Assembly: GCA_963677495.2 (NCBI GenBank)
Contig: CAXXOU010000001.1
Coordinates: 672,001-736,000 of the forward strand
From: Candidatus Cloacimonadales bacterium
GTDB taxonomy: Bacteria; Cloacimonadota; Cloacimonadia; Cloacimonadales; JAFGVF01
DNA length: 64,000 bases
Reading direction: 5' to 3'
Positions 1-64,000 of this stretch are shown here, piece after piece (the first letter of the stretch is position 1; every line of letters begins with the position of its first letter). The notes beneath the pieces were generated by a model that was not told the DNA's origin, made no database searches, and saw nothing but the letters and a program-made list of their open reading frames with translations. The translations under genes and the position numbers were made by a program.

Positions 1-2
1 TG

Positions 3-2558
3 GCTTATTCCGGTGATGGAGTCATGTATGGAGGTTATTACTGGGCAACAAATATTGATGAGTCGGATACTCTTTCATATCATCCTGAATATAGTTGGAT
101 AAACTTGGGGATTAATGCAAACTCACCTACTTTTTCTAACTCAGATACTGACGATGGATATGCACTTGTCCCACTTGGTTTTACCTTCAGCTACTTTGGT
201 AATGATTACAACTCGATCTACTTATGCACGAATGGGTATTGCGTATTCACTAACCCTGTATCTGCAAGCTATCTTGCCGGTAATATGAGCATTCCTAACA
301 CCAATGCACCTAACAATGCTATTGCACTTTGTGCGATGGATTTACAGACCGACTTTATTCCATCTACATGTCTTTATGGAAACGATTTAGAAGGAAATTT
401 TGTCTTCTCTGTAACAGCTTGGAACGATTACAATGATGACGAGGAGATGTGGGATGTTCAACTTATTCTTTATCAAACAGGTAGAATCAAGATTCAGTAC
501 AACAATATCCCTTCATATGTTGGTGTTGGTCCAACAACAATGATTGGTGATTGCTGCATTGGCATTGAGAATTCTAATGGTTCCGATGGGCATCAGTATC
601 GAAACAATGGGGTTGGAGGAGATGTTGAAAGTGGAATGGCTTTATGTTATGCCCAATCTCCTGAGTTGTTATCAGAATCAGGAGAGCTTCTCATATATCA
701 GAATGAGCTAGATTTTGGATATTGTGAGATGAGTACAGACGCCGATACACTTCTACTCGAAATAAGAAATCCATCGTTAGGAGTGATATCTATCTTGGAA
801 GCACCAAGCCTTAGTGGAGATATTTCTGCTTTTACGGTTGTTGATGATTATATTTACCCGCAGAGTATTAGTCCCGGTGGTCAATTAGTTTATCCGATAA
901 TAGCCAATAGAGATTCTACGGGTTTAAGAACTGCTGATTTCTCCTTTACTAATGGAGTTGATATATATCAGACATTGATATTAGCATACAATTATTATGC
1001 TGATAACAATGACATTTCAGAAGAAGCAACAGAATTAGGTGCTTTAACATTTGGAACAGATATATTTGCCGAGATAGCTCCTGAGAATGATGTTGATTGG
1101 TATCTCTTTTGGCTAACTCCATACGGTGATTTATCAATACACACAGAGACTCCCCCTAACTCAGCTTTAGATTTGAAAGCTAAACTATATGGTCCTTTTA
1201 ATGATATAAATCAGCAGGTGGATAATACTTCATTAATAGATTCAGATAACGATGGTTGGATTGATCAGTACAATCCGCTCATAACTGTCAATAATCTGCA
1301 GAACAGTGGATTTTATTACTTGAAGATTGAAGAGGAGACTGTATTCGAAGGTTATGAGAAAGATTATACATTGATTATTGAATATACAGGTGATCCCTAT
1401 TACTTTGTTCCTAATCCTCCCTATAACCTTGAAGTTGAGCTAGTAAGTTCCGGCATTCAACTTACCTGGGAGTGGGGAGATGGATTCAATACCGGCTTCT
1501 TTGCAGGCTTCAACGTGTATAGAGATGATCAGATGATTAGTCAAACTCTAATACAGGATTCATTGTTTGTTGACACGAATTATGAGATGACCTCCGGTAC
1601 AGTTTATGAATACAAAGTAACTGCTAACAATATCTGGGAAAATTCTGAATCAGCTCCTTGTGACTCTGTCCTATTCACGATTCCTGTAGCGGGATTCTTT
1701 GATGATTTTGAGTCTTTCCCGGATTTCAGTTCAAATCTAAATCCATGGATAACCTATGATCTAGATGGCAGCCAGACTCAGATGTTCACGAACTGGATAG
1801 ACTATCCTTATGAAGGTGAAGCAATCTCTTTTATAAGCTTCAATCCTTCTGCAACAACTCCTCCATTGGAAGGTTACAATGCTTATAGTGGAGATAAGTT
1901 TGCAGCTAGCATTTGTAGTGCAATCGGTCAAAACGAAAACTGGCTAATAACACCAAGGATTCAATTGTCAAATGAACCTGCGTCTGTAAGCTTCATGGCA
2001 CGCTCATTTACAGCTCAATTCGGGATGGAGCAGTTGCAGGTGGGAATATCTGATGGATCGTTAGAAATCGGTGATTTCGAGTTTCTAACAGGAAGTACAC
2101 CTGTGTTAGTTCCTGAAGAATGGGAATGCTACTCATATTCCCTAGATCAATATTCAGGTGCAGAGATAAGAATTGGCATACTTAGTAATTCTACCGGTAC
2201 TTTTATGCTGATGCTAGATGATTTTCTTGTTAGTAACCCAGGTGCTACTGTTCACGAAGAAGAACAACTGCAAGTACAAAATACAACAAACCTATATACT
2301 AACTACCCTAATCCTTTTAATCCAACAACTAATATCTCATTCTCAGTTTCATCAAAGTCGATGGTCCAGATTGCCATATATAATGTGAAGGGACAAAGGA
2401 TAAAGACTCTGTGCTCAGAGATATTAGATAAAGGAGAACATGATATCATCTGGGATGGAAAAGATGAAAACAACAACCCGGTAACTTCAGGTATATACTT
2501 TTGTAAGATGAAGAATGGAAGCATAGTTCTGACGAATAAGATGGTCTTGATGAAATAG
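3..2558 (+). CDS. Secreted protein (5' end outside window): FN3, cleaved-adhesin/choice-of-anchor-J-like domain, T9SS/FlgD-Ig-type C-terminal domain
   Basis: Frame open from base 3, no signal peptide at ORF Met24; DDFES...WLITP adhesin motifs; NYPNPFNP...WDG..SGIYF..KMVLMK tail. Confidence 0.8.
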   Translation, partial: AYSGDGVMYGGYYWATNIDESDTLSYHPEYSWINLGINANSPTFSNSDTDDGYALVPLGFTFSYFGNDYNSIYLCTNGYCVFTNPVSASYLAGNMSIPNTNAPNNAIALCAMDLQTDFIPSTCLYGNDLEGNFVFSVTAWNDYNDDEEMWDVQLILYQTGRIKIQYNNIPSYVGVGPTTMIGDCCIGIENSNGSDGHQYRNNGVGGDVESGMALCYAQSPELLSESGELLIYQNELDFGYCEMSTDADTLLLEIRNPSLGVISILEAPSLSGDISAFTVVDDYIYPQSISPGGQLVYPIIANRDSTGLRTADFSFTNGVDIYQTLILAYNYYADNNDISEEATELGALTFGTDIFAEIAPENDVDWYLFWLTPYGDLSIHTETPPNSALDLKAKLYGPFNDINQQVDNTSLIDSDNDGWIDQYNPLITVNNLQNSGFYYLKIEEETVFEGYEKDYTLIIEYTGDPYYFVPNPPYNLEVELVSSGIQLTWEWGDGFNTGFFAGFNVYRDDQMISQTLIQDSLFVDTNYEMTSGTVYEYKVTANNIWENSESAPCDSVLFTIPVAGFFDDFESFPDFSSNLNPWITYDLDGSQTQMFTNWIDYPYEGEAISFISFNPSATTPPLEGYNAYSGDKFAASICSAIGQNENWLITPRIQLSNEPASVSFMARSFTAQFGMEQLQVGISDGSLEIGDFEFLTGSTPVLVPEEWECYSYSLDQYSGAEIRIGILSNSTGTFMLMLDDFLVSNPGATVHEEEQLQVQNTTNLYTNYPNPFNPTTNISFSVSSKSMVQIAIYNVKGQRIKTLCSEILDKGEHDIIWDGKDENNNPVTSGIYFCKMKNGSIVLTNKMVLMK

Positions 2559-2658
2559 ATGATAACCTTTACATCGTAGTCGAACTGAGTCTGAAAAGAG
2601 TATAGAACTCGATGCAAAAGGAAAAATTATCAAAGTTATTCTAATACTGTGATTTTAC

Positions 2659-2691
2659 AAAAAAAGAGACTGCTTAGATTGCAGTCTCTTT
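2659..2691 (-). terminator. Rho-independent terminator of efp operon (possibly bidirectional)
   Basis: AAAGAGACTGC/GCAGTCTCTTT stem with A-tract, between convergent genes. Confidence 0.8.
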
Positions 2692-2713
2692 AATATCTAA
2701 AACCGGATAAAGT

Positions 2714-2920
2714 TTAGTATTTACCAGCCATAATATCTTTTTCGTTGCATTTACATACTTTTTCGAAACGATATTTTGGAGCCCAAGTACTAGCCTTTGA
2801 TTTGTTCGCTGTGATAAGTTTGATTCTTTTGATCTCAGTGTTACAAACAGGGCAGAAAACTTTACCTTCTGTACTCAATTCATGAGCAAGCTTAGCAGCA
2901 AAAGCTTTACCTTTAGCCAT
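2714..2920 (-). CDS. Small basic Cys4 protein, possible bL38/DUF4295-like ribosomal protein
   Basis: 68 aa, Lys-rich, MAK start, CPVC and CKC, strong AGGAGG RBS, directly after efp. Confidence 0.5.
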   Translation of the reverse strand: MAKGKAFAAKLAHELSTEGKVFCPVCNTEIKRIKLITANKSKASTWAPKYRFEKVCKCNEKDIMAGKY

Positions 2921-2939
2921 TTTATCCTCCTAGGTTCTT

Positions 2940-3500
2940 TTATGCACGTTCCATGTACTCGCCTGTGCGAGTATCGATTTTAATCTTAGTTCCGGCTTCT
3001 ACGAAGAAAGGAACTATGACACGCAGACCAGTTTCTGTGTAAGCAACTTTTCCGCTACCGGAAGCTGTGTTACCTTTCACATTTGGTTCTGCTTCAGTAA
3101 GCTCCTGAATAACTGAGATAGGTAATTCAATACCGATAATCTCAGATGTAGGAGTCATTCTGATTTTTACTTCCATACCTTCCATAAGGAACTTATCAAG
3201 GTCACCTATAGCATCATTAGTGATATTGATTTGTTCATATGTTTCAGTGTCCATGAAGTAAAAGAAATCTGAATCTTTATATAAATATTGCTTTATAGAC
3301 TTTTCGATACGGACATCTTTAAGCTTTTCACTGGTTCTAAAAGTGTTTTCAATTACCTGACCTGTCTTGCAGTTTTTAAGCTTGGTTCTAACAAATGCAG
3401 CACCTTTACCAGGTTTCACATGTAAGAACTCAACTATTTCAAAAAGTCCGTTGTTATATTCAATTATCATTCCGTTTCTGATATCGGAAGTGTTAGCCAT
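2940..3500 (-). CDS. efp: Elongation factor P
   Basis: HVKPGKGAAFVRTKLKN and KIDTRTGEYMERA motifs. Confidence 0.97.
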   Translation of the reverse strand: MANTSDIRNGMIIEYNNGLFEIVEFLHVKPGKGAAFVRTKLKNCKTGQVIENTFRTSEKLKDVRIEKSIKQYLYKDSDFFYFMDTETYEQINITNDAIGDLDKFLMEGMEVKIRMTPTSEIIGIELPISVIQELTEAEPNVKGNTASGSGKVAYTETGLRVIVPFFVEAGTKIKIDTRTGEYMERA

Positions 3501-3666
3501 AATATCCTCTTATGTCTATTTAATTTATCAAAGTTATTACTATTTATTACAGTTCAATCTGTAAAAACTCTTTAGAATAGCAAAAATTCCCAGTTACTGA
3601 ATTATGGCAAGAAGTTTTTTGTCTGTAAGAAGTTAGAGCTATTAATATGTCCAAGCTATAGAATAG

Positions 3667-3695
3667 AAAAGCCCACTACCAATTGATAGTGGGCT
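3667..3695 (-). terminator. Rho-independent terminator
   Basis: AGCCCACTA/TAGTGGGCT stem plus A-tract downstream of 3722..5428. Confidence 0.7.
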
Positions 3696-3721
3696 CAATG
3701 TATTATCTAAACTCAGATGAG

Positions 3722-5428
3722 TTAGTATTTACGCATTGTATCCATAGAACCGAAGAGGTTGAATGGAAGCTCTGCAAGAGCATATGAGAAACCAAGACTG
3801 ATGTTTAAACCACCGAGGCTGATATCATTGTCACCCATTGGGATATCCCATGTGTAACCAGAACCTGAGAGTTCAGCTTTTAAAGGTTCTAAGGTATATT
3901 TGTAACCAAGTTGAAGGTCAACTAAGATGTCAGCAGATAGCATCCACTCAGCACCACCAAAAGCTTTGATACCGATAGTGTGGATATCAAGTATAACGTC
4001 ATTACCAAAGTCTAAACTAAGCATGTCATAGCTACCTTGAGCACCAAAGTTAACACCGAATCTTCCCATCCACCATTTCTTAGTAGCACCAAGATAAGCA
4101 CCGGAAATAGATGTTGTGAAGTCTCCTTCATCCCAACCTTCTTCTTCATCAACTTCAGCATCAGGCATACCGTAGTAGGCACCAAGTTCAAAGAAAAGCT
4201 GGCGTGAGTTGAATACTGATGCTACATTGTTCATAAGCTTTATATCAAAGATTGTTGCTGATTCAATATCGTCTTTGAAATATGTTCGTTCACCAATACC
4301 ATCTCCATAATTGATAGTTTTTCCAATTTCCATACCTGCAAGAACACCTGCTGTGAGCTGAAAATCGATACCAAGTCTTGGATGCTCCATAAGAACCATA
4401 CCGATGTCGCCTTTACCATAATGTTTGTAGAATAATGAGTTTTGGCTAGCATCTTTTTCGTTATGAGCTGTTTTCCAAACACGTGTGAAACCTTTCTTCA
4501 CGAGTTTAGTTTTGCCATCAGATGTTTCTACAGCTTCGCAAACATGGTAACCATCATCAAGGTGAACACCTTCTTTGTGACCGATATCACCGGCAAGTTT
4601 ACCTTTTTCAATTGAAACAATTTGAGCTTGAAGTTTGAAGTCGTCGATTTGCTTAGTTTTAACTCCTAAGTTCTTTGCAAAAGCGAGCATTGCATTGTAT
4701 TTAGCATTAGTTTTGTAATCAACTGACTTTTTGAAATCTCCAAATACGAAAGTAGCTTTTTTATCAGTAACAGTTTTTGTATCGTATGTTTTAGTAGTAG
4801 CGCTCTTAACCTGAACAATAGAAACTTTACCGTCAGGAGCGATATTAACTTTGTACCAAAGGATACCACCATTAATTGTATATTTGTAATACTTTTTCTT
4901 CTTATCTTTATCATCTTCAGTAACTTCTTCAGTAATGTCAGACACAAAAGGAAGATAGATATAAGCTGAGTTCATGAAAGCAGCAAGCTCATCACCTGAT
5001 AAACCTAAGCTTTTACCTTTAGTAGTAGCAAAACTCATCATAGACATTTCATCTTTGAATCCGCCATCAGCTCTTTTCTTTTGAAGCTCAGGATCGTTGA
5101 GAATCTGAGCAATCTTAACAGCAACTGTTCTTTCCATAACGCCACCAAGAGCAGAAGGAGAAACAGCAGTAATTTTGTTAGCTTCTGTAACGAAATCAGC
5201 TTTTACGCCATCAGGAAGAGTATTGAAATCGAAACGAGGAATCTCAACGTAGAATTTGAACATTCTGTCAAAGAAAGCTCTCTCGCTATCGTTCATGTAA
5301 CCACTACCTGCTTTCATCCAGATAGATTCCACTGAGCTTACAGATTTGCGTACGTATTGACCCTGTTGAGCTACGAGTGAAAATGCAACTAAAACTAGTA
5401 AAGAAATAACTAGTATTTTTTTCATCAT
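3722..5428 (-). CDS. Exported hypothetical protein, probable C-terminal outer-membrane beta-barrel
   Basis: Signal peptide; alternating aromatic/Gly beta-strands in last ~220 aa. Confidence 0.55.
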   Translation of the reverse strand: MMKKILVISLLVLVAFSLVAQQGQYVRKSVSSVESIWMKAGSGYMNDSERAFFDRMFKFYVEIPRFDFNTLPDGVKADFVTEANKITAVSPSALGGVMERTVAVKIAQILNDPELQKKRADGGFKDEMSMMSFATTKGKSLGLSGDELAAFMNSAYIYLPFVSDITEEVTEDDKDKKKKYYKYTINGGILWYKVNIAPDGKVSIVQVKSATTKTYDTKTVTDKKATFVFGDFKKSVDYKTNAKYNAMLAFAKNLGVKTKQIDDFKLQAQIVSIEKGKLAGDIGHKEGVHLDDGYHVCEAVETSDGKTKLVKKGFTRVWKTAHNEKDASQNSLFYKHYGKGDIGMVLMEHPRLGIDFQLTAGVLAGMEIGKTINYGDGIGERTYFKDDIESATIFDIKLMNNVASVFNSRQLFFELGAYYGMPDAEVDEEEGWDEGDFTTSISGAYLGATKKWWMGRFGVNFGAQGSYDMLSLDFGNDVILDIHTIGIKAFGGAEWMLSADILVDLQLGYKYTLEPLKAELSGSGYTWDIPMGDNDISLGGLNISLGFSYALAELPFNLFGSMDTMRKY

Positions 5429-5588
5429 TAACCTCCAAGTAAATTTTGATAAGCAAATTGTTCGTCTTTACCAATGTCAAGTGTTAATTAAGTATAACCT
5501 GTAACTGAACCCTGTTCTTTTAGCCTATCTTGCATATAACAGGGATGTTAAGTAACAAGACAGACAAAGTAAAAAAAATTGCGAAATC

Positions 5589-5617
5589 AAAAAAAGACTC
5601 AGTAACTCTGAGTCTTT
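5589..5617 (-). terminator. Rho-independent terminator after greA
   Basis: AAAGACTCAG/CTGAGTCTTT stem plus A-tract. Confidence 0.8.
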
Positions 5618-5637
5618 AACATTTTCAAAAACTGAAA

Positions 5638-6114
5638 TTAATAGATATCTAAGATTAGTAAATCTCTATGGCCTCTAGGAGCTTTAACAGTTGTCCTTTG
5701 CTCTTTAGATTTACCAATCAGTGCGAGTCCGATTGGGGAAGCAACTGATATTTTATTAACTCCCTCTTCAAGAAAATTAACCTCGTCTACTCCAACTAAA
5801 CGATAAAGTATCTCTTCATCAGTTTCAATTTCTTTAACCTTAACAAAAGCACCGAAACGCACTTTATCTTTTGGAATAGAAGTTGTGTCTAAAACTGTAA
5901 GAATCGCTGAACGTCTTTTTAGGTAATCAAGCTCATTATCAACCATTCTTTGTTCCTCTTTTGCAGCTTTGTATTCTGCGTTTTCACTAAGGTCACCTTG
6001 CTCTCTGGCAACTTGAATTCTCTTGATTATTTCAGGACGGACTTTGTTCAAGTCCTGAATTCTTTTTTGCAAAGCAACCATTCCTGCTTTAGTAATGAAA
6101 TCATTATTTGCCAT
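5638..6114 (-). CDS. greA: Transcription elongation factor GreA
   Basis: AREQGDLSENAEYKAAKE and ISVASPIGLALIGK. Confidence 0.95.
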   Translation of the reverse strand: MANNDFITKAGMVALQKRIQDLNKVRPEIIKRIQVAREQGDLSENAEYKAAKEEQRMVDNELDYLKRRSAILTVLDTTSIPKDKVRFGAFVKVKEIETDEEILYRLVGVDEVNFLEEGVNKISVASPIGLALIGKSKEQRTTVKAPRGHRDLLILDIY

Positions 6115-6121
6115 TATATAC

Positions 6122-6928
6122 CTACTTACTCTTTCGGATTAAATATTTATGTCCGGTAATTGCAGCTTTCTTTAGACGTGCATTACCGCTTTTTGTCCAT
6201 TGTTCTACTATTGGTAGTAACTCTTCCTGATACTTATTCAATGAGCCACACATTATCTCAACCAATGATGGGTCATGTGTGTTCTTATTCTTGATGAAAA
6301 AGGATATGTATAACTTATTATCGATACTTGAAACATTTTTCAAGAAGTAAGTAGCACTTTTGATTGTAGCCTCAGAGCCAAAGAGCCATGAATATTTAAG
6401 TTTTTCAAGAATCTCAGATAAATATGTATCTTCGCTTTTAGAGAACTTAAGAAGAAGCTTAATTAGATTAAGCTGAAGATCTGAATTATCAGTCTTAAGC
6501 CATTTGTAAATCAAGTTCAAATATGTTTGTGGATTCTTTTTCATTAGAGGTAAGATAGTCTTCTCTAAAAGAAGATGAACCATAGCTGTATCATCATCTT
6601 TGAGTTTAGCTTCAACAACCGGAAGATAGAAATCCGGGTTTCTTTTTATATACCTACTGATTAACTGGATGAAACAGACTTTACCATTAGTACCTTTTTC
6701 GTCCCAAAGGGAGTTATAAAAGTCAATATACTCAGTGTTATTTTTACCAATCTTCGTCGCCAACTCTTTAGCAACAAATACGATTACCTCTTTAGGTATT
6801 GCATTATGCACTCTAATCGGATAGACATTGTAAACAATTTCTATATCGTAGTTTTTATTTAGTAGTTTTGTTTCATAAAATTCATCTACGTCATGAGTTA
6901 ATCGTTCTTTCCAATCTAACGATATCAT
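6122..6928 (-). CDS. Helical-repeat protein, possibly AlkD-like DNA alkylation repair family
   Basis: 268 aa all-helical pattern; family call tentative. Confidence 0.4.
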   Translation of the reverse strand: MISLDWKERLTHDVDEFYETKLLNKNYDIEIVYNVYPIRVHNAIPKEVIVFVAKELATKIGKNNTEYIDFYNSLWDEKGTNGKVCFIQLISRYIKRNPDFYLPVVEAKLKDDDTAMVHLLLEKTILPLMKKNPQTYLNLIYKWLKTDNSDLQLNLIKLLLKFSKSEDTYLSEILEKLKYSWLFGSEATIKSATYFLKNVSSIDNKLYISFFIKNKNTHDPSLVEIMCGSLNKYQEELLPIVEQWTKSGNARLKKAAITGHKYLIRKSK

Positions 6929-6945
6929 ACTCTCCTCACTTTCTT

Positions 6946-9900
6946 CTAATTAATTACACCAATTTTGCCTTTTTTATGATAGTCACCCATTCTTATAATA
7001 TAGAAATAGATTCCAGAAGATACTCGTTTACCTTTATGGTTTTTTAAATCCCAGTTGAAACGAGTTTGATCCTTAAGTTCTTTCTCAAAAATTAGATCTC
7101 CGGCAGTATCATAAATATAGATATTTCCTTTTTTATTATCCGGTAAGGCAATGAAGTTAACAACCGGATTTCCATCAGAAGTTTCTAAATAAACCGGATT
7201 AGGATATACTTTGATATCTTCAGCTTCTAAAATAAAACTAGCTAAGTTTCTAGAATTCAAGATATAATTTCCTGCAAGATCCCGCATATTAGTCAACTTA
7301 ATGAAATATGCTTCCATTGAATAAACTAGTTTTTTCTCAAGAGTTATTTCGGCAACCTTTTCTTGATTATTTGTTATATATTGAATCGAAGCGATCTTGT
7401 TATCCACATCATTTACAGGAGGTGTGAACTGATAGTTATGAATGTCTAGAATATCAGTCTCCTGCAATTCTTCATTAAAACTTATCCGAACTACTTTATC
7501 CGATACAATTTCTACAGATTCAACAAATGGTTGCTCCATATCTTCAATATAACTAAAAGGCAATACCATGTTTATTGGAACACCCATTGCACTTTTCAAG
7601 TTGGAAATAGTCAAAGTATAATCATTATTTGCTTCAAAATATTTACTGAACCTTAGTAGTAAACGTTTTCTATCATTTAGAATATTTACAGAATGCGGTC
7701 TGCCAATATTGTTATCAACCATGTAAAAACCAATATTATAAGCATCACTAGATAGCTTTTTATCAAATGTCAGCATTACTTGATTTAATCCAGTCATTTT
7801 AATCTCTTCAATCACTGGTTCTAAGTCAGGTATTATAGATTTATGAGCTGTAGAATGAGATTCGGTGGGAGATTGGCTGTTATCTATAGCAGTAACATAA
7901 TAAGTATATTCATCACCGTAAACCAAACCGGAATCAGTATATTCATTATCAGTAACCGGAATTGTCCATTCACCATCAGGACCAACTCTATAGACGTTAT
8001 ATGAGTCTGCACCGAAAACTTGTTTCCAGGATAACTTAGCAGTATCACCGGCAATAAGCGACGCCCTAAAGTTCTGTGGTACCGGAATATTCTCCACATA
8101 CTGATCATCTCTTGTATACAAAACAGAAACAATGTTTTCATCAGAATCTGTATCGTTTACCAGTAAACTGACACTTTCATCACTAATAATAGGAACAATT
8201 CTGTATGTCCAAGAGCATTCTCCATGCCAGATTGGTGTCAATTCATCGTTTAAATAGTCTACAATATATAGATCAGGAGAAAATCCAAGTATTAGCTCCA
8301 CATTTCCATCACCATCAACATCGGCTACCTTAATTGAGTTTTTGCTCTGTTTCCTGTCGAACATAACTCTACTAACAGGTTCATATTGGTTATCTCCAAT
8401 AGAATCAAACATCTCAACATACCAGAAATTGTTGTTCGAATTGTATGGGTCATCATTATAACCTGCAACAACAAACTCTTGAGTACCGTCACCGGTAAAG
8501 TCTCCTGTCTCCATGTAATATGTATTAGCAACCGCAAATTTGAATGACCAGGCTGGAGTAATTGAAGTCTCAGATTCTGTATACTCATAAATCATTATGT
8601 CACCTTCAGTATCTGCAGTTAAAATGTCTACTCTATTGTCGAAATCCAATCTACCAACTGCTATATTTGGTACAAAAGAGTTTCTCTGGTCAGTCTGTGA
8701 ATTGTTTCTTAACCTTTGCACTGTCTCATAAGTATCATTTTCATATTTCTTGATATCCCAGATTCTTTCAGATGAGTCATTCTTAAGAATAAAGAGCTCA
8801 TCTATTCCATCAAGATCAATATCTTTGAAATAGCCACCAGCAGAACCGGATTCAGTCCAACTTGGAGAATTCAATGGATAGGTAGCACTGCCAAAAGTTT
8901 CATGAAGATACATTGTATCTAAATTTAAGCCAATAACTTCAATACCTGATTCATTCGCATTACCTAGGTCATAAGGCCAGAATTGAGTATTGAAACTATG
9001 TTGAATGGTCAGGGAGTCTCCGATTTCATAAATATTTACATCATTATAACTATTCTCAATTAAGTGCATTCCGACAACTTCAGGTAGACCATTCCCATTA
9101 TAATCTATAGCTTTAGGAATGGCAACAATACCTTCGCCAATCTCTTTTCTATTCCATCCATTGATTGATGCAGAATTATAGTTAACCAAAGACATATATT
9201 GGTTTGTCGAAGATATACCACAACTATTAGTAGCAGTAATTTCAAATAAATACAGACTTTCAGGCATATCATTTGGAAGCTTAACTGTCTGTAGTTCATC
9301 CGGGTAAGTAGACATTGCACTATAGGTTATGTCAGTATTACTATCTCTACAAACAACGTTTAACACAACTTTTTCACTATATAGTGCTTGAAGGAAATAA
9401 TTCATATTTTCAGCATCATATCTTGGGTATAAGAAAACACTCTCAGGGTTAAGAATAGGAGCAGTTCTATCTAACCTAAAACTCCGAATAATATCATATG
9501 AATTGTAATCTCTATTAGTAACTCGCAATCTTAACCTATAATCATTATCCGGTAGTTCTTCGAGAAATTCAAATACTGCAAGAGTATCATTAAAAACTTC
9601 TTCAGTAAACTCAGTTGGAGTATTATTATGTGTTATTATATCTTTCCAATCTAGCTGAGTAGGAACATCTTCAATACTATACATTAAAGTATAATAGAGG
9701 AAGTTTTCAGTTGCAACGGTTCCTATTATTGGGAAATCACTTGAGTAACCGGCAAAGTCATTTGGTGAAAATAACTTCAGATCTGGTGTCGCTTCATCAG
9801 TTAGCAACTTCAAGGCATTAACTCTTCCATATCCGAAGGTATCATCTTTTCCTGAATCTCCTAAGTCATCACATGAGCTTAGGAGTTTAGACCTTACCTC

Positions 9901-11142
9901 TTCATAGCTCATAGACGCATTTCTTGATAGTAAAAGACTTATGCAACCAGCTACGTGAGGGGCTGCCATTGAAGTACCTGATTGATTGTCATAAGTAAAT
10001 CTTGTCCCATCACTATAAGTACTAAGTATGATTTCACCTGGAGCAACAAGATCTAAATCAGGGCCATATGTTGAGAAACTCGATAGATCATTATCTCTTC
10101 CAATTGAGCCAACAGAGATAACATTAGATAATCGAGCAGGATAACTTAGTACAGGACCTGGTGTATTACCAGCAGATGCAACAACTATTGAGCCAAGCTC
10201 ATATGCGTACTCGCATGCATCAGCAATAATTGGTGAATACTCTGCATCACCCCAGCTTAGATTTATTACATGAGCACCAGAGTTTACTGCATAAATAATC
10301 GCTGCAGCGGCATCATCATCTTGGAGGTAACCAGTACCTTCAAGTGTTCTAAAACCTGCTCTTATTGGTAATATTTTTGAATTCCAATTTATTCCGGCAA
10401 CACCTTCTCTATTATTTGTATTAGCACAAATAATACCACTAACATGAGTCCCATGGAAGTTCTCATCTGTAGGATCGTTATCTTGCTCAAAATAATCACC
10501 TAGAGCAATCTCTTCAAGCTCAGGTGCATCTGAAAAATCCCATCCGCAAATGTCATCGACAAATCCGTTTCCATCATCATCAATTCCATTAATATCATCA
10601 GGGTCATATTCACCTGTTATAGGATCCATTACAAAGCCATCACCATCCGCATCTTCCCCATAATTCAGTCTAGACCTACCTTGTAAGTCAGGGTGATCAC
10701 GTAAAATACCTGAGTCTATAACAGCAACAGTTATATTTTCATTTCCTCGTTCAATATCCCATGCATCTTGTAAGCCAATTGTTGTAAGTTCCTGACTATA
10801 AAAATGACTGTCATTAGGAGTAACATAGAACTGATTCAAATTGTTTACTTGAATATAATCAATACCATCAAATCTAAGATTCTCAATTTCAGCTCTTGAT
10901 ATTTCACTATTTAGGTAAACAACATAATAATTCATATTCGGAATTGTTACTTTCCGGATTTCTTTCACACTCTTAGAACTAAGAAATTGATCAAGCTCAT
11001 GCACACCTGTTGATTTACCTCTTACTCTAAGAGGGGCATCACTTTTAATAATAATCTCACGAGGAGAAAATTCCCCTGCGTAGAGAGAGCTTATAATTCC
11101 AAGTAAGATAACAAGGAATAGAATCTTTGCCGTTTTTTTCAT
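6946..11142 (-). CDS. Secreted S8 subtilase with FG-GAP, FN3, Ig-like domains and T9SS-like CTD
   Basis: VAVIDSG, HGTHVSG, SGTSMAAPHVAG triad; D-x-D-G-D repeats; VYPNP...SSGIYFY tail. Confidence 0.92.
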   Translation of the reverse strand: MKKTAKILFLVILLGIISSLYAGEFSPREIIIKSDAPLRVRGKSTGVHELDQFLSSKSVKEIRKVTIPNMNYYVVYLNSEISRAEIENLRFDGIDYIQVNNLNQFYVTPNDSHFYSQELTTIGLQDAWDIERGNENITVAVIDSGILRDHPDLQGRSRLNYGEDADGDGFVMDPITGEYDPDDINGIDDDGNGFVDDICGWDFSDAPELEEIALGDYFEQDNDPTDENFHGTHVSGIICANTNNREGVAGINWNSKILPIRAGFRTLEGTGYLQDDDAAAAIIYAVNSGAHVINLSWGDAEYSPIIADACEYAYELGSIVVASAGNTPGPVLSYPARLSNVISVGSIGRDNDLSSFSTYGPDLDLVAPGEIILSTYSDGTRFTYDNQSGTSMAAPHVAGCISLLLSRNASMSYEEVRSKLLSSCDDLGDSGKDDTFGYGRVNALKLLTDEATPDLKLFSPNDFAGYSSDFPIIGTVATENFLYYTLMYSIEDVPTQLDWKDIITHNNTPTEFTEEVFNDTLAVFEFLEELPDNDYRLRLRVTNRDYNSYDIIRSFRLDRTAPILNPESVFLYPRYDAENMNYFLQALYSEKVVLNVVCRDSNTDITYSAMSTYPDELQTVKLPNDMPESLYLFEITATNSCGISSTNQYMSLVNYNSASINGWNRKEIGEGIVAIPKAIDYNGNGLPEVVGMHLIENSYNDVNIYEIGDSLTIQHSFNTQFWPYDLGNANESGIEVIGLNLDTMYLHETFGSATYPLNSPSWTESGSAGGYFKDIDLDGIDELFILKNDSSERIWDIKKYENDTYETVQRLRNNSQTDQRNSFVPNIAVGRLDFDNRVDILTADTEGDIMIYEYTESETSITPAWSFKFAVANTYYMETGDFTGDGTQEFVVAGYNDDPYNSNNNFWYVEMFDSIGDNQYEPVSRVMFDRKQSKNSIKVADVDGDGNVELILGFSPDLYIVDYLNDELTPIWHGECSWTYRIVPIISDESVSLLVNDTDSDENIVSVLYTRDDQYVENIPVPQNFRASLIAGDTAKLSWKQVFGADSYNVYRVGPDGEWTIPVTDNEYTDSGLVYGDEYTYYVTAIDNSQSPTESHSTAHKSIIPDLEPVIEEIKMTGLNQVMLTFDKKLSSDAYNIGFYMVDNNIGRPHSVNILNDRKRLLLRFSKYFEANNDYTLTISNLKSAMGVPINMVLPFSYIEDMEQPFVESVEIVSDKVVRISFNEELQETDILDIHNYQFTPPVNDVDNKIASIQYITNNQEKVAEITLEKKLVYSMEAYFIKLTNMRDLAGNYILNSRNLASFILEAEDIKVYPNPVYLETSDGNPVVNFIALPDNKKGNIYIYDTAGDLIFEKELKDQTRFNWDLKNHKGKRVSSGIYFYIIRMGDYHKKGKIGVIN

Positions 11143-11155
11143 AGCCTACCTTCGA

Positions 11156-12055
11156 TTAAAATTTATAGGATACACTCACCATATTTACTGAATCAATATC
11201 GTCAACCGCAGGAATATAAGCGTAATCAATGTCTATCATTTCAAGTTTGACCCCTGCACCAAACGAGAATTCCTCACTATCATGATTAAATTTATAACCG
11301 GTTCTTAGGAAGAATAACTCTCTAAAACCAGCTTCAACACCAAATGCAGCTTTTAGATCGTTATCAATCTCCTGGACTGCTTTAAGATCAGTATTAATTA
11401 CAAAGCTTTCCATCTCAATCACATTTGTAACACCAGCATCTACTGTAAATGGTAAGTCTATATTTTCCTCTTCCATTTCATTAGTACCACCTAAATGTTT
11501 TGCAGAAAGGTAAATACTTGTTCCTCGTAGTGGTGATTTATAAATATAACCAAAATCAAACGATGCACCAGCTGCAGTAGCTGTATCAAGTTTCTCATAA
11601 ATGAAGCTTCCATTTGCACCAATATAATGATCTGGAGCTAAACGGAAACCCCAGTTCAAAGTCATCTGGATGTCTACCGGGTGATACTCACCAATAAGCA
11701 CTCCAGTATTATCTCTTCTTTCAAACTCTCCATAATCAAGGTATTTCACACCAAGTCCAATATGGTGGTTACCTTTAGGATAAGTATAAGCAACTGTTGT
11801 AAGAGAAGTATCGAAAATCCAAAAATTCTGATTTACTGATATTGAACGATTTTCATTCAACAAACCTGCAGCTGCGTTATCCCAAATTACAAAACCATTA
11901 TCTGCTGACATAATTCCTGTCCCGGCTCTACCACTTTGAGAAGCTCCTGACGTAATCTGCAACATCTGAAAACCTAATTCACCCTCATATCCAGCTTGTA
12001 ATAACACTACCATGGTCATAAACAAAACCACTAATACTAATCTATATTTTCTCAT
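11156..12055 (-). CDS. PorV/PorQ-family outer-membrane beta-barrel
   Basis: Signal peptide, FQMLQI..GA..SG..G..WDNAAA N-terminus, IDYAY, C-terminal YKF. Confidence 0.8.
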   Translation of the reverse strand: MRKYRLVLVVLFMTMVVLLQAGYEGELGFQMLQITSGASQSGRAGTGIMSADNGFVIWDNAAAGLLNENRSISVNQNFWIFDTSLTTVAYTYPKGNHHIGLGVKYLDYGEFERRDNTGVLIGEYHPVDIQMTLNWGFRLAPDHYIGANGSFIYEKLDTATAAGASFDFGYIYKSPLRGTSIYLSAKHLGGTNEMEEENIDLPFTVDAGVTNVIEMESFVINTDLKAVQEIDNDLKAAFGVEAGFRELFFLRTGYKFNHDSEEFSFGAGVKLEMIDIDYAYIPAVDDIDSVNMVSVSYKF

Positions 12056-12063
12056 TGTATCTC

Positions 12064-15000
12064 CTATTTTTCTATCGCAAACTTAAGCGTTTTAACCTTA
12101 TTCTCTGCTTCCAACAGTATGAAATAAGCACCTGAACTAATTTTATCTGTATCAAGTTTGACTTTATCAATATTGCTCATATAGGCCTGACAAGTAATCT
12201 TATCTTGATAAATGCAGTTGCCGGCTATGTCAAACACTTTTATTTTTACTTTTGTAGTTTCACTTACCATTATTTTCACAAATAGCTCATCGCCATATGT
12301 TGATCTATATGGATTCGGATAGACATATACTTCATCTTCAACAAATATTTTACTATCAGGATAGCTGTTTTGACTTTCTAATCCTGTGTAGGAAGCAGTT
12401 CTCTGTAGATTGCCATACTCAGCATACCAGAAGTCTGATACATTTATCTCACTATTCCCAATTGCTGATCGGAAAATCTTACCATTATCCACTGCTGACA
12501 TTATATAAACATTTCCATCTTCATCCTTATGTAAGAAAGGATAAGTCCTGCTTCTGTCAGAATAATTCTTGGGATAGCCTTTCTTGATTCCAAAGTTATC
12601 TTCCCAGACATATAATCGGTTTAACGAACAGTTTCCAACAATCTCCAGTTCTCCATCACTATCAACATCTATTGGTAAAGCACTTCCATTGATTCCAAGT
12701 GTGTCAGGCATTGTTACAATATCCTTCCCTTGGTTTAGTAACTGACCATTATATCCGAAAACTGCAACACCGTTTTCCCAACCTGCAATTATATCTAAAG
12801 TACCGTTTTTATCCATATCACCGAAAGAGAGTAGTCCATTTGTTTTATATGGAAGCTCAATTGGTGAATACCTTTCAGGTAACTCATAACCAATTAGTGT
12901 TGGATGTTCAAAATCACTCTGACCAAAATGGTATACTTTGTCACTACACTGCACAACAAATCTGTCTTCTATCTTATTCTCATTTATTGAAGTGTGAAAT
13001 AATGCCAACACTTCATCATCAGGTTCTACCTCTGAAACGAACTCATTAGTTAAATATTCACCATTATAAACAGATATTGTTACAATGCCAACTCCATCAT
13101 TTATATTAGTGAGTGCAAATGTCTTCTCATTACTCCAGCATATATTAGTCCTAATCGAGTCTTCAAGAGTAACCGTTTCTTTAATAGTAAAGTCTTTATT
13201 TAAGAACACAATACTACTTCCGGTACCATCAGTATGATTAAATGCTAAAATATACTCATTCGGAGTTACAACCGGTGGACCTGCCCAAGAACGGAAGTTC
13301 TCACTAAATACATAACCACTGTCTGATGATGCATGCTCCAAATTAAACAATGATACAATGTTTTCTCCATATGGTAGTAATACTCTTCCATACTCTTCAT
13401 CAACAGTGTAAAGCTCTTTTAATTGAGATGTACCTCCACTTGGAAATCCCGAATACAGTTCATCATCTTGCCACATATAAAGTGAGCCATCAGGCATAGG
13501 ATAGAATATCTCATTCACTCCATCGTCATCATAATCGAATGAAGATGCAGGGAGAGTATTCTCCCCTGTGTAACTGGTTGATAAACTCCATCTGAATTTT
13601 ACAGAAAAACTCATTGTGTTTCCCTGTTGGCTAATATCATAAATCTCCAGCGGTACCCCACCATAATAACTCTCAGCTGTTGGTTGAGAAATCACACCAT
13701 CTACACTGTTAAAACCAAAATAATCATTATTATTTGCTCTAAAACTGTCAAATGGACCACCATACATATTTTCGTTAATAGCAGCTGTATCCAGGTTTTG
13801 AACTCCATCAGCCTCTTCAAGATCAACACCCTTATGTGTTGCAATTGCATTAACATGGTTCACTTCATAATCAGGACTAAAGAATTCATTTATAACTAAT
13901 TCATCAATATGCCAAATGAATATACCACTATTATCCTGGAAAGCACCACCAACTGCGGGACCACCTAATCCTGGCATTGCAATATCCCAATCACAACCCC
14001 TATATCTATTCTCCATGAACATAAATCTTGGTTGTAATGGTGCATCCGGATTGTCTGGGTTCGGTGGATAATATTCCTGATCTTCAATAAGCTCAAAACT
14101 AAAACCTGCTATTCCGTTATAGAAGTCTCCATCCGGATTCTGCGATCTGCATTCAATAAGGAAATATTCCGTATCTGATATTGCGACTTTATAAAGTTTA
14201 GGATTTGTTGCATCAACATCCAGCATCTGATCAATGTATATATTCTCTTGATCAACTGTGAGTTCAATTGTATTCTCCCAGCCTAGGTAATATCTACTCC
14301 AAGCAGAAGGCATAGCAGGAATGAATCCATTACCATTCCAAGATCCGCTACCCATAATACCATAGTTTCCAATACCCTGTGAACGACCATTTGAGCTAAC
14401 ATTATCAAAGAGTGTTGGCAAACCTAATAGTTTACCGAATTGATGTAATACTACTCCAAAGTTACTGAATAGATAGTTACTTGCATCTACTCCTTCAGTA
14501 GGAAAGTAGTCTTGAAACTCTGATTCAGCAACAACAGCTAGCTCATTGAGATAGACACCATCATTTGTCAGAAGCCCGGGATACTCTTCGTTCTCAGGAT
14601 CATTTATCTCCCGAAGGTCCTTTCGACTTAAGAATGTACTCCATATCTCATCAGTTCTTATACCATCAATATCAGATTCCTGACCGGAGCCGGCAAAGAT
14701 AGTAATAATCCCATCATAAAGTGAAAAGTCGATTTCATTATCTGTTAACGCTATAATATCATCAAAATACTCTACCATTCGCTCATCATTTGTTGCATCA
14801 TTTCCATAATACCCATAATTGTTAGGCATCATAACATTCTCTTCGTACAGATGGATGTTTTCGTACAACTCATAATTACCATGAGATGCATCATGCCAAT
14901 AATCAGAAACATGAAGCATTAATCTTTTAAAGTAATTGTAATCATGAACAAGGTAATCAGGATACTGTTCTTCCTGGATAAATTGTTTATCCGGGAACTC

Positions 15001-15186
15001 AATCAACAATGCTAAAATAGTCTCAGGTAAGGGATCTTCATCCGACCGCTTACTTAAATCAAACCGCTCCGATACCGAATTCTGTTCAAAAGGGATATCT
15101 CCACTGTAAAGAGGATGTGGAGGGACAATTGCCTGTAGCAGTAACCCTATGCTTAGAAACAGAACCGGAATTAATAGTCTTTTCAT
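12064..15186 (-). CDS. Secreted M6 (immune inhibitor A)-like protein with degenerate zinc motif, FG-GAP repeats, T9SS-like CTD
   Basis: LALLIEFPD, IMGSGSW, SAWSR..LGW, EYFLIE, WHIDE motifs; HQFGK in place of HExGH; VYPNP tail. Confidence 0.85.
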   Translation of the reverse strand: MKRLLIPVLFLSIGLLLQAIVPPHPLYSGDIPFEQNSVSERFDLSKRSDEDPLPETILALLIEFPDKQFIQEEQYPDYLVHDYNYFKRLMLHVSDYWHDASHGNYELYENIHLYEENVMMPNNYGYYGNDATNDERMVEYFDDIIALTDNEIDFSLYDGIITIFAGSGQESDIDGIRTDEIWSTFLSRKDLREINDPENEEYPGLLTNDGVYLNELAVVAESEFQDYFPTEGVDASNYLFSNFGVVLHQFGKLLGLPTLFDNVSSNGRSQGIGNYGIMGSGSWNGNGFIPAMPSAWSRYYLGWENTIELTVDQENIYIDQMLDVDATNPKLYKVAISDTEYFLIECRSQNPDGDFYNGIAGFSFELIEDQEYYPPNPDNPDAPLQPRFMFMENRYRGCDWDIAMPGLGGPAVGGAFQDNSGIFIWHIDELVINEFFSPDYEVNHVNAIATHKGVDLEEADGVQNLDTAAINENMYGGPFDSFRANNNDYFGFNSVDGVISQPTAESYYGGVPLEIYDISQQGNTMSFSVKFRWSLSTSYTGENTLPASSFDYDDDGVNEIFYPMPDGSLYMWQDDELYSGFPSGGTSQLKELYTVDEEYGRVLLPYGENIVSLFNLEHASSDSGYVFSENFRSWAGPPVVTPNEYILAFNHTDGTGSSIVFLNKDFTIKETVTLEDSIRTNICWSNEKTFALTNINDGVGIVTISVYNGEYLTNEFVSEVEPDDEVLALFHTSINENKIEDRFVVQCSDKVYHFGQSDFEHPTLIGYELPERYSPIELPYKTNGLLSFGDMDKNGTLDIIAGWENGVAVFGYNGQLLNQGKDIVTMPDTLGINGSALPIDVDSDGELEIVGNCSLNRLYVWEDNFGIKKGYPKNYSDRSRTYPFLHKDEDGNVYIMSAVDNGKIFRSAIGNSEINVSDFWYAEYGNLQRTASYTGLESQNSYPDSKIFVEDEVYVYPNPYRSTYGDELFVKIMVSETTKVKIKVFDIAGNCIYQDKITCQAYMSNIDKVKLDTDKISSGAYFILLEAENKVKTLKFAIEK

Positions 15187-15479
15187 AATTTCTCCGAGTT
15201 TAATAATTCTCTATAAATACAAAAGAAAAGAAATAGATTCCGATATGTTCTCCTTAATTTTTACTGCTAAGTAATCATTTGTTGCTATTGAATAATGGTC
15301 AAGTTTTTTGTAGTTTTTAAAATATGATTGAGTGCAAGATTGTAAGTAACCTTGGCAATTCTTTTTGTCTTTTGGGAGTTATGAACACGGGATTACTCAG
15401 ACAGATGACTTGCACCGTAACAAAGTGCCTGAGAAGCCATTGCTGATAAGCGGAGGTCTTGAGAACTTTTAACAGAATC

Positions 15480-16553
15480 TTATCTAAGTAATAATGCAAG
15501 TACCATTGCAAAATGTTTTGTATTGTTCATCAGCAGTACTGTATAAGAATCCTTTTCTCCATGCAGGATAACTGCATTGTGAAAAACAGCATAATCTATA
15601 ACACTCTTGATAAAGATAGATTTATTTGCACGTCCCATTTTAATAATAATCCTACGATTTGTGATGAAGGAGATTCCTGATACCGGCTTATTAAACCTAT
15701 CCTCTTCTATATCTTGCAGTGCTGTATAACTCATTTTCCAATACACACCATTAAGAATATTCTTCCTGCAGTTCATACCATTAAAATTTATATGCAATGG
15801 TTTTTGCTTGAAATCGGTCAGTCCTACATCGGTTTGGTAATAGCATTCCTCTTTTGATTTAAAATGATAATCAACTTTTATTGCACCCAACTTGCCGTTT
15901 TCAATATTCCATAATGAACGTGCTAAATCTATTTCATCTTCTGTAGCCGGGTTATAGTTTATTTCAATGCCAAAAAAACTCTTAAGCTGTGACAATATCT
16001 CATACTCAGATGCATTAATCCTCTCATCCTCAAGAGAGCTCATCACCAGTTTTTTGCAATAATCATCCACACAACTGCTATAAAATGAGTGTTCAACTTC
16101 CTTGTTTAAGCTTAACTTCGCAGAAATCTTTTTCAACTTCTCTGCATTCTCTTCGGTATAACTGTTTTCTTTCATTATTTTCTCGAACCGATCACAATAT
16201 AACTCAAACAGTCTGGTTCTTTCAAGTAAATCAACTTGTTTAGCATCTATCTCAAACAACACTCTTAATGAGTTCAGATAAATACGTTCTTCAGAGCTAA
16301 GAATAGAATCAGAAAGAAAAGCATCTAGCGCTTTGAGATATAATCTGCATAATATTGTATCGAATTGAGCTTGAGAATACATGTTGCAATCGCTTCTGAT
16401 TTGGTTAATTTCTGTTACATTAATCTCATCCGGTTGCTTGATAGAAAGTAGGTTCTCAATCCTTACTTCAAACTCATCGTTAAGAGGAAGTTTAAATAGC
16501 TTTCTCACGAATCCTGATTCAACAATATCGCTTTCTTTAAACGGAGTTTTCAT
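15480..16553 (-). CDS. Hypothetical protein (helical N-terminus, possible PH-like C-terminus)
   Basis: 357-aa ORF with RBS; G.SFITNRRII motif. Confidence 0.6.
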   Translation of the reverse strand: MKTPFKESDIVESGFVRKLFKLPLNDEFEVRIENLLSIKQPDEINVTEINQIRSDCNMYSQAQFDTILCRLYLKALDAFLSDSILSSEERIYLNSLRVLFEIDAKQVDLLERTRLFELYCDRFEKIMKENSYTEENAEKLKKISAKLSLNKEVEHSFYSSCVDDYCKKLVMSSLEDERINASEYEILSQLKSFFGIEINYNPATEDEIDLARSLWNIENGKLGAIKVDYHFKSKEECYYQTDVGLTDFKQKPLHINFNGMNCRKNILNGVYWKMSYTALQDIEEDRFNKPVSGISFITNRRIIIKMGRANKSIFIKSVIDYAVFHNAVILHGEKDSYTVLLMNNTKHFAMVLALLLR

Positions 16554-16657
16554 AACATATCCTCACCAGTGTCCATTGATTGCTTTGCTTGCACACTATT
16601 ATTATACAATCTATTCAATTCTGGCAAGTAATATCTTGTAAGCGTTGGTTTTGATAG

Positions 16658-16819
16658 CATGGAAGAACCTTAACTAAGGTTGTAAACGGTATTGGTGAAA
16701 AACAGATCTTCTGGGATGGTAATGATCAATCAGGCAATACACTATCTAGCGGAGTATTCTTCTATAAAGTTAAAGTCGGTAATACGAGTCTCTCAAATAA
16801 GATGGTTATGCTTAAGTAA
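16658..16819 (+). pseudogene. Orphan fragment of a secretion C-terminal domain
   Basis: Frame not in ORF track reads ...GEKQIFWDGNDQSGNTLSSGVFFYKVKVGNTSLSNKMVMLK*; in-frame TAG at 16655. Confidence 0.8.
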
Positions 16820-16840
16820 ACTAAGTTGTCATTATATAAT

Positions 16841-16872
16841 AAGAACCGAAAATACCTGTTTTCGGTTCTTTT
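16841..16872 (+). terminator. Rho-independent terminator after orphan CTD
   Basis: AAGAACCGAAAA/TTTTCGGTTCTT stem. Confidence 0.75.
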
Positions 16873-16875
16873 CTA

Positions 16876-16903
16876 TTGACTAATACTAAGTGATTATTAT
16901 ACT
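16876..16903 (+). promoter_or_regulatory. Putative sigma70 promoter
   Basis: TTGACT-16 nt-TATACT just upstream of ATG 16913. Confidence 0.5.
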
Positions 16904-16912
16904 TATGTATAT

Positions 16913-17212
16913 ATGAGTAATTTAACTAAAGTATCATACTGCGGTATCTATTGCGGTACTTGCAAGAACTTCAAGCAGAATGCTGACTGCCAAGGTTGCC
17001 GAAGCGAAGAGGAACTGCTTTCTGACTGCCCATCAAGAAAGTGTACTATTGCACGAGGTTTAACCCACTGTGGAGAATGCAAGGAGTTTCCTTGCGATAT
17101 GATGAAAGAGTTCTATAATGATGGTGTTCCCATGCATGAACAAGCCCAAAAAAATACTCTCAGATTGAATAAAGTGGGAATCGACAAGTACGTTAAAGAG
17201 ATGGAGAAGTAA
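16913..17212 (+). CDS. DUF3795-like Cys-rich protein
   Basis: YCGIYCGTC...CQGC...C..RKC...HCGECKEFPC pattern. Confidence 0.8.
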   Translation: MSNLTKVSYCGIYCGTCKNFKQNADCQGCRSEEELLSDCPSRKCTIARGLTHCGECKEFPCDMMKEFYNDGVPMHEQAQKNTLRLNKVGIDKYVKEMEK

Positions 17213-17221
17213 CTATATTCA

Positions 17222-18163
17222 TATCAAACACCTTTATCATCACCGAATAGAAATCAGCAATATTGCTATAATCATCTGACCGTTCGTATTCTTTCAACAA
17301 TGTGTTTATCGAACTAGCTTTGGGGCACCATTCCTCTCAGCATTAGAGAAATACCAGTCATCAGACTTATCTGTGACTAATCCAACTTTCAGAAGTAATC
17401 TAAAACAGATTGCCCAGATTATGCTTTCATTCACCTGACAATACCATTCAACTTGTGAATCAGTTAAATTAAAAGGCTCTTCGAAAAGTTTATCAGTTAG
17501 TGGATTAATTACCGGATGGAGAAATTCATGCCAGATTATGCTTAGAGCTATCCGATCAAAGTTGTTATTTGCTATAGCAGTCTTCAAACTCTGAGCGCCG
17601 AGAATACAGTGATTCTCTCGTCCTTTTTTTGTCTGAATTGAAGTTCCAAATGATGAAAATGATTGAAGTGAAACAATCACATCAGATTTAGGAAGCTCCA
17701 CATTAATATACTCTTCCAGTATCTCTAGCACCGGTAATTCTGAGCACTTTTCCCTCACCTTTATAACGTATTCAGATGTTCCGAGACTATCAAAGAACTG
17801 TTTAAAATTGCTCTTTTTTACAAAATCCTTTACCAATTCTACATATTTTATCACGTCACAAAAGTCACCTTCATACTGACTCTTCAGATATTCCATAATG
17901 GGTACATTCGGATCAAACTCAAACTCATCAGTAAGGTGAAAAAGAAGCAATGGAACAGTATCCCAACAAATCCCACTCTCCCAAATCTCCGGAAGCTTAA
18001 TCACCGCTTCATGCGTAGCAAATTGTAAGAACTTTTCCCGTAAACTAATCGCATATTCACTATCGCTCCTATCAACTGCATATTTCTCATCCAACTCTGA
18101 AAGAAAAACAATCAGCGAAAACAACTCTATCCTATAGTCGGTATTTATCTCTAAATGTTTCAT
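17222..18163 (-). pseudogene. DUF4932-like HExxH protein with frameshifted C-terminus
   Basis: DYRIELFSLI start, HEFLH, NESII; shifted frame after ~17320 continues INTLLKEYERSDDYSNIADFYSVMIKVF. Confidence 0.6.
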
Positions 18164-18468
18164 GTAGAATCCCTATTCATAATTTGTCTTAATAGCGAGC
18201 ATAGGAAATATCTGTCTACTTTTTTATACACACTTCTAACAAGAAAAGGATATTTCTTCACAGCAATATTCTGCCTAAGTAATCAGTTCTACCCTTGAGC
18301 TTAACATTTTAAGCTTAGCATTTAGCATTGCATCTCTTGCATTGTTTCTCTGCTAGAAGTCTGGTACAGTCTGTTTCAAGTCCTTTACGTCCTGCTTTAC
18401 GTCCTGCATCATTATGATGCCTACTTCTCTTAACTTAATCTTTACAAAACGCTAGAATCTCGCTTGTC

Positions 18469-18511
18469 CCTCCCTTTAGCCTCCCTAGACCCTCCCTATG
18501 AAACCCTAAAG
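18469..18511. repeat. 11-bp-periodic tandem repeat (CCTCCCT core)
   Basis: cctccctttag cctccctagac cctccctatga aaccctaaag. Confidence 0.75.
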
Positions 18512-18532
18512 TTATCCACATCGCGTGCATAA
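18512..18532. promoter_or_regulatory. Perfect DnaA box plus inverted degenerate box
   Basis: TTATCCACA at 18512-18520; TTATGCACG on minus strand at 18524-18532. Confidence 0.4.
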
Positions 18533-18743
18533 CTTATTTAACGGAGCAATTACACTCTTGTAAAGACACTGTTAAGGGAAGAAGCTGACAACTTGAAGAT
18601 TATTAATTAGAAGAAACTCTTTTGTACACCAAAGATAAGACTTGACGTAAACAATCATCGTAGCAATAGATTATTATTGGATTGTTATAGAGATTTCGGG
18701 GATTAACCCTATCTGAAATCAGACTAATTTTAAAGGAAGACAT

Positions 18744-20393
18744 ATGGCAAACAGTACATCTGAACAAGTCGGATTAAAGAAATTCTTCATGTTGGCTAAT
18801 CTGCAAGAGATTGCATCCAGAAAGGCAAAGCTTATCCTTAATGATCACAAGACATTACTGAAAGACAGAACCGGTAAACATGAAAAATTCCTTAAGGAAC
18901 TGGCTAATGATTTAGCGAAAGGTGCTAAGAAGGGCTTTGCCCATAAGTTTATACCTGCTAACTCAACTTTGAAAAGAGCAGCAGTATTGACAGTTACAAT
19001 CACTGATATCTTCGCAGCAATTGAGATTAATGAAGAGCTGGAGATTGAATACAAACAGTTTCTTGATGAATGCATTGATGAATATAACTCTCAAGCATCT
19101 TATTACTTGGATGAACAAGTCTCGCAAGTTACAAATCCTGATTTTGAGTGCATTCTAGACGCAGCAAAGCTTCTTTCTGAAGTTGAATTAACACTGCCCA
19201 AAGAGATTGAAACTGAGTTGGAAGATTACATCTCTATCGCTGAAAAGCTTTTAAAACGTCAAACAAGCTCATATAAAGAGTACTCAACTACAACACTAAA
19301 CAATCTAAAGACTGAGTTCTTAGGATACTCTTCTGAGTCACGTCAAATGGCAATTGATAAAGTCAGAGCGATTATAACTGAGTTGTTTAAAGCCTACTAT
19401 CAGAACCTGACAACTGCACTTGAGAAGGAGATACTTACTGAGAAATCTTTGGATTCCGGTAGTGCAAAGAAACTTGTAAAACTCATGCTTATCTACTCGC
19501 TACTTGAGAAGGATTTCCTCGGTCTATTTGAACAGAAGAAGATTGGAAAGTATACAAAACAAGCTCAAAGTTTAAAAGATAATCTTGATAGTATCAGTTC
19601 TACAGTCGAAGATATTGATAACCGATATCTTGAGACAATACAATCAACTGATAAAAAGAGACTTATTCATGTTGCAAATGATCTTATGAAGGCAATTAAA
19701 CGCCTATTCAGCAACTATGAGTTTCGATACCAGGAATTTAAGAATTATGGGGAACACCTCTTTGATAGACAGAAGAGTTTAAAGAAAATTGTGGAAGATA
19801 CAACAAATGAGATACTTGATTTCTCACTCAAGATTCCGGTTGATTATAAACCGTTACAACCCGAAGTGCAGTTTGAGCATTGGCAGGAACGACTAAAGAA
19901 TATTGATGTGCTTATTTCAGAATTCCAAGGTGTTGGTTCAGCTGTTAGGGCAATATCCAAATCACGCATCAAGCTTATTCTTTCCGGTGAATCTTATGCA
20001 GTTGATCTTTGTAGACGCTATCCTAAGACAACTTCTCCTCTACTTCATCACTTAGAGCAATATCGCATAGTTATAAAAGGAATTGGTGAGCTAGCAGGGA
20101 CAGAACGAGTTGTTAGTGAATTGGAAACACAGGCTCGTGAGCTTTCGAAAGTGTACCTTGATTTCACTAACAATCTTGAGAAAGCTAAAGGTTTTCTAGA
20201 AAGAATGAAGTCTGATAAGTTTGTACTCAATAATCGTAATAAAGCTGATTTGAGAAATACACATAGATTCTTTAACGAATATCATGGAAGTGAAGTGTTG
20301 GTATATCCGGACTTAGAAGAGCTGTGGTTACCTGTTTTTAAAGAGTATGAGAAAGCCCGAACAAGAATATATGACCTGCTAGAGCTAAACTAA
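18744..20393 (+). CDS. Hypothetical helical/coiled-coil protein
   Basis: 549-aa ORF, E/K/L-rich, RBS present. Confidence 0.75.
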   Translation: MANSTSEQVGLKKFFMLANLQEIASRKAKLILNDHKTLLKDRTGKHEKFLKELANDLAKGAKKGFAHKFIPANSTLKRAAVLTVTITDIFAAIEINEELEIEYKQFLDECIDEYNSQASYYLDEQVSQVTNPDFECILDAAKLLSEVELTLPKEIETELEDYISIAEKLLKRQTSSYKEYSTTTLNNLKTEFLGYSSESRQMAIDKVRAIITELFKAYYQNLTTALEKEILTEKSLDSGSAKKLVKLMLIYSLLEKDFLGLFEQKKIGKYTKQAQSLKDNLDSISSTVEDIDNRYLETIQSTDKKRLIHVANDLMKAIKRLFSNYEFRYQEFKNYGEHLFDRQKSLKKIVEDTTNEILDFSLKIPVDYKPLQPEVQFEHWQERLKNIDVLISEFQGVGSAVRAISKSRIKLILSGESYAVDLCRRYPKTTSPLLHHLEQYRIVIKGIGELAGTERVVSELETQARELSKVYLDFTNNLEKAKGFLERMKSDKFVLNNRNKADLRNTHRFFNEYHGSEVLVYPDLEELWLPVFKEYEKARTRIYDLLELN

Positions 20394-20405
20394 AAGAAGA
20401 GATCA

Positions 20406-22454
20406 ATGAAACGTCTGTTAAGCCTTATCTTAATTACCATTATTATCAGTCTTTGGGCCGGGGATACAGTTGATGTTGAAAGCAGTAATTATTATGAGAA
20501 GCTGACAAGAGATTTGCCACAAAACAGTGAGTTCTTTAACTCTTTGCAAAGCTATCGTGAACCTGTGACTTTCTTTAAAAACAATGAGTTAGACAAATTA
20601 AGATCTAACCCGTTGTATCTAGCTGATTTAACTAAATCAATACGAAAGAATCTTAATCGAAAAGATGATGCAAAACTGCTTTATCTTCTGGATTTAATGG
20701 GGCAGAATAGTGACAAGTATCCTCGAAACTACTATTTCTTCCAAGACTTGTATAGCGAAGATGTTTTGAAGCCAAAGGATATTTTCTCATACGTATACTA
20801 CCTCTACGAGACAGTATCTCTTTTGTATAAGCATGTGTTCGATAAGCTCTCTGATGAGGATATGTATCTGCTTCTAAACTATGTTGAGCGTGATGTAGAC
20901 GCACCTAATACTATTAATGATGAGCACATTGAAGCACTAATTGAGAAGGTAGATTTTGTAAATCTTTATAAAGCAGGTTTCATCTTGAATACCGGTCTTT
21001 CCGTGATAAGTAAAGAAGCTGATAAACTTGCATACACTAACAATAAGCCACTCATTAACAAATCCCGATATGGCAAGATGATAATCGGTACAATCGGAGA
21101 AGATATCTATTCTGAGGACTATTCTTTTATACTTGATCCGGGTGGTGATGATACCTACAATTTGCCTGAAATAGGTGAGAAACAGTACTTCGGTCTTGTT
21201 GATATAGCAGGTAATGACACATACCTCAGCACAAACAGATTGTTATCAGTGAACTATGGAATTAGCTGCAGCTTCGATTTGAAAGGAAATGATTCTTACA
21301 GAGCTGATAGAATGCTTTCAGCCCAGTTTGGTTATCAATTCCATAGAGATGAGAAGGGTGACGACATCTACACAGCTGAGAGTCGCTCATGTGGCTATGC
21401 AAGCTTTGGACTCTCACTTAATCAGGATACCGGTGGTAATGATGTTTACCTTGTTGATAGTTACTCTTTAGGATCGGCATTTAGTGGTGGAATGGGAATT
21501 CTCATTGATAAGTGGGGAGATGATCTATATCTAAGCAAGCCAATTGATGACAATAAGACATGCTCCCAAGGTTTTGGTTGGGGTTCTTCAAACTGTGACG
21601 GAGGTTTTGGAATACTCTTTGATAAAGAGGGGAATGATGCTTATTTCATAACAGGACTCGGTCAGTCAGCCGGTGCAATGAATGGAGTAGGTATCCTTAT
21701 TGATGAAGTTGGGAACGACAACTTCAATGGTGGTGCACGAGTACAGGGTTATGCAGAACATGGGTCTTTTGCCTCCTTTTATAATGGTGAAGGAGACGAT
21801 AAATACATGCTTTCATCTGAAAAAGTAAGTTCATCTGCCCAACGTTGGTCCTTTGTTTTAAAAAGAGACTTTGCAGGAAACGATTTATACTGCAACCCAT
21901 TTGGTCCACTATTCTCATTCCAGGAGTCAGGATATTACATGTTTGACTTTAATGGAGATGATGACTATAGATGCTCAATGCAGGATAGTACCCTTTATTC
22001 AGTAGGAACCGGACTGTTTCAAGATATCTATGGTTCAGATAATTATGGTGATGAGTTCTTTGCAAATGACAGTACACTAACTTCCGGGTATTATTGTACT
22101 TTCATGGATAACAATTCGATTCCTACCCCTCTTATTGGAGAGTTTAACAAGGTGGAAAGAATCATTTACAATGACGACTTAATGACTGATAGAGAATTGA
22201 TAAAGCTTAGGAAAAAAGTTGAAGCTGTTTATAGATTAAATGCTTTACCTGACTCAACTGATGGGAAGTGGGAATTGGTAAATGATCTTGTAGGCAACCC
22301 AGAAGAGTCTATTCGATATGCATTACTGGATCTGTTTACAAGACATAATTATGGAGAGAATAACGCATCTATTCTTGATAGTCTTTGTATAGATAAATCC
22401 TTTCGTGTATCAGTCAAAGCAAAGCAGATAAAAGGAATGTTAAAGCATAAATAG
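20406..22454 (+). CDS. Exported protein with ~12 DxxGxDxY repeats and HEAT-like tail
   Basis: Signal peptide; repeats DPGGDDTY, DIAGNDTY, DLKGNDSY etc. Confidence 0.8.
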   Translation: MKRLLSLILITIIISLWAGDTVDVESSNYYEKLTRDLPQNSEFFNSLQSYREPVTFFKNNELDKLRSNPLYLADLTKSIRKNLNRKDDAKLLYLLDLMGQNSDKYPRNYYFFQDLYSEDVLKPKDIFSYVYYLYETVSLLYKHVFDKLSDEDMYLLLNYVERDVDAPNTINDEHIEALIEKVDFVNLYKAGFILNTGLSVISKEADKLAYTNNKPLINKSRYGKMIIGTIGEDIYSEDYSFILDPGGDDTYNLPEIGEKQYFGLVDIAGNDTYLSTNRLLSVNYGISCSFDLKGNDSYRADRMLSAQFGYQFHRDEKGDDIYTAESRSCGYASFGLSLNQDTGGNDVYLVDSYSLGSAFSGGMGILIDKWGDDLYLSKPIDDNKTCSQGFGWGSSNCDGGFGILFDKEGNDAYFITGLGQSAGAMNGVGILIDEVGNDNFNGGARVQGYAEHGSFASFYNGEGDDKYMLSSEKVSSSAQRWSFVLKRDFAGNDLYCNPFGPLFSFQESGYYMFDFNGDDDYRCSMQDSTLYSVGTGLFQDIYGSDNYGDEFFANDSTLTSGYYCTFMDNNSIPTPLIGEFNKVERIIYNDDLMTDRELIKLRKKVEAVYRLNALPDSTDGKWELVNDLVGNPEESIRYALLDLFTRHNYGENNASILDSLCIDKSFRVSVKAKQIKGMLKHK

Positions 22455-22464
22455 AGGAGTTGAA

Positions 22465-24912
22465 ATGACAAAGGTTCTAGTACTTTGTATCTTATTAGTT
22501 AGCTATATTACTTTGAGCACAATTATGATTAGTGACAGTGAAAAAGAGATTCTGGAAAAGCAACTACAAAAGGCTCAACTACGTAGCACTGATTTAAAGT
22601 TTTTGAAAGATTGGGTGCCATATACAGAATTTAAGCTTGAACCTGTTGTCAATGCTTTGAATGACCCACTTTCTCTGCCTACCTTTGCAGAAGAACTTAA
22701 GCAAGCTTCAGAATATGGTGACACAGCCCTTTGCAACTATCTACAAAGTTTGATTACTGATTATACGATTGAGCTTGAATATGATGTAAACTACCATAGT
22801 ATGCAACTCATAAAGGAGATTAATAAACCGGAACGCCTTTTTAAGTTTGTTACTACTTTCTTTGAGATAGCTAATGAAAAGTATTTAAAGGCTTTTGAGA
22901 GTCTAAATAGTGATGAACTTATTAAGCTAAAACGATATGCTTCCACTAATTTCATGGAATCAGAAGACTCTCTAAAATATCAGGATCTATTCAAAGATAT
23001 GAACTTCTCCTGGGATGATGAAGAGCATGATATAGAAGATGTAGAAGAGCTTCAGCAGCTGATAAAAAAGGTTAACATTACTGAGTTGATGGAAGCTGGT
23101 TATGCGATACACATTTGTGGTGAATTGATCAAAGATAACCTTGATAATATGCACTTCAAAAAAGAAAATGTAGTTAAAGAAACTAGATGGGGTCGTATGG
23201 CATTCGGTTCTTCCAAAACAGATACATACGAAGGTGGATATGCTTTTATCCTAGATCCGGGTGGAGATGACCTTTATACTAATATTCAAAGCACAAACAC
23301 TCCTCTTTCACTTGTAATTGATAAAGCCGGTAATGACTATTTTCAAAGCACTAAGGTTGCAGCTTTATTCAGTGGACTTTTTTCTATATCTATTGGTTAT
23401 GATTTGGAAGGTGATGATACCTACCGTGGAGATGACCTTAGTTTTGCAACATCATTGGGTTACCAATACTTTGAAGATAGCAACGGTGATGACTACTATC
23501 AGGGTGGAGTTTATTCAGTCGCATCAGCCTCATATGGTGTCTCTATAATTAGAGATAGAGGAGGTAATGACCGTTATTCTACAGCTATGTACGGTGAAGG
23601 TTTTGGTGGCACTCTCGGTATTGGTGCGATTTATGATTTATCCGGAAATGATATGTATGTTGCCGGTGGAAAGCATCTGCATAAACCGCTTGCCCCATTT
23701 GATTATCTCTGTATGGCACAAGGTTTTGGATTTGGTGGTAGACCTGACATGGGTGGCGGAATCGGATTACTTCATGATAAATCCGGTAATGATAGCTACC
23801 AGGGTGGTGTTTACTCACAAGCAGGGGGGTATTGGTATGCACTAGGTTTACTCCTAGATGAAGATGGCAATGATTTCTACAACTCAGTTTATTACCCACA
23901 AGGAACAGGTATCCATTTGGCTGCTGGTTACCTTTGGGATGGAGCAGGAGAAGATAGTTACTACTCAAAGCATGGTCCGGGACAAGGTGCCGGACATGAT
24001 TATGGTGTAGGTTTCTTGATCGATAGGGATGGAGATGATCATTACTCTATTGAAGGTGGAAACGGGCTTGGATTAACCAATTCTGTTGGTATTTTCCTTG
24101 ATGCAAAAGGTAATGACCGTTACGAAAGGAAGAATAAAAGCAACTTTGCTCATGCGAATACTGCAAGGGGAACCGGGGGAATTGGTATATTCCTTGATTT
24201 GCAAGGTAAAGATTATTATGCATCTGAGGTGTGCAAAGATGACACGACTTGGGTTAGTGGCTATTGGGGTGTCGGTATTGACACTCTTTCCACATTTGTT
24301 GAAGAAAAGGCAGTTGAAAAGCTGGCTGAGGAAACTGTAGCTGAAGTTGACTCTCTCGCTTCTATCGAGGAGCTTTTCTCTGTTGCTTGTGAATGGGAAG
24401 TAGGTTCAGCAGTTGAGAGAGTGAAGAAAGCAAGAAAGTACCTTCTTGGTAGAGAAGTTGAAGCTTCTAAGTACATCTCCGAAGAAGCAATGGACAGTAA
24501 GTCCGGACTAGTTTATCGGGCTATATATGATTTTGCGAAGAATTCTGAGTTATTCCGCATGACCTTTGATATGGGCTTTGAGCACCCAGACAGTCTGGTC
24601 GTAAAGAAATATATATCACTTACTGCAGATTTAGCAGACAGTACGCATGTAGGCAGACTAAAACAGTTCCTCAAAGATAAGATGTACGTTACTACAGTTC
24701 TAAGTGCTATTGGTAGTTTTAAAAACGATGAATCTTTAGAGATACTTTCTGACTATACTGATTCATCATCAGAAAGGATAAGGTTCACTGTAGCATCAAT
24801 CCTTAAAAGCTTTAAGACTGATAAGGCTGATGAGATTCTTTTTACTATGAAAGAGGATGAATCTTTCCTTGTCAGGAGTTTAATTAGGATATATCAAGGG
24901 AAAAAGAAATAG
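22465..24912 (+). CDS. Exported paralog with ~12 DxxGxDxY repeats and HEAT repeats
   Basis: Signal peptide; FILDPGGDD shared with upstream gene; QGFG/QGAG spacers. Confidence 0.8.
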   Translation: MTKVLVLCILLVSYITLSTIMISDSEKEILEKQLQKAQLRSTDLKFLKDWVPYTEFKLEPVVNALNDPLSLPTFAEELKQASEYGDTALCNYLQSLITDYTIELEYDVNYHSMQLIKEINKPERLFKFVTTFFEIANEKYLKAFESLNSDELIKLKRYASTNFMESEDSLKYQDLFKDMNFSWDDEEHDIEDVEELQQLIKKVNITELMEAGYAIHICGELIKDNLDNMHFKKENVVKETRWGRMAFGSSKTDTYEGGYAFILDPGGDDLYTNIQSTNTPLSLVIDKAGNDYFQSTKVAALFSGLFSISIGYDLEGDDTYRGDDLSFATSLGYQYFEDSNGDDYYQGGVYSVASASYGVSIIRDRGGNDRYSTAMYGEGFGGTLGIGAIYDLSGNDMYVAGGKHLHKPLAPFDYLCMAQGFGFGGRPDMGGGIGLLHDKSGNDSYQGGVYSQAGGYWYALGLLLDEDGNDFYNSVYYPQGTGIHLAAGYLWDGAGEDSYYSKHGPGQGAGHDYGVGFLIDRDGDDHYSIEGGNGLGLTNSVGIFLDAKGNDRYERKNKSNFAHANTARGTGGIGIFLDLQGKDYYASEVCKDDTTWVSGYWGVGIDTLSTFVEEKAVEKLAEETVAEVDSLASIEELFSVACEWEVGSAVERVKKARKYLLGREVEASKYISEEAMDSKSGLVYRAIYDFAKNSELFRMTFDMGFEHPDSLVVKKYISLTADLADSTHVGRLKQFLKDKMYVTTVLSAIGSFKNDESLEILSDYTDSSSERIRFTVASILKSFKTDKADEILFTMKEDESFLVRSLIRIYQGKKK

Positions 24913-24959
24913 AGAAGCTTCTATTGATTGCAATTGGCAATAGTAGATGTAAATAGGTT

Positions 24960-24992
24960 AAAAAAGGATGAGTACGAGAGACTCATCCTTTT
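24960..24992. terminator. Bidirectional terminator
   Basis: AAAAGGATGAGT/ACTCATCCTTTT between convergent genes. Confidence 0.85.
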
Positions 24993-25010
24993 GTAATATT
25001 GTATGAATGA

Positions 25011-28000
25011 TTATCTGATCGCAGTTACTTTAAAGAACTGCTTATTCGCAAAATTGTTTGGGTTAATATCAAAGAACAGCTCTGTAATCCCATTTCCAAT
25101 AATTTGCCAGTTATCACTGCTAGGGTCATCTGCAGAATAGACTTTATATGATGTTGCGTTACTTACGACATCCCAACCAATTCTCAACTGAGTTGGTGAG
25201 AGTTCTGTAATAGTAATATTAAATGGTGTCTCGATTGTGCCACCGTTAAGTATTGTACATGTTTCATCATACCACGGAGCAAAGTCGACACGACCATTTC
25301 CCTCTTCATCATCATATATCGTAGCATCTACAGTTAGCTCATCAGTGCTACCCCAATAGACATAAGGAGCTGACAATACGGTTTGAGAATTGTTGTAGAA
25401 ATTATAGTTTGTATTGTTATGAACCTTATTCCATTGAGTAGAGTTTGTGCCAAAGTTAATGGTACCTGAATCATAATGAATACCCTTATTCTGGCAGTTA
25501 GTAATCTCGGAATTTACTACTGTAACTGTTCCATCATCTATAATCATACCATTCCAATCACAATCACCTATATAGCAATCAGTAATAGTAACATCAGAGT
25601 TACCATAAGAAGCGAATAGATGATAGTCAGAGTACCTGAATTGGCAACTCGAGAAGTTAACAGTGCTATTCTCTACATAGACAGCTTTCTTGTCGTGGTT
25701 GTATGAATAAGCTTCGTCAAAACCGGCATTTTCTACGATAAGATAATCAATATTGCTATCATATTCTGTATTTTGGAACCTAATTCCATTCCAATAGCTG
25801 TCAGTACCTGTAGTTGTACTACGCATAATCACAGGATTTGCTAACGTACCATTGCAGTTCAAACCACCCTGAATAAACAAACTATATTCATCAGAAAAAT
25901 GAAGCTCTACACCAGCCTCTAGAGTAAGAACATCCCAATCAGTTATGTAGCTAGTCCTGGTCATTTTATATGGTATTCCTGTATTGGACCAGGTAGCATT
26001 ATGATGCAGATGTGTTGATGTTATCTCGTAATACAAATCATTAGAATTTAAGTCGTAAGATACATCCTGAAAACTATCAACTTGATCAATATTGATCTTC
26101 ATCGGAGTGAGAGAACCATTAACAACAGTGATATTCTCAACTAATGCATTAAGATTCTGATCATCTACTCTGATACCATTTGTAACAAAGCCATCAATAG
26201 ATACATTCCTAACGTAAAGACTGTCGGTATCTTGAGTGCCATCTACGAATAGCCCTGTACCGAGAGAGTTATTAATTGCACAATTATCAAGTCTTAGTCT
26301 GGAAGCACCTTCATCAAAAATTGTGTATGTATGATGTCCGTAAGGACTTGTTTCTCCCCCATCATTGAACTCGCAATATTCAAAATCACCATTACCACCA
26401 TTACGTACCTGAATAGTCTGCCAATTCTCTGTACAGAAAGGAGATTTGTTGAAGGTTATGGGTTGAGAAGGAGTTCCTACAGCACTAATATTACCATTAA
26501 TAGTAAAACCACGGGAGTCATCAATATATAGCTCAACACCCGGCTCAATTATAAGAGTTTGATTACCATAAAGATTGATTGTCTCCATAAGTAAATATGG
26601 GATGCCAAAGTTATGGATAGTCTCTGAATCAATGTACCCTGAGTTCTCTAACTTTATATAGTGATGAGTATTGTTAGTAAACTGGAGATTTGCTAAATCA
26701 GTAACATCTTTGACACTGATGATTAGTGGGAAACCATTAGCATTATTAACATTCAAGCCATCAATGCTCATATTTACTCCTGAATCAAAAGCTACAACAC
26801 CATCCGAAGCAACATTATCAATATCGAGATTGTTTATCGTAAGTATATCAGCACTATTCGAGTCAATCACTCCTAACCCATATCCATCGGAATTGGATAT
26901 TGTACAATTATTTATCTCTAAATTTTCACATTCAGATACCGAAATAGTTGGGGTAATGGACCCATTTGAAGAGTTAACTCCACCCCCATAATTGAAATCG
27001 CAATATTCGAAAATAGCATTATAAGAGCTACTACGCAATACTATACTAAACCAGTTATCTTCAGAAGAGTTAGGTCTGTCAAAAGTGATATGATTATCAG
27101 AAGTTCCTTGAGCAAAAATCTGGGAGTTAATACTAAACTGTCTATCATCTCGAAGCAGTATTGTAACACCCGGTTCAATAGTTGTTGATCCATATTCAAA
27201 ATAGTTAGTATCAAACTCATAAGGATAACCGAAGTTTCTGATAACATTGTTAGTTACATAGGCATTTCTATGTAACAGTATCCTTTGCTGTGAATTTGAG
27301 CTGAGACTTATTGAATTAATACCTTTCACAGCATTACCGGTAGCCCTTACAGGATAGGCATTACAGTTACTAATTTGTATGTTCGTAATATCTGTTTGTA
27401 AGTAAGAGCCATCAACTCTGAATCCTTCATTGACGCAATTATCAATTGTTACATTATTTAGTACAAGTATATCTCCATTATCTGATTGGTAGCTATAGAT
27501 ACCTCTACCTTCTGAGTTAGTGATTGTAACATCTGAGATATATAAAGAATCTACATCTGATAGATAAATCATATCTTGAACAGAGCCATTATCAGGATTT
27601 TGAACACCACCATTGTTAAAGCTGCAATTTATTAATGAGCCCCTTGTACTACCTGCGTAGAATAATACTCCATACCAGTTTTCTGTGTTTAAGGGGGTTG
27701 TATCGAAGGTAATGGGATTAGCTTGTGTACCTTCCGCAATAAGAGCTCCTGAGATGCGGAATTGGACATAATCCCTAAACTGCATCTCTGTTCCCGGTTC
27801 TATAGTGATAGTTGCCCATGAATGTGTGTATAATGAATTCAATATCTCATATGGATATCCGTAATTATAAAAAGTCATTGAACCTATATTCCCTGATCCG
27901 GCTATAAGGAAAGAGTTCCTTAAGTTCCCGCTTAAAGTTGGAAGGCTAAGACCTGAGATACTATTAGGGTGAATTTTTATAGCATCATCACAGTTGGTTA

Positions 28001-29333
28001 TAGTAAGATTATTTGTTGCTAAAGAGATCTCATCATTGGTCATGTTTATCCCATAACCAGAACATCCATTTATAGTTACAGTATCTAAAGTGATACTACA
28101 AGGGAAATTGCTGTGTGTGTAAAGAACAGATGATTGCCCACCATTGAAACTGCTGTTCCCTACATACAATGAATCAATATCTGAGATGTAGAACGTCTGA
28201 TAATCATAACCATACTGATTATCATAACCACCATTATCAAAATGGCAGTAATCAAATGATGAAGATGCTGAAGAACTAAATCTAATACTACACCAATGTC
28301 CATTATTTGAGTCAAAATAGATTGGATTAGTTGATGTCCCATTTGCTTGTATAGCACCGTTAACAGTCAAAATGTTGAACTCTTCAAAATGAACTATTGT
28401 ACCCGGATCAATCGTCAGTGTATCACCTGATGTAATAGAGCAATGGTTATCAAAAAGGTATGGAACTGAGAAGTCAGGAAGTGTGCAATCAGAAGTAATT
28501 GAACTACCCAGTATCAGAAGATGGTCAGTTCCATCTGTATTTATGCTCATATTAGTAAAATTATCATAAAGATGAGCTAATGCTTCGATTGGATATGAGG
28601 ATGAGTTACTGATTGTTAGATTTGATGCATTAAATGTTGGAGAACAGTTTATATAAACCGATGTGTTAACATTATTCGTTGTCATCCCATTAACCAGGAC
28701 ATTTGAACTCGAAGAATCTTGTATCTTCAAGGCTGTAGATGAGCAATTATTGAATGAGTTATTATTGAGTATGACAGATCCTGAAGTGTTTCTTAGATGA
28801 ACTCCATTGTTGGACAAATTCCAAAATGTACTATTTGATACATTTATGTCACAACTACTATTATAAGAGTATATTGCAGGTCCACTGTCACTGATTTCAA
28901 AGTTACAATAATTGAAAGTAACTCCATTACAGTTGTTTGATATTCTTAGTAGACCATCGTAAGCATTTCCTGCTTCAAAATTACAGTAAGTGAACTGACC
29001 ACTTCCACCGTTATCAAACTTTAGCCTAGTTCCCCTATTCGAGGGCTCATAATTATAATTAAATGGTAGAAAATCAATTGGAAAAGTATCAGTACCGTTT
29101 GCTAAAATTGAACCAACAACAAGAAGTTGAGACCCACTTGCGAATTCTACTATAACTCCTTCTTGAATTGTAAGCGTAGCAGTACTATTAACTGAAATAT
29201 AGCCATGAATTATGTAGGTATTTCCGAAATACCAAGTTGTATTGCTTGTGATATTAGAATTGACGTCTATATCTACTGCATATATCAGACAGGCAAATAT
29301 GATCGTCACCCATATAAGTAAAAACTTTTTCAC
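25011..29333 (-). CDS. Secreted right-handed beta-helix repeat protein (six ~200-aa modules), FN3-like tail
   Basis: GTG start, signal peptide; six TI(E/D)PG...A.GT..NPI.F...W-type modules. Confidence 0.85.
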   Translation of the reverse strand: MKKFLLIWVTIIFACLIYAVDIDVNSNITSNTTWYFGNTYIIHGYISVNSTATLTIQEGVIVEFASGSQLLVVGSILANGTDTFPIDFLPFNYNYEPSNRGTRLKFDNGGSGQFTYCNFEAGNAYDGLLRISNNCNGVTFNYCNFEISDSGPAIYSYNSSCDINVSNSTFWNLSNNGVHLRNTSGSVILNNNSFNNCSSTALKIQDSSSSNVLVNGMTTNNVNTSVYINCSPTFNASNLTISNSSSYPIEALAHLYDNFTNMSINTDGTDHLLILGSSITSDCTLPDFSVPYLFDNHCSITSGDTLTIDPGTIVHFEEFNILTVNGAIQANGTSTNPIYFDSNNGHWCSIRFSSSASSSFDYCHFDNGGYDNQYGYDYQTFYISDIDSLYVGNSSFNGGQSSVLYTHSNFPCSITLDTVTINGCSGYGINMTNDEISLATNNLTITNCDDAIKIHPNSISGLSLPTLSGNLRNSFLIAGSGNIGSMTFYNYGYPYEILNSLYTHSWATITIEPGTEMQFRDYVQFRISGALIAEGTQANPITFDTTPLNTENWYGVLFYAGSTRGSLINCSFNNGGVQNPDNGSVQDMIYLSDVDSLYISDVTITNSEGRGIYSYQSDNGDILVLNNVTIDNCVNEGFRVDGSYLQTDITNIQISNCNAYPVRATGNAVKGINSISLSSNSQQRILLHRNAYVTNNVIRNFGYPYEFDTNYFEYGSTTIEPGVTILLRDDRQFSINSQIFAQGTSDNHITFDRPNSSEDNWFSIVLRSSSYNAIFEYCDFNYGGGVNSSNGSITPTISVSECENLEINNCTISNSDGYGLGVIDSNSADILTINNLDIDNVASDGVVAFDSGVNMSIDGLNVNNANGFPLIISVKDVTDLANLQFTNNTHHYIKLENSGYIDSETIHNFGIPYLLMETINLYGNQTLIIEPGVELYIDDSRGFTINGNISAVGTPSQPITFNKSPFCTENWQTIQVRNGGNGDFEYCEFNDGGETSPYGHHTYTIFDEGASRLRLDNCAINNSLGTGLFVDGTQDTDSLYVRNVSIDGFVTNGIRVDDQNLNALVENITVVNGSLTPMKINIDQVDSFQDVSYDLNSNDLYYEITSTHLHHNATWSNTGIPYKMTRTSYITDWDVLTLEAGVELHFSDEYSLFIQGGLNCNGTLANPVIMRSTTTGTDSYWNGIRFQNTEYDSNIDYLIVENAGFDEAYSYNHDKKAVYVENSTVNFSSCQFRYSDYHLFASYGNSDVTITDCYIGDCDWNGMIIDDGTVTVVNSEITNCQNKGIHYDSGTINFGTNSTQWNKVHNNTNYNFYNNSQTVLSAPYVYWGSTDELTVDATIYDDEEGNGRVDFAPWYDETCTILNGGTIETPFNITITELSPTQLRIGWDVVSNATSYKVYSADDPSSDNWQIIGNGITELFFDINPNNFANKQFFKVTAIR

Positions 29334-29422
29334 GATATCCTCCGTATTTATACATAGTTAGCTATATAAGAAAATTAAGGTTACGTGATAAGTCAAGCTA
29401 TAAAGTGATTAAGGTTCAGCAT

Positions 29423-30145
29423 TTAATATTGAAAAAGCTTATGAGCTCCTCTACTAATAGGAAGTTCCGTATGTTTCTTATCTTGCATTCGTGCTATCCA
29501 TTTAACTGAGCTTAGCTTAATAATCTCTTTTATATAAATGCTATTAACTAGATTACCTCTATGTAATCTAAGAAAGCTTTTGCCTAACTCTGTTTCAAGC
29601 TGACTTAATGTCTTTGTCACCAAATATGAGTCATTATAAGTATGAATCCGTGTATATTTAGAATCTGAGCTACAGAAATAAATCTCATCCGGTGTTAGAA
29701 ATACTATCTTGTTATCTGCCTGAATTGAGATACGTTTAGGAGTATTTAGATATTCTAATAATGAGTCTATTCTTGCATCGCTAGTTTGTCCTAACTGCTC
29801 CAGTTTATCAATTGCTTTGGCAATCTTATCAGCAGACAAAGGCTTAAGAACATAATCAATTGTGAGATTATCAAATGCATCAAGAGCGTATTGGTCAAAT
29901 GCTGTTGTAAAGATAACTTTAGGTTTATAATCAAGTCTTTTGAGCACATCAAATCCATTAAACCCCGGGATTTGGATATCAAGAAAGACTAATTGAGGTT
30001 TCAGTTCATTTATAATACCCACTGCATCCGGTCCATTAGCTGCAGTCCCAACTATCTCTACTTTATTCTCAAACTCAACTAGTATTCGCTTTAAACTACT
30101 CATTGCAATGACTTCATCTTCAACTAGAACAGTCTTATAGCTCAT
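29423..30145 (-). CDS. LytTR-family response regulator
   Basis: VEDE, VFLDIQ, FTTAF, DYVLKP receiver; FLRLHRG.LVN LytTR domain. Confidence 0.93.
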   Translation of the reverse strand: MSYKTVLVEDEVIAMSSLKRILVEFENKVEIVGTAANGPDAVGIINELKPQLVFLDIQIPGFNGFDVLKRLDYKPKVIFTTAFDQYALDAFDNLTIDYVLKPLSADKIAKAIDKLEQLGQTSDARIDSLLEYLNTPKRISIQADNKIVFLTPDEIYFCSSDSKYTRIHTYNDSYLVTKTLSQLETELGKSFLRLHRGNLVNSIYIKEIIKLSSVKWIARMQDKKHTELPISRGAHKLFQY

Positions 30146-31163
30146 CTATATCCTCCAACACGATTCGTGCTTCGAATCCTTCGTCCGAATAATTTATGCT
30201 TAGCTCTCCGTTCACTACACCACTTTGTTTTAATAACCCTCGTACACTCTTTAAACCAAATCCTGTATCCGTGCTTGTTGCTACCTTATCACAATCATTG
30301 AGTACTGATATAATCGTATTCTGACCCTCATTGAAGCACTTCACTATTATTGACCCACCACTACTTAGTTTAGATATACCATGTTTAATAGCATTCTCCA
30401 CTAATGTCAGAACTGTCAACGGTGGTACTTCTATATCTTCTACAATATTCTCAATACTATACATTAAGCGGTTACCAAAACGGATACTCTCAATCTGTAA
30501 GTACTTTTCCACAATTTCCAACTCAGCATCCAGAGGAACTAAGATATTCTTTGATACATCCAGATTATACCTTAAAAGGTCAGACAACATCTGAACCATT
30601 CTATCAGCCTTTTCTTTATCAATATAGATGAGCCCTGATATTGAGTTAAGAGTATTGAAGAGGAAGTGTGGATTCACTCTATGCCTAAGCGACATAAGTT
30701 CAGCATCAATTCGAGCAGCTTTTTCCTGACTTAAGCGTAAAGCCTTCATATTATTAGCATGGATTAGAGTAAATAGGACATAAGCAGAAATTCCAAATAT
30801 GATGCTTAAAGCAATAAAGAGTAGCATATTGCTTATATTAAAGAATTGAAAGTCCCAACCTAGTAGGACTCGATTAATCTTTGCACCGATAAATCCACCA
30901 ACTATCCCGGCACTAATCAAGACAAGTGCAATTAAAACTACTCTTATTCTCTTATTCATTCTAAGAAAATCTAAACCTGTTAGACCTGAATATATTAAGA
31001 AACCGATACAGTTCGAATAGATTAGATTTCCTATAAAGAGCTCTAATAGTGGAACCCTAATCCTAATCATCATCAAAGTAGTTAAAATTATTGCAATAAC
31101 CAAATCAACAAGCATTAAGACAAGAATCTTCTTAGGCATAAACAGTTCTTTTAAATATCTCAT
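30135..31163 (-). CDS. LytS/YehU-type sensor histidine kinase
   Basis: Four TM segments, NPHFLFNTLN, LVENAIKHG. Confidence 0.93.
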   Translation of the reverse strand: MRYLKELFMPKKILVLMLVDLVIAIILTTLMMIRIRVPLLELFIGNLIYSNCIGFLIYSGLTGLDFLRMNKRIRVVLIALVLISAGIVGGFIGAKINRVLLGWDFQFFNISNMLLFIALSIIFGISAYVLFTLIHANNMKALRLSQEKAARIDAELMSLRHRVNPHFLFNTLNSISGLIYIDKEKADRMVQMLSDLLRYNLDVSKNILVPLDAELEIVEKYLQIESIRFGNRLMYSIENIVEDIEVPPLTVLTLVENAIKHGISKLSSGGSIIVKCFNEGQNTIISVLNDCDKVATSTDTGFGLKSVRGLLKQSGVVNGELSINYSDEGFEARIVLEDIDEL

Positions 31164-31204
31164 ACTTACTCCTATCTATTCTGATTATCTCTTTGTCAAT
31201 CGAT

Positions 31205-32740
31205 TTACTTCTTCACAACCTTTGCATTAAGTTCTGAAATAAGGAAATCTCGTTCATCTAATGAGCAGTTCTTCTTTGACTTAAGATTTACAGGTAGTCT
31301 GACATGTTTATACTGAACGTGTGGCCAATGAAGCATCTCAGCACAAACGAAGTACTCTTTTTGCTTCTTCTCACTCTTATCAAATTCCCAGTAGAAAGTA
31401 TGCTTACCGCAATCTATACTAGCACCTGTAACAAGCTCTAAATCCTTAAACTTTGATTTCTCTGCCCAGGTTGGTAGGTGCACCTGTTTCTCTTTCACAT
31501 TCGCGGCAAATGCTGAGACATACAAAGTCTCAATGTAGTTACCATCTTTATCCTCAATCCAAACAGATATCTGAGGAGCTATCTGGTCTCTGTAACCAAG
31601 TGTAAGTTCCACTTTAAGAGATTCACCCTCAGGCTGTGTCTGATTTATTGCACCTTGAGCAGGAATAAACTTATCAAGCATTGCCATTCGCTCCTCATCA
31701 CCAGCTTCAAAACCCTTTTCCGCCATCTCATAGACCTTCTTCATCTCTAAAGCACCTTTTAAAAGAGAAGTAGCATCTTTAACAACATCTTTACTCTTGC
31801 TGTTTTCTTTCAACCACTCAAGATCACTGATACCCGTATCTAATGAGTTTACGAAGAACGGTAAAGATATAGCAACATTAGCTCTCAGCATACGGATCGA
31901 TTCATCTGATGGAGCAAGCCTCACACAATGCGATAGCACTTCATGCACTTCGTGAGCATATCCTGCTCTAAGCGTCACATCATCCATTATTGAGTCATCA
32001 TACCCTTGTTCAGCTAAATTGCCTAATGTTCTTGCATAAGTCATATGAAGCATAAGATTAGTTGTGTCTGATTTTGCTGCTAAACGGAAGTTATCAAGAG
32101 CTTTAAGCATATCTCCTTTCTCGTAATCTTCCATCGCAAGAGCATAATAGTCTTTGGAATCATCTATTTTTGAGGTTTTAAGCTCCTCCATCTTTGCTTT
32201 TGCTGCATCATAATAGCCGGAACCAACTCCATAAAGGAACACTACTTCATAGTATTTATAAGCTTTTTCCGGTTCTCCCGCTTTTTCATAACCCATACCA
32301 AGGAAGTAACTTGATACTGCATAAAGCTCTCTCACAGCTCCATATCTTTGATTGATAAAGTGTAAATCCTCAATTCCCTGTTTTAGCTTTCCCATAAATT
32401 TTGGAACATTCACACCCAAGATTCCTCTGTAAAGGTGTGCATCTCGATGCTCAGGTTCAAGCTCTAAAGCTCTACTAAACTTCTTGAAAGCTTTGTTAGA
32501 TAACATTCCGGCCTTCATCATATTCACCTGTCCGGCCCGGTTAGTTAGAAACATTCCACTCATTGCAAATACTTCAGCAGAATCAGGATATGCTTTTTCC
32601 ATCTTTTCAAGTATCTCTATCGCTTCTTCAAGTTTACCTGCTCCTGCTAATCCACCTGCTTCCCCTAAGCTTTCATAGTAATCATTTGCATATAATAGAC
32701 TGCCACATAAAACCAATACTATTAATATCATCTGTTTCAT
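31205..32740 (-). CDS. Exported TPR protein with C-terminal DUF2271-like domain
   Basis: Start at MKQMIL with GGAG RBS; TPR helices; PQISVWIEDKDGNYIETLYV...VTGAS. Confidence 0.75.
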   Translation of the reverse strand: MKQMILIVLVLCGSLLYANDYYESLGEAGGLAGAGKLEEAIEILEKMEKAYPDSAEVFAMSGMFLTNRAGQVNMMKAGMLSNKAFKKFSRALELEPEHRDAHLYRGILGVNVPKFMGKLKQGIEDLHFINQRYGAVRELYAVSSYFLGMGYEKAGEPEKAYKYYEVVFLYGVGSGYYDAAKAKMEELKTSKIDDSKDYYALAMEDYEKGDMLKALDNFRLAAKSDTTNLMLHMTYARTLGNLAEQGYDDSIMDDVTLRAGYAHEVHEVLSHCVRLAPSDESIRMLRANVAISLPFFVNSLDTGISDLEWLKENSKSKDVVKDATSLLKGALEMKKVYEMAEKGFEAGDEERMAMLDKFIPAQGAINQTQPEGESLKVELTLGYRDQIAPQISVWIEDKDGNYIETLYVSAFAANVKEKQVHLPTWAEKSKFKDLELVTGASIDCGKHTFYWEFDKSEKKQKEYFVCAEMLHWPHVQYKHVRLPVNLKSKKNCSLDERDFLISELNAKVVKK

Positions 32741-32808
32741 AACGTTCTCCTTATTTTCATTTCTGATTCTACAATACATGCAATTTTGTATCTGTTAATC
32801 TATATCAG

Positions 32809-32838
32809 ATGAACTGTTAGTTTTTAGTAATGAAATGA
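32809..32838 (-). promoter_or_regulatory. LytTR-type direct-repeat operator
   Basis: Minus strand TCATTTCAT-12 nt-ACAGTTCAT; the 9-bp repeat/12-bp spacer layout typical of LytTR sites, next to a LytTR system. Confidence 0.65.
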
Positions 32839-32920
32839 TATAATCCTAACTCAAATTGCAATATCGTGTTTTCTACAATCTGATTAAAGAAGATTAGCAC
32901 TATCCTATTACGATTTCTGT

Positions 32921-33066
32921 CTCATTGCTCTCTCATAATTCACATCCCTCAGATATCAGTATCCTGACATTTTCCTAGTAGTCTCTTATTGATTTTAATA
33001 GGAGAGCCCCAAGAGACTCCCAGGAAAGCTACCAGTTTTGCCAACTTATTATGACAGAGCAATGAG
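32921..33066. repeat. 146-bp inverted-repeat-bounded element, copy E1
   Basis: CTCATTGCTCTCTCATAA / TTATGACAGAGCAATGAG (17/18 inverted match). Confidence 0.8.
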
Positions 33067-33216
33067 GGTCCAATAGCACCTTGCAATCGTCCCAAGACTT
33101 TCTCAATGGTGCTCTTTCCTACCACAACTCCTGTGTACCTTATTCTGATAAACTCAAAAAAATAGTGCAGACTTAGGAAATCCATCATAACTGACATTGG
33201 TTTACCTTTCATTATT

Positions 33217-33446
33217 CAGCCCATATAGGGCTGTTGTTATGGGTGTATTTGTTACCCTAGGTCATTCGACCTAGGGCTATTCATTTTAAGCCCTAAACGG
33301 GCTTTTGGTACCAATAAAGAGATAGAGTAACGCACTTACTCAAGTTGTACTGTTTTGTACCTTATCCTGAAGGGATAATCCAATGTTAGCCATGGTGCTT
33401 TAGCCCATGGAAATGAATAGATTGTCAACCCGACCCTGACGGGGTC
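33217..33446. repeat. Two oppositely oriented three-hairpin REP-like elements
   Basis: Hairpins at 33217-33233, 33255-33276, 33289-33303 and 33363-33377, 33390-33410, 33432-33446; related to 63007-63134. Confidence 0.7.
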
Positions 33447-33597
33447 ATCCTAAAAGAATACAACTTGTTCGATTCCGCAATTCTGACACTCCTGCAGATA
33501 AACCTTGTTTTATCTAATGAACAATCTCGGTAATCCCCTTAAGAAATTATCATCATTTTAATTGACAGGATTAGTTTCTTTACATAAACAAAGTACT

Positions 33598-34677
33598 ATG
33601 AAATGTCCAATATGTAAGCAAGAACTTAAGTTGAAGCAAGAAGATGAGCATTCTATCTATGAATGTGAGCAATGTAAAGAGGTGTTTGTTAGTCTTACTT
33701 CCATTAAAAACAGCGGTAAAGATGTAGATATTCTAACTCAATTACGCAAAGATACTATGGAGCACGGACTACCGGGTAACATCTGCCCCAGTTGTTCAAA
33801 ACAGATGAAGGCAAAACCTGCTCCCGGGCTGCATTTGCAACCTATGGTTGAATATTGCGAGACATGTAATTTTATCTTTCTCAAGCGAGCGAGCTATGAT
33901 GCAATCCCTGAACGGGAGATTGTTGATGAATATGATAATCTCACTGAGGAGAGTGTGGAAGCTCTCAAACAAATATCCAAAGATTTAGATAAGAAGATTA
34001 AAGCACGAGGTATCGAAGACGAGAAGATGTACACACCATTCGAAAGAATAATGATGTATTTCGTCCCTAGATTGATAGGAGTCCCAAAGATTAAAGGTAT
34101 TCCACCTATCACAGCAATATTGTGTGGAATCGGGTTAATCTTCTCACTTATACCAAGCGGATTAATCTGGAAAGCATTTGAAAACCCAATGCTATCCGGC
34201 AGACACATGATGTTTGATTTTGCAGTTTCAGCAGGTTTTCTTGGAGTCTATATAGCATTTATCTTCGGAGCAAGACTTGAGGAAACTATCGGTTCTAAGA
34301 ACTTTCTGCTCTTCATTATCTCAACTTATGTCGTATCCTTTGTATTGAGATTATTATTCAACCCACAAGCTGCTGTTTCGGGAGGTATGCATGTCTCAAT
34401 TGCGATGGCTGTACTCTTCTCATTTCTATTCACTTTTGCCCGACTGAGAGGGATATTTTTCTTTAGAATATACACAATTCCTGTTTGGTTCTTTACTCTC
34501 ATAATTGCTATTTTTAGTGTAATTATGCAAACTCTAATGGGCTTTAGTCCAGCTAGTTTAGTTTTCTTCATTGTAGTCTTCGGTATGCCTACACTATTCC
34601 TTTTCGCTCTGGGAGGAAAGAAAAAGATATTAAAGGATGCCGGATTAGAAGAATTTATCAATATTGGTAGTTATTAA
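33598..34677 (+). CDS. Double zinc-ribbon plus rhomboid-like membrane protein
   Basis: Four CxxC pairs; FIFGARLEETIGSKNFLLF rhomboid-like segment; about six TM helices. Confidence 0.7.
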   Translation: MKCPICKQELKLKQEDEHSIYECEQCKEVFVSLTSIKNSGKDVDILTQLRKDTMEHGLPGNICPSCSKQMKAKPAPGLHLQPMVEYCETCNFIFLKRASYDAIPEREIVDEYDNLTEESVEALKQISKDLDKKIKARGIEDEKMYTPFERIMMYFVPRLIGVPKIKGIPPITAILCGIGLIFSLIPSGLIWKAFENPMLSGRHMMFDFAVSAGFLGVYIAFIFGARLEETIGSKNFLLFIISTYVVSFVLRLLFNPQAAVSGGMHVSIAMAVLFSFLFTFARLRGIFFFRIYTIPVWFFTLIIAIFSVIMQTLMGFSPASLVFFIVVFGMPTLFLFALGGKKKILKDAGLEEFINIGSY

Positions 34678-34696
34678 TCGGGGAGAACTCTTCCAT

Positions 34697-34785
34697 TTTA
34701 CCACGGATGAACCACGGGTAATCCACGCCCAAACCCCGCGAGCCGTGGTTAACCCGTGGATTACCCGTGGTCAACCCGTGGTAAA
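34697..34785. repeat. Dyad-symmetric 11-bp-periodic array
   Basis: CCACG at 34701/12/23; CGTGG at 34744/55/66/77. Confidence 0.85.
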
Positions 34786-34814
34786 GTATGCCACATCGGG
34801 CAGAGATTTAACAG

Positions 34815-35654
34815 TTAAATATAGCTTTTGAGTAGTTCAATCTCCTGTGACCAAATATCTTCGTTGGGAGTCTCCAAAATCAGTGGTATATCATTGAATC
34901 TACTGTCTTTCATAATTAGTTTGAAAGGGGTTAATCCTATCTTTCCTTCTCCTAAACTATCATGTCTATCGACTCTAGAGAGATGCTCTTTCTTGGAATC
35001 ATTAATATGCATTCCCATAAGTTTATCAAAACCTACTATCTTCTCAAACTCAGCAAAAGTTTTGAGAAACTCATCCTCTGTTCTTATGTCATATCCTGCA
35101 GCAAACATATGGCATGTATCAATGCAGACACCAACTCTGGAAGAGTCTTTTACCTGCTCCATAATCTTAGCTAAATGCTCGAAACTGTATCCTAGATTTG
35201 AACCTTGTCCGGCAGTATTCTCAATCACTGTAATCACATTTTCGGTCTGAGCATGTGCCTTGTTGATTGAATCAGCAACCAATGCTAGTGATTCATCTTC
35301 TGTGATAGCTTTCAGATGACTACCGGGGTGAAAGTTAAGCAGTTTAAGCCCAAGTTGGTTGCACCGATGAAGTTCTTCGATAAAAGCATTTAAAGATTTT
35401 TCTCTTTTCTCAGGATCAGGATGCCCTAGATTTATTAGATAGCTATCATGTGGAAGGATTTTATCTAGTTTGAACCCATGTTTTTCACAGCTACTTTTAA
35501 ACTCTGTAATTGACTTCTCAGTCAAGGGTTTTGCTGTCCATCTTCTTTGATTCTTAACGAATAGAGCAAATGTGTTAGCTCCAATTTCTACTGCATTAAG
35601 AGGTGCATTTTCAACACCACCTCCGGCACTTACATGTGCTCCTATATACTTCAT
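34815..35654 (-). CDS. nfo: Endonuclease IV
   Basis: [41 protein letters not shown]. Confidence 0.96.
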
Positions 35655-35777
35655 TTTAACTCCTGTTTCATAATAAAAACAATCTAATGATAATACTCTT
35701 TTTTGCAAGCTTAACCTGTCTATTTTAGCAATATCAACTAAAAAAAGGATTGCAGAAAATCACACACTTATATTACA

Positions 35778-36449
35778 ATGCACAGATTAATTTGTACCAG
35801 AGGTAAAGATAGAGTGAGTGAATCATATACTTCGAATGCTATATTGGCATATATAAACTCGTTTCTGACATATCCTAATCCGGTTCTCCCGGAGATGGAG
35901 AGGAAACATCAGACTAGAATCAATATACAACCAAATATGAGTTTGCAGGGTGCAACACTACTGCAATGTCTATTAACAATGAATAATGCGAAGCACGTGA
36001 TAGAGATTGGTGCATGTATAGGCTACTCTGCCATATTCATTGGTGAAGTGATGAAACAAAATGAAGGGAAACTTCATACAATAGAGATTGATGAACGCTT
36101 TATCCCTGAGATTTATGAGAACATACTTTCAGCAGATTTGTACAAGCAAATTGAAGTTATTAATGGTGATGCAGAGCAAAAACTTGAAGCGATACCCGGT
36201 GATGCAGATTGTATTGTGCTTGATGCGAATAAACCTTTATACCCGAGAATACTGGATTTATGCGTTGAGAAGCTGAAAGTCGGTGGTTTTATATTTGCTG
36301 ACGATACGCTCTTTAAACCAATGGGATTTGCAAAACGACTAAGTGAACCAATGGATGAATACAACAAACTTGTGTTCAAGAGAAAGGATTTAAAAAGTAC
36401 CATATTACCTATAGGTGATGGAATTACTTTGAGTATAAAGACAGATTAG
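35778..36449 (+). CDS. O-methyltransferase (Methyltransf_3 family)
   Basis: IEIGACIGYS, LDANK, LPIGDG. Confidence 0.88.
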   Translation: MHRLICTRGKDRVSESYTSNAILAYINSFLTYPNPVLPEMERKHQTRINIQPNMSLQGATLLQCLLTMNNAKHVIEIGACIGYSAIFIGEVMKQNEGKLHTIEIDERFIPEIYENILSADLYKQIEVINGDAEQKLEAIPGDADCIVLDANKPLYPRILDLCVEKLKVGGFIFADDTLFKPMGFAKRLSEPMDEYNKLVFKRKDLKSTILPIGDGITLSIKTD

Positions 36450-36457
36450 GAGATATA

Positions 36458-37003
36458 ATGAGAAAGATAATTATTACACTATTGAGCATTGTATTAGTTA
36501 CTATGCTTTTAGCATCAGAAAAGGACTTATTAAAACAGTTCAAGAAAGCAAAGATGAAGAAGCACAGTGGTGTACTCACAAAAATTGGTGATACTTGGCA
36601 CCTTGCGAAGGATAAGAAAAAGGGACCTGAGCTACATATTGACATTGAAGACTTAGAAGCATATGAAAGTCTGAAATGGGAGAATGGTACAGAGATAGAA
36701 CTTGTAGGTTTAACTCATAAAGGTAAGGTTCTTGTTACTAACATTTTCACCGAGACTGACACAATTCATATTCGTGACGCTAGAGGGATAAAACATACGA
36801 AAGAAACTCTTGCCGGTCAGTGGAAAGTAATTCCTAAGAAATGTATTAGCTGTGGGTTATGCGTAAAGCTATGTCCTGTTGACGCAGTTAAGATGGTCAA
36901 AGGTAAAGCTGTGATAGACCAATCAAAATGCATAAATTGCGGGAATTGTGCTCATGGTGGAATCAAAGGAAGAGGATGTCCTACAAGTGCGATTAAGAAA
37001 TAA
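36458..37003 (+). CDS. Exported protein with C-terminal 2x[4Fe-4S] domain
   Basis: Sec-type signal; CISCGLCVKLCP and CINCGNC-x9-CP. Confidence 0.85.
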   Translation: MRKIIITLLSIVLVTMLLASEKDLLKQFKKAKMKKHSGVLTKIGDTWHLAKDKKKGPELHIDIEDLEAYESLKWENGTEIELVGLTHKGKVLVTNIFTETDTIHIRDARGIKHTKETLAGQWKVIPKKCISCGLCVKLCPVDAVKMVKGKAVIDQSKCINCGNCAHGGIKGRGCPTSAIKK

Positions 37004-37979
37004 AGCCCTCTTACTTCTTCTTGCAGTCTTAGTGTTCACGGGTTGTTCTGACTCAATCTCTAAGATATCTGTTGCTGGAAACGTCCCTCCAAGCCCTGTT
37101 TCTAATGTATCGACTTTATTAATCAACGATACATATCTCCAGGTTATATGGGATAACCCAAAGGAAAGTAGCCTTGACCATCACCGGATATATGTATGTG
37201 AGAATGCGGATTCTCTTAATTTGATTTCAAACCTGTATACTGATGCTTTACCTGGCAATTCAGAACAATCAAAACAAGGTATTACTATAAGAAATCTGCA
37301 ACCGGCAACTGAGTATAAAGTTGGAATCATTGCTTCAAACAGATATGGAAACGGTAAAGGTTTACAAGATTCTATTGTAGTGAGAACAGCTAACTTCCAT
37401 ATTGAGGATACTGAAGCCCCGGAAGCACCTGCTCTAGTGAATATCACCGGACACCTGACAAAAGGTATTGAATCAGCAACTAATACTGAACTGCAGATTG
37501 AATTTACTCCAACAGGATCAGGAGAACTGATAACTCCTGAAATCAGATTTGCCCCAATACCTGAGTTTGCCAATTGGGATGCTGCATGGCCAATATCTAA
37601 CCCTGATCTTTTCATACCTGAGGCAATAACAGGTGAAAAAGGGATTATTAAGTTTAGCTTTATTGATGCATTCTGGCCACTTCCATTCCAGACATCAGAT
37701 TATGAATTCGTAATCTATGTCAAAAGCAAAGATGCGGAAGGTAACCTATCAGAAGAGAGCATTGCTCTTACAGGCGTGTTTAAAGTTGAAGTTCAGTCCG
37801 GATGTATCAAATGCTGGAACTGTTTAGATGTCTGCCCTGAAAATGCAATCTCAAAGTCCAGCTCTAAAGCTGTAATTGATCTAACTAAGTGCACCAGATG
37901 CGGTAACTGTGTTTTAGAATGTGCAGATGATGGTTCAGAAGTTATCTTCTTCAAAACAGAGGAAGTGGGAGGAATCTAA
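36987..37979 (+). CDS. Lipoprotein with FN3 and C-terminal 2x[4Fe-4S] domain
   Basis: Likely GTG start at 36987; lipobox-like FTGC; CIKCWNCLDVCP and CTRCGNCVLEC. Confidence 0.8.
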   Translation: MRLRNKALLLLLAVLVFTGCSDSISKISVAGNVPPSPVSNVSTLLINDTYLQVIWDNPKESSLDHHRIYVCENADSLNLISNLYTDALPGNSEQSKQGITIRNLQPATEYKVGIIASNRYGNGKGLQDSIVVRTANFHIEDTEAPEAPALVNITGHLTKGIESATNTELQIEFTPTGSGELITPEIRFAPIPEFANWDAAWPISNPDLFIPEAITGEKGIIKFSFIDAFWPLPFQTSDYEFVIYVKSKDAEGNLSEESIALTGVFKVEVQSGCIKCWNCLDVCPENAISKSSSKAVIDLTKCTRCGNCVLECADDGSEVIFFKTEEVGGI

Positions 37980-37981
37980 TA

Positions 37982-38230
37982 ATGAAGAAATACTTACTTA
38001 TCGTACTTATACTAATCACAATTCTTCTTGCTGTCACTGTAGAGGATAGTAGAAACCCACTCGTAATCAAAAACAGATGCGTTGGTTGTGGAGACTGTAT
38101 TGAAGTTTGCCCGGTTCAGGCAATTGAACTTGCTAATGGAAAAGCTTTAATAGACAATGAGACTTGCATAAACTGTGGCAAGTGCTTTAAAGCATGCACT
38201 TATAATGCTATCAGGAGTGCTCATGAATAA
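37982..38230 (+). CDS. Signal-peptide-bearing 2x[4Fe-4S] ferredoxin
   Basis: MKKYLLIVLILITILLA; CVGCGDCIEVCP and CINCGKCFKAC. Confidence 0.85.
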   Translation: MKKYLLIVLILITILLAVTVEDSRNPLVIKNRCVGCGDCIEVCPVQAIELANGKALIDNETCINCGKCFKACTYNAIRSAHE

Positions 38231-38465
38231 GATAATATTAATTCTTGTAGTGATTGTAATAGCTTTAGCAGTTGGTTGCGACAAAGTAACTAAACCTGAG
38301 TATAATGTTGAAAGCTCAGCTTGTAATGCATGTGGTGCTTGCATTGATATCTGCCCCAATGATGCAATAGAGTTTGATAAGAATGGGAAAGCTATTATTG
38401 ACCAAACAAAGTGCATTCAGTGTGCTAAATGTATACCTGTTTGCCCACAAGGAGCGATTTACTAA
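38223..38465 (+). CDS. Lipoprotein 2x[4Fe-4S] ferredoxin
   Basis: MNKIILILVVIVIALAVGC; CNACGACIDICP and CIQCAKCIPVCP. Confidence 0.85.
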   Translation: MNKIILILVVIVIALAVGCDKVTKPEYNVESSACNACGACIDICPNDAIEFDKNGKAIIDQTKCIQCAKCIPVCPQGAIY

Positions 38466-39673
38466 TGAAAATAATAATCTCAATCCTACTCCTTATCTCA
38501 CTTACAACTCTTGTTGCTTTTGATATAGATAGTTATAACGAACTTTCATTCGGAATGTATAGTATCGATGGTGAGAACTATTACAATTTACAGGAAGAGC
38601 TCTTCTCTGACGTTACTTTCAACGATAGTTGGACTGGTGGTATTGAACTTGATTTTGTGGCTTCTGAAGAGGGATTTAGCGAGATGAACTCCAACCTGTA
38701 TGATAGATTTAGAACATATCTTAACTGGAACTATAATCAAACCAATTTTTACACTAGCTTTAGTAACACTCTTTTTGATGCAGCTAAAACTAATGATATT
38801 GTTTTAGCCGGTCTTTACGATCCGATTGTTAAGCCTGTAACAAAGAATAACTTAGTTTTCAGTGCTTCTCAATCTTTGTGGAATCTCACATTAGAGGGTG
38901 CTATCAGATATAGAAATCTTAACTATGACTACAATGTAACAGAAGATGTTGAACAGGAAAACGATATGTTTACTGACCTAACTCTTACTTATGATGTTAC
39001 AGAAAGATTTGGTGTGTTCTCGACACTCTATTATAAAGATGATCTAAGCGATATTCCTAGTTCTGAAATTCCTGAAGACTATGAGGTTGAAGATCCCAAT
39101 AGCTACTTCGATGAGTTCACAGTTGGTGGAGGATTATTCTGGAAACAACGATTTGGAATGAATCATGGATTTAAAATATCAACTGCATATCTCAATCGGG
39201 ATGGAGAGACAATTCCAGAATATCTCAACCACTATTTTATTACTGATGCACGTTATAATTTCACTTTCACACCACAACTAAATGGTTTCCTTTCCTGCAT
39301 AAGCAGGGGATCTTTCAGTAAGGAAGAGAAGAAGTTTTATCGTGTTTCTAACCTTATAAGAGCACAGTTTAAGTACAGTCTTATGCCATTCGACTCCAGA
39401 GCATATATTGGAATCGGTGCTAAGTATAACCCTGAGAATGAGACTGACAGATATTACACTGAGCTTTCCTACCCCGTTTTCAACAGGATTACGATTAAAC
39501 TGGCTGATTACTACTCTCCGGAATATTATAACAATATTGTAACAGGAATTGAGTTTTCTTATGCTAAATATAACTCGTTCTATCTGGAGAATACTTTCTC
39601 TATGGTTGAGAATGATATTGTAGCATTAGACGACTACAACGAACTAAGGTTTGGAACAAGGATATCATTTTAA
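38465..39673 (+). CDS. Probable outer-membrane beta-barrel protein
   Basis: TAATG coupling, signal peptide, amphipathic aromatic strands, C-terminal Phe (GTRISF). Confidence 0.7.
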   Translation: MKIIISILLLISLTTLVAFDIDSYNELSFGMYSIDGENYYNLQEELFSDVTFNDSWTGGIELDFVASEEGFSEMNSNLYDRFRTYLNWNYNQTNFYTSFSNTLFDAAKTNDIVLAGLYDPIVKPVTKNNLVFSASQSLWNLTLEGAIRYRNLNYDYNVTEDVEQENDMFTDLTLTYDVTERFGVFSTLYYKDDLSDIPSSEIPEDYEVEDPNSYFDEFTVGGGLFWKQRFGMNHGFKISTAYLNRDGETIPEYLNHYFITDARYNFTFTPQLNGFLSCISRGSFSKEEKKFYRVSNLIRAQFKYSLMPFDSRAYIGIGAKYNPENETDRYYTELSYPVFNRITIKLADYYSPEYYNNIVTGIEFSYAKYNSFYLENTFSMVENDIVALDDYNELRFGTRISF

Positions 39674-40644
39674 TGTTTAAAACTTTGACAGAAGGGTTCC
39701 TACTAGGACTAACAACAGGTACAGTGTGCCTTGTTAGCTGCACACCAATATATCTACCGTTTATTATCTCTGAGAAACGTTCAATTGGAAAGAACTTTTT
39801 AAAGGTTATGGAGATTTCAATTGGTAGGTTCTTCTCATACCTATCTTTTGGTGCTCTTGCCGGCTGGCTTGGTGGTAATATCGAAACCATAGATAGAACA
39901 TTGTTCACCGGTATTGCTTATATCCTACTAACTGTATTTATGTTACTTTCTTTCTTTAGATTAACTAGAAAGGAGAAAAGCTGTCATATCCCTAAGTTTG
40001 TAAATGTAACTAAAAGTGCATTTTTACTAGGTATTTTCACCGGTATAAACTTCTGTCCATCATTCCTTATCGCATTGTCCAAAGCAGTTGATTTAGCAGG
40101 TGCTATGAGCGGGATTATGCTCTTTATGGGTTTCTTTTTTGGAACGTCACTGTTCCTAATTCCACTGGCATTCTCAGGATTCCTCTCTAAAATGAGCCTG
40201 ATGAAGAATATCGCTAGATACGCATCAGTTGCAGTTGCACTATATTTCCTCTATTCCGGTGTTGTGAAAATCAAAGATTTTGCCTTATCTACCCAAGCTA
40301 GAATCGTTGACCCGATCTCATCCGAGTATGATATTAAGCTTTTCACTTCTGATGTTGATAATCAATTCTATAAAGTGCTTTCTGATTCCCTGAATACTAT
40401 CAAATCAGAGCAGTTCACGTTAATAAAAACTAATGAGCTCAATCCTGACATGTTAGATAGCATTGAAGTTGGTACAATTATCCTTGTTGACCCGAAACTG
40501 GTAAATGATTCAAATATGGAAGCTATTCAAAACACAGACCATTATGTAATGAATCCTGGTTATGAACCCAAAGACGTTGTTCAGTTTCTACGAAACTATA
40601 GCATCAAGGTTGGCAAGAACCAATACCTTAAATGGGAGTTTTAA
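39673..40644 (+). CDS. DsbD_2/TauE-like six-TM protein with soluble C-terminal domain
   Basis: GTVCLVSCTP in TM1, GRFFSY, NFCP in TM4. Confidence 0.75.
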   Translation: MFKTLTEGFLLGLTTGTVCLVSCTPIYLPFIISEKRSIGKNFLKVMEISIGRFFSYLSFGALAGWLGGNIETIDRTLFTGIAYILLTVFMLLSFFRLTRKEKSCHIPKFVNVTKSAFLLGIFTGINFCPSFLIALSKAVDLAGAMSGIMLFMGFFFGTSLFLIPLAFSGFLSKMSLMKNIARYASVAVALYFLYSGVVKIKDFALSTQARIVDPISSEYDIKLFTSDVDNQFYKVLSDSLNTIKSEQFTLIKTNELNPDMLDSIEVGTIILVDPKLVNDSNMEAIQNTDHYVMNPGYEPKDVVQFLRNYSIKVGKNQYLKWEF

Positions 40645-40750
40645 AAACCATTTTGATGATATGAGTACATTATAAGAGATGAAATAATCTACCAAAATCC
40701 CTTGTTTGTTGCTTGACAGTTTAAATCAGCTTAACAATATCTCTTAAAGG

Positions 40751-41650
40751 ATGAGATTGATGAGTAAAATTGAGAGTCGAACACTATATTCGGATGGTTT
40801 GCTTCTATTAACCGCTGCAATCTGGGGATTTGCTTTTGTAGCTCAGAAAGTAGGAATGGAGAGCTGTGAGCCCTTCATGTTTAACGCAATCAGGTTTGCA
40901 TTAGGTGCTTTAGTTCTCATTCCTTTCCGCAAGAAGAAAATCAACTACCACACCCACTCGAAAGAGCTTAAATACTCAATCTTTACCGGATTAGCACTGT
41001 TTACTGCCGCCTCTCTTCAACAAATAGGAGTGAAGTTCACATCTGCAGGAAATGCAGGATTTATTACCGGGCTATATGTAGTATTTGTTCCTATAATCGG
41101 CATCTTCATAAAACAGAAAACTGGTTTAAGCGTATGGATAAGTTGTTTGTTCGCAATTTTAGGTATGTATTTTGTGAGTGTTTCCGGAAGTTTAAGTTTG
41201 ATGAAGGGTGACCTGTTCGTGCTTGCAAGTGCGGTTATTTGGGCTATTCACGTACAGCTTGTAGGCAAGATTGGTAGCAAACTTGGGGCAATACGTTTAG
41301 CAATGATTCAGTTCACTATCTGTTCGTTGTTAAGCTTCCTTACAGCAATGTTGTTCGAGACCAATAGCTTATCAGGTATATATCAGGCTACAGTTCCCAT
41401 TCTATATGGGGGATTGTTATCTGTAGGGATAGCTTATACATTGCAAATTGTAGCCCAAAAATCAGCTCCACCAAGCCATGCCGCTATCCTTCTTAGTATG
41501 GAATCAATGTTTGCAGTGCTGGGGGGAGTAGTAGTATTAAAAGAGAGTTTAACACTAAGATCAGGTATTGGTTTCAGCTTAATGCTAATCGCGATGTTCT
41601 TAGTACAAATAAAGCAATTTTTCGGATCAAACAAAACAAAGGAGAGATGA
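40751..41650 (+). CDS. DMT/EamA-family transporter
   Basis: IWGFAFVAQK, ten TM segments, ESMFAVLGG. Confidence 0.92.
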   Translation: MRLMSKIESRTLYSDGLLLLTAAIWGFAFVAQKVGMESCEPFMFNAIRFALGALVLIPFRKKKINYHTHSKELKYSIFTGLALFTAASLQQIGVKFTSAGNAGFITGLYVVFVPIIGIFIKQKTGLSVWISCLFAILGMYFVSVSGSLSLMKGDLFVLASAVIWAIHVQLVGKIGSKLGAIRLAMIQFTICSLLSFLTAMLFETNSLSGIYQATVPILYGGLLSVGIAYTLQIVAQKSAPPSHAAILLSMESMFAVLGGVVVLKESLTLRSGIGFSLMLIAMFLVQIKQFFGSNKTKER

Positions 41651-44600
41651 ATGAAACGGATCACATTACTTTTAGTAATTTCATTCATGTTACTTAATCT
41701 GTTTTCCACGCCAACAGGCGTAACAGCCACAATTCCTGATGACGGACAGGGATTTTGGTCTGGCAACAGAGCGGTAGAGGGACGACCTGAGCTTAATATT
41801 ACCAGCTCAGAGACAACAAGTATTAATCATGAAAGATGGCAGGAAGTCAGTAGAATCGAGTTTGATGAGTACTTAGAACCCGGTACATATCTCGGTATTG
41901 AATACAACCCATGGAACTTCCAATTCACAAAAGTATCTAATCAATCCGGTTTAAACAGTGTAGCAGAAAGTGCAATTGCACGAGCTCCGGAATGGTTGAA
42001 ATCTCAACTAAGATATACACTTTCCCAATTGAGTAACTCCAGACAAACTGTCTGGGGGAATACTATCTTAGATGCTGTTACTCCATACATTGATGAAGTA
42101 TGCTATGCAGTTGCATGGTCATCACCGGGATATCTTACAAGACAAGATATATATCCTGAGCTAATGCATGAGAATGCACGCTTGATGTATGATATAGCTG
42201 ATGAGTTGCAGTTTGTTTCTATTGTTGATCAAGGTAATGAAGCGTCCGGAGATTGGTATTCAACTACTCAGTACCGCAAAATGGATGAGTTTGGTATCGA
42301 AAGATGGGTTACAGTTGATAGAGATACATATTATATGTATGTTGTGCATCCCAAGATTACTGATGAAATCCCAAACTATATAGATCCTGACCACTCAGAG
42401 TCTAATTCAAGTCATGCTAATAACTTTGCCGAGCCACCGGTTGGACGTTTCTGGAGAGAATATCTTTATTATCATAATGATGATGGCTACCCTAAACTAA
42501 GAGACATGCTTGCAAACTGTCAGTATGTGATGGGTTCTCCGGTTTCTGAAGAGAATGCTATTATGCAAATAAACAGTTGGGTCTCTCAATCAATGGTTTT
42601 TACTTCAGAAGCTGAAAGACCACATCAACCGGTTAGAATCTATGACAAGCATATTGGTAGATGTGGAGAGCATCAGGATTTACGGGGTGCATGTGGAAGA
42701 ATAGCACTTATTCCGACTAAGGGAATCAATTGTATCTCAGGTGACCATGTATGGAATGAGTTCTGGGATGAGAGATGGATTCATTGGGATGGAGGAGGAA
42801 ACTCTTTAGATAATCCACTGCTATATGAGAACGGATGGGGAAGGCATTACGGTTCAATATTTGAACAACGCTCAGATGGTAAATTCATCCCTGTATCAGA
42901 CAAATACTCTGATGGATATGCAACTCTGAATATCTGGGCTATTGATGCTGAAAATAACCCAATAGACGGTGCAAGTGTATATTTAAGAGTTGAAGTTGAT
43001 GGTGATCCATACTTTGATAATGTAGGGGTTACTGATGATACAGGTCTTTGTACATTTATCGTTGGTGAAGATAGGAAGTATTATGCCAGAGTGAATAGTG
43101 TAATTCAAAATATGCCATCCTCCGGATACGACCTGCTTGTTGATAATGCAGCTAATAATGCTGTTTACGACTTTACCTTCCAGGCAACTCAAACGATGAT
43201 GGTTCCTGATGTTTCTTATACTCCGGTTCCAGATAGTACAGGCACACAATACAAGATAGAAACTCATTTCTTCTCAAACAGGTCACTTATTATTGGAAAC
43301 TCAGTATTTGATGATGCAAGTGGGGGTTTACACTACCAAGCTGATTATTCTAATGGAGGAGCTGATCTGTATATGACAGACAGTATTAACTTTGCTGCCG
43401 CTACTTCAGGCTTGCCTTTTGCAGCTTTTCATAGTTATCACGATATGGAAGATATATGGGTCCAATTCTTTACAAATACTGATGACTTCTGGTATTCCTT
43501 CTTCATGAATGGGCATAATGTAGTTAATCCTAAGCATGTCCAAGGTAGTTTTGTAATCTATACAACTGACCCAGAATATCAGACAGGAACAATGGATATC
43601 ACAGTGCTAAATGAAAATGAAGAGCCAATCCCCGGTGCTACAATTGTATTGGAACCTAATGATATTTCTTTTGAAGCAACAGAAAGCAATATATCAATAG
43701 ATGTTGCACAAGGTACCTATGATGTATATTGCTATCCGGGAGAGGATAATCCTAATTATCTACCTACAGCCTTTACCGGTGTTTATGTTTCTGCTGGAGA
43801 AATAGAAGTTCTAGAGTTTGTATTAGAAGAAAACGCGAATCCTGTAAGTAGATTAACTGCCGTGGATGAAGGTCAACAAGTTCATTTATCTTGGGAAGGA
43901 TGTTTCAATTCAACCCGTGACCTTGAATCAATCAGTCTTTTCAGGGGTGAAGTGAACTCCGAGCTTACAATAAATGATGGAAATCTTTATCTTGTTGCTG
44001 AAATGGAGCAAGGAGATTCCTATATCGATACTGATTGGAGTCAGCTTCCAAGCAATGTCTATAGATGGATGATTGTAGCAAACTATACAGGTGGAGAGCA
44101 CTCGATACCTGTTTATTCAAACATCATTGAAAAAGATATGACTGTTGCTGTTGACTTCAATATTACTACAAATACAGATATAATTCCTGATGGTGCAATT
44201 ATCACTCTTACAAATTATGATGATGTAAGTAGTCATCAATATGAAGGGATATATGAGAATCAAAGCTGTATTTTACCAAATGTATGGTTGGGAGAATACT
44301 ATCTGACTGTTACCTTCGCTGACTTTGAGTTTTATGATGATGATTTGCTAATTACAGCAGACGAGACTATAGATGTTGAATTGATTCAAAACTTAACAGT
44401 TCCAGGCAATTGTAGTGTTTCGGAAGGAGTTCTAAGTTGGTATCCATGCAACTTTGCTACAGCTTATAAAGTCTATCTTGATGGCACTCTACAAACTGAA
44501 ACAACAGAAATAGATTACACATTCGCAGGACTATCAGCAGATGTTAACTACTTAGCTGGGGTTAAAGCTGTATATGAGACAGGTGAGTCAGAGCTTTATG

Positions 44601-46900
44601 AAATAGGATTTGTTAATGGTAGCTCAGTAGGCTTTGGTAAAATAGCTAACTTCAGCTTTAATGGTGATTCAGTTGAATCAATCAACAATATCAATATTAA
44701 TGAGTATGGAACAATAGAGTACTCTGATGATGCAGTATCCGGACAATCAGTTGTGCTTGATGGTTTCAGTAGTTACTTGGAGTCAGATAACTCACCAATT
44801 CTTAACAGTGCTGCAACACATTATACTGTTAAGATTTGGGTTAAACCTCGAATTCCAGTAACTAACTGGACTGGTATTGTTGGTAAACCGGGTAGAAATT
44901 ATAACATCTGGACTCATCCTAATGGCTATATACACCATAGATTCCACACTGATACAGGTACAAATAATGGAATAGGAAACACAAACGATGGTGTTATGAA
45001 TTGGGGAGAATGGAATCATATTGTTATTACTAATGACGGTACAGTTGGTAAGACCTATGTCAATGGTGTGTTAGAGCAATCAGGTACATTCTCAGGTGAT
45101 TTAATTGAAGATGACACTCCGCTCATCTTTGGTCGTCATCTTGATGGCAACAGTATGAATTGCATGCTGGATGGAAAACTTGATGAATGTGTTATTTGGG
45201 ATAGAGCTCTTTCTGAGAGTGAAGTAGCTATGGTTTACCTTGAAGAGATGATTCCTGAAGGTACTATAACCGGTAGTATCACTGATGCAAATAATACTCC
45301 TATAGAAGGTGCAATAATTAGTGTTGGCTACAGAGAAGTAGTAAGTAGCTCAAATGGTGGATACTTAATCGCAGTTCAGCCTGCTGATTATGAAATGCAT
45401 GTAACTGCATCCGGATATAGCGAGTATGTACAGAATATTTCTGTTACTGCTAATGATGCACAGAGTATAAATATTTCCCTTACTGAAGCCTTGGAAACGC
45501 CGATGGGTTTAGCTGTGTTCGATAATGAGCTATCATGGTGTCCTGTTGGACTCGATAACGATAGAGATTTTACAGAGTATAAAGTTTATCTGGAAGGCTC
45601 TGAAGTAGCAACCACACAAGATACGAGCTACACTTTCACGAACTTAAACCCGGACCAAACCTACATGGCTTCTGTTGAAGCTTCGTTTGATACAGGTATA
45701 TCACAACAAGCGGAAATTGGTTTTAAAGATGGATCATCACTTAGTTATATGAACACTTTAAACCTGCCTCTAGATGGAGATTATTCAGAAGAGCACGGTA
45801 ATACTCCAACCTCAGTTAATGGTGACCTGACTTTTGTAGCTGATGAAGCTTTTGATAACTATCTTGAATTTGATGGTGTTGGTGACTACCTTGAGCTCTT
45901 AACTACAGACTTGTTAGGATTCTACCAATCAAGTTTCACAGCCAGTGCTTGGGTAAAATTAGCAAGTGACGATACAAATGATAAAGCAATCTTTGGTACT
46001 AATTTCTCCGGAGCAACTAATGGCGGTCTACATTTGATGGTTAGAACTGGACGAGTTAGTATGCGATTCTATGGAAATGACACAAACCAGAATCATGTGC
46101 TTATGCCTGGAGTTTGGTATCATGTTACATATAGATATGATATTGATGCTCAGAAACAAGAGATGTTTGTGAACGGTGAGCTCATAAAGAGCGGAGAAAA
46201 CAAGACTCCTTTCGATAATGCCGGTACCCCTGTATTCATAGGGCAAGCAGATGGTTCTCGCTTCTTCGAAGGTGGCATGAAACATATAAATATCTGGAAC
46301 AGAGCTTTGAGTAGTGCCGAACTCCTGAATAGTTATAACTCAACTGCTCCTGATTATGGATATATCTCAGGTGTTGTAACTTATGCCGGTGATGGAGAGC
46401 CAATGGCTGGTGTTACTGTGACAGTAAATGACGTTCAAGCAACTACAGATGCTGAAGGTTATTATATGATTCCCGTTACAGAGGGGACTTGGGATGTGTC
46501 GTTCAAGCCGGGACTACATACAGAGTTCATCGTAGAAAACGTTATTGTTACTGTCGGTGAAACGTCCCAAGTTGATTACAGTTATGATTTCACTGGTAAT
46601 AATGATGCGGAGCAACTGTCAATTGTAACAGCGTTAAATGCTGTATATCCAAATCCATTTAACCCAACAACGACAATCAGCTTCTCATTAAAGTCTACGG
46701 ACAATGTAAAACTTACTGTGTATGATATCAAAGGTAGGAAAGTAGTTGATTTGGTTGATGCTACTTTAGGAGCCGGTGGTCACACTGTAAGTTGGAATGG
46801 AGAAGATAATAACGGAAAGAGTACTGCATCAGGTATTTATTTAATTAAGATGTCTACAAATAGTTATGAGTCTACACGCAAAGCAGTGTTGATGAAATAA
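41651..46900 (+). CDS. Secreted transglutaminase-like (PNGase-like core) protein with FN3, two LamG and CTD
   Basis: GRCGEH, DHVWNE, WIHWD; W.H LamG motifs; YPNPFNP...KAVLMK. Confidence 0.82.
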   Translation: MKRITLLLVISFMLLNLFSTPTGVTATIPDDGQGFWSGNRAVEGRPELNITSSETTSINHERWQEVSRIEFDEYLEPGTYLGIEYNPWNFQFTKVSNQSGLNSVAESAIARAPEWLKSQLRYTLSQLSNSRQTVWGNTILDAVTPYIDEVCYAVAWSSPGYLTRQDIYPELMHENARLMYDIADELQFVSIVDQGNEASGDWYSTTQYRKMDEFGIERWVTVDRDTYYMYVVHPKITDEIPNYIDPDHSESNSSHANNFAEPPVGRFWREYLYYHNDDGYPKLRDMLANCQYVMGSPVSEENAIMQINSWVSQSMVFTSEAERPHQPVRIYDKHIGRCGEHQDLRGACGRIALIPTKGINCISGDHVWNEFWDERWIHWDGGGNSLDNPLLYENGWGRHYGSIFEQRSDGKFIPVSDKYSDGYATLNIWAIDAENNPIDGASVYLRVEVDGDPYFDNVGVTDDTGLCTFIVGEDRKYYARVNSVIQNMPSSGYDLLVDNAANNAVYDFTFQATQTMMVPDVSYTPVPDSTGTQYKIETHFFSNRSLIIGNSVFDDASGGLHYQADYSNGGADLYMTDSINFAAATSGLPFAAFHSYHDMEDIWVQFFTNTDDFWYSFFMNGHNVVNPKHVQGSFVIYTTDPEYQTGTMDITVLNENEEPIPGATIVLEPNDISFEATESNISIDVAQGTYDVYCYPGEDNPNYLPTAFTGVYVSAGEIEVLEFVLEENANPVSRLTAVDEGQQVHLSWEGCFNSTRDLESISLFRGEVNSELTINDGNLYLVAEMEQGDSYIDTDWSQLPSNVYRWMIVANYTGGEHSIPVYSNIIEKDMTVAVDFNITTNTDIIPDGAIITLTNYDDVSSHQYEGIYENQSCILPNVWLGEYYLTVTFADFEFYDDDLLITADETIDVELIQNLTVPGNCSVSEGVLSWYPCNFATAYKVYLDGTLQTETTEIDYTFAGLSADVNYLAGVKAVYETGESELYEIGFVNGSSVGFGKIANFSFNGDSVESINNININEYGTIEYSDDAVSGQSVVLDGFSSYLESDNSPILNSAATHYTVKIWVKPRIPVTNWTGIVGKPGRNYNIWTHPNGYIHHRFHTDTGTNNGIGNTNDGVMNWGEWNHIVITNDGTVGKTYVNGVLEQSGTFSGDLIEDDTPLIFGRHLDGNSMNCMLDGKLDECVIWDRALSESEVAMVYLEEMIPEGTITGSITDANNTPIEGAIISVGYREVVSSSNGGYLIAVQPADYEMHVTASGYSEYVQNISVTANDAQSINISLTEALETPMGLAVFDNELSWCPVGLDNDRDFTEYKVYLEGSEVATTQDTSYTFTNLNPDQTYMASVEASFDTGISQQAEIGFKDGSSLSYMNTLNLPLDGDYSEEHGNTPTSVNGDLTFVADEAFDNYLEFDGVGDYLELLTTDLLGFYQSSFTASAWVKLASDDTNDKAIFGTNFSGATNGGLHLMVRTGRVSMRFYGNDTNQNHVLMPGVWYHVTYRYDIDAQKQEMFVNGELIKSGENKTPFDNAGTPVFIGQADGSRFFEGGMKHINIWNRALSSAELLNSYNSTAPDYGYISGVVTYAGDGEPMAGVTVTVNDVQATTDAEGYYMIPVTEGTWDVSFKPGLHTEFIVENVIVTVGETSQVDYSYDFTGNNDAEQLSIVTALNAVYPNPFNPTTTISFSLKSTDNVKLTVYDIKGRKVVDLVDATLGAGGHTVSWNGEDNNGKSTASGIYLIKMSTNSYESTRKAVLMK

Positions 46901-46919
46901 ACATAAAGTATAAAAGTAT

Positions 46920-46953
46920 AAGGGAGTTTGCTTTATGCAAACTCCTTTAATTT
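46920..46953 (+). terminator. Rho-independent terminator
   Basis: GGAGTTTGC/GCAAACTCC stem followed by T-rich tract. Confidence 0.8.
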
Positions 46954-47020
46954 ATGAATGCTAATTGGTATTAATTACTTAAGCCCATTAGTAAACATAA
47001 TCAAGTCCGAAGAAGTAATC

Positions 47021-47056
47021 TACCTTTAGAATGGTCGCAGACCTTCTAAATGGTGC
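47021..47056 (+). repeat. 36-bp REP-like palindrome family A
   Basis: TACCTTTAGAATGGTCGCAGACCTTCTAAATGGTGC; five further copies in window. Confidence 0.85.
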
Positions 47057-47359
47057 TTTTGTTAATTCCCATTTCAACCTGTCTGGACGTTTTTTTAGAA
47101 TAAGCTTCAATGATTCAAACCACGAAAGGCACAAAACACACGAAAAGAGATTGCATTTGCAAATCCGAGTACCATGCTTGTTATCCCGATCGAGTGAGGA
47201 TACGAACCGACGACTGTAAGGAGGTGCTCGCTTACCGAAGGTGAGCAACTTCCGAGTAGAGGGAACTCTCCGATAACTTTAGTCTCCCAGCAAAAGAAGA
47301 GCTTATTCTTGAAGAACTCCTTTTAGGGATATAATCTAATAAAGCAAGCACTACAGCAT

Positions 47360-47505
47360 TTCATTGCTCTATCTTAATAAATGATGCAGAAGACTCCATT
47401 TCTGCCCTATTTCTGACAACTCACTTGTCTTCCACCCCAAGGGAGCCCCAAGAGACTCCCTGGATTCGGTCAATTTTCTCTGCTTTATTATGATAGAGCA
47501 ATGAG
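47360..47505. repeat. 146-bp element, copy E2
   Basis: TCATTGCTCTATCTTAATAAA / TTTATTATGATAGAGCAATGA (20/21); shares GAGCCCCAAGAGACTCCC with E1 at the same offset. Confidence 0.85.
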
Positions 47506-47587
47506 AGGATAATAATGCTTATATTATTATCTTCTTCTTGAGCATTTCTGTTCAGCTTTTCTGTTTTATGGACTTAGTGTACAGGAG

Positions 47588-47715
47588 TGGACATAATGTT
47601 TGATTGCTCTCTCACATTAGTTATCATTCTTGTATCTTTTCGTCAACTGAAGCCAATCTGATTCCCATTCGCTGTAACGTGTTTCTAACGGGGAGCTAAC
47701 GGGAAGCTAACGGGT
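47588..47715. repeat. Dispersed repeat with CTAACGGG 10-11-bp units (inverted copy at 63815-63942)
   Basis: About three-quarters identical over 128 bp with one gap (hand alignment). Confidence 0.85.
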
Positions 47716-47852
47716 GTCTAATTGGAATTGTGGCAGGTTCATTCTCGTGTCATGCTAACGCTGTGACGCAAGTCCGAAAGCTTTAGCTGTCACCATAGCG
47801 ACTAAATGGGAGTTGGGTGAATAGCGGAAATGTGGCTTCAACTACATTGAGC

Positions 47853-47898
47853 TACGCAATTCCCCGAACTCCCGTAGGTCGTACAGGTGACCGCTTCA
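47853..47898 (-). repeat. 46-bp dispersed repeat (copy at 60326-60371)
   Basis: 41/46 identical in inverted orientation. Confidence 0.85.
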
Positions 47899-47920
47899 CA
47901 AAAATCAACTACTCCGAGTT

Positions 47921-47952
47921 GCACTCAAGGTCTGCGACCATTAAGAAGGTGC
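47921..47952 (-). repeat. REP-like family A, inverted partial copy
   Basis: Reverse complement contains ACCTTCTTAATGGTCGCAGACCTT. Confidence 0.75.
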
Positions 47953-47980
47953 AGATAATCCTGTCATTTGATGAAGTTGT

Positions 47981-49045
47981 TTAGTCTATCTCAATAAGTT
48001 TATACTCTTTTGATCCTAGACCGATTTCATGCCCATAATCAACCTGATGGTTACCTGATGTATGTGAATGCTTAGCAAACGCATCGCTGAGCTTAGTTTG
48101 CTCATTTACAAGGTCAAGACAGGCTTTATCGATAGCTACCATATCCAATGAAGAAAGAACACCAATATCATCTGTGAAAGCAGGAGGTGCTGAACCAATA
48201 CAATCGCAATGTGCTGATATGTTGTTTAAGAAGTTAATATATACCATATTCGTGTTTTGTGAAATAGCATGAGCATATTCAGTTACACGTTCCTGGAATA
48301 CATTTGTATCAGTTGAGCCCCATGGCACACCGAACACCTGTTCAGGGCAGATTCCTATACAAGCAGCACAACCAATACATTTTGACTCATCTATTTTTAC
48401 AGGTTCTATTGTAATCGCTTTACCAGGGCAGTTATCAACACATAGCCCACATTGAATGCAACGAGAATCACTATATTGAGGAATAGCAGATGCATGCATT
48501 GCCATCTTGCCGGGAATACTACCAAGTCCCATGCCAACATTCTTAATTGCTCCTCCAAAACCTTGAGCAACATGTCCTTTGAAGTGAGAAATAACAATAA
48601 TTGTATCATAACTAAGCAGTTCTTTACCGGTACTAACTTGTTTAAAATGCTTTCCATCATATTCAAGTAGTGCTTCTCCCCCATCATCAACAATATCAAT
48701 AGGCGCAAAATCGAATCCATGCTCTTTCGCAAGTGTTATATGTGAATCAGTGTAACGTCGAGGACTCACATAAAGAACATTAGTCTCAATTAGAGTTGCT
48801 TCTAACTCTGTTACAAGCTCTTTGATTAGACTTGGTTGAATGTAATTCTTATTACCTTTTTCACCAAAGTGGATCTTGATTGCTACTTTACCTTGAACTT
48901 TCGAACTTACTTTCTCATATACTGCTTTTAAACCCTGTGGGCTTATATCTCTTGTTAAATATACCATTTTCTCTCCGTTACTCCTTGATTTTGCACACAG
49001 AACCACTAGTAGTAATAACACAACTATCGTTATGAACATCTTCAT
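47981..49045 (-). CDS. DUF362-domain Fe-S protein with N-terminal signal peptide
   Basis: VAIKIHFGEKGN, SHFKGH, GFGGAIKN, two CxxCxxCxxxCP, CDC, DMVAID. Confidence 0.88.
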   Translation of the reverse strand: MKMFITIVVLLLLVVLCAKSRSNGEKMVYLTRDISPQGLKAVYEKVSSKVQGKVAIKIHFGEKGNKNYIQPSLIKELVTELEATLIETNVLYVSPRRYTDSHITLAKEHGFDFAPIDIVDDGGEALLEYDGKHFKQVSTGKELLSYDTIIVISHFKGHVAQGFGGAIKNVGMGLGSIPGKMAMHASAIPQYSDSRCIQCGLCVDNCPGKAITIEPVKIDESKCIGCAACIGICPEQVFGVPWGSTDTNVFQERVTEYAHAISQNTNMVYINFLNNISAHCDCIGSAPPAFTDDIGVLSSLDMVAIDKACLDLVNEQTKLSDAFAKHSHTSGNHQVDYGHEIGLGSKEYKLIEID

Positions 49046-50343
49046 TAGTACTCCAAAACTTTAACAGGATTCTTAGTTTTTATCGATAAAACGATACCTT
49101 CTTCTTTAGAACTGAACTGCTTATCATCCTCTTTAAAATGAATGTTAATATCCTTTGGTTTGTTGATTATAACGAAGCCGTTTTCCGCAATTACTTCAAG
49201 TTTTAAACTCTTCATATTCTCAGATAAGGTAAGATCTACGTTTCCTTCGTCAATTTTGATAGAATAGAGGCATTCCTCTGCTAAAGGTAACACTAACTCA
49301 CCTTCTTGTCGTAATTCGCTAAAAAAGCCCTTTTTTGTTTGATACCAATCATGCTTCTGAAGCCCCTGGTTCCAAGAGGAATCGTATTTGTTGATTAATT
49401 TACTACCGGGGAATCCGAAACCATGAGCACTCATTTTATAAAGAAAGTTTTCAGCGAACTCGATTTTAACATCAGCATTTAGTAATGATATATCAAACGA
49501 TGAGGAAAACTTGCTATCGAACTCTTTAAATCTATCATAGCGTTTGACTCTTGTATATGGTGTGGCAGTAAGTACCAAAGCGATGAGAACAATGCTTATT
49601 ACTACAGTAAGAGCAACTACTGTCTTCGATTTCTTCAAACGCTGAACGCAAACTTTCTCTGTATACAAGCTCTTGTCTAATCCCATAAGATAGTATAAAA
49701 GGTATGAAACCCAATACACTATCATAGCTGCCCATAGGACATCACTAGTAAAATGCCCACCTTGAATAATACGAGCCATACCAATTGCTAAACCATAAAT
49801 CCAGGCAAAGAGTAAGATCCCGTAAAACTTCAACTTCTTGCGTCTAAACAAAAGAGCAGGAGCAAAGAAAAAGAATCCCATAGTAGCATGTCCGCATGGG
49901 AATGAGTTTCCCCCACTCATCTTATCATAATCACACACACGCTCGAACTTACTATGCCCCCCAAACTCGACTACTTCTCTTGGACGTGGTCTACCCCAAT
50001 GCTGTTTTAGTACACTATTAACAATAATTCCCGGTCCAAGTAGCATAACTAGCACTAAGAAACCCGCCATCTTCTGATACTTAGCAGTTTTTTCTTTGAA
50101 GAAGCTTTTAGCTAATACAATCAATGCTCCTAAGACAACTATTAGTGCAGGAATATTGCCGTAATGGTATAGCTGTTTCCATGGAAAGGAATTCTTAAGG
50201 AACCATCCGTCAGACGGGTGCCAGAACTTTGACTGGATAGCAAGATCCCATTTATTGCTTCTAAACAATATTGTTATTCCAATTAACAGAAGAATTGGAA
50301 TAATCAAGTCTGTAGCCATTTCTATGTAATTTCGTTTTTTCAT
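49045..50343 (-). CDS. PAP2-family phosphatase (LpxF-like) with C-terminal extension
   Basis: K...GRPRP, SFPCGH, RIIQGGHFTSD. Confidence 0.88.
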   Translation of the reverse strand: MKKRNYIEMATDLIIPILLLIGITILFRSNKWDLAIQSKFWHPSDGWFLKNSFPWKQLYHYGNIPALIVVLGALIVLAKSFFKEKTAKYQKMAGFLVLVMLLGPGIIVNSVLKQHWGRPRPREVVEFGGHSKFERVCDYDKMSGGNSFPCGHATMGFFFFAPALLFRRKKLKFYGILLFAWIYGLAIGMARIIQGGHFTSDVLWAAMIVYWVSYLLYYLMGLDKSLYTEKVCVQRLKKSKTVVALTVVISIVLIALVLTATPYTRVKRYDRFKEFDSKFSSSFDISLLNADVKIEFAENFLYKMSAHGFGFPGSKLINKYDSSWNQGLQKHDWYQTKKGFFSELRQEGELVLPLAEECLYSIKIDEGNVDLTLSENMKSLKLEVIAENGFVIINKPKDINIHFKEDDKQFSSKEEGIVLSIKTKNPVKVLEY

Positions 50344-50389
50344 ATCACTCCCAAAAATACAACTATGGAAGTTTCAAAAGATGTAAAGG

Positions 50390-50513
50390 AAAAAAGGAAA
50401 GTCCCAGTCAGGGGGGGCTGGGACTTCAAGGAGGTATCCGTTATTGAAGGGGATGATAATTAAGATAGAAGGAGGTAGGAAACTACCTTAATTATCTTGC
50501 AAACTGCAATCGA
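50390..50513 (-). ncRNA. Candidate sRNA with C-rich/anti-SD loops and own terminator
   Basis: Hairpins 50455-50496 (loop UUUCCUACCUCCUU), 50424-50449 (ACCUCC loop), 50399-50426 plus U-tract. Confidence 0.6.
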
Positions 50514-50523
50514 ACTATAATAA

Positions 50524-50540
50524 TGCAACCCGTGTTCCAA
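50524..50540 (-). promoter_or_regulatory. Putative sigma54 -24/-12 promoter
   Basis: TTGGAAC-ACGGG-TTGCA with exact GG-N10-GC spacing; AT-rich upstream tract. Confidence 0.6.
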
Positions 50541-50883
50541 ATGGTAATAAATTCAAATATTTTTTCTTAGATAATTCATAACATGTTGCTATATATGATG
50601 ATAAATAATTAATTATTTTTATTCTGTATATACTCTTATTTATACTCAATACTTTCAAATTAAGATTTCGTTAATGAAGGTGTCAGTATTTTATGCTTTT
50701 CCCATTATTAACAAGGTTTACTAAGCACTATTACATCAGGCTAAACAATAGTGGCACATTATTATATGGCTATGTTGAGATATGCATCACGATTGGATTT
50801 CACGATTTTGTACACACACATTACAGGTTGTATACAAATGTATACAATGGATACACTATTTTGAATCCAATGTTATATTCAAT

Positions 50884-50914
50884 AAAAAAAGCGAAGATTC
50901 TCACCTTCGCTTTT
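50884..50914 (-). terminator. Terminator of glyS operon
   Basis: AAAAGCGAAG/CTTCGCTTTT stem plus A-tract. Confidence 0.8.
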
Positions 50915-50940
50915 GAAATAAATTTCGATCTTCTATCTAA

Positions 50941-51690
50941 CTATACATCAATGACTTTATAGTCAATAAGCTTCTTCACATAGTTGTTGATCATGACATA
51001 ACTGAATGGTACTGTCACCAACAAACCTAACCCTAGTAGTGCTGCTCCAGCAATATTTAAAAGAAAGAGAAATACCCAAATAAAGAATAGTTTCCATCTA
51101 ACGTCTCCTAACTTTTTGTAACATAGATGAACCGCTTTGAATGGATTCATTTTATACTCACTCACAAGAAACGGAACAGGAAGAATTATTGATGGCCAAT
51201 AAAGTACTAGAACAATTCTAACCAATCTTAGGATGGGATCACCAATACAGATATACTTAATCACGAAAAATGCTAAGAAGTTCATGAATGCAAACAGTAG
51301 CATTTGTGGATAAAAATTGAAGTTTGCAAAGAAATCCTTAATGTTTGCTTCGTCCTCTTTAGCTCTTGCAAAAACTCTGAATGGAATAAAGGCAAGTGGA
51401 GTAACAAGGATAAACAGACCATTATAAATTATATAATTCAAGAATTGGTTCTGATGCAAATCAACAGTTGCATGAAGTATTGAAATACCAATAATGGGCA
51501 ATATTGCCAGAAAGGTTAAGAGGAAGCCAATAGCCAGATTATGATTAACCTTACCCTTATAACTCTCTCGCGTATCTTTCAACACTGATTTGAAAGATAA
51601 ATCCTTCTTTAACAACTCTGATTGATGACCACATGAATCACACCATATCTGAGTGGCTTCAAGTTTATTATTACAATGCTTACAACGCAT
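50941..51690 (-). CDS. Zinc-ribbon membrane protein
   Basis: CKHC..CDSC; TM segments; GLGLLVTVP. Confidence 0.75.
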   Translation of the reverse strand: MRCKHCNNKLEATQIWCDSCGHQSELLKKDLSFKSVLKDTRESYKGKVNHNLAIGFLLTFLAILPIIGISILHATVDLHQNQFLNYIIYNGLFILVTPLAFIPFRVFARAKEDEANIKDFFANFNFYPQMLLFAFMNFLAFFVIKYICIGDPILRLVRIVLVLYWPSIILPVPFLVSEYKMNPFKAVHLCYKKLGDVRWKLFFIWVFLFLLNIAGAALLGLGLLVTVPFSYVMINNYVKKLIDYKVIDV

Positions 51691-51701
51691 ATTTACTCCG
51701 T

Positions 51702-53798
51702 TTATTCGTTTCCTTCGACAACTATTTTGTTTAAGTCAGATACATTCATGAACAACTCTCTGATCTTAGAGAGAAGTGCATATCTGTTGTTCTTTATCTT
51801 CTCATTATCTGTATTGACTAATACTTCATCAAAGAATCTATCAATATGAGCGCCAAAATCAACCAGATAATCCATTATTTTTATGTAATCACCAATCAAT
51901 AGTTCCTGCTTAATATTGGAAGCAAGTTTACCGTATTCCTCATATAACACTTTTTCTGCATCATCTGTAAGATACTCTGCAGAGAGTTCTGATATTGACT
52001 TAGCTTTTGCTATTATGTTAGAAACTCGTTTAAAGCCGAGTACCAATGTCACGAAACGTGGATTAGCTTTAAACGACTGAAGATCAACAGCACGTTGTTT
52101 TAAGTCGGAGAGACTTGAACCTTCAATATGTAAAACACTATCAATGATGTCATAATCCACTTTATACTGTTGAAGTAACCAGCTAGTTCTCTGTTTAAAG
52201 AAGTTAAGTACAAAATCCTTATTGTGACCAACTTCAGAAAGCTTGCTTGCCACAACTTCAAAGGCCTCATCTATTAGCTTTGTTAAATCCAGGTTCCATT
52301 TGTATTGCTCAATAATCTGAACAACACCGTTTGCAGCTCTTCTAAGTGCAAATGGGTCATTTGATCCGGTTGGAATAACATCAACACCAACGATACCACA
52401 AACAGTATCAAGTTTATCCGCAACTGCAACTAATGCCCCAATCTCAGAGCTTGGTAAAGAATCGTTCTGACCTCTTGGCATATAGTGTTCATAAATACCA
52501 AGAGCTACATCTTTATCTTCACCTGTAGCAAGTGCATACTTCATTCCAATATAACCTTGCAACTTAGTGAACTCTTTCTCTCCAAGCATAAGTGTGACTA
52601 AGTCTGCTTTTGCAAGAAGCGCACAACGCTCAGCTTTGGCTTTAGTTTCAACTGAAAGCCCAAGAGTATCAGCCATATATTTTACAATCTCTATCACACG
52701 CTCACTCTTTTCCTTGATTGTGCCTAAGCTTGCTTGGAAAGTTACTTCTTCCAGCTTAGGGACAAACTCAGCAAGTGAGTGTTTAGTATCTTCTTGATAA
52801 TAGAAGATGGCATCATCGAGTCGTGGTCTGACGACCTTTTCATTACCATCTCTAATAATGTCAGAGTAATTAGGGTTTCCATTAGATATAAAGACAAATT
52901 TATTCGATAAGTTACCCTTTTCATCTCTTAAGGAGAAGTATTTCTGATTCTGACTGACTGTTGATGTGATAATCTTATCAGGTAAGCTTAAGTATGATTC
53001 TGGGAACTCTGCTAGTACGGGTGTAGGATACTCAACTAAATCACAAACAGTATCCAACAATTTGCTATCAGGAATCATCTGCAGGTCTGTTTCACTTAAG
53101 AGCTCATTAACTCTATCAACAATCATCTGCCTACGTTTGTCTCTATCAGCTATTACAAATCCGGCTCTTGTTACTTGTTCATACATCTCCGCTTCAGGTA
53201 TTCTTAACTCATAGGAGATCTCAACAAATCTATTACCATAAGTCTTATCTGCTGATTCAAGATGTTCTACTTTAACAGGAATCACTTCATCATCAAGCAT
53301 TGCCACAATCCAACGAACCGGACGTGCAAAGTTCATCCTAAACGCACCCCACTTCATTGTCTTAGGGAAAGTGATTTGATTCACGGCTTCAGGTATAATT
53401 TCGAGCAGAATATCTTTAGTCGCTCTGCCCTTAACTTCAAGTTTTACAGCAATGTATTCACCTTTAGGAGTTTCCTTAATGAATATGTCCTCTTCAGTAG
53501 CTCCGGCTCCACGTAAGAAACCTTTTCCTGCTTTTGTGAGTACCTTATTCTCATCGAAGGCAACTCTAGTTGCAGGACCTGTTCGCTCTATAGTTTTGTC
53601 CTTCTGCATTGCTTGCAGACCAGTTATAACTAAAGCGAATCGTCGCGGAGTTGAGTAAGGTTTTAACTCATCATAGGAGAGGTTGTTCTCCTTAAGTTTC
53701 GTTGAAATATAACCTGTGAGTTTTGTAATTGCCGGTTTAATATAAGAAGCAGGTATCTCTTCGACACCTACTTCAAAAAGAAATGTATGTTTAACCAA
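51702..53798 (-). CDS. glyS: Glycine--tRNA ligase beta subunit
   Basis: FEVGVEEIP, TPRR, FPKTMKWG, FARPVRW, EFTKLQG, TGSNDPFALRR. Confidence 0.97.
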   Translation of the reverse strand: MVKHTFLFEVGVEEIPASYIKPAITKLTGYISTKLKENNLSYDELKPYSTPRRFALVITGLQAMQKDKTIERTGPATRVAFDENKVLTKAGKGFLRGAGATEEDIFIKETPKGEYIAVKLEVKGRATKDILLEIIPEAVNQITFPKTMKWGAFRMNFARPVRWIVAMLDDEVIPVKVEHLESADKTYGNRFVEISYELRIPEAEMYEQVTRAGFVIADRDKRRQMIVDRVNELLSETDLQMIPDSKLLDTVCDLVEYPTPVLAEFPESYLSLPDKIITSTVSQNQKYFSLRDEKGNLSNKFVFISNGNPNYSDIIRDGNEKVVRPRLDDAIFYYQEDTKHSLAEFVPKLEEVTFQASLGTIKEKSERVIEIVKYMADTLGLSVETKAKAERCALLAKADLVTLMLGEKEFTKLQGYIGMKYALATGEDKDVALGIYEHYMPRGQNDSLPSSEIGALVAVADKLDTVCGIVGVDVIPTGSNDPFALRRAANGVVQIIEQYKWNLDLTKLIDEAFEVVASKLSEVGHNKDFVLNFFKQRTSWLLQQYKVDYDIIDSVLHIEGSSLSDLKQRAVDLQSFKANPRFVTLVLGFKRVSNIIAKAKSISELSAEYLTDDAEKVLYEEYGKLASNIKQELLIGDYIKIMDYLVDFGAHIDRFFDEVLVNTDNEKIKNNRYALLSKIRELFMNVSDLNKIVVEGNE

Positions 53799-53824
53799 AG
53801 ATATATTCTCCGTTTATATTTATT

Positions 53825-54757
53825 TTAGAATGAATACTTCAAAGAAACTTGATTTATATATCCCAGATCACCATATCCTGAGATTGCATAATCAAGCACA
53901 AACTTCTGCCAGAAGAATCCAAAGCCAAATGATGTTCCAGCTAAAAAGTCAGTTTTTGAACCCGTTCTCCAATCAGTTGCATCAAGCTTGTATCCACCTC
54001 TTACGGCAAACATAGGATGTACAGATGCATCAACACCTATTGCACTACCAACATCTTGACCATAAGCCTTGTCAACTTCAAGATTAGCATATACTTTGTC
54101 AGAGAACTTATAACGTAAACCGGCGGCATAAGTTATAGGAAATTTTTCATCATGTTCACTATCTGAAAAATGAATAATCTGATAACCTAAGTTCCTAATT
54201 GCTAAACCGATTTTCATCCTTTCGTTAACAGGTTGGTGGACAATGCCTAAGTCAATAGCCACAGCTGTTGCACTATTGTCATCTATTGTTTCCATTAAGT
54301 ACTTAGCATTAACACCAATTGTCAGCATCGAATGTATTACTCTAGAAAATGTAGCACCAACTAAGATATCTGAAGCACTGAAAGTACCTTCATTAATTCC
54401 ATCTGAGTTGTATTTATCTATTTCTCCACTGTTAATATATTCTCCGTACAAAGCGAATGATTGGTTTTCTCCGGGACGGTTATAAATAACTGATCCACCA
54501 TTATAGCCATCAAAATAACTAATATATGAGGTACTGATATAGCGTTTATTAACCTCTTTCAAAGCAGCTGGATTGTAGTGGAAAGCATCTACTTCACCAC
54601 TCATAGCTGTGTATGCTCCACCTAAAGCTGCAGCTTTTGCTGAATAATTTATCTTAAGGAAGTTAAAACCGTTTGTACCGGCATTATCATCAATTGCACC
54701 AAGTGAAACGATCAGTAGCAGTATACTACTTGTTATTAAGCTCTTTATTAACTTCAT
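53825..54757 (-). CDS. Second PorV/PorQ-family beta-barrel
   Basis: FNFLKI..SAKAAALGGA...YNPAAL, LDYA, terminal YSF. Confidence 0.85.
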   Translation of the reverse strand: MKLIKSLITSSILLLIVSLGAIDDNAGTNGFNFLKINYSAKAAALGGAYTAMSGEVDAFHYNPAALKEVNKRYISTSYISYFDGYNGGSVIYNRPGENQSFALYGEYINSGEIDKYNSDGINEGTFSASDILVGATFSRVIHSMLTIGVNAKYLMETIDDNSATAVAIDLGIVHQPVNERMKIGLAIRNLGYQIIHFSDSEHDEKFPITYAAGLRYKFSDKVYANLEVDKAYGQDVGSAIGVDASVHPMFAVRGGYKLDATDWRTGSKTDFLAGTSFGFGFFWQKFVLDYAISGYGDLGYINQVSLKYSF

Positions 54758-55223
54758 TCTCTATTCCTCTTAAAATCTTATATAAATGGTTGCTGTCTTT
54801 CTCCTCAAAAAGATTCATTCTATTTGAGGTTTGTCTCAGGTAATTTGTTAAATGCTTTAGCATTAACATATAAACATGACTTTCACTTATAGGGGAAGCT
54901 GTTAAAACCACTAACTTCACGGGTTCATCATCAACAGCTTGAAAGTCGATTCCCTTATCTAGTAGAAACACTACGGACCTAACAGTTGAGACCAGTTCAC
55001 TCCTTCCATGGGGTAGGGCGATTTCACGACCGATTCCGGTGCTCATTATCGCTTCTCGCTCCATTACGGTATCCAAAAAGACTTGCTTGTCTTCGAGAAC
55101 TCCCCGCTTATCAAGCAAATCAACCATTTTAACTATACATTTTTCTTTATCTTCAACTTCGATTCCGGTAAAAACAAGTTCCGGTTCAAAGAGAGTTACG
55201 TTATTTTCCATAATATATTCCAT
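54726..55223 (-). CDS. PTS EIIA type-2 (Ntr/fructose-like) protein
   Basis: RE.IMSTGIG..IALPHG, DDEPV; start may be 55211. Confidence 0.9.
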   Translation of the reverse strand: MEYIMENNVTLFEPELVFTGIEVEDKEKCIVKMVDLLDKRGVLEDKQVFLDTVMEREAIMSTGIGREIALPHGRSELVSTVRSVVFLLDKGIDFQAVDDEPVKLVVLTASPISESHVYMLMLKHLTNYLRQTSNRMNLFEEKDSNHLYKILRGIENEVNKELNNK

Positions 55224-55354
55224 TTATATATATATCAACGTCAAGTCAATTTTTTTTAGTTATATATAATTGCAAGCGAGTTTTCCTTTATTATTCAACC
55301 TTCAAAACTATATCTCTGACAGTAGTGTTAATTGATGAAATTTACCTGGCAACA

Positions 55355-55433
55355 CTTGACCTTCCCTTGGGTTACCCTTGCCCCTCTCTTGCAACGCAAG
55401 GGAGACCCAAGGGAAATGCAAGAGGGATTCTAG
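55355..55433. repeat. Dyad-symmetric 11-bp-periodic array
   Basis: CTTG at 55355/66/77/88; CAAG at 55397/408/419, CTAG at 55430. Confidence 0.8.
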
Positions 55434-55500
55434 AGAAAATCAGTAACTACCATTACGGAAACAAGCTATCAAAAAACGAGAAGTAATCAATTGCATAAAG

Positions 55501-55530
55501 AAAAGCCTGCCGATTCACACCGACAGGCTT
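55501..55530 (-). terminator. Terminator after C25 peptidase
   Basis: AAGCCTG/CAGGCTT stem plus A-tract. Confidence 0.65.
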
Positions 55531-55557
55531 AAACAGATTAATTTATCTAAAGAAGTA

Positions 55558-58500
55558 TTACTTCATAAGAAGCATTTTCTTTGTCTTAACGTAGTTGTCT
55601 GTCTCCATTCTATAGAAGTAAACACCTGAAGAAACCTTACGATTGTTACTATCAGTGCCTTTCCAAGTAATTGTATGGTTTCCGGCATTTCTGTATTCAT
55701 CAACAACAGTAGTCACTTTCTGACCGAGGATGTTATAGATATGAAGAACAACATCACTATTCTCTTTAAGAGAGAAAGAGATAGTAGTAGTTGGGTTAAA
55801 TGGATTCGGATAGTTACCATTCAGAGCAGTTTCTACTGGAAGGATGTTATTCTCATCATTATCAAGAACATTAGAAACTGTTACAACAACTGTATGCGAA
55901 TTATTATGTGGATCGTTTGAGTTGATTGTAATAGACTCAGTTAACTCTTCACCTTCAACAGCTGTATGCAGAACAGTGAAAACTTGAGATTCACTAGCTT
56001 CGATAGCGAAGTTTTGTGATTCTACAAGAGTGAAACCATCAGGCATTATAATAGAACCTGTTAAGGTTTCATTACCTGCATTCTGAATTACAAACTCACG
56101 ACTTACTTCAGTGTTTGCTTGTACGTCTGTAAACTCAATCATACTCTGAACACAGTTGAAGATTGGCATGTTTAAACCACCTGTAGCACCACCCGGCATT
56201 ACAAGATCATCTATCCAAGCACAGTCAGAACCATCAGCTTGTGACCAGTCTTTATCATATTTCCAAGAGAAAGTATGTGTACCCGGCTGAACTGAATATA
56301 CAAATTGACTCCAACCAACTTCTCCTGACCATCTATCCACTTGAGTATTTCCATCATAGAACTCAAGCCAGTCATAGCTACCTTCAGAAGAAACTTTATA
56401 CCAGAAGCTTAACTCTCCTGCAGCAGCGATATCAACTGTAACACTCATTGATGTGCTTGCGTTATTACCAATGCTGCCTGATTTTGCACTATAAGCACCG
56501 TCATGTACTTCTTGAGTGTTAATCTGCCAATCTGATGAGCCTCCCATTGTCCAGCCAAGCATTGAAAAATCACCTGATTCGAAGTTGTCGCCACTTAAGC
56601 CAACAGGTATAAGATAGTTTTCAACATGCTCACCACAATCAGCTGCTACAGAAAGACCGAATACGATAGCTGCATCGTCATAGTCTCCCGCAAGCTGTAT
56701 TGGGAAAGAAGCGGTGTTGTTTCCACCGGCTGTTAAGTTTCCAAGAGTAATACTTGGAGAAGCAACAGTAACGTTAGGATTACTGATAACAAAATCAACT
56801 CTTGCATTTTCAGCAGTCATATGACCTGCATTAGTTACAGTAATATCTATTGTAGCACCTTCACCCGGATCAAGAGCACCGTCTCCACTGTTATCAGTTA
56901 CAGTGAAGTTGCTAAGCTCAAACTTAGGAGCATTTGCCTGTAAGTATACACTAGATGTCCATACATCGTTATGATCACCCATTGTTACAGTAAACTGGAT
57001 ATTATGCTCATCCGGTACATTAGAACTGATTCTGATTGCATATGCATCATCAACAGTTACTTCATCATTAGCAGTAACCTCAGAGAGGTCAGCCATGTTA
57101 TCAATAATTGTTACATAAGGGTCGTCAGTAGCTAAAGTAGCACTAACATTTGTAACACCGGCATTACCAATGTTAGCAATAGTAACATCTATGTATGCTT
57201 CTGTGCCTGCATTAATAGATGTAGCTTGGTCAATTACAAAGTTAGGTACATTAAGATATGGACCATCATTTGGAATAACCTGAATAGTTGTTTCGTATGG
57301 CTGATAACCATAAGCAGAAGATACAAGTTTAATATCACCTGCAGTTGTAATTGCTTCAAAATCGAAATCAATGAAACCTGTTCCATCTGCGAGTGCAGTA
57401 GCAAGAATCTCTCCATTATCTGAAAGTGCAACATAAGCATATGGAGCAACATTCATAACCATATTTGTCTGACCAATAAAGATCTGATCAGGGATATTTG
57501 TAGTTTGAACTTCACCTTGTCCAATATATGGCATAAGTGATGGATCACCCATAATTGAGTAGATTTCCCAGTAGTAGTTGATACGAGAGCTATTACCTTC
57601 TGTAACTGCTAAGTTACCCATATAAATCATGGCACCTGCAGTTGTTACCCAGTCTTCATAAGCTTCATTGTGCTCATGGAAAAGACCATCATAAACACCA
57701 ACTGCATTAGCAATCCAAGGTGTTCCACTTCCTGTAATAGGTTTGTTACCTACTGCCCAGTGATAATCTTCATCCCAATATGTTGAGTTTGTTCCACCGA
57801 TGTAGATAACTCCACCTTTATCATTAGCTCTTAACCAAGCTTCACCAAAACATGTATCTGTCTGGAAGTGGTTTGTAAGACAACAGTTACCAACAACGTA
57901 TGAGTACTGTCCTGAGTTGCTTAAACCGTTAACATCACTATTTGTGAATTCAGGATCTGACCACTCTTCGTAGTAACCATGAGCTGTGTAGTTCACATAT
58001 CCTGCGCCATTTGAAACATCAGAGATAATTGCATTAGATGAGCTACCTGAGTTAGGGTAAAGGTATGTGTGTGATGTGATACCATGAGCTGCATTGAAGT
58101 AGTTCTGTGTACCATAGTTAATAGCACCATTACCATGAGAAGAAGCATAGTTACCGTCAACACCGGCAATCATAACAACTTCGTCCAAGTAACTTGGATC
58201 AGGCATAAGGTATTTCTCGTACATGAGAGTTTTATCAACCTGTGGCTGTAATTGGCTTACGTTCTGAGCAGAGAATCTTCCATAATACATTTCAGGAAGA
58301 TAGTCATTACCTTGTAGTTTAACATAGTTTAAGTCAGTTATATGACTGTCTGTAGCACCATTAAAAGCAGGAACCTGTGCAACGTCACCAACAATAAGTA
58401 AATACGATGGGGCTGGATGGTCAACAGTTGCTGAGTTCCAGATACCACTAATATAATTACTAATTGCAGTTGTAGATGTTCCGATAACATCTGTTGTTGC

Positions 58501-59319
58501 TACAGTAACCTGATAACCTTGTTCAGTTTTCCAATCAACGAATGGTTGAAGAGTAGAAACGAAGTTAGCAGGAGTAACAATGATATAACCTAATGGGTAA
58601 CGGTTAAGAGAAGTTCTGTTATCAGTATCAAGAGTAGCAAAAGCAGTTCTGTTTAACATGCTGTCAAAGTGATGTGAAGCAGTTCTAGCTTTTAAAGCAT
58701 TAGTTCTATCCATGTTACCATTCACATAGTCAACACGAACTTCAGCTTCTGTAATCACAGTTACTTCACCAGTTACAGGATTGTATGATACAGGGTAGTA
58801 ATCAACAGCAAACAAGCGTGCATTTCTCATAATACCAAGTTCTGTAACTTTGACAATCTCTCTATTTCTATCGTAACTTGAATAAGCCTTTTCATCAATA
58901 ACAAATTCAAGTTTAGAAACATCAGCACTCTTAGAAACAGATGCCTGATTTGGGATAATGCGACTATTAATTCCATATTCGCTTAAATTAAAAGTTCTTG
59001 AGTTCTCAACTTTAACTTCAGGAACGACTGCAGCACCTAATGGTACTTCAATAATCTTTCTTTCCATTGGAAGCTGTGGAGAACCTATTGTATTTGTATG
59101 GGTATACCCATCGATGCCGATTTCGGTGAATAACCCCTTAGTTGTTTCAACTTCAAACCAGTTAAGATTTGCAACATTAAACTCAATATCAACGCCATTA
59201 TTGCTTGAGCTAAGTAAAACTGATTCACTTCTTCCTGAATCAAGTTTAATACTTTCTTGTACAGCAAAAGCAGATAAGACAATGAGCATAGTAGTAATGA
59301 TTAATAATACCTTCTTCAT
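55558..59319 (-). CDS. Gingipain-like C25 cysteine peptidase with propeptide and CTD
   Basis: LLIVGD, GRFSA, YTAHG, GNCC, FGEAW, GDPS; NYPNPFNP...KMLLMK. Confidence 0.92.
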   Translation of the reverse strand: MKKVLLIITTMLIVLSAFAVQESIKLDSGRSESVLLSSSNNGVDIEFNVANLNWFEVETTKGLFTEIGIDGYTHTNTIGSPQLPMERKIIEVPLGAAVVPEVKVENSRTFNLSEYGINSRIIPNQASVSKSADVSKLEFVIDEKAYSSYDRNREIVKVTELGIMRNARLFAVDYYPVSYNPVTGEVTVITEAEVRVDYVNGNMDRTNALKARTASHHFDSMLNRTAFATLDTDNRTSLNRYPLGYIIVTPANFVSTLQPFVDWKTEQGYQVTVATTDVIGTSTTAISNYISGIWNSATVDHPAPSYLLIVGDVAQVPAFNGATDSHITDLNYVKLQGNDYLPEMYYGRFSAQNVSQLQPQVDKTLMYEKYLMPDPSYLDEVVMIAGVDGNYASSHGNGAINYGTQNYFNAAHGITSHTYLYPNSGSSSNAIISDVSNGAGYVNYTAHGYYEEWSDPEFTNSDVNGLSNSGQYSYVVGNCCLTNHFQTDTCFGEAWLRANDKGGVIYIGGTNSTYWDEDYHWAVGNKPITGSGTPWIANAVGVYDGLFHEHNEAYEDWVTTAGAMIYMGNLAVTEGNSSRINYYWEIYSIMGDPSLMPYIGQGEVQTTNIPDQIFIGQTNMVMNVAPYAYVALSDNGEILATALADGTGFIDFDFEAITTAGDIKLVSSAYGYQPYETTIQVIPNDGPYLNVPNFVIDQATSINAGTEAYIDVTIANIGNAGVTNVSATLATDDPYVTIIDNMADLSEVTANDEVTVDDAYAIRISSNVPDEHNIQFTVTMGDHNDVWTSSVYLQANAPKFELSNFTVTDNSGDGALDPGEGATIDITVTNAGHMTAENARVDFVISNPNVTVASPSITLGNLTAGGNNTASFPIQLAGDYDDAAIVFGLSVAADCGEHVENYLIPVGLSGDNFESGDFSMLGWTMGGSSDWQINTQEVHDGAYSAKSGSIGNNASTSMSVTVDIAAAGELSFWYKVSSEGSYDWLEFYDGNTQVDRWSGEVGWSQFVYSVQPGTHTFSWKYDKDWSQADGSDCAWIDDLVMPGGATGGLNMPIFNCVQSMIEFTDVQANTEVSREFVIQNAGNETLTGSIIMPDGFTLVESQNFAIEASESQVFTVLHTAVEGEELTESITINSNDPHNNSHTVVVTVSNVLDNDENNILPVETALNGNYPNPFNPTTTISFSLKENSDVVLHIYNILGQKVTTVVDEYRNAGNHTITWKGTDSNNRKVSSGVYFYRMETDNYVKTKKMLLMK

Positions 59320-59396
59320 ATTATCTCCTTATATATCCATTTTATATACTTTATATCAACATTATATATTCAGTGTGCAAAAAGAGTTCCTAAACT

Positions 59397-60008
59397 CTAT
59401 TTTTTCACTTTTATCACCCAACTTAACCAGTTGAAATCTCTTCCCATTATGTCTTCAGTTCGCTCGAAATGAACTATATCATACCTTCTGGAAATCACCT
59501 TCTCAATCTGTCTCTGAGAGTAACGAACCTCTTTGCGTCCATCTTCAAGCTCGATCTCACCACTCCCCTCTTTCAAAGAAAATCCGATATATCCATCTAT
59601 CTCAATCTCTTTAAAGAAGTTTAGTATCCCGCTTACATCTAGATGTTGCAGGGCAGCATTCACAAAAATATGTTTAACTGTTGTATTGCCTATGAACGAA
59701 TTCAAGAATTCCACATCAGAGAAGTCGATAACATAGGAACAACACGGAATCTTCTGCTTCAAATTCAAGACTATGTCTATAACATAATCACTTCCACAGA
59801 CATTGAAACCTTTTTCATGAATATATTTTAAGCAATTGCCCGAACCACTACCAAGTTCTAGGATTAACTCCTTCCTATTTGGTAGTGCTCCCAAGAAGCT
59901 GTTCACAAAACTTTCCGGCACAATATTGACAGTCATCTTGCCGTATTCCTGCCAATTCTTTTCATAATACTCGTATGTATTAGTTGCTTTATCTTTTTTA
60001 TTTTCCAT
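59397..60008 (-). CDS. Class I SAM-dependent methyltransferase
   Basis: ILELGSGSG, NAALQH, SLKEG.GE. Confidence 0.82.
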   Translation of the reverse strand: MENKKDKATNTYEYYEKNWQEYGKMTVNIVPESFVNSFLGALPNRKELILELGSGSGNCLKYIHEKGFNVCGSDYVIDIVLNLKQKIPCCSYVIDFSDVEFLNSFIGNTTVKHIFVNAALQHLDVSGILNFFKEIEIDGYIGFSLKEGSGEIELEDGRKEVRYSQRQIEKVISRRYDIVHFERTEDIMGRDFNWLSWVIKVKK

Positions 60009-60162
60009 AACTAAACATCATTTTAGGCATAGGTGTTGGGGTCAAGGAGATATTATTTAAGTCCTAGTTAAAAGAGCAACATAGTTTGCACGGAATTCTT
60101 CAGCCTGTCAGGATGTAGCTTTTAAGCGAAGGTTCTTGGAGCGAGAACGAAAAAAGTAAACA

Positions 60163-60557
60163 GTACCTTCTGAATGGTTGCAGACCTTCAGAATGGTGCA
60201 CTTCGAAGGGAAAGCACCTCACAATTGTAACGAAACCCGCTTCGAATGACGGAATTAGCGAATCACACTATCGATGCAATTCACTTCTTCCTACTTCATC
60301 AAGAGCATTTTATTCTCTCATATTCTGAAGCAGTCACCAGTACGACCAACGGGAGTTTGGGGAAATGCGTACTTCGAAGCAAAGCGATTTATTGTCTCAA
60401 CACCTGTACCTTTGGAATGGTTGTAAACCTTGCAAATGGTGCACTTCGAAGGGAAAGCACCTCGCAATTGTAACGAAACCCGCTTCGAATGACGGAATTA
60501 GCGAATCACACTATCATTGCGATTCACTTCTTCCTACTTCATCAAGAGCATTTTATT
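60163..60557. repeat. 152-bp direct duplication (60163-60314 and 60406-60557)
   Basis: 141/152 identical by hand count; each begins with a family A REP and ends with the last 8 codons of 60534..62582. Confidence 0.92.
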
Positions 60558-62582
60558 GCTTTTCTGCTCCTTGTTAGTTTTCACAACTGAGAAATACACA
60601 CCGGTTGCAACTGTGTTATTATGTTCATCAGTCCCATCCCATTTGATGTTATATCCACCTTTTGGTTTGAAACCTTTGTATAGTTGTTTGACTAATTGTC
60701 CTCTGACATTGAAGACAGTAACCTCCACATCTCCACTTTCCGGTATTGAATAGCTGATAGTGGTAGATGGGTTAAAAGGATTAGGGAAATTCGTAACTTC
60801 TATGCTTGATAGTTGTGGTGAGATTTCATACTCATCATTGTAAGTTGTATTCTGAATTAGAAATATATCGGATTCATTCCAGCTATAGTCTGCATTTACC
60901 TGTTTATGAACATACAAAGAATCATAGAAAACTCTTTGAACCACAAACTCATATCTACCTGCTGTAAGAGGTAGTTCATAATATCCCAGACTATCACTAA
61001 TAACAAATTCGCTATAGTCATAAGCATTATGTATCAGGACATAAGGTACAATCTCATTATTCCCTGTACTCTTACGTGTATAACCTTTTATACCCCCAAG
61101 AGCAGGTGCACCATATTCATAAGGTCCAATATCAGGTTGAGCTATACCGTCTCCATCTCCATCCCAAAAACGTTCAGTAAAACCACCTGCATACTCGCAC
61201 CAGTTTAATGTGTCAACCCAACAACCTGCATCAATAGCAGGAGAACCGGGTGCAGGTCTAAAGTCTCGACCTTCATAATCGACAAATAGATTAGCAATAC
61301 TGTCAGGATCTACATATATATTACCACCTAGGTCAATCATATTATTACCAACTATTGAAAAGTCGATTATGCAGTTTTTGAAGCTCTTCTCATAATCCCA
61401 TGGTTCTTCAAATAAATAATCATTCCCAACAATGATTGAATTAACCATTGTACCATTGTAAACATCATATTCACTATCAATCCCTAAGTTATTGTGATTA
61501 TTGGCTAAACCTGGAACTGAAGGGTAATCAGTTATAGCATAAGCAATTTGATTTGAAAAATTAATAGAGCTAGGAGACGGTCTTGCGTTATTATAAATAT
61601 TATTAATAAAAGAACTTGGTAAAGAAGTGTTCATCTCATTTCCTTCAAAATAATTGTTTACTAGATGCACTTCACCACCATCTATACTTTCATCTCCACC
61701 AATAAAACGATTTCCTCTTAAGTGTGCTGTATCATACACACGTAATGCAGTGCTGGCATTCTCAAAAACATTTTCATAAAAGAAATTATATACTTTATCA
61801 CAATCTATTATTCTTCTACTGAAGATATCATTGCAATTAAAACTATTATATGCCCATTGAACATTATCCGTATCAGATCTAAGATCAGTTAGGAAACTAT
61901 TATTAGCAATAATTCCTACATTTGAATCATTATCATTCCACCGTATATCAATCGCTCCTTCAGTTACAGTCATATCATCAAAAAGAATCTCGTCATCAAA
62001 ACTAAAAGAACAACCTGTTATCTCTATTTGATTATCATGAACAGGGCTTTCTATAGCGTTCCAACAATTATAGAAGTTACAGTTATTTATGATAAGGTTA
62101 GTGCAATTAGCAGAAATTGCCCCATCAAGCCAATAACCTACATAGAGCATTATATCAGAACTATACTCGAAATTGCAATGTTTGAAAACACCCCATTCAC
62201 TCTCATAAAACATTAAGATACTACCCCAGAAATACTTGTAATTATCCTGTAATCTTGTGAAAAGTATAGGTTCCTCTTCTGTCCCTTCAGCAAAAATGTT
62301 TCCATGGCACCACACTATCTTATGACCGTTGTTTCCTCCATCGTACTCAACACCAGCAAGATATTGGTTAAAATCTAAAATCTCTCTTGAGCCTATTCTA
62401 ATTTCAGTTCCGGGTAAAATTCTTAAAGTTACTCCTTCATTAATAATCAGATTTCCAACTATTTCAACCGGATTATCACTTGAACTCCATATTGTATCTT
62501 CTGTCATAGTACCACCGACTTGGATAGAATTTAAACTAACCAATGTGAACAGTAGTATCACAAGCAAAGATAATCCTTTCAT
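60534..62582 (-). CDS. Secreted beta-helix protein with choice-of-anchor-Q-like motif and CTD
   Basis: Signal peptide; SPAIDAG...DIGPYEY; NFPNPFNP...KMLLMK. Confidence 0.85.
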   Translation of the reverse strand: MKGLSLLVILLFTLVSLNSIQVGGTMTEDTIWSSSDNPVEIVGNLIINEGVTLRILPGTEIRIGSREILDFNQYLAGVEYDGGNNGHKIVWCHGNIFAEGTEEEPILFTRLQDNYKYFWGSILMFYESEWGVFKHCNFEYSSDIMLYVGYWLDGAISANCTNLIINNCNFYNCWNAIESPVHDNQIEITGCSFSFDDEILFDDMTVTEGAIDIRWNDNDSNVGIIANNSFLTDLRSDTDNVQWAYNSFNCNDIFSRRIIDCDKVYNFFYENVFENASTALRVYDTAHLRGNRFIGGDESIDGGEVHLVNNYFEGNEMNTSLPSSFINNIYNNARPSPSSINFSNQIAYAITDYPSVPGLANNHNNLGIDSEYDVYNGTMVNSIIVGNDYLFEEPWDYEKSFKNCIIDFSIVGNNMIDLGGNIYVDPDSIANLFVDYEGRDFRPAPGSPAIDAGCWVDTLNWCEYAGGFTERFWDGDGDGIAQPDIGPYEYGAPALGGIKGYTRKSTGNNEIVPYVLIHNAYDYSEFVISDSLGYYELPLTAGRYEFVVQRVFYDSLYVHKQVNADYSWNESDIFLIQNTTYNDEYEISPQLSSIEVTNFPNPFNPSTTISYSIPESGDVEVTVFNVRGQLVKQLYKGFKPKGGYNIKWDGTDEHNNTVATGVYFSVVKTNKEQKSNKMLLMK

Positions 62583-62701
62583 TATTCCTCCGATAACAAG
62601 ATTATGATTACAATTCTTTTTATGTCAATAGGAAAAGAGCAGAGATTTGCCTTTTTGTTTGAATAGTGCAATACCTGTAGGATTGAAATGTTTTGGGTAT
62701 C

Positions 62702-62726
62702 GTAGTGCGAGTGTCCACACTTGCAC
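62702..62726 (+). repeat. GTAG-type REP-like hairpin
   Basis: GTAG foot then GTGCGAGTGT-CC-ACACTTGCAC. Confidence 0.55.
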
Positions 62727-63006
62727 ATAGCTTGAAAAGCTATATTGTGGAAGCTTTTCGTGAACTGAAATTAGTATTGACTGAAGAGATGTCAGCTGTA
62801 GAGAACATACTTGGAATGTAATATTCTAAATTACGGTCAGTGGAAGCTGACGACTCTGTCGTCACAGCAACTCAGGAGAGTCGCAGTACAATGTAATGCG
62901 AGTGCTCTCAATTGCTCAAAACTCATTCAGCTTGTTTTAGCCTTGAAAAGGCGTCTGTTCAATAGTCACATGCTTTGGCATGTGGTAAACTTAATCTAAA
63001 AAGATG

Positions 63007-63134
63007 TAGCCCTAAAGGGGCGTAAGATTAACATTATTAGCGATCAGGCGCCCCTTCAGGGCTAATCTTGACCGTGAACTTTAACCCCAAGCGACAAGTC
63101 GCATGGGGCTATTGAACAATCGCTCTTTCAGAGC
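63007..63134. repeat. Multi-hairpin REP-like element (GCCC-n-GGGC family)
   Basis: TAGCCCTAAAGGGGCG / CGCCCCTTCAGGGCTA, CCCCA..TGGGG, GCTCTTTCAGAGC. Confidence 0.7.
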
Positions 63135-63188
63135 TTAATATTTTCCATTACTATTCCTTATTTTCTCTATTACAATTCCTGCGAAACA

Positions 63189-63261
63189 CTTTGGCATTAC
63201 TTGAGCAACACTTGAGGATATGCCCAAGAATTGGACAAGTGATTCGCAAGCTATTCGGAAG
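63189..63261. repeat. Dyad-symmetric 11-bp-periodic array
   Basis: CTT(T/G) at 63189/200/211; CAAG at 63225/36/47, GAAG at 63258. Confidence 0.7.
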
Positions 63262-63314
63262 AGATGAATTACTATTGTAAGAGAGAAAAAAATGAAAATA
63301 CCATCTGCAATCTG

Positions 63315-63545
63315 TACCTTTGGAATGGTTGAAAACCTTGCAAATGGTGCACTACGAAGGAACTAATCGCATTTTAGGGAGTTTGCCGGAGTTGAACGCA
63401 GTGAAACAATAGCGGACTTCCTAAATTCTTAAGTTGAATGATACACTTCGAAGGAAGAAACACCCCACCGTTAAAACGGCACCCCTCTACAAGAGGGGAA
63501 TGTCCAAGAGCACCATTTCGAAGGTCTGCAACCCTTCGAAAGGTA
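63315..63545. repeat. Inverted pair of family A REPs (63315-63350, 63510-63545)
   Basis: Two 36-bp copies facing each other, enclosing further hairpins such as 63461-63501. Confidence 0.85.
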
Positions 63546-63604
63546 GAATCGAATTGCCACAGTTCGCTATTGCCCAACTCCCTGAAATGCGGTCAAATCT
63601 CCTC

Positions 63605-63751
63605 CTCACTCCTCTGCCACAATTCTAGACTTTATTCCATCTCAAACTTCCCAAAAACGTATCAGTTACCTGTTAAGGAAAAACAACATTTCAATAGGGT
63701 TTCAATAGGTGTCTCCTTGGAAATGGATAACAATTGTAGCAGAGCAATGAG
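63605..63751. repeat. 147-bp element, copy E3
   Basis: CTCACTCCTCTGCCACAATT / AATTGTAGCAGAGCAATGAG (17/20); internal TTTCAATAGG twice at 11-bp spacing. Confidence 0.75.
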
Positions 63752-63814
63752 ACTTTAATCACTATTAGCGATATGCTTCAATACCCAATTTCATCTTCTT
63801 ACTACTCATTCGCT

Positions 63815-63942
63815 ACCCGTTAGCTTCCCGTTAGATCCCCGTTAGAAACTCGTTATTGAGAATGGGAATTGGATTGGAGTCAGATGGGTATAAGATGCAA
63901 GTTCGATTACTATTAAGATAGTGCAACTAAACACGATGTCCA
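63815..63942. repeat. Inverted copy of 47588-47715
   Basis: CCCGTTAG three times at 11-bp spacing plus homologous flank. Confidence 0.85.
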
Positions 63943-64000
63943 TTAATCAGAAGAATTGAAATGAAAGTATTTATTCTGCAAACAACTATAACAATGTCAA

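Follow-up and report, generated by a model that had tools for sequence, protein, structure and literature searches.

The window analysed here, a stretch of 64,000 nucleotides of Candidatus Cloacimonadales DNA, contains several intergenic elements of nearly equal length with inverted ends and short tandem words inside, and the question is what these elements are. An earlier note on this DNA offered four options, namely a MITE, an invertible segment, a structured RNA and a protein-binding DNA site. The last is favoured here, because blocks and exact spacing are kept between species and the core shifts only by multiples of 11 bp. The MITE is plausible as the origin of the elements, and the RNA option is unsupported. 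The match to nucleosome length, already suspected to be a coincidence, is one, as the element lies in a bacterium.

Three elements, E1, E2 and E3, are real and are bounded by 10-mers as the note had described. Exact copies of AGAGCAATGA or its complement were found at positions 32922-32931, 33056-33065, 47361-47370, 47495-47504 and 63741-63750. The lengths of 146 and 147 bp initially ascribed to the elements are wrong. Conservation runs from TCA to TGA, and therefore E1 occupies positions 32922-33065 and E2 positions 47361-47504, both on the plus strand and both 144 bp long. This length is characteristic of families A and C, and 145 bp of family B. A weaker CTN/NAG preference is seen 3 bp beyond the boundaries (C in 64/102 ends, T in 64/102). 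E1 belongs to family A and has the ends TCATTGCTCTCTCATAAT and TTATGACAGAGCAATGA and the core CCCAAGAGACTC at 33008-33019. E2, of the same family, has this core at 47447-47458, preceded by one extra 11-bp unit. E3 (63606-63750, plus strand) is a 145-bp member of family B with the ends TCACTCCTCTGCCACAAT and ATTGTAGCAGAGCAATGA and two TTTCAATAGG words 11 bp apart.

Two of the three degenerate candidates listed with them, 47600-47745 and 63785-63930, are members of family C with slightly different boundaries. The first, E2b (47601-47744, plus strand, 144 bp), starts with the left end TGATTGCTCTCTCACATT and contains three CTAACGGG words 11 bp apart; at its right end the inner ATTGTGGC is present at 47727-47734 and the outer 10-mer has decayed (4/10). 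The second, E3b (63786-63929, minus strand), contains the same three words, which read CCCGTTAG on the plus strand. The third candidate, 18408-18553, is not a member and belongs to a separate family D (66 loci, other ends). A group II intron adjoining family D was also considered and rejected: the 2-kb repeat in question has no Rfam match and codes for a surface-protein paralog of the FG-GAP type. E2 and E2b are separated by a spacer of 96 bp (47505-47600), and this unit of A, spacer and C is a composite that recurs at 10 loci with 69-87% identity. E3b is the C half of a second composite, whose A half lies just past the window end. Contigs from four runs of one sample, considered over positions 44001-64000, stop at repeats, and the joints stem from other copies.

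The 10-mer AGAGCAATGA occurs 38 times on both strands of the genome, compared with about 7.6 occurrences expected, with ATTATGAT or ATTGTRGC in front of most copies. Scanning the 3.4-Mb genome with a matrix of the 18-bp end produced 164 ends. The spacing histogram proposed in the note has a sharp peak at 144 bp: among the 64 inverted end pairs lying within 6 kb, 48 are spaced at 144 bp, one at 143 bp and two at 145 bp (51/64 together), the other 13 being scattered singles. There is no second spacing peak, and hence no insertion sequence with these ends. Thus neither of the two outcomes named beforehand as fatal to the family, a missing peak or a known insertion sequence with the same ends, was found.

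A search with nhmmer identified 143 loci, 101 of them above 50 bits. Family A has 96 loci, 42 of them below 50 bits, and family C has 29. The families have unrelated interiors, yet the length is 144 or 145 bp throughout. Inverted 18-bp ends, this length and a family-specific core in one half are common to A, B, C and rare variants with other cores. The window elements belong to an old superfamily of about 100 non-coding modules, confined to one genus. The 18-bp end is bipartite; taken with the 3-bp flank, it consists of two CTNYCAY words one helical turn apart. The inner 8-mers differ between families on both arms, being ATCATAAT and ATTATGAT in A, and GCCACAAT and ATTGTRGC in B and C. The two ends are differentiated, the left one being more variable than the right.

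The 11-bp tandem cores were also rightly recognised. Indeed, 11 is the commonest tandem period in this genome, observed in 463 of the 1767 non-redundant arrays. A core consists of two to four words at 11-bp spacing, the word being specific to each family. The usual start of the word AAGAGAC in family A is position 90 (40 copies); one copy has it at 101 and two copies at 112. Core shifts in these 3/43 copies are thus rightward by 11 or 22 bp, and the total length is still 144 bp. On the other hand, the conservation profile over the whole element has no 11-bp periodicity (p=0.48), phasing being seen in the core and the ends only, and therefore a model of the element as thirteen 11-bp units was dropped.

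Column statistics were collected from 48 family A copies of exactly 144 bp. Since these were picked by both end scores, decayed copies are excluded by construction. Mean pairwise identity is 0.867 in the 53 block columns and 0.338 in the 49 variable (spacer) columns, the latter compared with 0.352 expected for independent columns. For about 22 of the 48 copies the nearest neighbour is not above the shuffled range, and no pair is close in the spacers save two segmental duplicates with common flanks. The copies are so old that the spacer columns are random; the blocks and the exact length are nonetheless kept.

Two orthologous pairs were found. In the first, an element (G000 C1:241238-241381) and the corresponding copy of a sister species follow a conserved terminator hairpin at the identical nucleotide position. 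The second pair is formed by C1:780963-781106 and its counterpart in the other species. Block columns are 0.92 and 0.91 identical in the two pairs, and variable columns 0.45 and 0.71. The flanks carry indels and the 144-bp interior has none. In the adjoining orthologous gene, identity at four-fold degenerate sites has fallen to 0.35 (n=111), a saturated level. These observations come from two pairs, and the surroundings of one of them are better conserved in general. The likeness of the blocks could also stem from gene conversion between copies.

The two arms within a copy had been thought to co-vary, and this is not borne out. In 29 copies from four genomes, 71.8% of cells pair, compared with 71.9% after shuffling (308 of 500 shuffles were at least as high), and the covariation score of the arms is 0.105 as against 0.104 shuffled. 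The DNA folding energy is -16.8 kcal/mol and differs little, at -15.9 kcal/mol, when left and right halves of different copies are joined (259/5000 permutations as low). Changes in the terminal helix lead to wobble pairs in 16 cells and to non-pairs in 86, with 11 changed on both sides. In family B, pair 6/139 is a fixed C/C mismatch. The arms are constrained as sequence, not as base pairs. The blocks, the 144-bp length and the 11-bp register outlast the saturation of synonymous sites, and arm pairing does not.

The retention of a few blocks and an exact length while the rest has mutated suggests protein docking. We tentatively propose, from the sequence comparisons, that the modules may be old MITE-like elements kept as docking sites for proteins on double-stranded DNA, a reading to which we give somewhat less than even chances. 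Firstly, a sequence-specific protein would bind both ends symmetrically. Secondly, another protein, or the same one, would bind the phased core words along one face of the helix. Finally, the DNA between the sites would be held in a fixed helical register, which would forbid indels save compensated multiples of 11 bp. Such platforms would have spread at first as MITE-like mobile DNA, and the younger blocks (family B and the A-C composite) may still be multiplying in the lineage through some enzyme. For the cell, the platforms might help to organise the nucleoid, affect DNA topology or act as a sink that takes up a DNA-binding protein.

In favour of docking, a real operator of this genome follows the same grammar, the pst operon being preceded by four TTAACA-like words exactly 11 bp apart, and the elements are spread unevenly over the contigs (chi-square p=0.0002). 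Against it count the part of the family that still multiplies as composites, an occupancy of intergenic DNA roughly proportional to its amount and without an orientation rule, and the lack of any enriched class of neighbouring genes save large surface-protein paralogs. As to a candidate binder, the genome encodes one DNA-binding domain of the OmpR/PhoB type (Trans_reg_C) only, and its likely operator uses other words. A reading of the ends as Pho boxes was rejected, as the pst operator is made of TTAACA-like words and not of CTNYCAY; the common ground is the 11-bp direct-repeat grammar only. In a broader version, the modules and the other approximately 430 intergenic 11-bp-phased arrays would belong to a nucleoid-organising system not yet described and serve as its docking sites. 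Proteins specific to the words would oligomerise on one helix face between symmetric anchors and form positioned nucleoprotein particles with a fixed length of DNA, which mobile DNA would seed and the host would keep. We consider this broader version improbable.

The alternative that survives best is an ordinary MITE family, in which the blocks are only the sites that a transposase needs and the partner transposase either has disappeared or works in trans and has other ends. The blocks would then look conserved because both descent and sampling are limited to intact copies. The elements do have terminal inverted repeats, are small and non-coding and exist in many copies, and a MITE-like origin is plausible from dispersed, strictly intergenic copies of fixed length with inverted ends. 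No copy lies inside a called gene, both orientations relative to genes are equally common, and element density is roughly proportional to the amount of intergenic DNA, as selfish DNA would have it. In a patchy GC skew no clear link between element orientation and replication strand was seen. The differentiated ends and the decayed low-scoring copies also fit a MITE. So does the lack of a known transposase, which an excerpt of PMC2229807 describes as frequent among bacterial MITEs.

Family B was found solely in this genome, with 13 matches here and none in 11 relatives from the same family. At two sites the sister species holds family A and this genome family D; copies are present in one species and absent in the other, with no clean empty site among relatives that are too distant. 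The composite blocks have ragged edges and no visible duplication; they multiply, which shows that some members still act as DNA that moves or duplicates. Direct repeats of 1-9 bp, at offsets within +/-4 bp, were found in none of 47 copies; however, this test is powerless because neutral positions are saturated, and an old duplication would be erased at this age.

However, several observations make a purely selfish MITE family rather unlikely. Fixed orthologous copies keep their blocks at 91-92% identity where four-fold sites are saturated, which selection among lineages of copies cannot explain, and a close pair of family A spacers occurs nowhere outside the segmental duplicates. No end pair lies at the distance of an insertion sequence: no distance above 145 bp recurs, as it would with an autonomous partner, and the pattern is found in no genome outside the genus. 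Repeats detected by genome self-comparison have other ends (17 of IS21 type, five of IS3 type). A scan covering 232 genomes of Cloacimonadota and 185,579 species genomes detected family A only in the four genomes of one genus. A metagenome scan gave 10 pattern matches, three of them genuine elements and all from distant relatives; the five matches in a viral scan are all due to chance, and plasmid and phage records contain no match.

Mobilisation by one of the genome's REP-associated tyrosine transposases (RAYT) acting on single-stranded hairpins, as in elements of the REPIN or BIME type, is much less probable still. The Y1 transposase family does have 14 matches in the genome, of which 13 exceed the curated cut-off, and a family B element lies 486 bp from one RAYT gene and 725 bp from another. 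Moreover, REP-type hairpins lie 150-210 bp from E1, and the elements sit in mosaic clusters with other repeats. However, in three of the four RAYT loci examined the gene has short GC-rich palindromes of its own on both sides, and these 18-mers are absent from the inverted repeats listed for all four. The 18-bp ends themselves are not hairpins, the pairing of the arms is no better than shuffled, and an array of period 11 or 22 lies within 1.5 kb at 6/14 loci, compared with about five roughly estimated from array density. Separately, 23S-IVP (GxxExxY) gene cassettes were considered as a source of the arms; they have inverted repeats of 7-bp words and in none were these ends found (three loci, four intact genes).

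Invertible switches, in which a site-specific recombinase would flip the 108 bp between the inverted ends, are very improbable. The repeats are of suitable length, the interior is asymmetric, and the equal frequency of both orientations relative to genes would agree with flipping. However, the genes on either side converge at 12 of the 54 family A copies, a position that calls for no promoter, and a promoter-switch role is therefore disfavoured. A simple promoter scan flagged no outward promoter in either end of E1 or E2, and about 100 switches with unrelated interiors would lack precedent. Lastly, a reading of the elements as genes of structured small RNAs, with the terminal stem as the closing helix, is close to refuted: RNA folds of E1 and E2 beat shuffles on both strands (z = -4.3 to -6.9), but the E3 plus strand and E2b do no better than shuffles (z -0.65, +0.05, +0.31), the arms have no covariation or excess of wobble-compatible changes, the strand relative to genes follows no rule, and Rfam has no match up to E-value 1 save one chance match to a human lncRNA model.

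The docking reading, if right, makes the modules a concrete example, open to testing, of DNA that looks mobile but has been retained as a platform of spaced protein-binding sites; the phylum has no cultured model in which to study this. Both the 18-bp end and the 12-bp core could serve as bait sequences in seeking the predicted protein. Should the reading be wrong, the family would remain a sharply delimited marker for one genus of Cloacimonadota.

Small dispersed bacterial repeats are mostly read as decaying selfish DNA or RNA hairpins, and the way these elements have changed speaks for neither. In the literature on Cloacimonadota repeats, phased MITEs and this genus, no description of these elements was found; in the main text of the genus paper the terms transpos-, intergenic and mobile do not occur. 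DnaA boxes at origins and titration sites form arrays of oppositely oriented 9-mers whose 2-bp gaps give an 11-bp phase, with strong boxes as anchors. However, in families A and B no column (48 A copies, B ends) averages 5.5/9 matches to the DnaA-box consensus, and DnaA-box-like columns are present only in the unrelated family D. The elements resemble REP/BIME sequences and the REPINs associated with RAYT in their clustering with other motifs and long vertical inheritance, and RAYT genes are present in this genome. However, the ends here differ from short GC-rich hairpins, those RAYT genes that were examined have other sequences at their sides, and arm pairing is not kept.

Operators of the OmpR/PhoB family (ArcA boxes, Streptomyces PhoP) are described in excerpts of two papers as two to five direct-repeat words with 11-bp centre-to-centre spacing, the units being partly conserved and partly free (PMC3798270, PMC2275107). 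As far as these excerpts go, the likeness lies in the 11-bp direct-repeat grammar, seen also before the pst operon of this genome. However, such operators are single promoter sites, whereas here about 100 dispersed modules have inverted ends, and one regulator of this type stands against at least seven different array words.

The elements can also be compared with the Correia repeat-enclosed elements (CREE/NEMIS) of Neisseria. According to excerpts of two papers (PMC2229807, PMC2649163), the Correia elements are intergenic, about 105-155 bp long, with terminal inverted repeats, a conserved core and hundreds of copies; one size class has an internal IHF site, and a transposase is not demonstrated in that text. 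The two systems share, on this partial account, intergenic modules of similar size with terminal inverted repeats and a conserved core. However, Correia copies are there described as alike over the full length and as having TA target duplications, whereas here the blocks alone are alike, the spacers are random and a duplication is not visible. Unlike Correia elements, families with unrelated interiors have their ends and length in common here, and the core is a phased array of 11-bp words that shifts only by multiples of 11 bp. What is new in the Cloacimonadota modules is the presence of saturated spacers beside conserved blocks, orthologous copies that keep these blocks, and core shifts of exactly 11 or 22 bp.

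The three elements described in the earlier note as E1, E2 and E3 are present, with other boundaries and lengths: the conserved part runs from TCA to TGA and measures 144 bp in E1 (window 32922-33065) and E2 (47361-47504), both members of family A, and 145 bp in E3 (63606-63750), a member of family B. The candidates near 47600-47745 and 63785-63930 are true members of type C (E2b, 47601-47744, and E3b, 63786-63929). The possible member at 18408-18553 belongs to the unrelated family D; apart from this mis-assigned copy and the claim of covariation, the original observation is real. The length of 144 bp is common to A and C, with 145 bp in B, despite unrelated interiors, and a few copies have the same ends and 144 bp, but an interior with four or five TCCCGAGAGAG-type words. 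In the assembly (3.41 Mb, 37% G+C, four contigs, here C1-C4), profile searches seeded with single copies yielded 143 non-overlapping loci: 96 of type A (54 above 50 bits), 18 of type B and 29 of type C. At window 63162-63287 the family A profile has a weak, incomplete match (31 bits), which either is a decayed A copy or belongs to another array family. The proteins encoded in the window, among them a C25 peptidase and some with type IX secretion tails, agree with a Cloacimonadota origin.

The histogram of end spacing proposed in the earlier note has a peak, at 144 bp. The weight matrix of the 18-bp end has 164 matches in the genome, forming 64 inverted pairs at most 6 kb apart; the distance is 144 bp in 48 pairs, 143 bp in one and 145 bp in two, and the other 13 are scattered single distances linking ends of adjacent elements. 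The exact 10-mer of the ends occurs 38 times against ~7.6 expected, and its exact pairs number just two in the genome, each 144 bp apart. Since the distances beyond the peak are only scattered, a longer element with these ends is absent. Thus the pair distances reveal no known IS that would make the elements its ordinary derivatives, and the repeats found by self-comparison of the genome (IS21-type, IS3-type, paralogous surface-protein genes) all have other ends. The IS21-type element (IstA and IstB, 2.37 kb, >99.7% identity) occupies 17 loci, e.g. C1:926126-928495, and has subterminal words repeated in both ends. The IS3-type element (1.5 kb; five copies, C2:359326-360836, C4:220847-222349 and three more) directly adjoins another small repeat family, whose ends are TCTCAGCAGTAATT and whose GCCAAGTGTTT words are spaced 11 bp apart; the insertion sequence may target these repeats.

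Columns were analysed in 48 family A copies of exactly 144 bp, a sample biased to intact copies. The mean pairwise identity is 0.867 in 53 well-conserved columns; the conserved blocks are both 18-bp ends, TTTCT near position 39, TTTC near position 50, GTCTCTT at 60-66, CCCAAGAGACTC at 87-98 and GAATC at 103-107. Identity in the 49 variable columns is that of random sequence (0.338 versus 0.352 expected), and the spacers of ~22 copies have no recognisable relative. The source genome has 40 matches to the pattern CAAGAGACTC-N28-ATTRWGABRGNG, and the other three genomes of the genus have 9, 2 and 1; 228 other Cloacimonadota have none, and the reversed control is absent from every genome scanned. 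Among 185,579 species genomes, only three Cloacimonadota records contain the pattern, one entitled Candidatus Zophobacter franzmannii.

Because the sample is skewed to intact copies, we sought orthologs. Two copies (C1:241238-241381 and C1:780963-781106) have counterparts in the complete sister genome; one orthologous pair occupies the identical nucleotide position behind a conserved terminator hairpin, and the other has ~110 bp of left flank in common. Identity in the first and second pair, respectively, is 0.92 and 0.91 in block columns and 0.45 and 0.71 in spacer columns. Indels are present in the flanks and absent inside the 144 bp in both pairs. In the adjoining orthologous gene, identity at four-fold degenerate sites is 0.35 (n=111), and thus neutral sites are saturated between the two species. 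As the orthologs retain both blocks and length on this background, both seem to be constrained in place. The sole alternative is that gene conversion among copies maintains them.

The 11-bp-period cores of the earlier note were found in A, B and C. They consist of tandem 11-bp units, two in A and in B and two to four in C, with ~7-8 fixed and 3-4 free positions per unit. Period 11 is also the commonest tandem period genome-wide (463 of 1767 arrays, with 74 of period 22); 108 of 537 period-11/22 arrays lie in long open frames, versus 257 of 304 period-9 arrays. In family A, 40 copies have the start of the core word at position 90, one at 101 and two at 112, and the shifted copies are still 144 bp long, the right spacer being shorter by the matching 11 or 22 bp. 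The end and its 3-bp flank (C at 64/102 ends, T at 64/102) form two CTNYCAY words 11 bp apart. The conservation profile along the whole element has no 11-bp peak; phasing is evident in the core and the ends. In another species of the genus, the region orthologous to window 47601-47744 (stretch L028, 1000-1130) contains three CTCCCGTTGCT words and, after them, AACGAG/AATGAG words, in 11-bp phase identical to that of the CTAACGGG words in E2b; it may be an orthologous, diverged counterpart of the E2b array.

The 18-bp ends resemble the Pho box consensus. This candidate was rejected, as the organism's own pst operator words are TTAACA-like and only one OmpR/PhoB-type domain is encoded in the genome. 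The sole regulator gene of this type is at C1:363780-363998, with a family B element ~900 bp upstream. Four TTAACA-like words with exact 11-bp spacing at C3:195900-196100 (stretch L104, 7980-8090, minus strand) are probably a Pho operator; they precede a porin-like gene, after which come pstS-pstC-pstA-pstB-phoU. The putative operator indicates that in this organism, too, words in an 11-bp grammar mark sites where proteins bind. Such grammar at binding sites has been described for ArcA (PMC3798270) and Streptomyces PhoP (PMC2275107).

The most likely reading, although a tentative one, is that the elements arose long ago as MITE-like modules and have been kept as double-stranded platforms, in fixed helical register, on which proteins dock. 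The main rival, a simple MITE family with no function for the host, is less likely. Elements do turn over: two sites with family D in the source genome have family A in the sister species, and at further sites the presence of elements differs between species. The target-duplication test has no power, since neutral sites are saturated. Family B was found only in the source genome (13 matches versus none in 11 relatives), its closest copies forming a ~420-bp block together with a neighbouring repeat, and a composite of A, 96 bp and C recurs at 10 loci (69-87% identity). Hence blocks of elements have multiplied since the two species separated; the edges of these blocks are ragged.

Hairpins driven by a RAYT (REP-associated tyrosine transposase) are unlikely: the Y1 transposase family has 14 matches in the genome, but the 18-bp ends are not among the inverted repeats listed at any of the four loci examined, at three of which the gene lies between its own GC-rich hairpins. 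Right of E1, at a distance of 150-210 bp, two GC-rich hairpins (window 33217-33276) resemble those flanking the Y1 gene C3:348103-348444. Four intact 23S-IVP family genes (~130 aa; C4:488359-489111, C4:777157-777471, C4:1489815-1490129) are surrounded, at three loci examined, by inverted arrays built of 7-bp words. In two relatives (stretches L039 and L082) a family A element is 340-400 bp from a 23S-IVP family gene.

RNA genes are unlikely as well. Individual family A copies folded as RNA do better than shuffled sequences, as any inverted repeat does; however, there is no covariation in family A and no Rfam match. In 29 copies of family A, drawn from four genomes, the arms proposed to co-vary within a copy score the same as shuffled ones (71.8% versus 71.9% of cells paired in the proposed helices; covariation score 0.105 versus 0.104). 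Changes in the terminal helix, with 16 cells turned to wobble, 86 to non-pairs and 11 changed on both sides, show no preference for retaining pairs. The DNA folding energy is barely altered by exchanging halves among copies, and family B ends have a fixed C/C mismatch. The apparent covariation is a between-family difference of the inner 8-mers, ATCATAAT/ATTATGAT in A versus GCCACAAT/ATTGTRGC in B and C. Invertible switches are similarly unlikely.

No copies were found inside called genes, as judged by crude open-frame calls. Family A gaps are tandem (28), divergent (14) or convergent (12), near the share of each class in intergenic DNA; the count of copies whose end faces a gene start is 28 of 54 for either end, and no family is prominent among neighbouring genes. 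The spread over contigs is uneven (p=0.0002), with no clear relation to GC skew. The intergenic gaps around the elements in the window are mosaics of several repeat kinds: short families of ~20-30 copies each (82-97% identity) flank the elements at window 47260-47307, 47738-47790, 47785-47837 and 63505-63548. Family D has 66 loci in the genome, one of them at window 18445-18543; its three CTCCCT words, at 11-bp spacing, stand beside a perfect DnaA-box 9-mer. This DnaA-box-like 9-mer occurs 154 times in the genome versus 42 expected, 84 times within D loci, and in one subfamily two inverted DnaA-like boxes form a 21-bp palindrome.

No description of this family was found in the searchable literature. 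The nearest kinds are the Correia elements of Neisseria, with inverted ends, an internal IHF site and no transposase demonstrated (PMC2229807; PMC2649163), REP/BIME mosaics, which occur with RAYT genes (PMC2817692), and REPINs. The family differs from these kinds in that no partner gene was found, the pairing of the arms is not kept, conservation is confined to blocks, ends and length are common to unrelated interiors, and the phased word array of the core moves by whole turns only.

Follow-up and report, generated by a model that had tools for sequence, protein, structure and literature searches.

A candidate haem-free porin-ferredoxin electron conduit encoded by a conserved six-gene operon in Cloacimonadota

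Results

Six coupled genes encode exported ferredoxins, a predicted barrel, and a membrane protein

The window, a 64,000-nucleotide stretch of a Candidatus Cloacimonadales genome, carries at 36458 to 40644 of the forward strand six co-oriented, translationally coupled genes, referred to here as g1 to g6 (Table 1). A first-pass annotation, made by reading the same sequence, had reported six tightly coupled genes, and the coordinates, overlaps, and TAATG junctions were all recovered. g1 and g2 overlap by 17 nt and g3 and g4 by 8 nt, g2 and g3 meet at TAATAATG, and TAATG forms the junction at both g4/g5 and g5/g6. No terminator-like site was found within the operon; the three that were found all lie at 41042 to 41412. 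The probable start of g2 is the GTG at 36987, with the SD-like sequence GGAAGAGGA ten bases upstream; the longest open reading frame starts at 36948, and the domain matches of g2 are numbered on this longer frame. Because the arrangement recurs across genera and in two phyla (see below), it is beyond chance, and the observation of a six-gene operon of exported ferredoxins and a barrel is confirmed.

Table 1. Genes of the operon, with positions in the window
Gene	Position	Strand	Product
g1	36458-37003	+	181 aa, exported ferredoxin-domain protein
g2	36987-37979	+	330 aa, ferredoxin-domain lipoprotein with fn3
g3	37982-38230	+	82 aa, small 2x[4Fe-4S] ferredoxin, Sec-type N-terminus
g4	38223-38465	+	80 aa, lipoprotein 2x[4Fe-4S] ferredoxin
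g5	38465-39673	+	402 aa, predicted outer-membrane beta-barrel with signal peptide
g6	39673-40644	+	323 aa, inner-membrane CcdA/DsbD_2-like protein

Ferredoxin modules and export signals

The Pfam family Fer4 was matched above its cut-off in all of g1 to g4 (E values of 1.3e-12, 2e-8, 4.3e-15, and 1.6e-14, respectively), and each protein holds eight cluster cysteines, in agreement with the two ferredoxin cysteine motifs first noticed in each. The reported lack of a twin-arginine motif also held, as Arg-Arg is absent from the first 35 residues of all four. The N-termini and their cleavage sites were judged by eye: g1, g3, and g5 run from Lys/Arg through a hydrophobic stretch to Ala and the cleavage site, a Sec-type pattern kept in their orthologues, and g2 and g4 carry the lipobox-like motifs FTGC and AVGC that had been pointed out before. 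In g1, the Sec-type N-terminus (MRK, a hydrophobic stretch, and LLA/SE) precedes a domain of ∼100 aa without a family and a C-terminal 2x[4Fe-4S] module (Fer4 match at residues 123 to 166), the second motif of which is the long-spacer variant CxxCxxCx9CP; the protein has eight cysteines in total and no Arg-Arg. g1-like genes (176 to 195 aa, with the same N-terminal pattern) are present in 13/20 related loci. g2 consists of the lipobox VFTGC/SDS, an fn3 domain (E value of 4.7e-9), a further beta-rich region, and the C-terminal 2x[4Fe-4S] module. Its relatives, of 321 to 1053 aa, contain a lipobox, Fer4, several (1 to 6) fn3 domains, and Fer4 again. In sister genera, the position of g2 is occupied by a ferredoxin of 178 to 179 aa composed of a signal peptide, Fer4x2, and the type IX tail Por_Secre_tail, which scored 28.9 and 39.1 bits (cut-off, 27).

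The small ferredoxin g3, present in 20/20 related loci, begins with MKK, 17 hydrophobic residues, and ED, and its second motif ends in CT(Y) and not CP; the protein would be either soluble in the periplasm or N-terminally anchored and facing it. g4 has the lipobox LAVGC/DK. All eight cysteines of g3, and the lipobox Cys19 and all eight cluster cysteines of g4, are invariant in 21/21 aligned orthologues. The cluster cysteines of both are retained at identities of about 32 to 86%, and the alignments indicate that the cluster-binding residues are under selection. Several independent signs, namely, the invariant lipobox, the fusions of the same modules to type IX tails and fn3 domains, and the predicted fit into the barrel described below, place the ferredoxin domains outside the cytoplasm.

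A predicted barrel that may enclose g4

The product of g5 begins with a signal peptide (LVA/FD) and ends in Phe (...RISF). Its AlphaFold2 model comprises a signal helix and 20 strands (pLDDT, 91.7; pTM, 0.82), which bears out the initial description of a barrel-like protein with a terminal Phe. No family was matched in Pfam or NCBIfam, and homologues at an E value of ≤1e-3 amount to 48 cluster representatives among 1.84 billion. In structure, g5 comes closest to the barrels of TonB-dependent transporters (Z scores of 17.4 to 13, headed by BtuB with an rmsd of 4.8 over 336 aligned residues; Foldseek TMq of up to 0.56), and LptD was matched with a Z score of 12.1. A plug domain and a TonB-box region are absent from the model. 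Omp85/BamA is encoded in the genome. g5 is thus predicted to be an outer-membrane barrel of no described family.

The complex prediction that had been suggested as a check was run with g5 (residues 20 to 402), g4 (residues 20 to 80), and two 4Fe-4S clusters. The ipSAE values were 0.79, 0.85, and 0.81 (median, 0.81), and the best of three controls reached 0.00. The mark applied was reached by 116/157 solved complexes and 2/215 mismatched pairs, counts that are a rough calibration here, as own alignments were used and ligands were included. The runs shared at least 85% of contacts, with a partner pLDDT of at least 84. Comparison with solved chains found no solved homologue of the g5-g4 chains, and the predicted fit therefore does not reproduce a known structure. 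Mapped onto the g5 model, the g4 contacts fall on 16/20 strands in an i, i+2 pattern. On the g5 side, they involve R263 and R299, which are nearly invariant, and on the g4 side, the family-specific motifs PEYN (residues 25 to 28) and C-terminal AIY (78 to 80). g4 is accordingly predicted to be lodged within the barrel lumen; this insertion, like any cluster-to-cluster distance, is read from contact lists only.

A CcdA-like membrane protein

g6 matches DsbD_2 (PF13386; E value of 2.9e-19, residues 9 to 193) and, by Foldseek, the CcdA NMR structure 5vkv (probability, 1.00; 21% identity over 205 columns; E value of 0.011); its source label is "sulfite exporter TauE/SafE family." It has six helices and four invariant cysteine columns among 34 aligned homologues: C19xxxC23xP in helix 1, C128-P129 in helix 4, and, in the basic loop that precedes helix 4, C104. 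The six-helix protein with CxxxC and CP cysteines had thus been recognized correctly. AlphaFold2 assigned a pLDDT of about 90 to the C-terminal domain and 50 to 80 to the membrane part. The C-terminal alpha/beta domain (about residues 210 to 323, or about 115 aa) is cysteine-free, and no clear structural relative of it was found. Counted by eye, Lys/Arg residues number 13 in loops 1, 3, and 5 and 3 in the N-terminus plus loops 2 and 4. The topology conforms to the positive-inside rule, and the C-terminal domain is predicted to face the periplasm.

Distribution and genomic context

The barrel gene occurs in 87/232 genomes of the phylum. Across the related loci, the small ferredoxin pair is present in 20/20, g5 in 19/20, and g6, following g5, in 17/20; a NapH-like gene lies directly upstream of the cluster in 4/20. 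Among 66 loci anchored on g6 and having enough flank, 54 carry two or more small ferredoxins upstream, and in 50 an open reading frame of 330 to 560 aa abuts g6, with 36/50 matching the g5 HMM and 35/50 ending in Phe. MAGs labelled Fibrobacterota show the same order together with a membrane polyferredoxin of ∼510 aa (Fer4_5 x2), so that the genes co-occur well beyond the window. The ferredoxins and barrel persist without any g6 homologue in two genomes, which are 99% and 95% complete and in which positive controls worked; g6 therefore cannot be an obligatory electron entry point. In one of these (locus L034), genes for Fur and FeoB take the place of g6 directly downstream of the barrel gene, and in one genus (5 loci) an HMA-domain heavy-metal P-type ATPase lies directly upstream of the cluster.

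Tat genes were also sought, as the first-pass annotation had proposed. TatC and TatA had no match in the 99.46%-complete genome of the window, where controls matched in 11/14 cases; TatC exceeded its cut-off in 8/232 genomes of the phylum, and 85/87 barrel-positive genomes lack it. In the genome of the window, the cytochrome c assembly family PF01578 had no match and 0/3979 open reading frames contained two or more CxxCH motifs; none of the six operon products contains one. The genome encodes signal peptidase II (LspA), an unlinked NapH-like Fer4_5 membrane polyferredoxin, and a protein (C2:348312-349094) composed of a signal peptide, Fer4x2, CarboxypepD_reg, and Por_Secre_tail, and it yielded 139 matches to a query that ends in a Por_Secre_tail domain. 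None of the sequencing runs recorded as RNA contained the stretch, a result that speaks neither way.

Discussion

A proposed haem-free electron path and its alternatives

We consider it somewhat probable that the operon specifies a haem-free porin-ferredoxin conduit, an iron-sulfur electron path across the cell envelope with clusters loaded outside the cytoplasm. Electrons would enter at the inner membrane via g6, the periplasmic domain of which may serve for docking, and/or via the unlinked NapH-like polyferredoxin. They would then pass to g3 and to g4 inside the barrel, an arrangement reminiscent of a porin with a redox protein as its plug, and onward to surface modules: g1, the fn3-bearing g2, and a ferredoxin secreted by the type IX route, whose gene lies outside the operon. 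The chain would end at a partner or acceptor outside the cell, or electrons may run the opposite way. In the large lipoproteins, several fn3 domains lie between the two Fer4 modules, and electrons could not tunnel directly over such a distance without a back-folding or swinging of the protein. Because the organism lacks a Tat system, the apoproteins would cross the inner membrane unfolded and gain their [4Fe-4S] clusters in the periplasm or outside. We know of no established precedent for Sec export of a [4Fe-4S] protein and of no periplasmic Fe-S assembly machinery, and such loading would be credible only where conditions are strictly anoxic and both iron and sulfide are abundant. The initial proposal of a heme-free envelope electron chain thus stands in its structural premises, from which we infer electron transfer itself, occupied clusters, and a role for g6. 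A literature search found no description of such an exported ferredoxin-barrel system, and the operon of this cytochrome-free, Tat-free anaerobe seems to specify a previously undescribed haem-free route for electrons through the envelope.

It is possible, although unlikely, that the proteins instead serve iron or Fe-S trafficking, in line with the metal-capture system that the first-pass annotation had offered as its alternative, with exported ferredoxin folds capturing Fe, S, or preformed Fe-S from sulfidic surroundings. Cargo would move from the surface through the barrel to the periplasm and, via g6 or FeoB, across the inner membrane, or in the reverse direction. The closest structural matches of g5 are barrels of TonB-dependent metal and siderophore transporters, but g5 has no plug domain or TonB-box region, and large barrels in general share this similarity. 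The neighbouring Fur and FeoB genes in L034 and the P-type ATPase genes in one genus are a hint of metal traffic, as is the TauE/SafE label of g6, and DsbD_2 belongs to a transporter superfamily that includes metal transporters. However, each kind of metal-gene neighbour is found in a single lineage only, among kin and not independently. Electron transfer is indicated by the NapH-like polyferredoxins that adjoin the cluster in two phyla. Several positionally conserved paralogues with eight invariant cysteines also suit a fixed-station relay better than a chelator, and dicluster ferredoxin folds bury their clusters and are not known to act as cluster donors.

Envelope redox maintenance is less probable still. 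In this case, a CcdA-like g6 would export reducing power, and the ferredoxins would draw on it to keep envelope thiols reduced or to reduce a soluble substrate in the periplasm (for example, polysulfide, trace oxygen, or a metalloid). g6 is homologous to CcdA/DsbD_2 proteins and retains the cysteines of helices 1 and 4. As the genome has no cytochrome c to mature, g6 must have another client, and the operon ferredoxins are the obvious one. This explanation nevertheless leaves unaccounted for an outer-membrane barrel of the operon's own, with a ferredoxin predicted inside it, as well as ferredoxin modules whose type IX tails or extended fn3 stalks are suited to reaching the surface; in addition, the operon encodes no thioredoxin-fold partner, the C-terminal domain of g6 has no cysteines, and two genomes keep the other parts without g6. 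Very improbable, and already disfavoured, is the idea that uncleaved N-terminal anchors leave the ferredoxin domains in the cytoplasm, with the barrel and membrane protein unrelated to them. The 17 hydrophobic residues of g3 make a long stretch for a signal peptide, many lysines follow the hydrophobic stretch of g1, and cleavage in g1 to g4 was read by eye. In all four, however, positive charges precede the hydrophobic stretch, and the invariant Cys19 of g4, the type IX and fn3 fusions with no additional membrane segments, the coupling to the barrel across two phyla, and the g4-in-barrel model, which passes where controls score 0.00, all speak against such anchors.

Comparison with known systems

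The candidate conduit shares parts with several known systems. As in type IX cargo of the FCB group, Por_Secre_tail is found on ferredoxins of the genome of the window and of sister genera, although g1 to g4 of the window lack it; no description of a cofactor-bearing ferredoxin as type IX cargo was found in the literature searched. g6 resembles CcdA/DsbD in its DsbD_2 domain, its six helices, the helix-1 and helix-4 cysteines followed by Pro, and the match to 5vkv. It differs in having four invariant cysteines (CxxxCxP, the loop Cys, and CP) rather than two and an extra cysteine-free periplasmic alpha/beta domain, with no thioredoxin-like partner and no cytochrome c to serve.

NapG/NapH of periplasmic nitrate reductase and the HybA- and DmsB-type subunits are Tat-exported ferredoxins with a membrane Fe-S partner. 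The 4Fe-4S dicluster modules of the operon likewise appear to lie outside the cytoplasm, and a NapH-like Fer4_5 polyferredoxin adjoins the cluster in some lineages and is unlinked in the genome of the window. In contrast to those proteins, g1 to g4 have no twin-arginine motif and the genome no TatC or TatA; lipoprotein and type IX sorting signals are used, the operon has no catalytic subunit, and an outer-membrane barrel belongs to the set.

Like TonB-dependent transporters and LptD-LptE, in which LptE is a lipoprotein lodged in its barrel, g5 is a large barrel predicted to hold a globular domain. The 20-stranded g5 lacks a TonB box and a covalently attached plug, the putative plug being a separate 61-residue Fe-S lipoprotein, and there is no sequence similarity to plug-in-barrel proteins. 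In porin-cytochrome conduits (Shewanella MtrCAB, PioAB/MtoAB, and Geobacter Pcc), a barrel and exported redox proteins are encoded in an operon, and a redox protein sits in the barrel. The operon described here differs from these in that it lacks haem, in a genome without a cytochrome c assembly gene; the cofactor would be [4Fe-4S] on a ferredoxin fold, with loading that fits no known periplasmic pathway; and g5, with 20 predicted strands versus the 26 of MtrB, matches no Pfam family, neither it nor g4 being related in sequence to any solved chain. As in the porin-cytochrome conduits, the operon pairs a barrel gene with exported redox proteins, one of them predicted to lie inside the barrel, and supplies lipoprotein or surface redox partners.

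Organization of the gene cluster

The six genes g1 to g6 follow one another on the forward strand with almost no intergenic DNA, as the first-pass annotation had described them. The overlap of g1 and g2 is 17 nt if g2 starts at the GTG at 36987, which has GGAAGAGGA ten bases upstream; the longest reading frame for g2 begins at 36948, within g1. The g2/g3 junction is TAATAATG, g3 and g4 overlap by 8 nt, and the g4/g5 and g5/g6 junctions are both TAATG. No terminator-like sites were found inside the block. Promoter-like sites are not in excess (21 versus 24.5 ± 4.4 in shuffled sequences). The operon is preceded by an O-methyltransferase gene (PF01596) and followed by a gene for an EamA transporter. 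A horizontally acquired island was rejected on the basis of GC content, which is flat (0.36 to 0.39). The DNA of the stretch is present in four sequencing runs of one study, with no RNA run listed.

Two other proteins encoded nearby were recorded. One, with an N-terminal zinc ribbon (PF13453), matches a rhomboid-like membrane domain weakly and under the cut-off (E 0.002); the other, encoded just 3′ of the operon, ends in a type IX-type sorting tail. Searched with a query whose C-terminal half is such a tail by Pfam, the genome gave 139 matches, mostly to that half; several fall in the window, as listed in the table.

Coordinates of the six genes and of other features named in the text
Feature	Sequence	Position	Strand	Length (aa)
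g1, ferredoxin-domain protein	window	36458-37003	+	181
g2, ferredoxin-domain protein	window	36987-37979	+	330
g3, ferredoxin-domain protein	window	37982-38230	+	82
g4, ferredoxin-domain protein	window	38223-38465	+	80
g5, predicted barrel	window	38465-39673	+	402
g6, CcdA/DsbD_2-like protein	window	39673-40644	+	323
Zinc ribbon protein	window	33562-34677	+	371
Protein with type IX-type tail	window	41651-46900	+	1749
Tail-query match	window	2304-2519		
Tail-query match	window	55579-55866	-	
Tail-query match	window	60555-60848	-	
DUF362 and Fer4 dicluster protein	window	47981-49045	-	354
Unlinked ferredoxin with type IX-type tail	own genome, contig C2 (locus L041)	348312-349094 (1492-2274)		260
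Fur and FeoB	locus L034 (genome G164)	7210-9931		
P-type ATPase with HMA domain	locus L022	1526-3988		~820
Lipoprotein with three Fer4 motifs	locus L120	8025-9137		318-370
Lipoprotein with three Fer4 motifs	locus L122	11150-12106	-	318-370

Ferredoxin domains and predicted export of g1 to g4

The two ferredoxin cysteine motifs noted in the first reading in each of g1 to g4 were recovered by Fer4 and Fer4_7 or dicluster Pfam models above their cut-offs. Each protein has eight cluster cysteines, the second motif of g1 being of the long-spacer form, and Pfam places an additional fn3 domain in g2. All eight cysteines are invariant in both the g3 and the g4 families, as aligned from the window and 20 related loci, which were selected among the 87 genomes that have a g5 match. 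The four proteins thus have the sequence features of 2x[4Fe-4S] bacterial-type ferredoxin domains and are predicted to bind clusters. No NCBIfam ferredoxin model matches any of them above its curated cut-off, and so none is the orthologue of a named ferredoxin. The possibility that they are Cys-rich peptide precursors for a radical-SAM system was dropped because the cluster contains no such enzyme. Elsewhere in the window, a DUF362 protein with a Fer4 dicluster and an N-terminal K-hydrophobic segment (MKMFITIVVLLLLVVLC...) is another Fe-S protein of this genome without Tat, and it may be membrane-anchored or exported.

By eye, the N termini of g1 to g4 read as M, K/R, and then a hydrophobic run, followed in g1 and g3 by A-x cleavage-type sites and in g2 and g4 by the lipoboxes expected from the first reading (FTGC followed by S and AVGC followed by D, respectively). 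No RR occurs within the first 35 residues of any g1 to g6 product. The lipobox cysteine of g4 is invariant together with its eight cluster cysteines (21/21 sequences), g3 orthologues keep the N-terminal pattern along with their eight cysteines, and g2-like proteins of the related loci carry lipoboxes too. The genome encodes signal peptidase II (PF01252, E 2.8e-38) and Omp85 proteins. With a lipobox, an invariant cysteine (in g4), and signal peptidase II available, g2 and g4 have the sequence characteristics of bacterial lipoproteins.

The gene at the g2 position varies among lineages. In one genus (L022 to L026) and in the loci L027 and L034, it is an ORF of 178 to 191 aa; the two analyzed with Pfam, those of L022 and L034, each encode a signal peptide, two Fer4 domains, and a Por_Secre_tail, which is the sorting domain for type IX secretion (28.9 and 39.1 bits, respectively; cut-off, 27). 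Other lineages have lipoproteins of 598 to 1053 aa consisting of a lipobox, a Fer4 dicluster, several fn3 domains, and a Fer4 domain, with no further membrane segment; both the fn3 arrays and the lipid anchors are characteristic of locations outside the cytoplasm. By Pfam, Por_Secre_tail is absent from g1 to g4 of the window. It is present in a ferredoxin encoded apart from the operon in the same genome, together with a signal peptide, two Fer4 domains, and CarboxypepD_reg. The gene after the latter encodes a 267-aa signal-bearing protein whose family was not recognized.

If the N termini were uncleaved anchors, the ferredoxin domains would remain in the cytoplasm. Such an arrangement is very unlikely in view of five lines of evidence: the conserved lipobox cysteine of g4, the Por_Secre_tail domains at the g2 position, the fn3 lipoproteins, the unlinked type IX ferredoxin, and the presence of signal peptidase II (LspA) and Omp85. 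At the level of sequence, the argument for extracytoplasmic ferredoxin domains is strong.

Absence of Tat and of cytochromes c

The genome (3.41 Mb, 4 contigs, 99.46% complete) has no match to TatC or TatA, the outcome of the tatABC check that the first-pass annotation had called for; the same searches have matches in 11 of 14 control genomes. Across the phylum to which the organism belongs, Cloacimonadota, TatC scores above the cut-off in 8/232 genomes (3/151 among those of good quality); among the 87 that carry the barrel gene, only G014 and G169 have a match. The ferredoxins of the operon therefore have no known route for export in a folded, cluster-loaded state. The genome also has no match to the cytochrome c assembly protein (PF01578), none of its 3979 ORFs of at least 80 aa contains two or more CxxCH motifs, and g1 to g6 contain no CxxCH at all.

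The barrel and its predicted complex with g4

No Pfam-A or NCBIfam family matches g5 at an E value of ≤0.01, and when 1.84 billion cluster representatives were searched exhaustively with phmmer, only 48 reached an E value of ≤1e-3. These representatives were aligned except for five fragments and one 832-aa protein, leaving 42. AlphaFold2 predicts a signal helix and 20 strands (pLDDT 91.7, pTM 0.82), in which long loops alternate with 2- to 4-residue turns in the style of outer membrane proteins; the C-terminal residue is Phe. The proposed barrel is thus upheld as a structure prediction. Searches with the model returned only generic outer membrane barrels in Foldseek (TMq, ≤0.56), and in VIA-align the barrels of TonB-dependent transporters ranked at the top (BtuB, plug excluded: Z 17.4, rmsd 4.8 Å, 336 residues aligned), with LptD at Z 12.1. 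The g5 profile found nothing among all PDB sequences beyond chitoporin at an E value of 2.2, and the Atlas returned only generic porin-like clusters, with recognition below the usual mark.

The complex was modeled from g5 (residues 20 to 402) and mature g4 (residues 20 to 80), each with its own alignment, together with two 4Fe-4S clusters. For the suggested association of barrel and ferredoxin, the ipSAE values were 0.79, 0.85, and 0.81 (median, 0.81) versus 0.00 for the best of three controls. The ipSAE mark is passed by 116/157 solved complexes and 2/215 mismatched pairs, counts that apply only roughly here because the model was built with custom alignments and with ligands. At least 85% of contacts are common to the runs, and the partner pLDDT is at least 84. 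Since no like complex has been solved, the pass does not reflect a structure known to the predictor. The model therefore supports binding of g4 to g5 without demonstrating it.

When the contact list is mapped onto the predicted strands, g4 touches the long loops and 16 of the 20 strands, where contacted residues mostly follow an i, i+2 spacing; a 61-residue protein touching 16 strands would have to lie within the lumen or mouth. Among the residues in contact are R263 and R299 of g5, both nearly invariant, and, on g4, PEYN (25 to 28) and the C-terminal AIY (78 to 80), both conserved and outside the generic ferredoxin fold. The 14-residue linker after the lipid-anchored cysteine also contacts the barrel wall in the model. 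The strand mapping, and a linker running up the lumen, are suggestions drawn from contacts rather than coordinates. The export signals, the barrel, its predicted fit with g4, and the conservation described below are findings at the level of sequences and models.

The inner membrane protein g6

The DsbD_2 family (PF13386) matches residues 9 to 193 of g6 at an E value of 2.9e-19; NCBIfam has no matching model of any kind for g5 or g6. Foldseek aligned the g6 model with the NMR structure of CcdA (5vkv; probability 1.00, 21% identity, E 0.011). The CxxxC and CP cysteines pointed out in the first reading proved to be C19/C23 (CxxxCxP, helix 1) and C128-P129 (helix 4), invariant in all 34 homologues aligned from 120 listed of 222 matches, and a fourth invariant cysteine, C104, lies in the basic loop that precedes helix 4. 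Sequence and model together place g6 in the DsbD/CcdA superfamily; its four-cysteine pattern is atypical, and it has an extra domain. Lys and Arg residues are concentrated in loops 1, 3, and 5, which would place both termini, and hence the C-terminal domain, in the periplasm. This alpha/beta domain (pLDDT of about 90) has no cysteine and an invariant D238-S239. Its fold gave nothing at an E value of ≤0.001 in Foldseek, no usable match in the Atlas, and weak VIA-align similarity (Z of about 7.9) to halves of LacI-type regulators.

A role for g6 in cytochrome c biogenesis, the process after which its Pfam family is called, was rejected because the genome has neither the assembly protein nor multiheme ORFs, leaving g6 no cytochrome to serve. 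None of the six products is a thioredoxin-fold CxxC partner or carries such a domain on the periplasmic side. The protein may be an electron relay, a source of reductant that keeps the 32 cysteines reduced, or a carrier of iron, sulfur, or a cluster. Two genomes, G164 (99% complete) and G053 (95%), have two small ferredoxins and the barrel with no g6 homologue anywhere; in the same search, the controls G113 and G107 matched at 1e-144 or better. Judged by gene content, g6 is not indispensable to the ferredoxin-barrel module.

Conservation and gene neighborhoods

The barrel gene occurs in 87/232 genomes of the phylum, 57/151 of those of good quality, and 25/66 genera. The genes also co-occur elsewhere, as the proposal of a functional unit required: the small ferredoxin pair is present in all 20 fetched loci, g5 in 19 (the contig of the twentieth ends there), g6 in 17, and a g1-like gene in 13. 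When the g6 alignment was run against species-representative genomes, it yielded 79 loci, of which 67 are labeled Cloacimonadota or a synonym and 6 Fibrobacterota, Chitinivibrionales, or Chitinispirillaceae; the others are Delongbacteria, Coatesbacteria, Armatimonadota, or unlabeled. In the separate listing of g6 relatives, Candidatus Zophobacter franzmannii is among the source names. Synteny was counted at the 66 g6 loci with at least 2.3 kb of upstream sequence. At least two small ferredoxins lie within 2.6 kb upstream in 54 of these, and an ORF of 330 to 560 aa abuts g6 in 50, of which 36 match the g5 HMM and 35 end in Phe. Of the 16 loci lacking an abutting ORF by this heuristic, at least two (L117 and L118) do have one on inspection.

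Eleven of the 12 g6 loci not labeled Cloacimonadota were inspected. Gene order is retained in the Fibrobacterota-type loci. Genes for an exported ferredoxin, a g3-like protein, and a lipoprotein ferredoxin come first, then one for a signal-bearing protein of ~430 to 467 aa (with a weak g5 HMM match in three, E 2e-7 to 1e-6), and then a g6-like gene. In 4/8 such loci there is also a membrane protein of ~510 aa that has two Fer4_5 domains as well as further diclusters. Beside the cluster in two of them (L120 and L122) are additional lipoproteins with three Fer4 motifs, which widens the exported-ferredoxin repertoire of this locus type. A shorter NapH-like Fer4_5 protein is encoded directly upstream of the cluster in 4/20 Cloacimonadota loci and is unlinked to it in the window's genome, where the neighbors (a decarboxylase sodium-pump operon, a LexA-like gene, and GlmS) are uninformative. 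This family occurs in 187/232 phylum genomes versus 87/232 for the barrel and is so nearly ubiquitous that its presence alone does not discriminate.

Possible functions

The operon somewhat more probably than otherwise encodes a heme-free electron path of ferredoxin stations across the envelope, the clusters being acquired after Sec export. The inner membrane station would be g6, the NapH-like polyferredoxin, or both; g3 would serve in the periplasm, g4 within g5, and g1, g2, and the type IX ferredoxin at the surface. We infer the electron flow, its direction, its partner, and the loading of clusters. Iron or Fe-S traffic through the same proteins, akin to the metal capture raised in the first-pass annotation, is the main rival and an unlikely one. 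It would suit the transporter-like barrel, the Fur (PF01475) and FeoB genes that stand 3′ of the barrel gene in place of g6 in L034, and the P-type (E1-E2) ATPase with an HMA domain whose gene immediately precedes the cluster, in the same orientation, in five genomes belonging to a single genus (L022 and, in the same place, L023 to L026). These metal-related neighbors are restricted to particular lineages, however, and could equally supply Fe2+ for cluster assembly in the periplasm; the ATPase could be a metal exporter feeding such assembly or be adjacent by chance. Envelope redox maintenance, which is still less probable, would leave the barrel and the surface-sorting signals without explanation.

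Extending the electron path to its full scope, we tentatively propose, as a possibility that may well fail, that Cloacimonadota, as well as some Fibrobacterota, assemble [4Fe-4S] ferredoxins extracytoplasmically, export them by Sec, lipoprotein, and type IX routes, and line them up between the inner membrane and the surface, by way of the 20-stranded barrel, as a low-potential, heme-free wire, with g6 and its four invariant membrane cysteines supplying reductant or clusters. Through it, fermenting or syntrophic cells could directly donate electrons to partners or minerals, or accept them. According to two sources (10.1101/2021.10.08.463351 and PMC8542988), Cloacimonadota abound in anaerobic digesters and anoxic waters and are thought to live by fermentation and syntrophy. 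An outward route at ferredoxin potential would therefore matter for electron transfer between species, for methane production, and for corrosion, and extracytoplasmic Fe-S assembly would become directly testable through six small genes.

Comparison with known systems

Full-text searches, which did not extend to subscription journals, found no description of exported ferredoxins with a barrel. A term search of 10.1101/2021.10.08.463351 found no occurrence of 4Fe-4S, TauE, twin-arginine, periplasm, or iron-sulfur, and among 12 of the 13 matching passages of PMC8542988, none concerns the gene cluster. The cassette is real, conserved, and, within this literature, undescribed; its function is a prediction. 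According to published abstracts, known outer membrane electron conduits all rely on multiheme cytochromes, and exported Fe-S proteins are regarded as Tat dependent, cluster insertion being a cytoplasmic step. Both ideas are challenged by a conserved cassette, in a phylum free of Tat and cytochromes, whose ferredoxins are predicted to lie in the periplasm, within a barrel, and at the surface. If the proposal is true, the rule that Fe-S proteins need Tat would be overturned and extracellular electron transfer would have a second chemical solution.

The systems compared share only parts of this arrangement. Tat-dependent exported Fe-S proteins differ in that the operon products have no twin-arginine signal and the genome no translocase. 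NapGH-type systems have ferredoxin modules and a NapH-like partner in common with the operon, which lacks Tat signals. Type IX secretion cargo carries a sorting tail that g1 to g4 lack, whereas the g2-position ferredoxins of L022 and L034 and the unlinked ferredoxin of the same genome possess it. The likeness to porin-cytochrome conduits (MtrCAB/Pcc) is architectural, a barrel gene standing beside genes for redox proteins, one of them predicted to be enclosed. The operon differs in having no heme and no cytochrome c assembly protein, and g5 has no sequence homology to a described barrel family and a different strand number. By analogy of architecture, the operon would work like a porin-cytochrome conduit but is not a member of that family; what appears to be new, from sequences and models, is a redox protein in an outer membrane barrel, an arrangement of a known kind, with Fe-S clusters replacing heme and no homology between the two.
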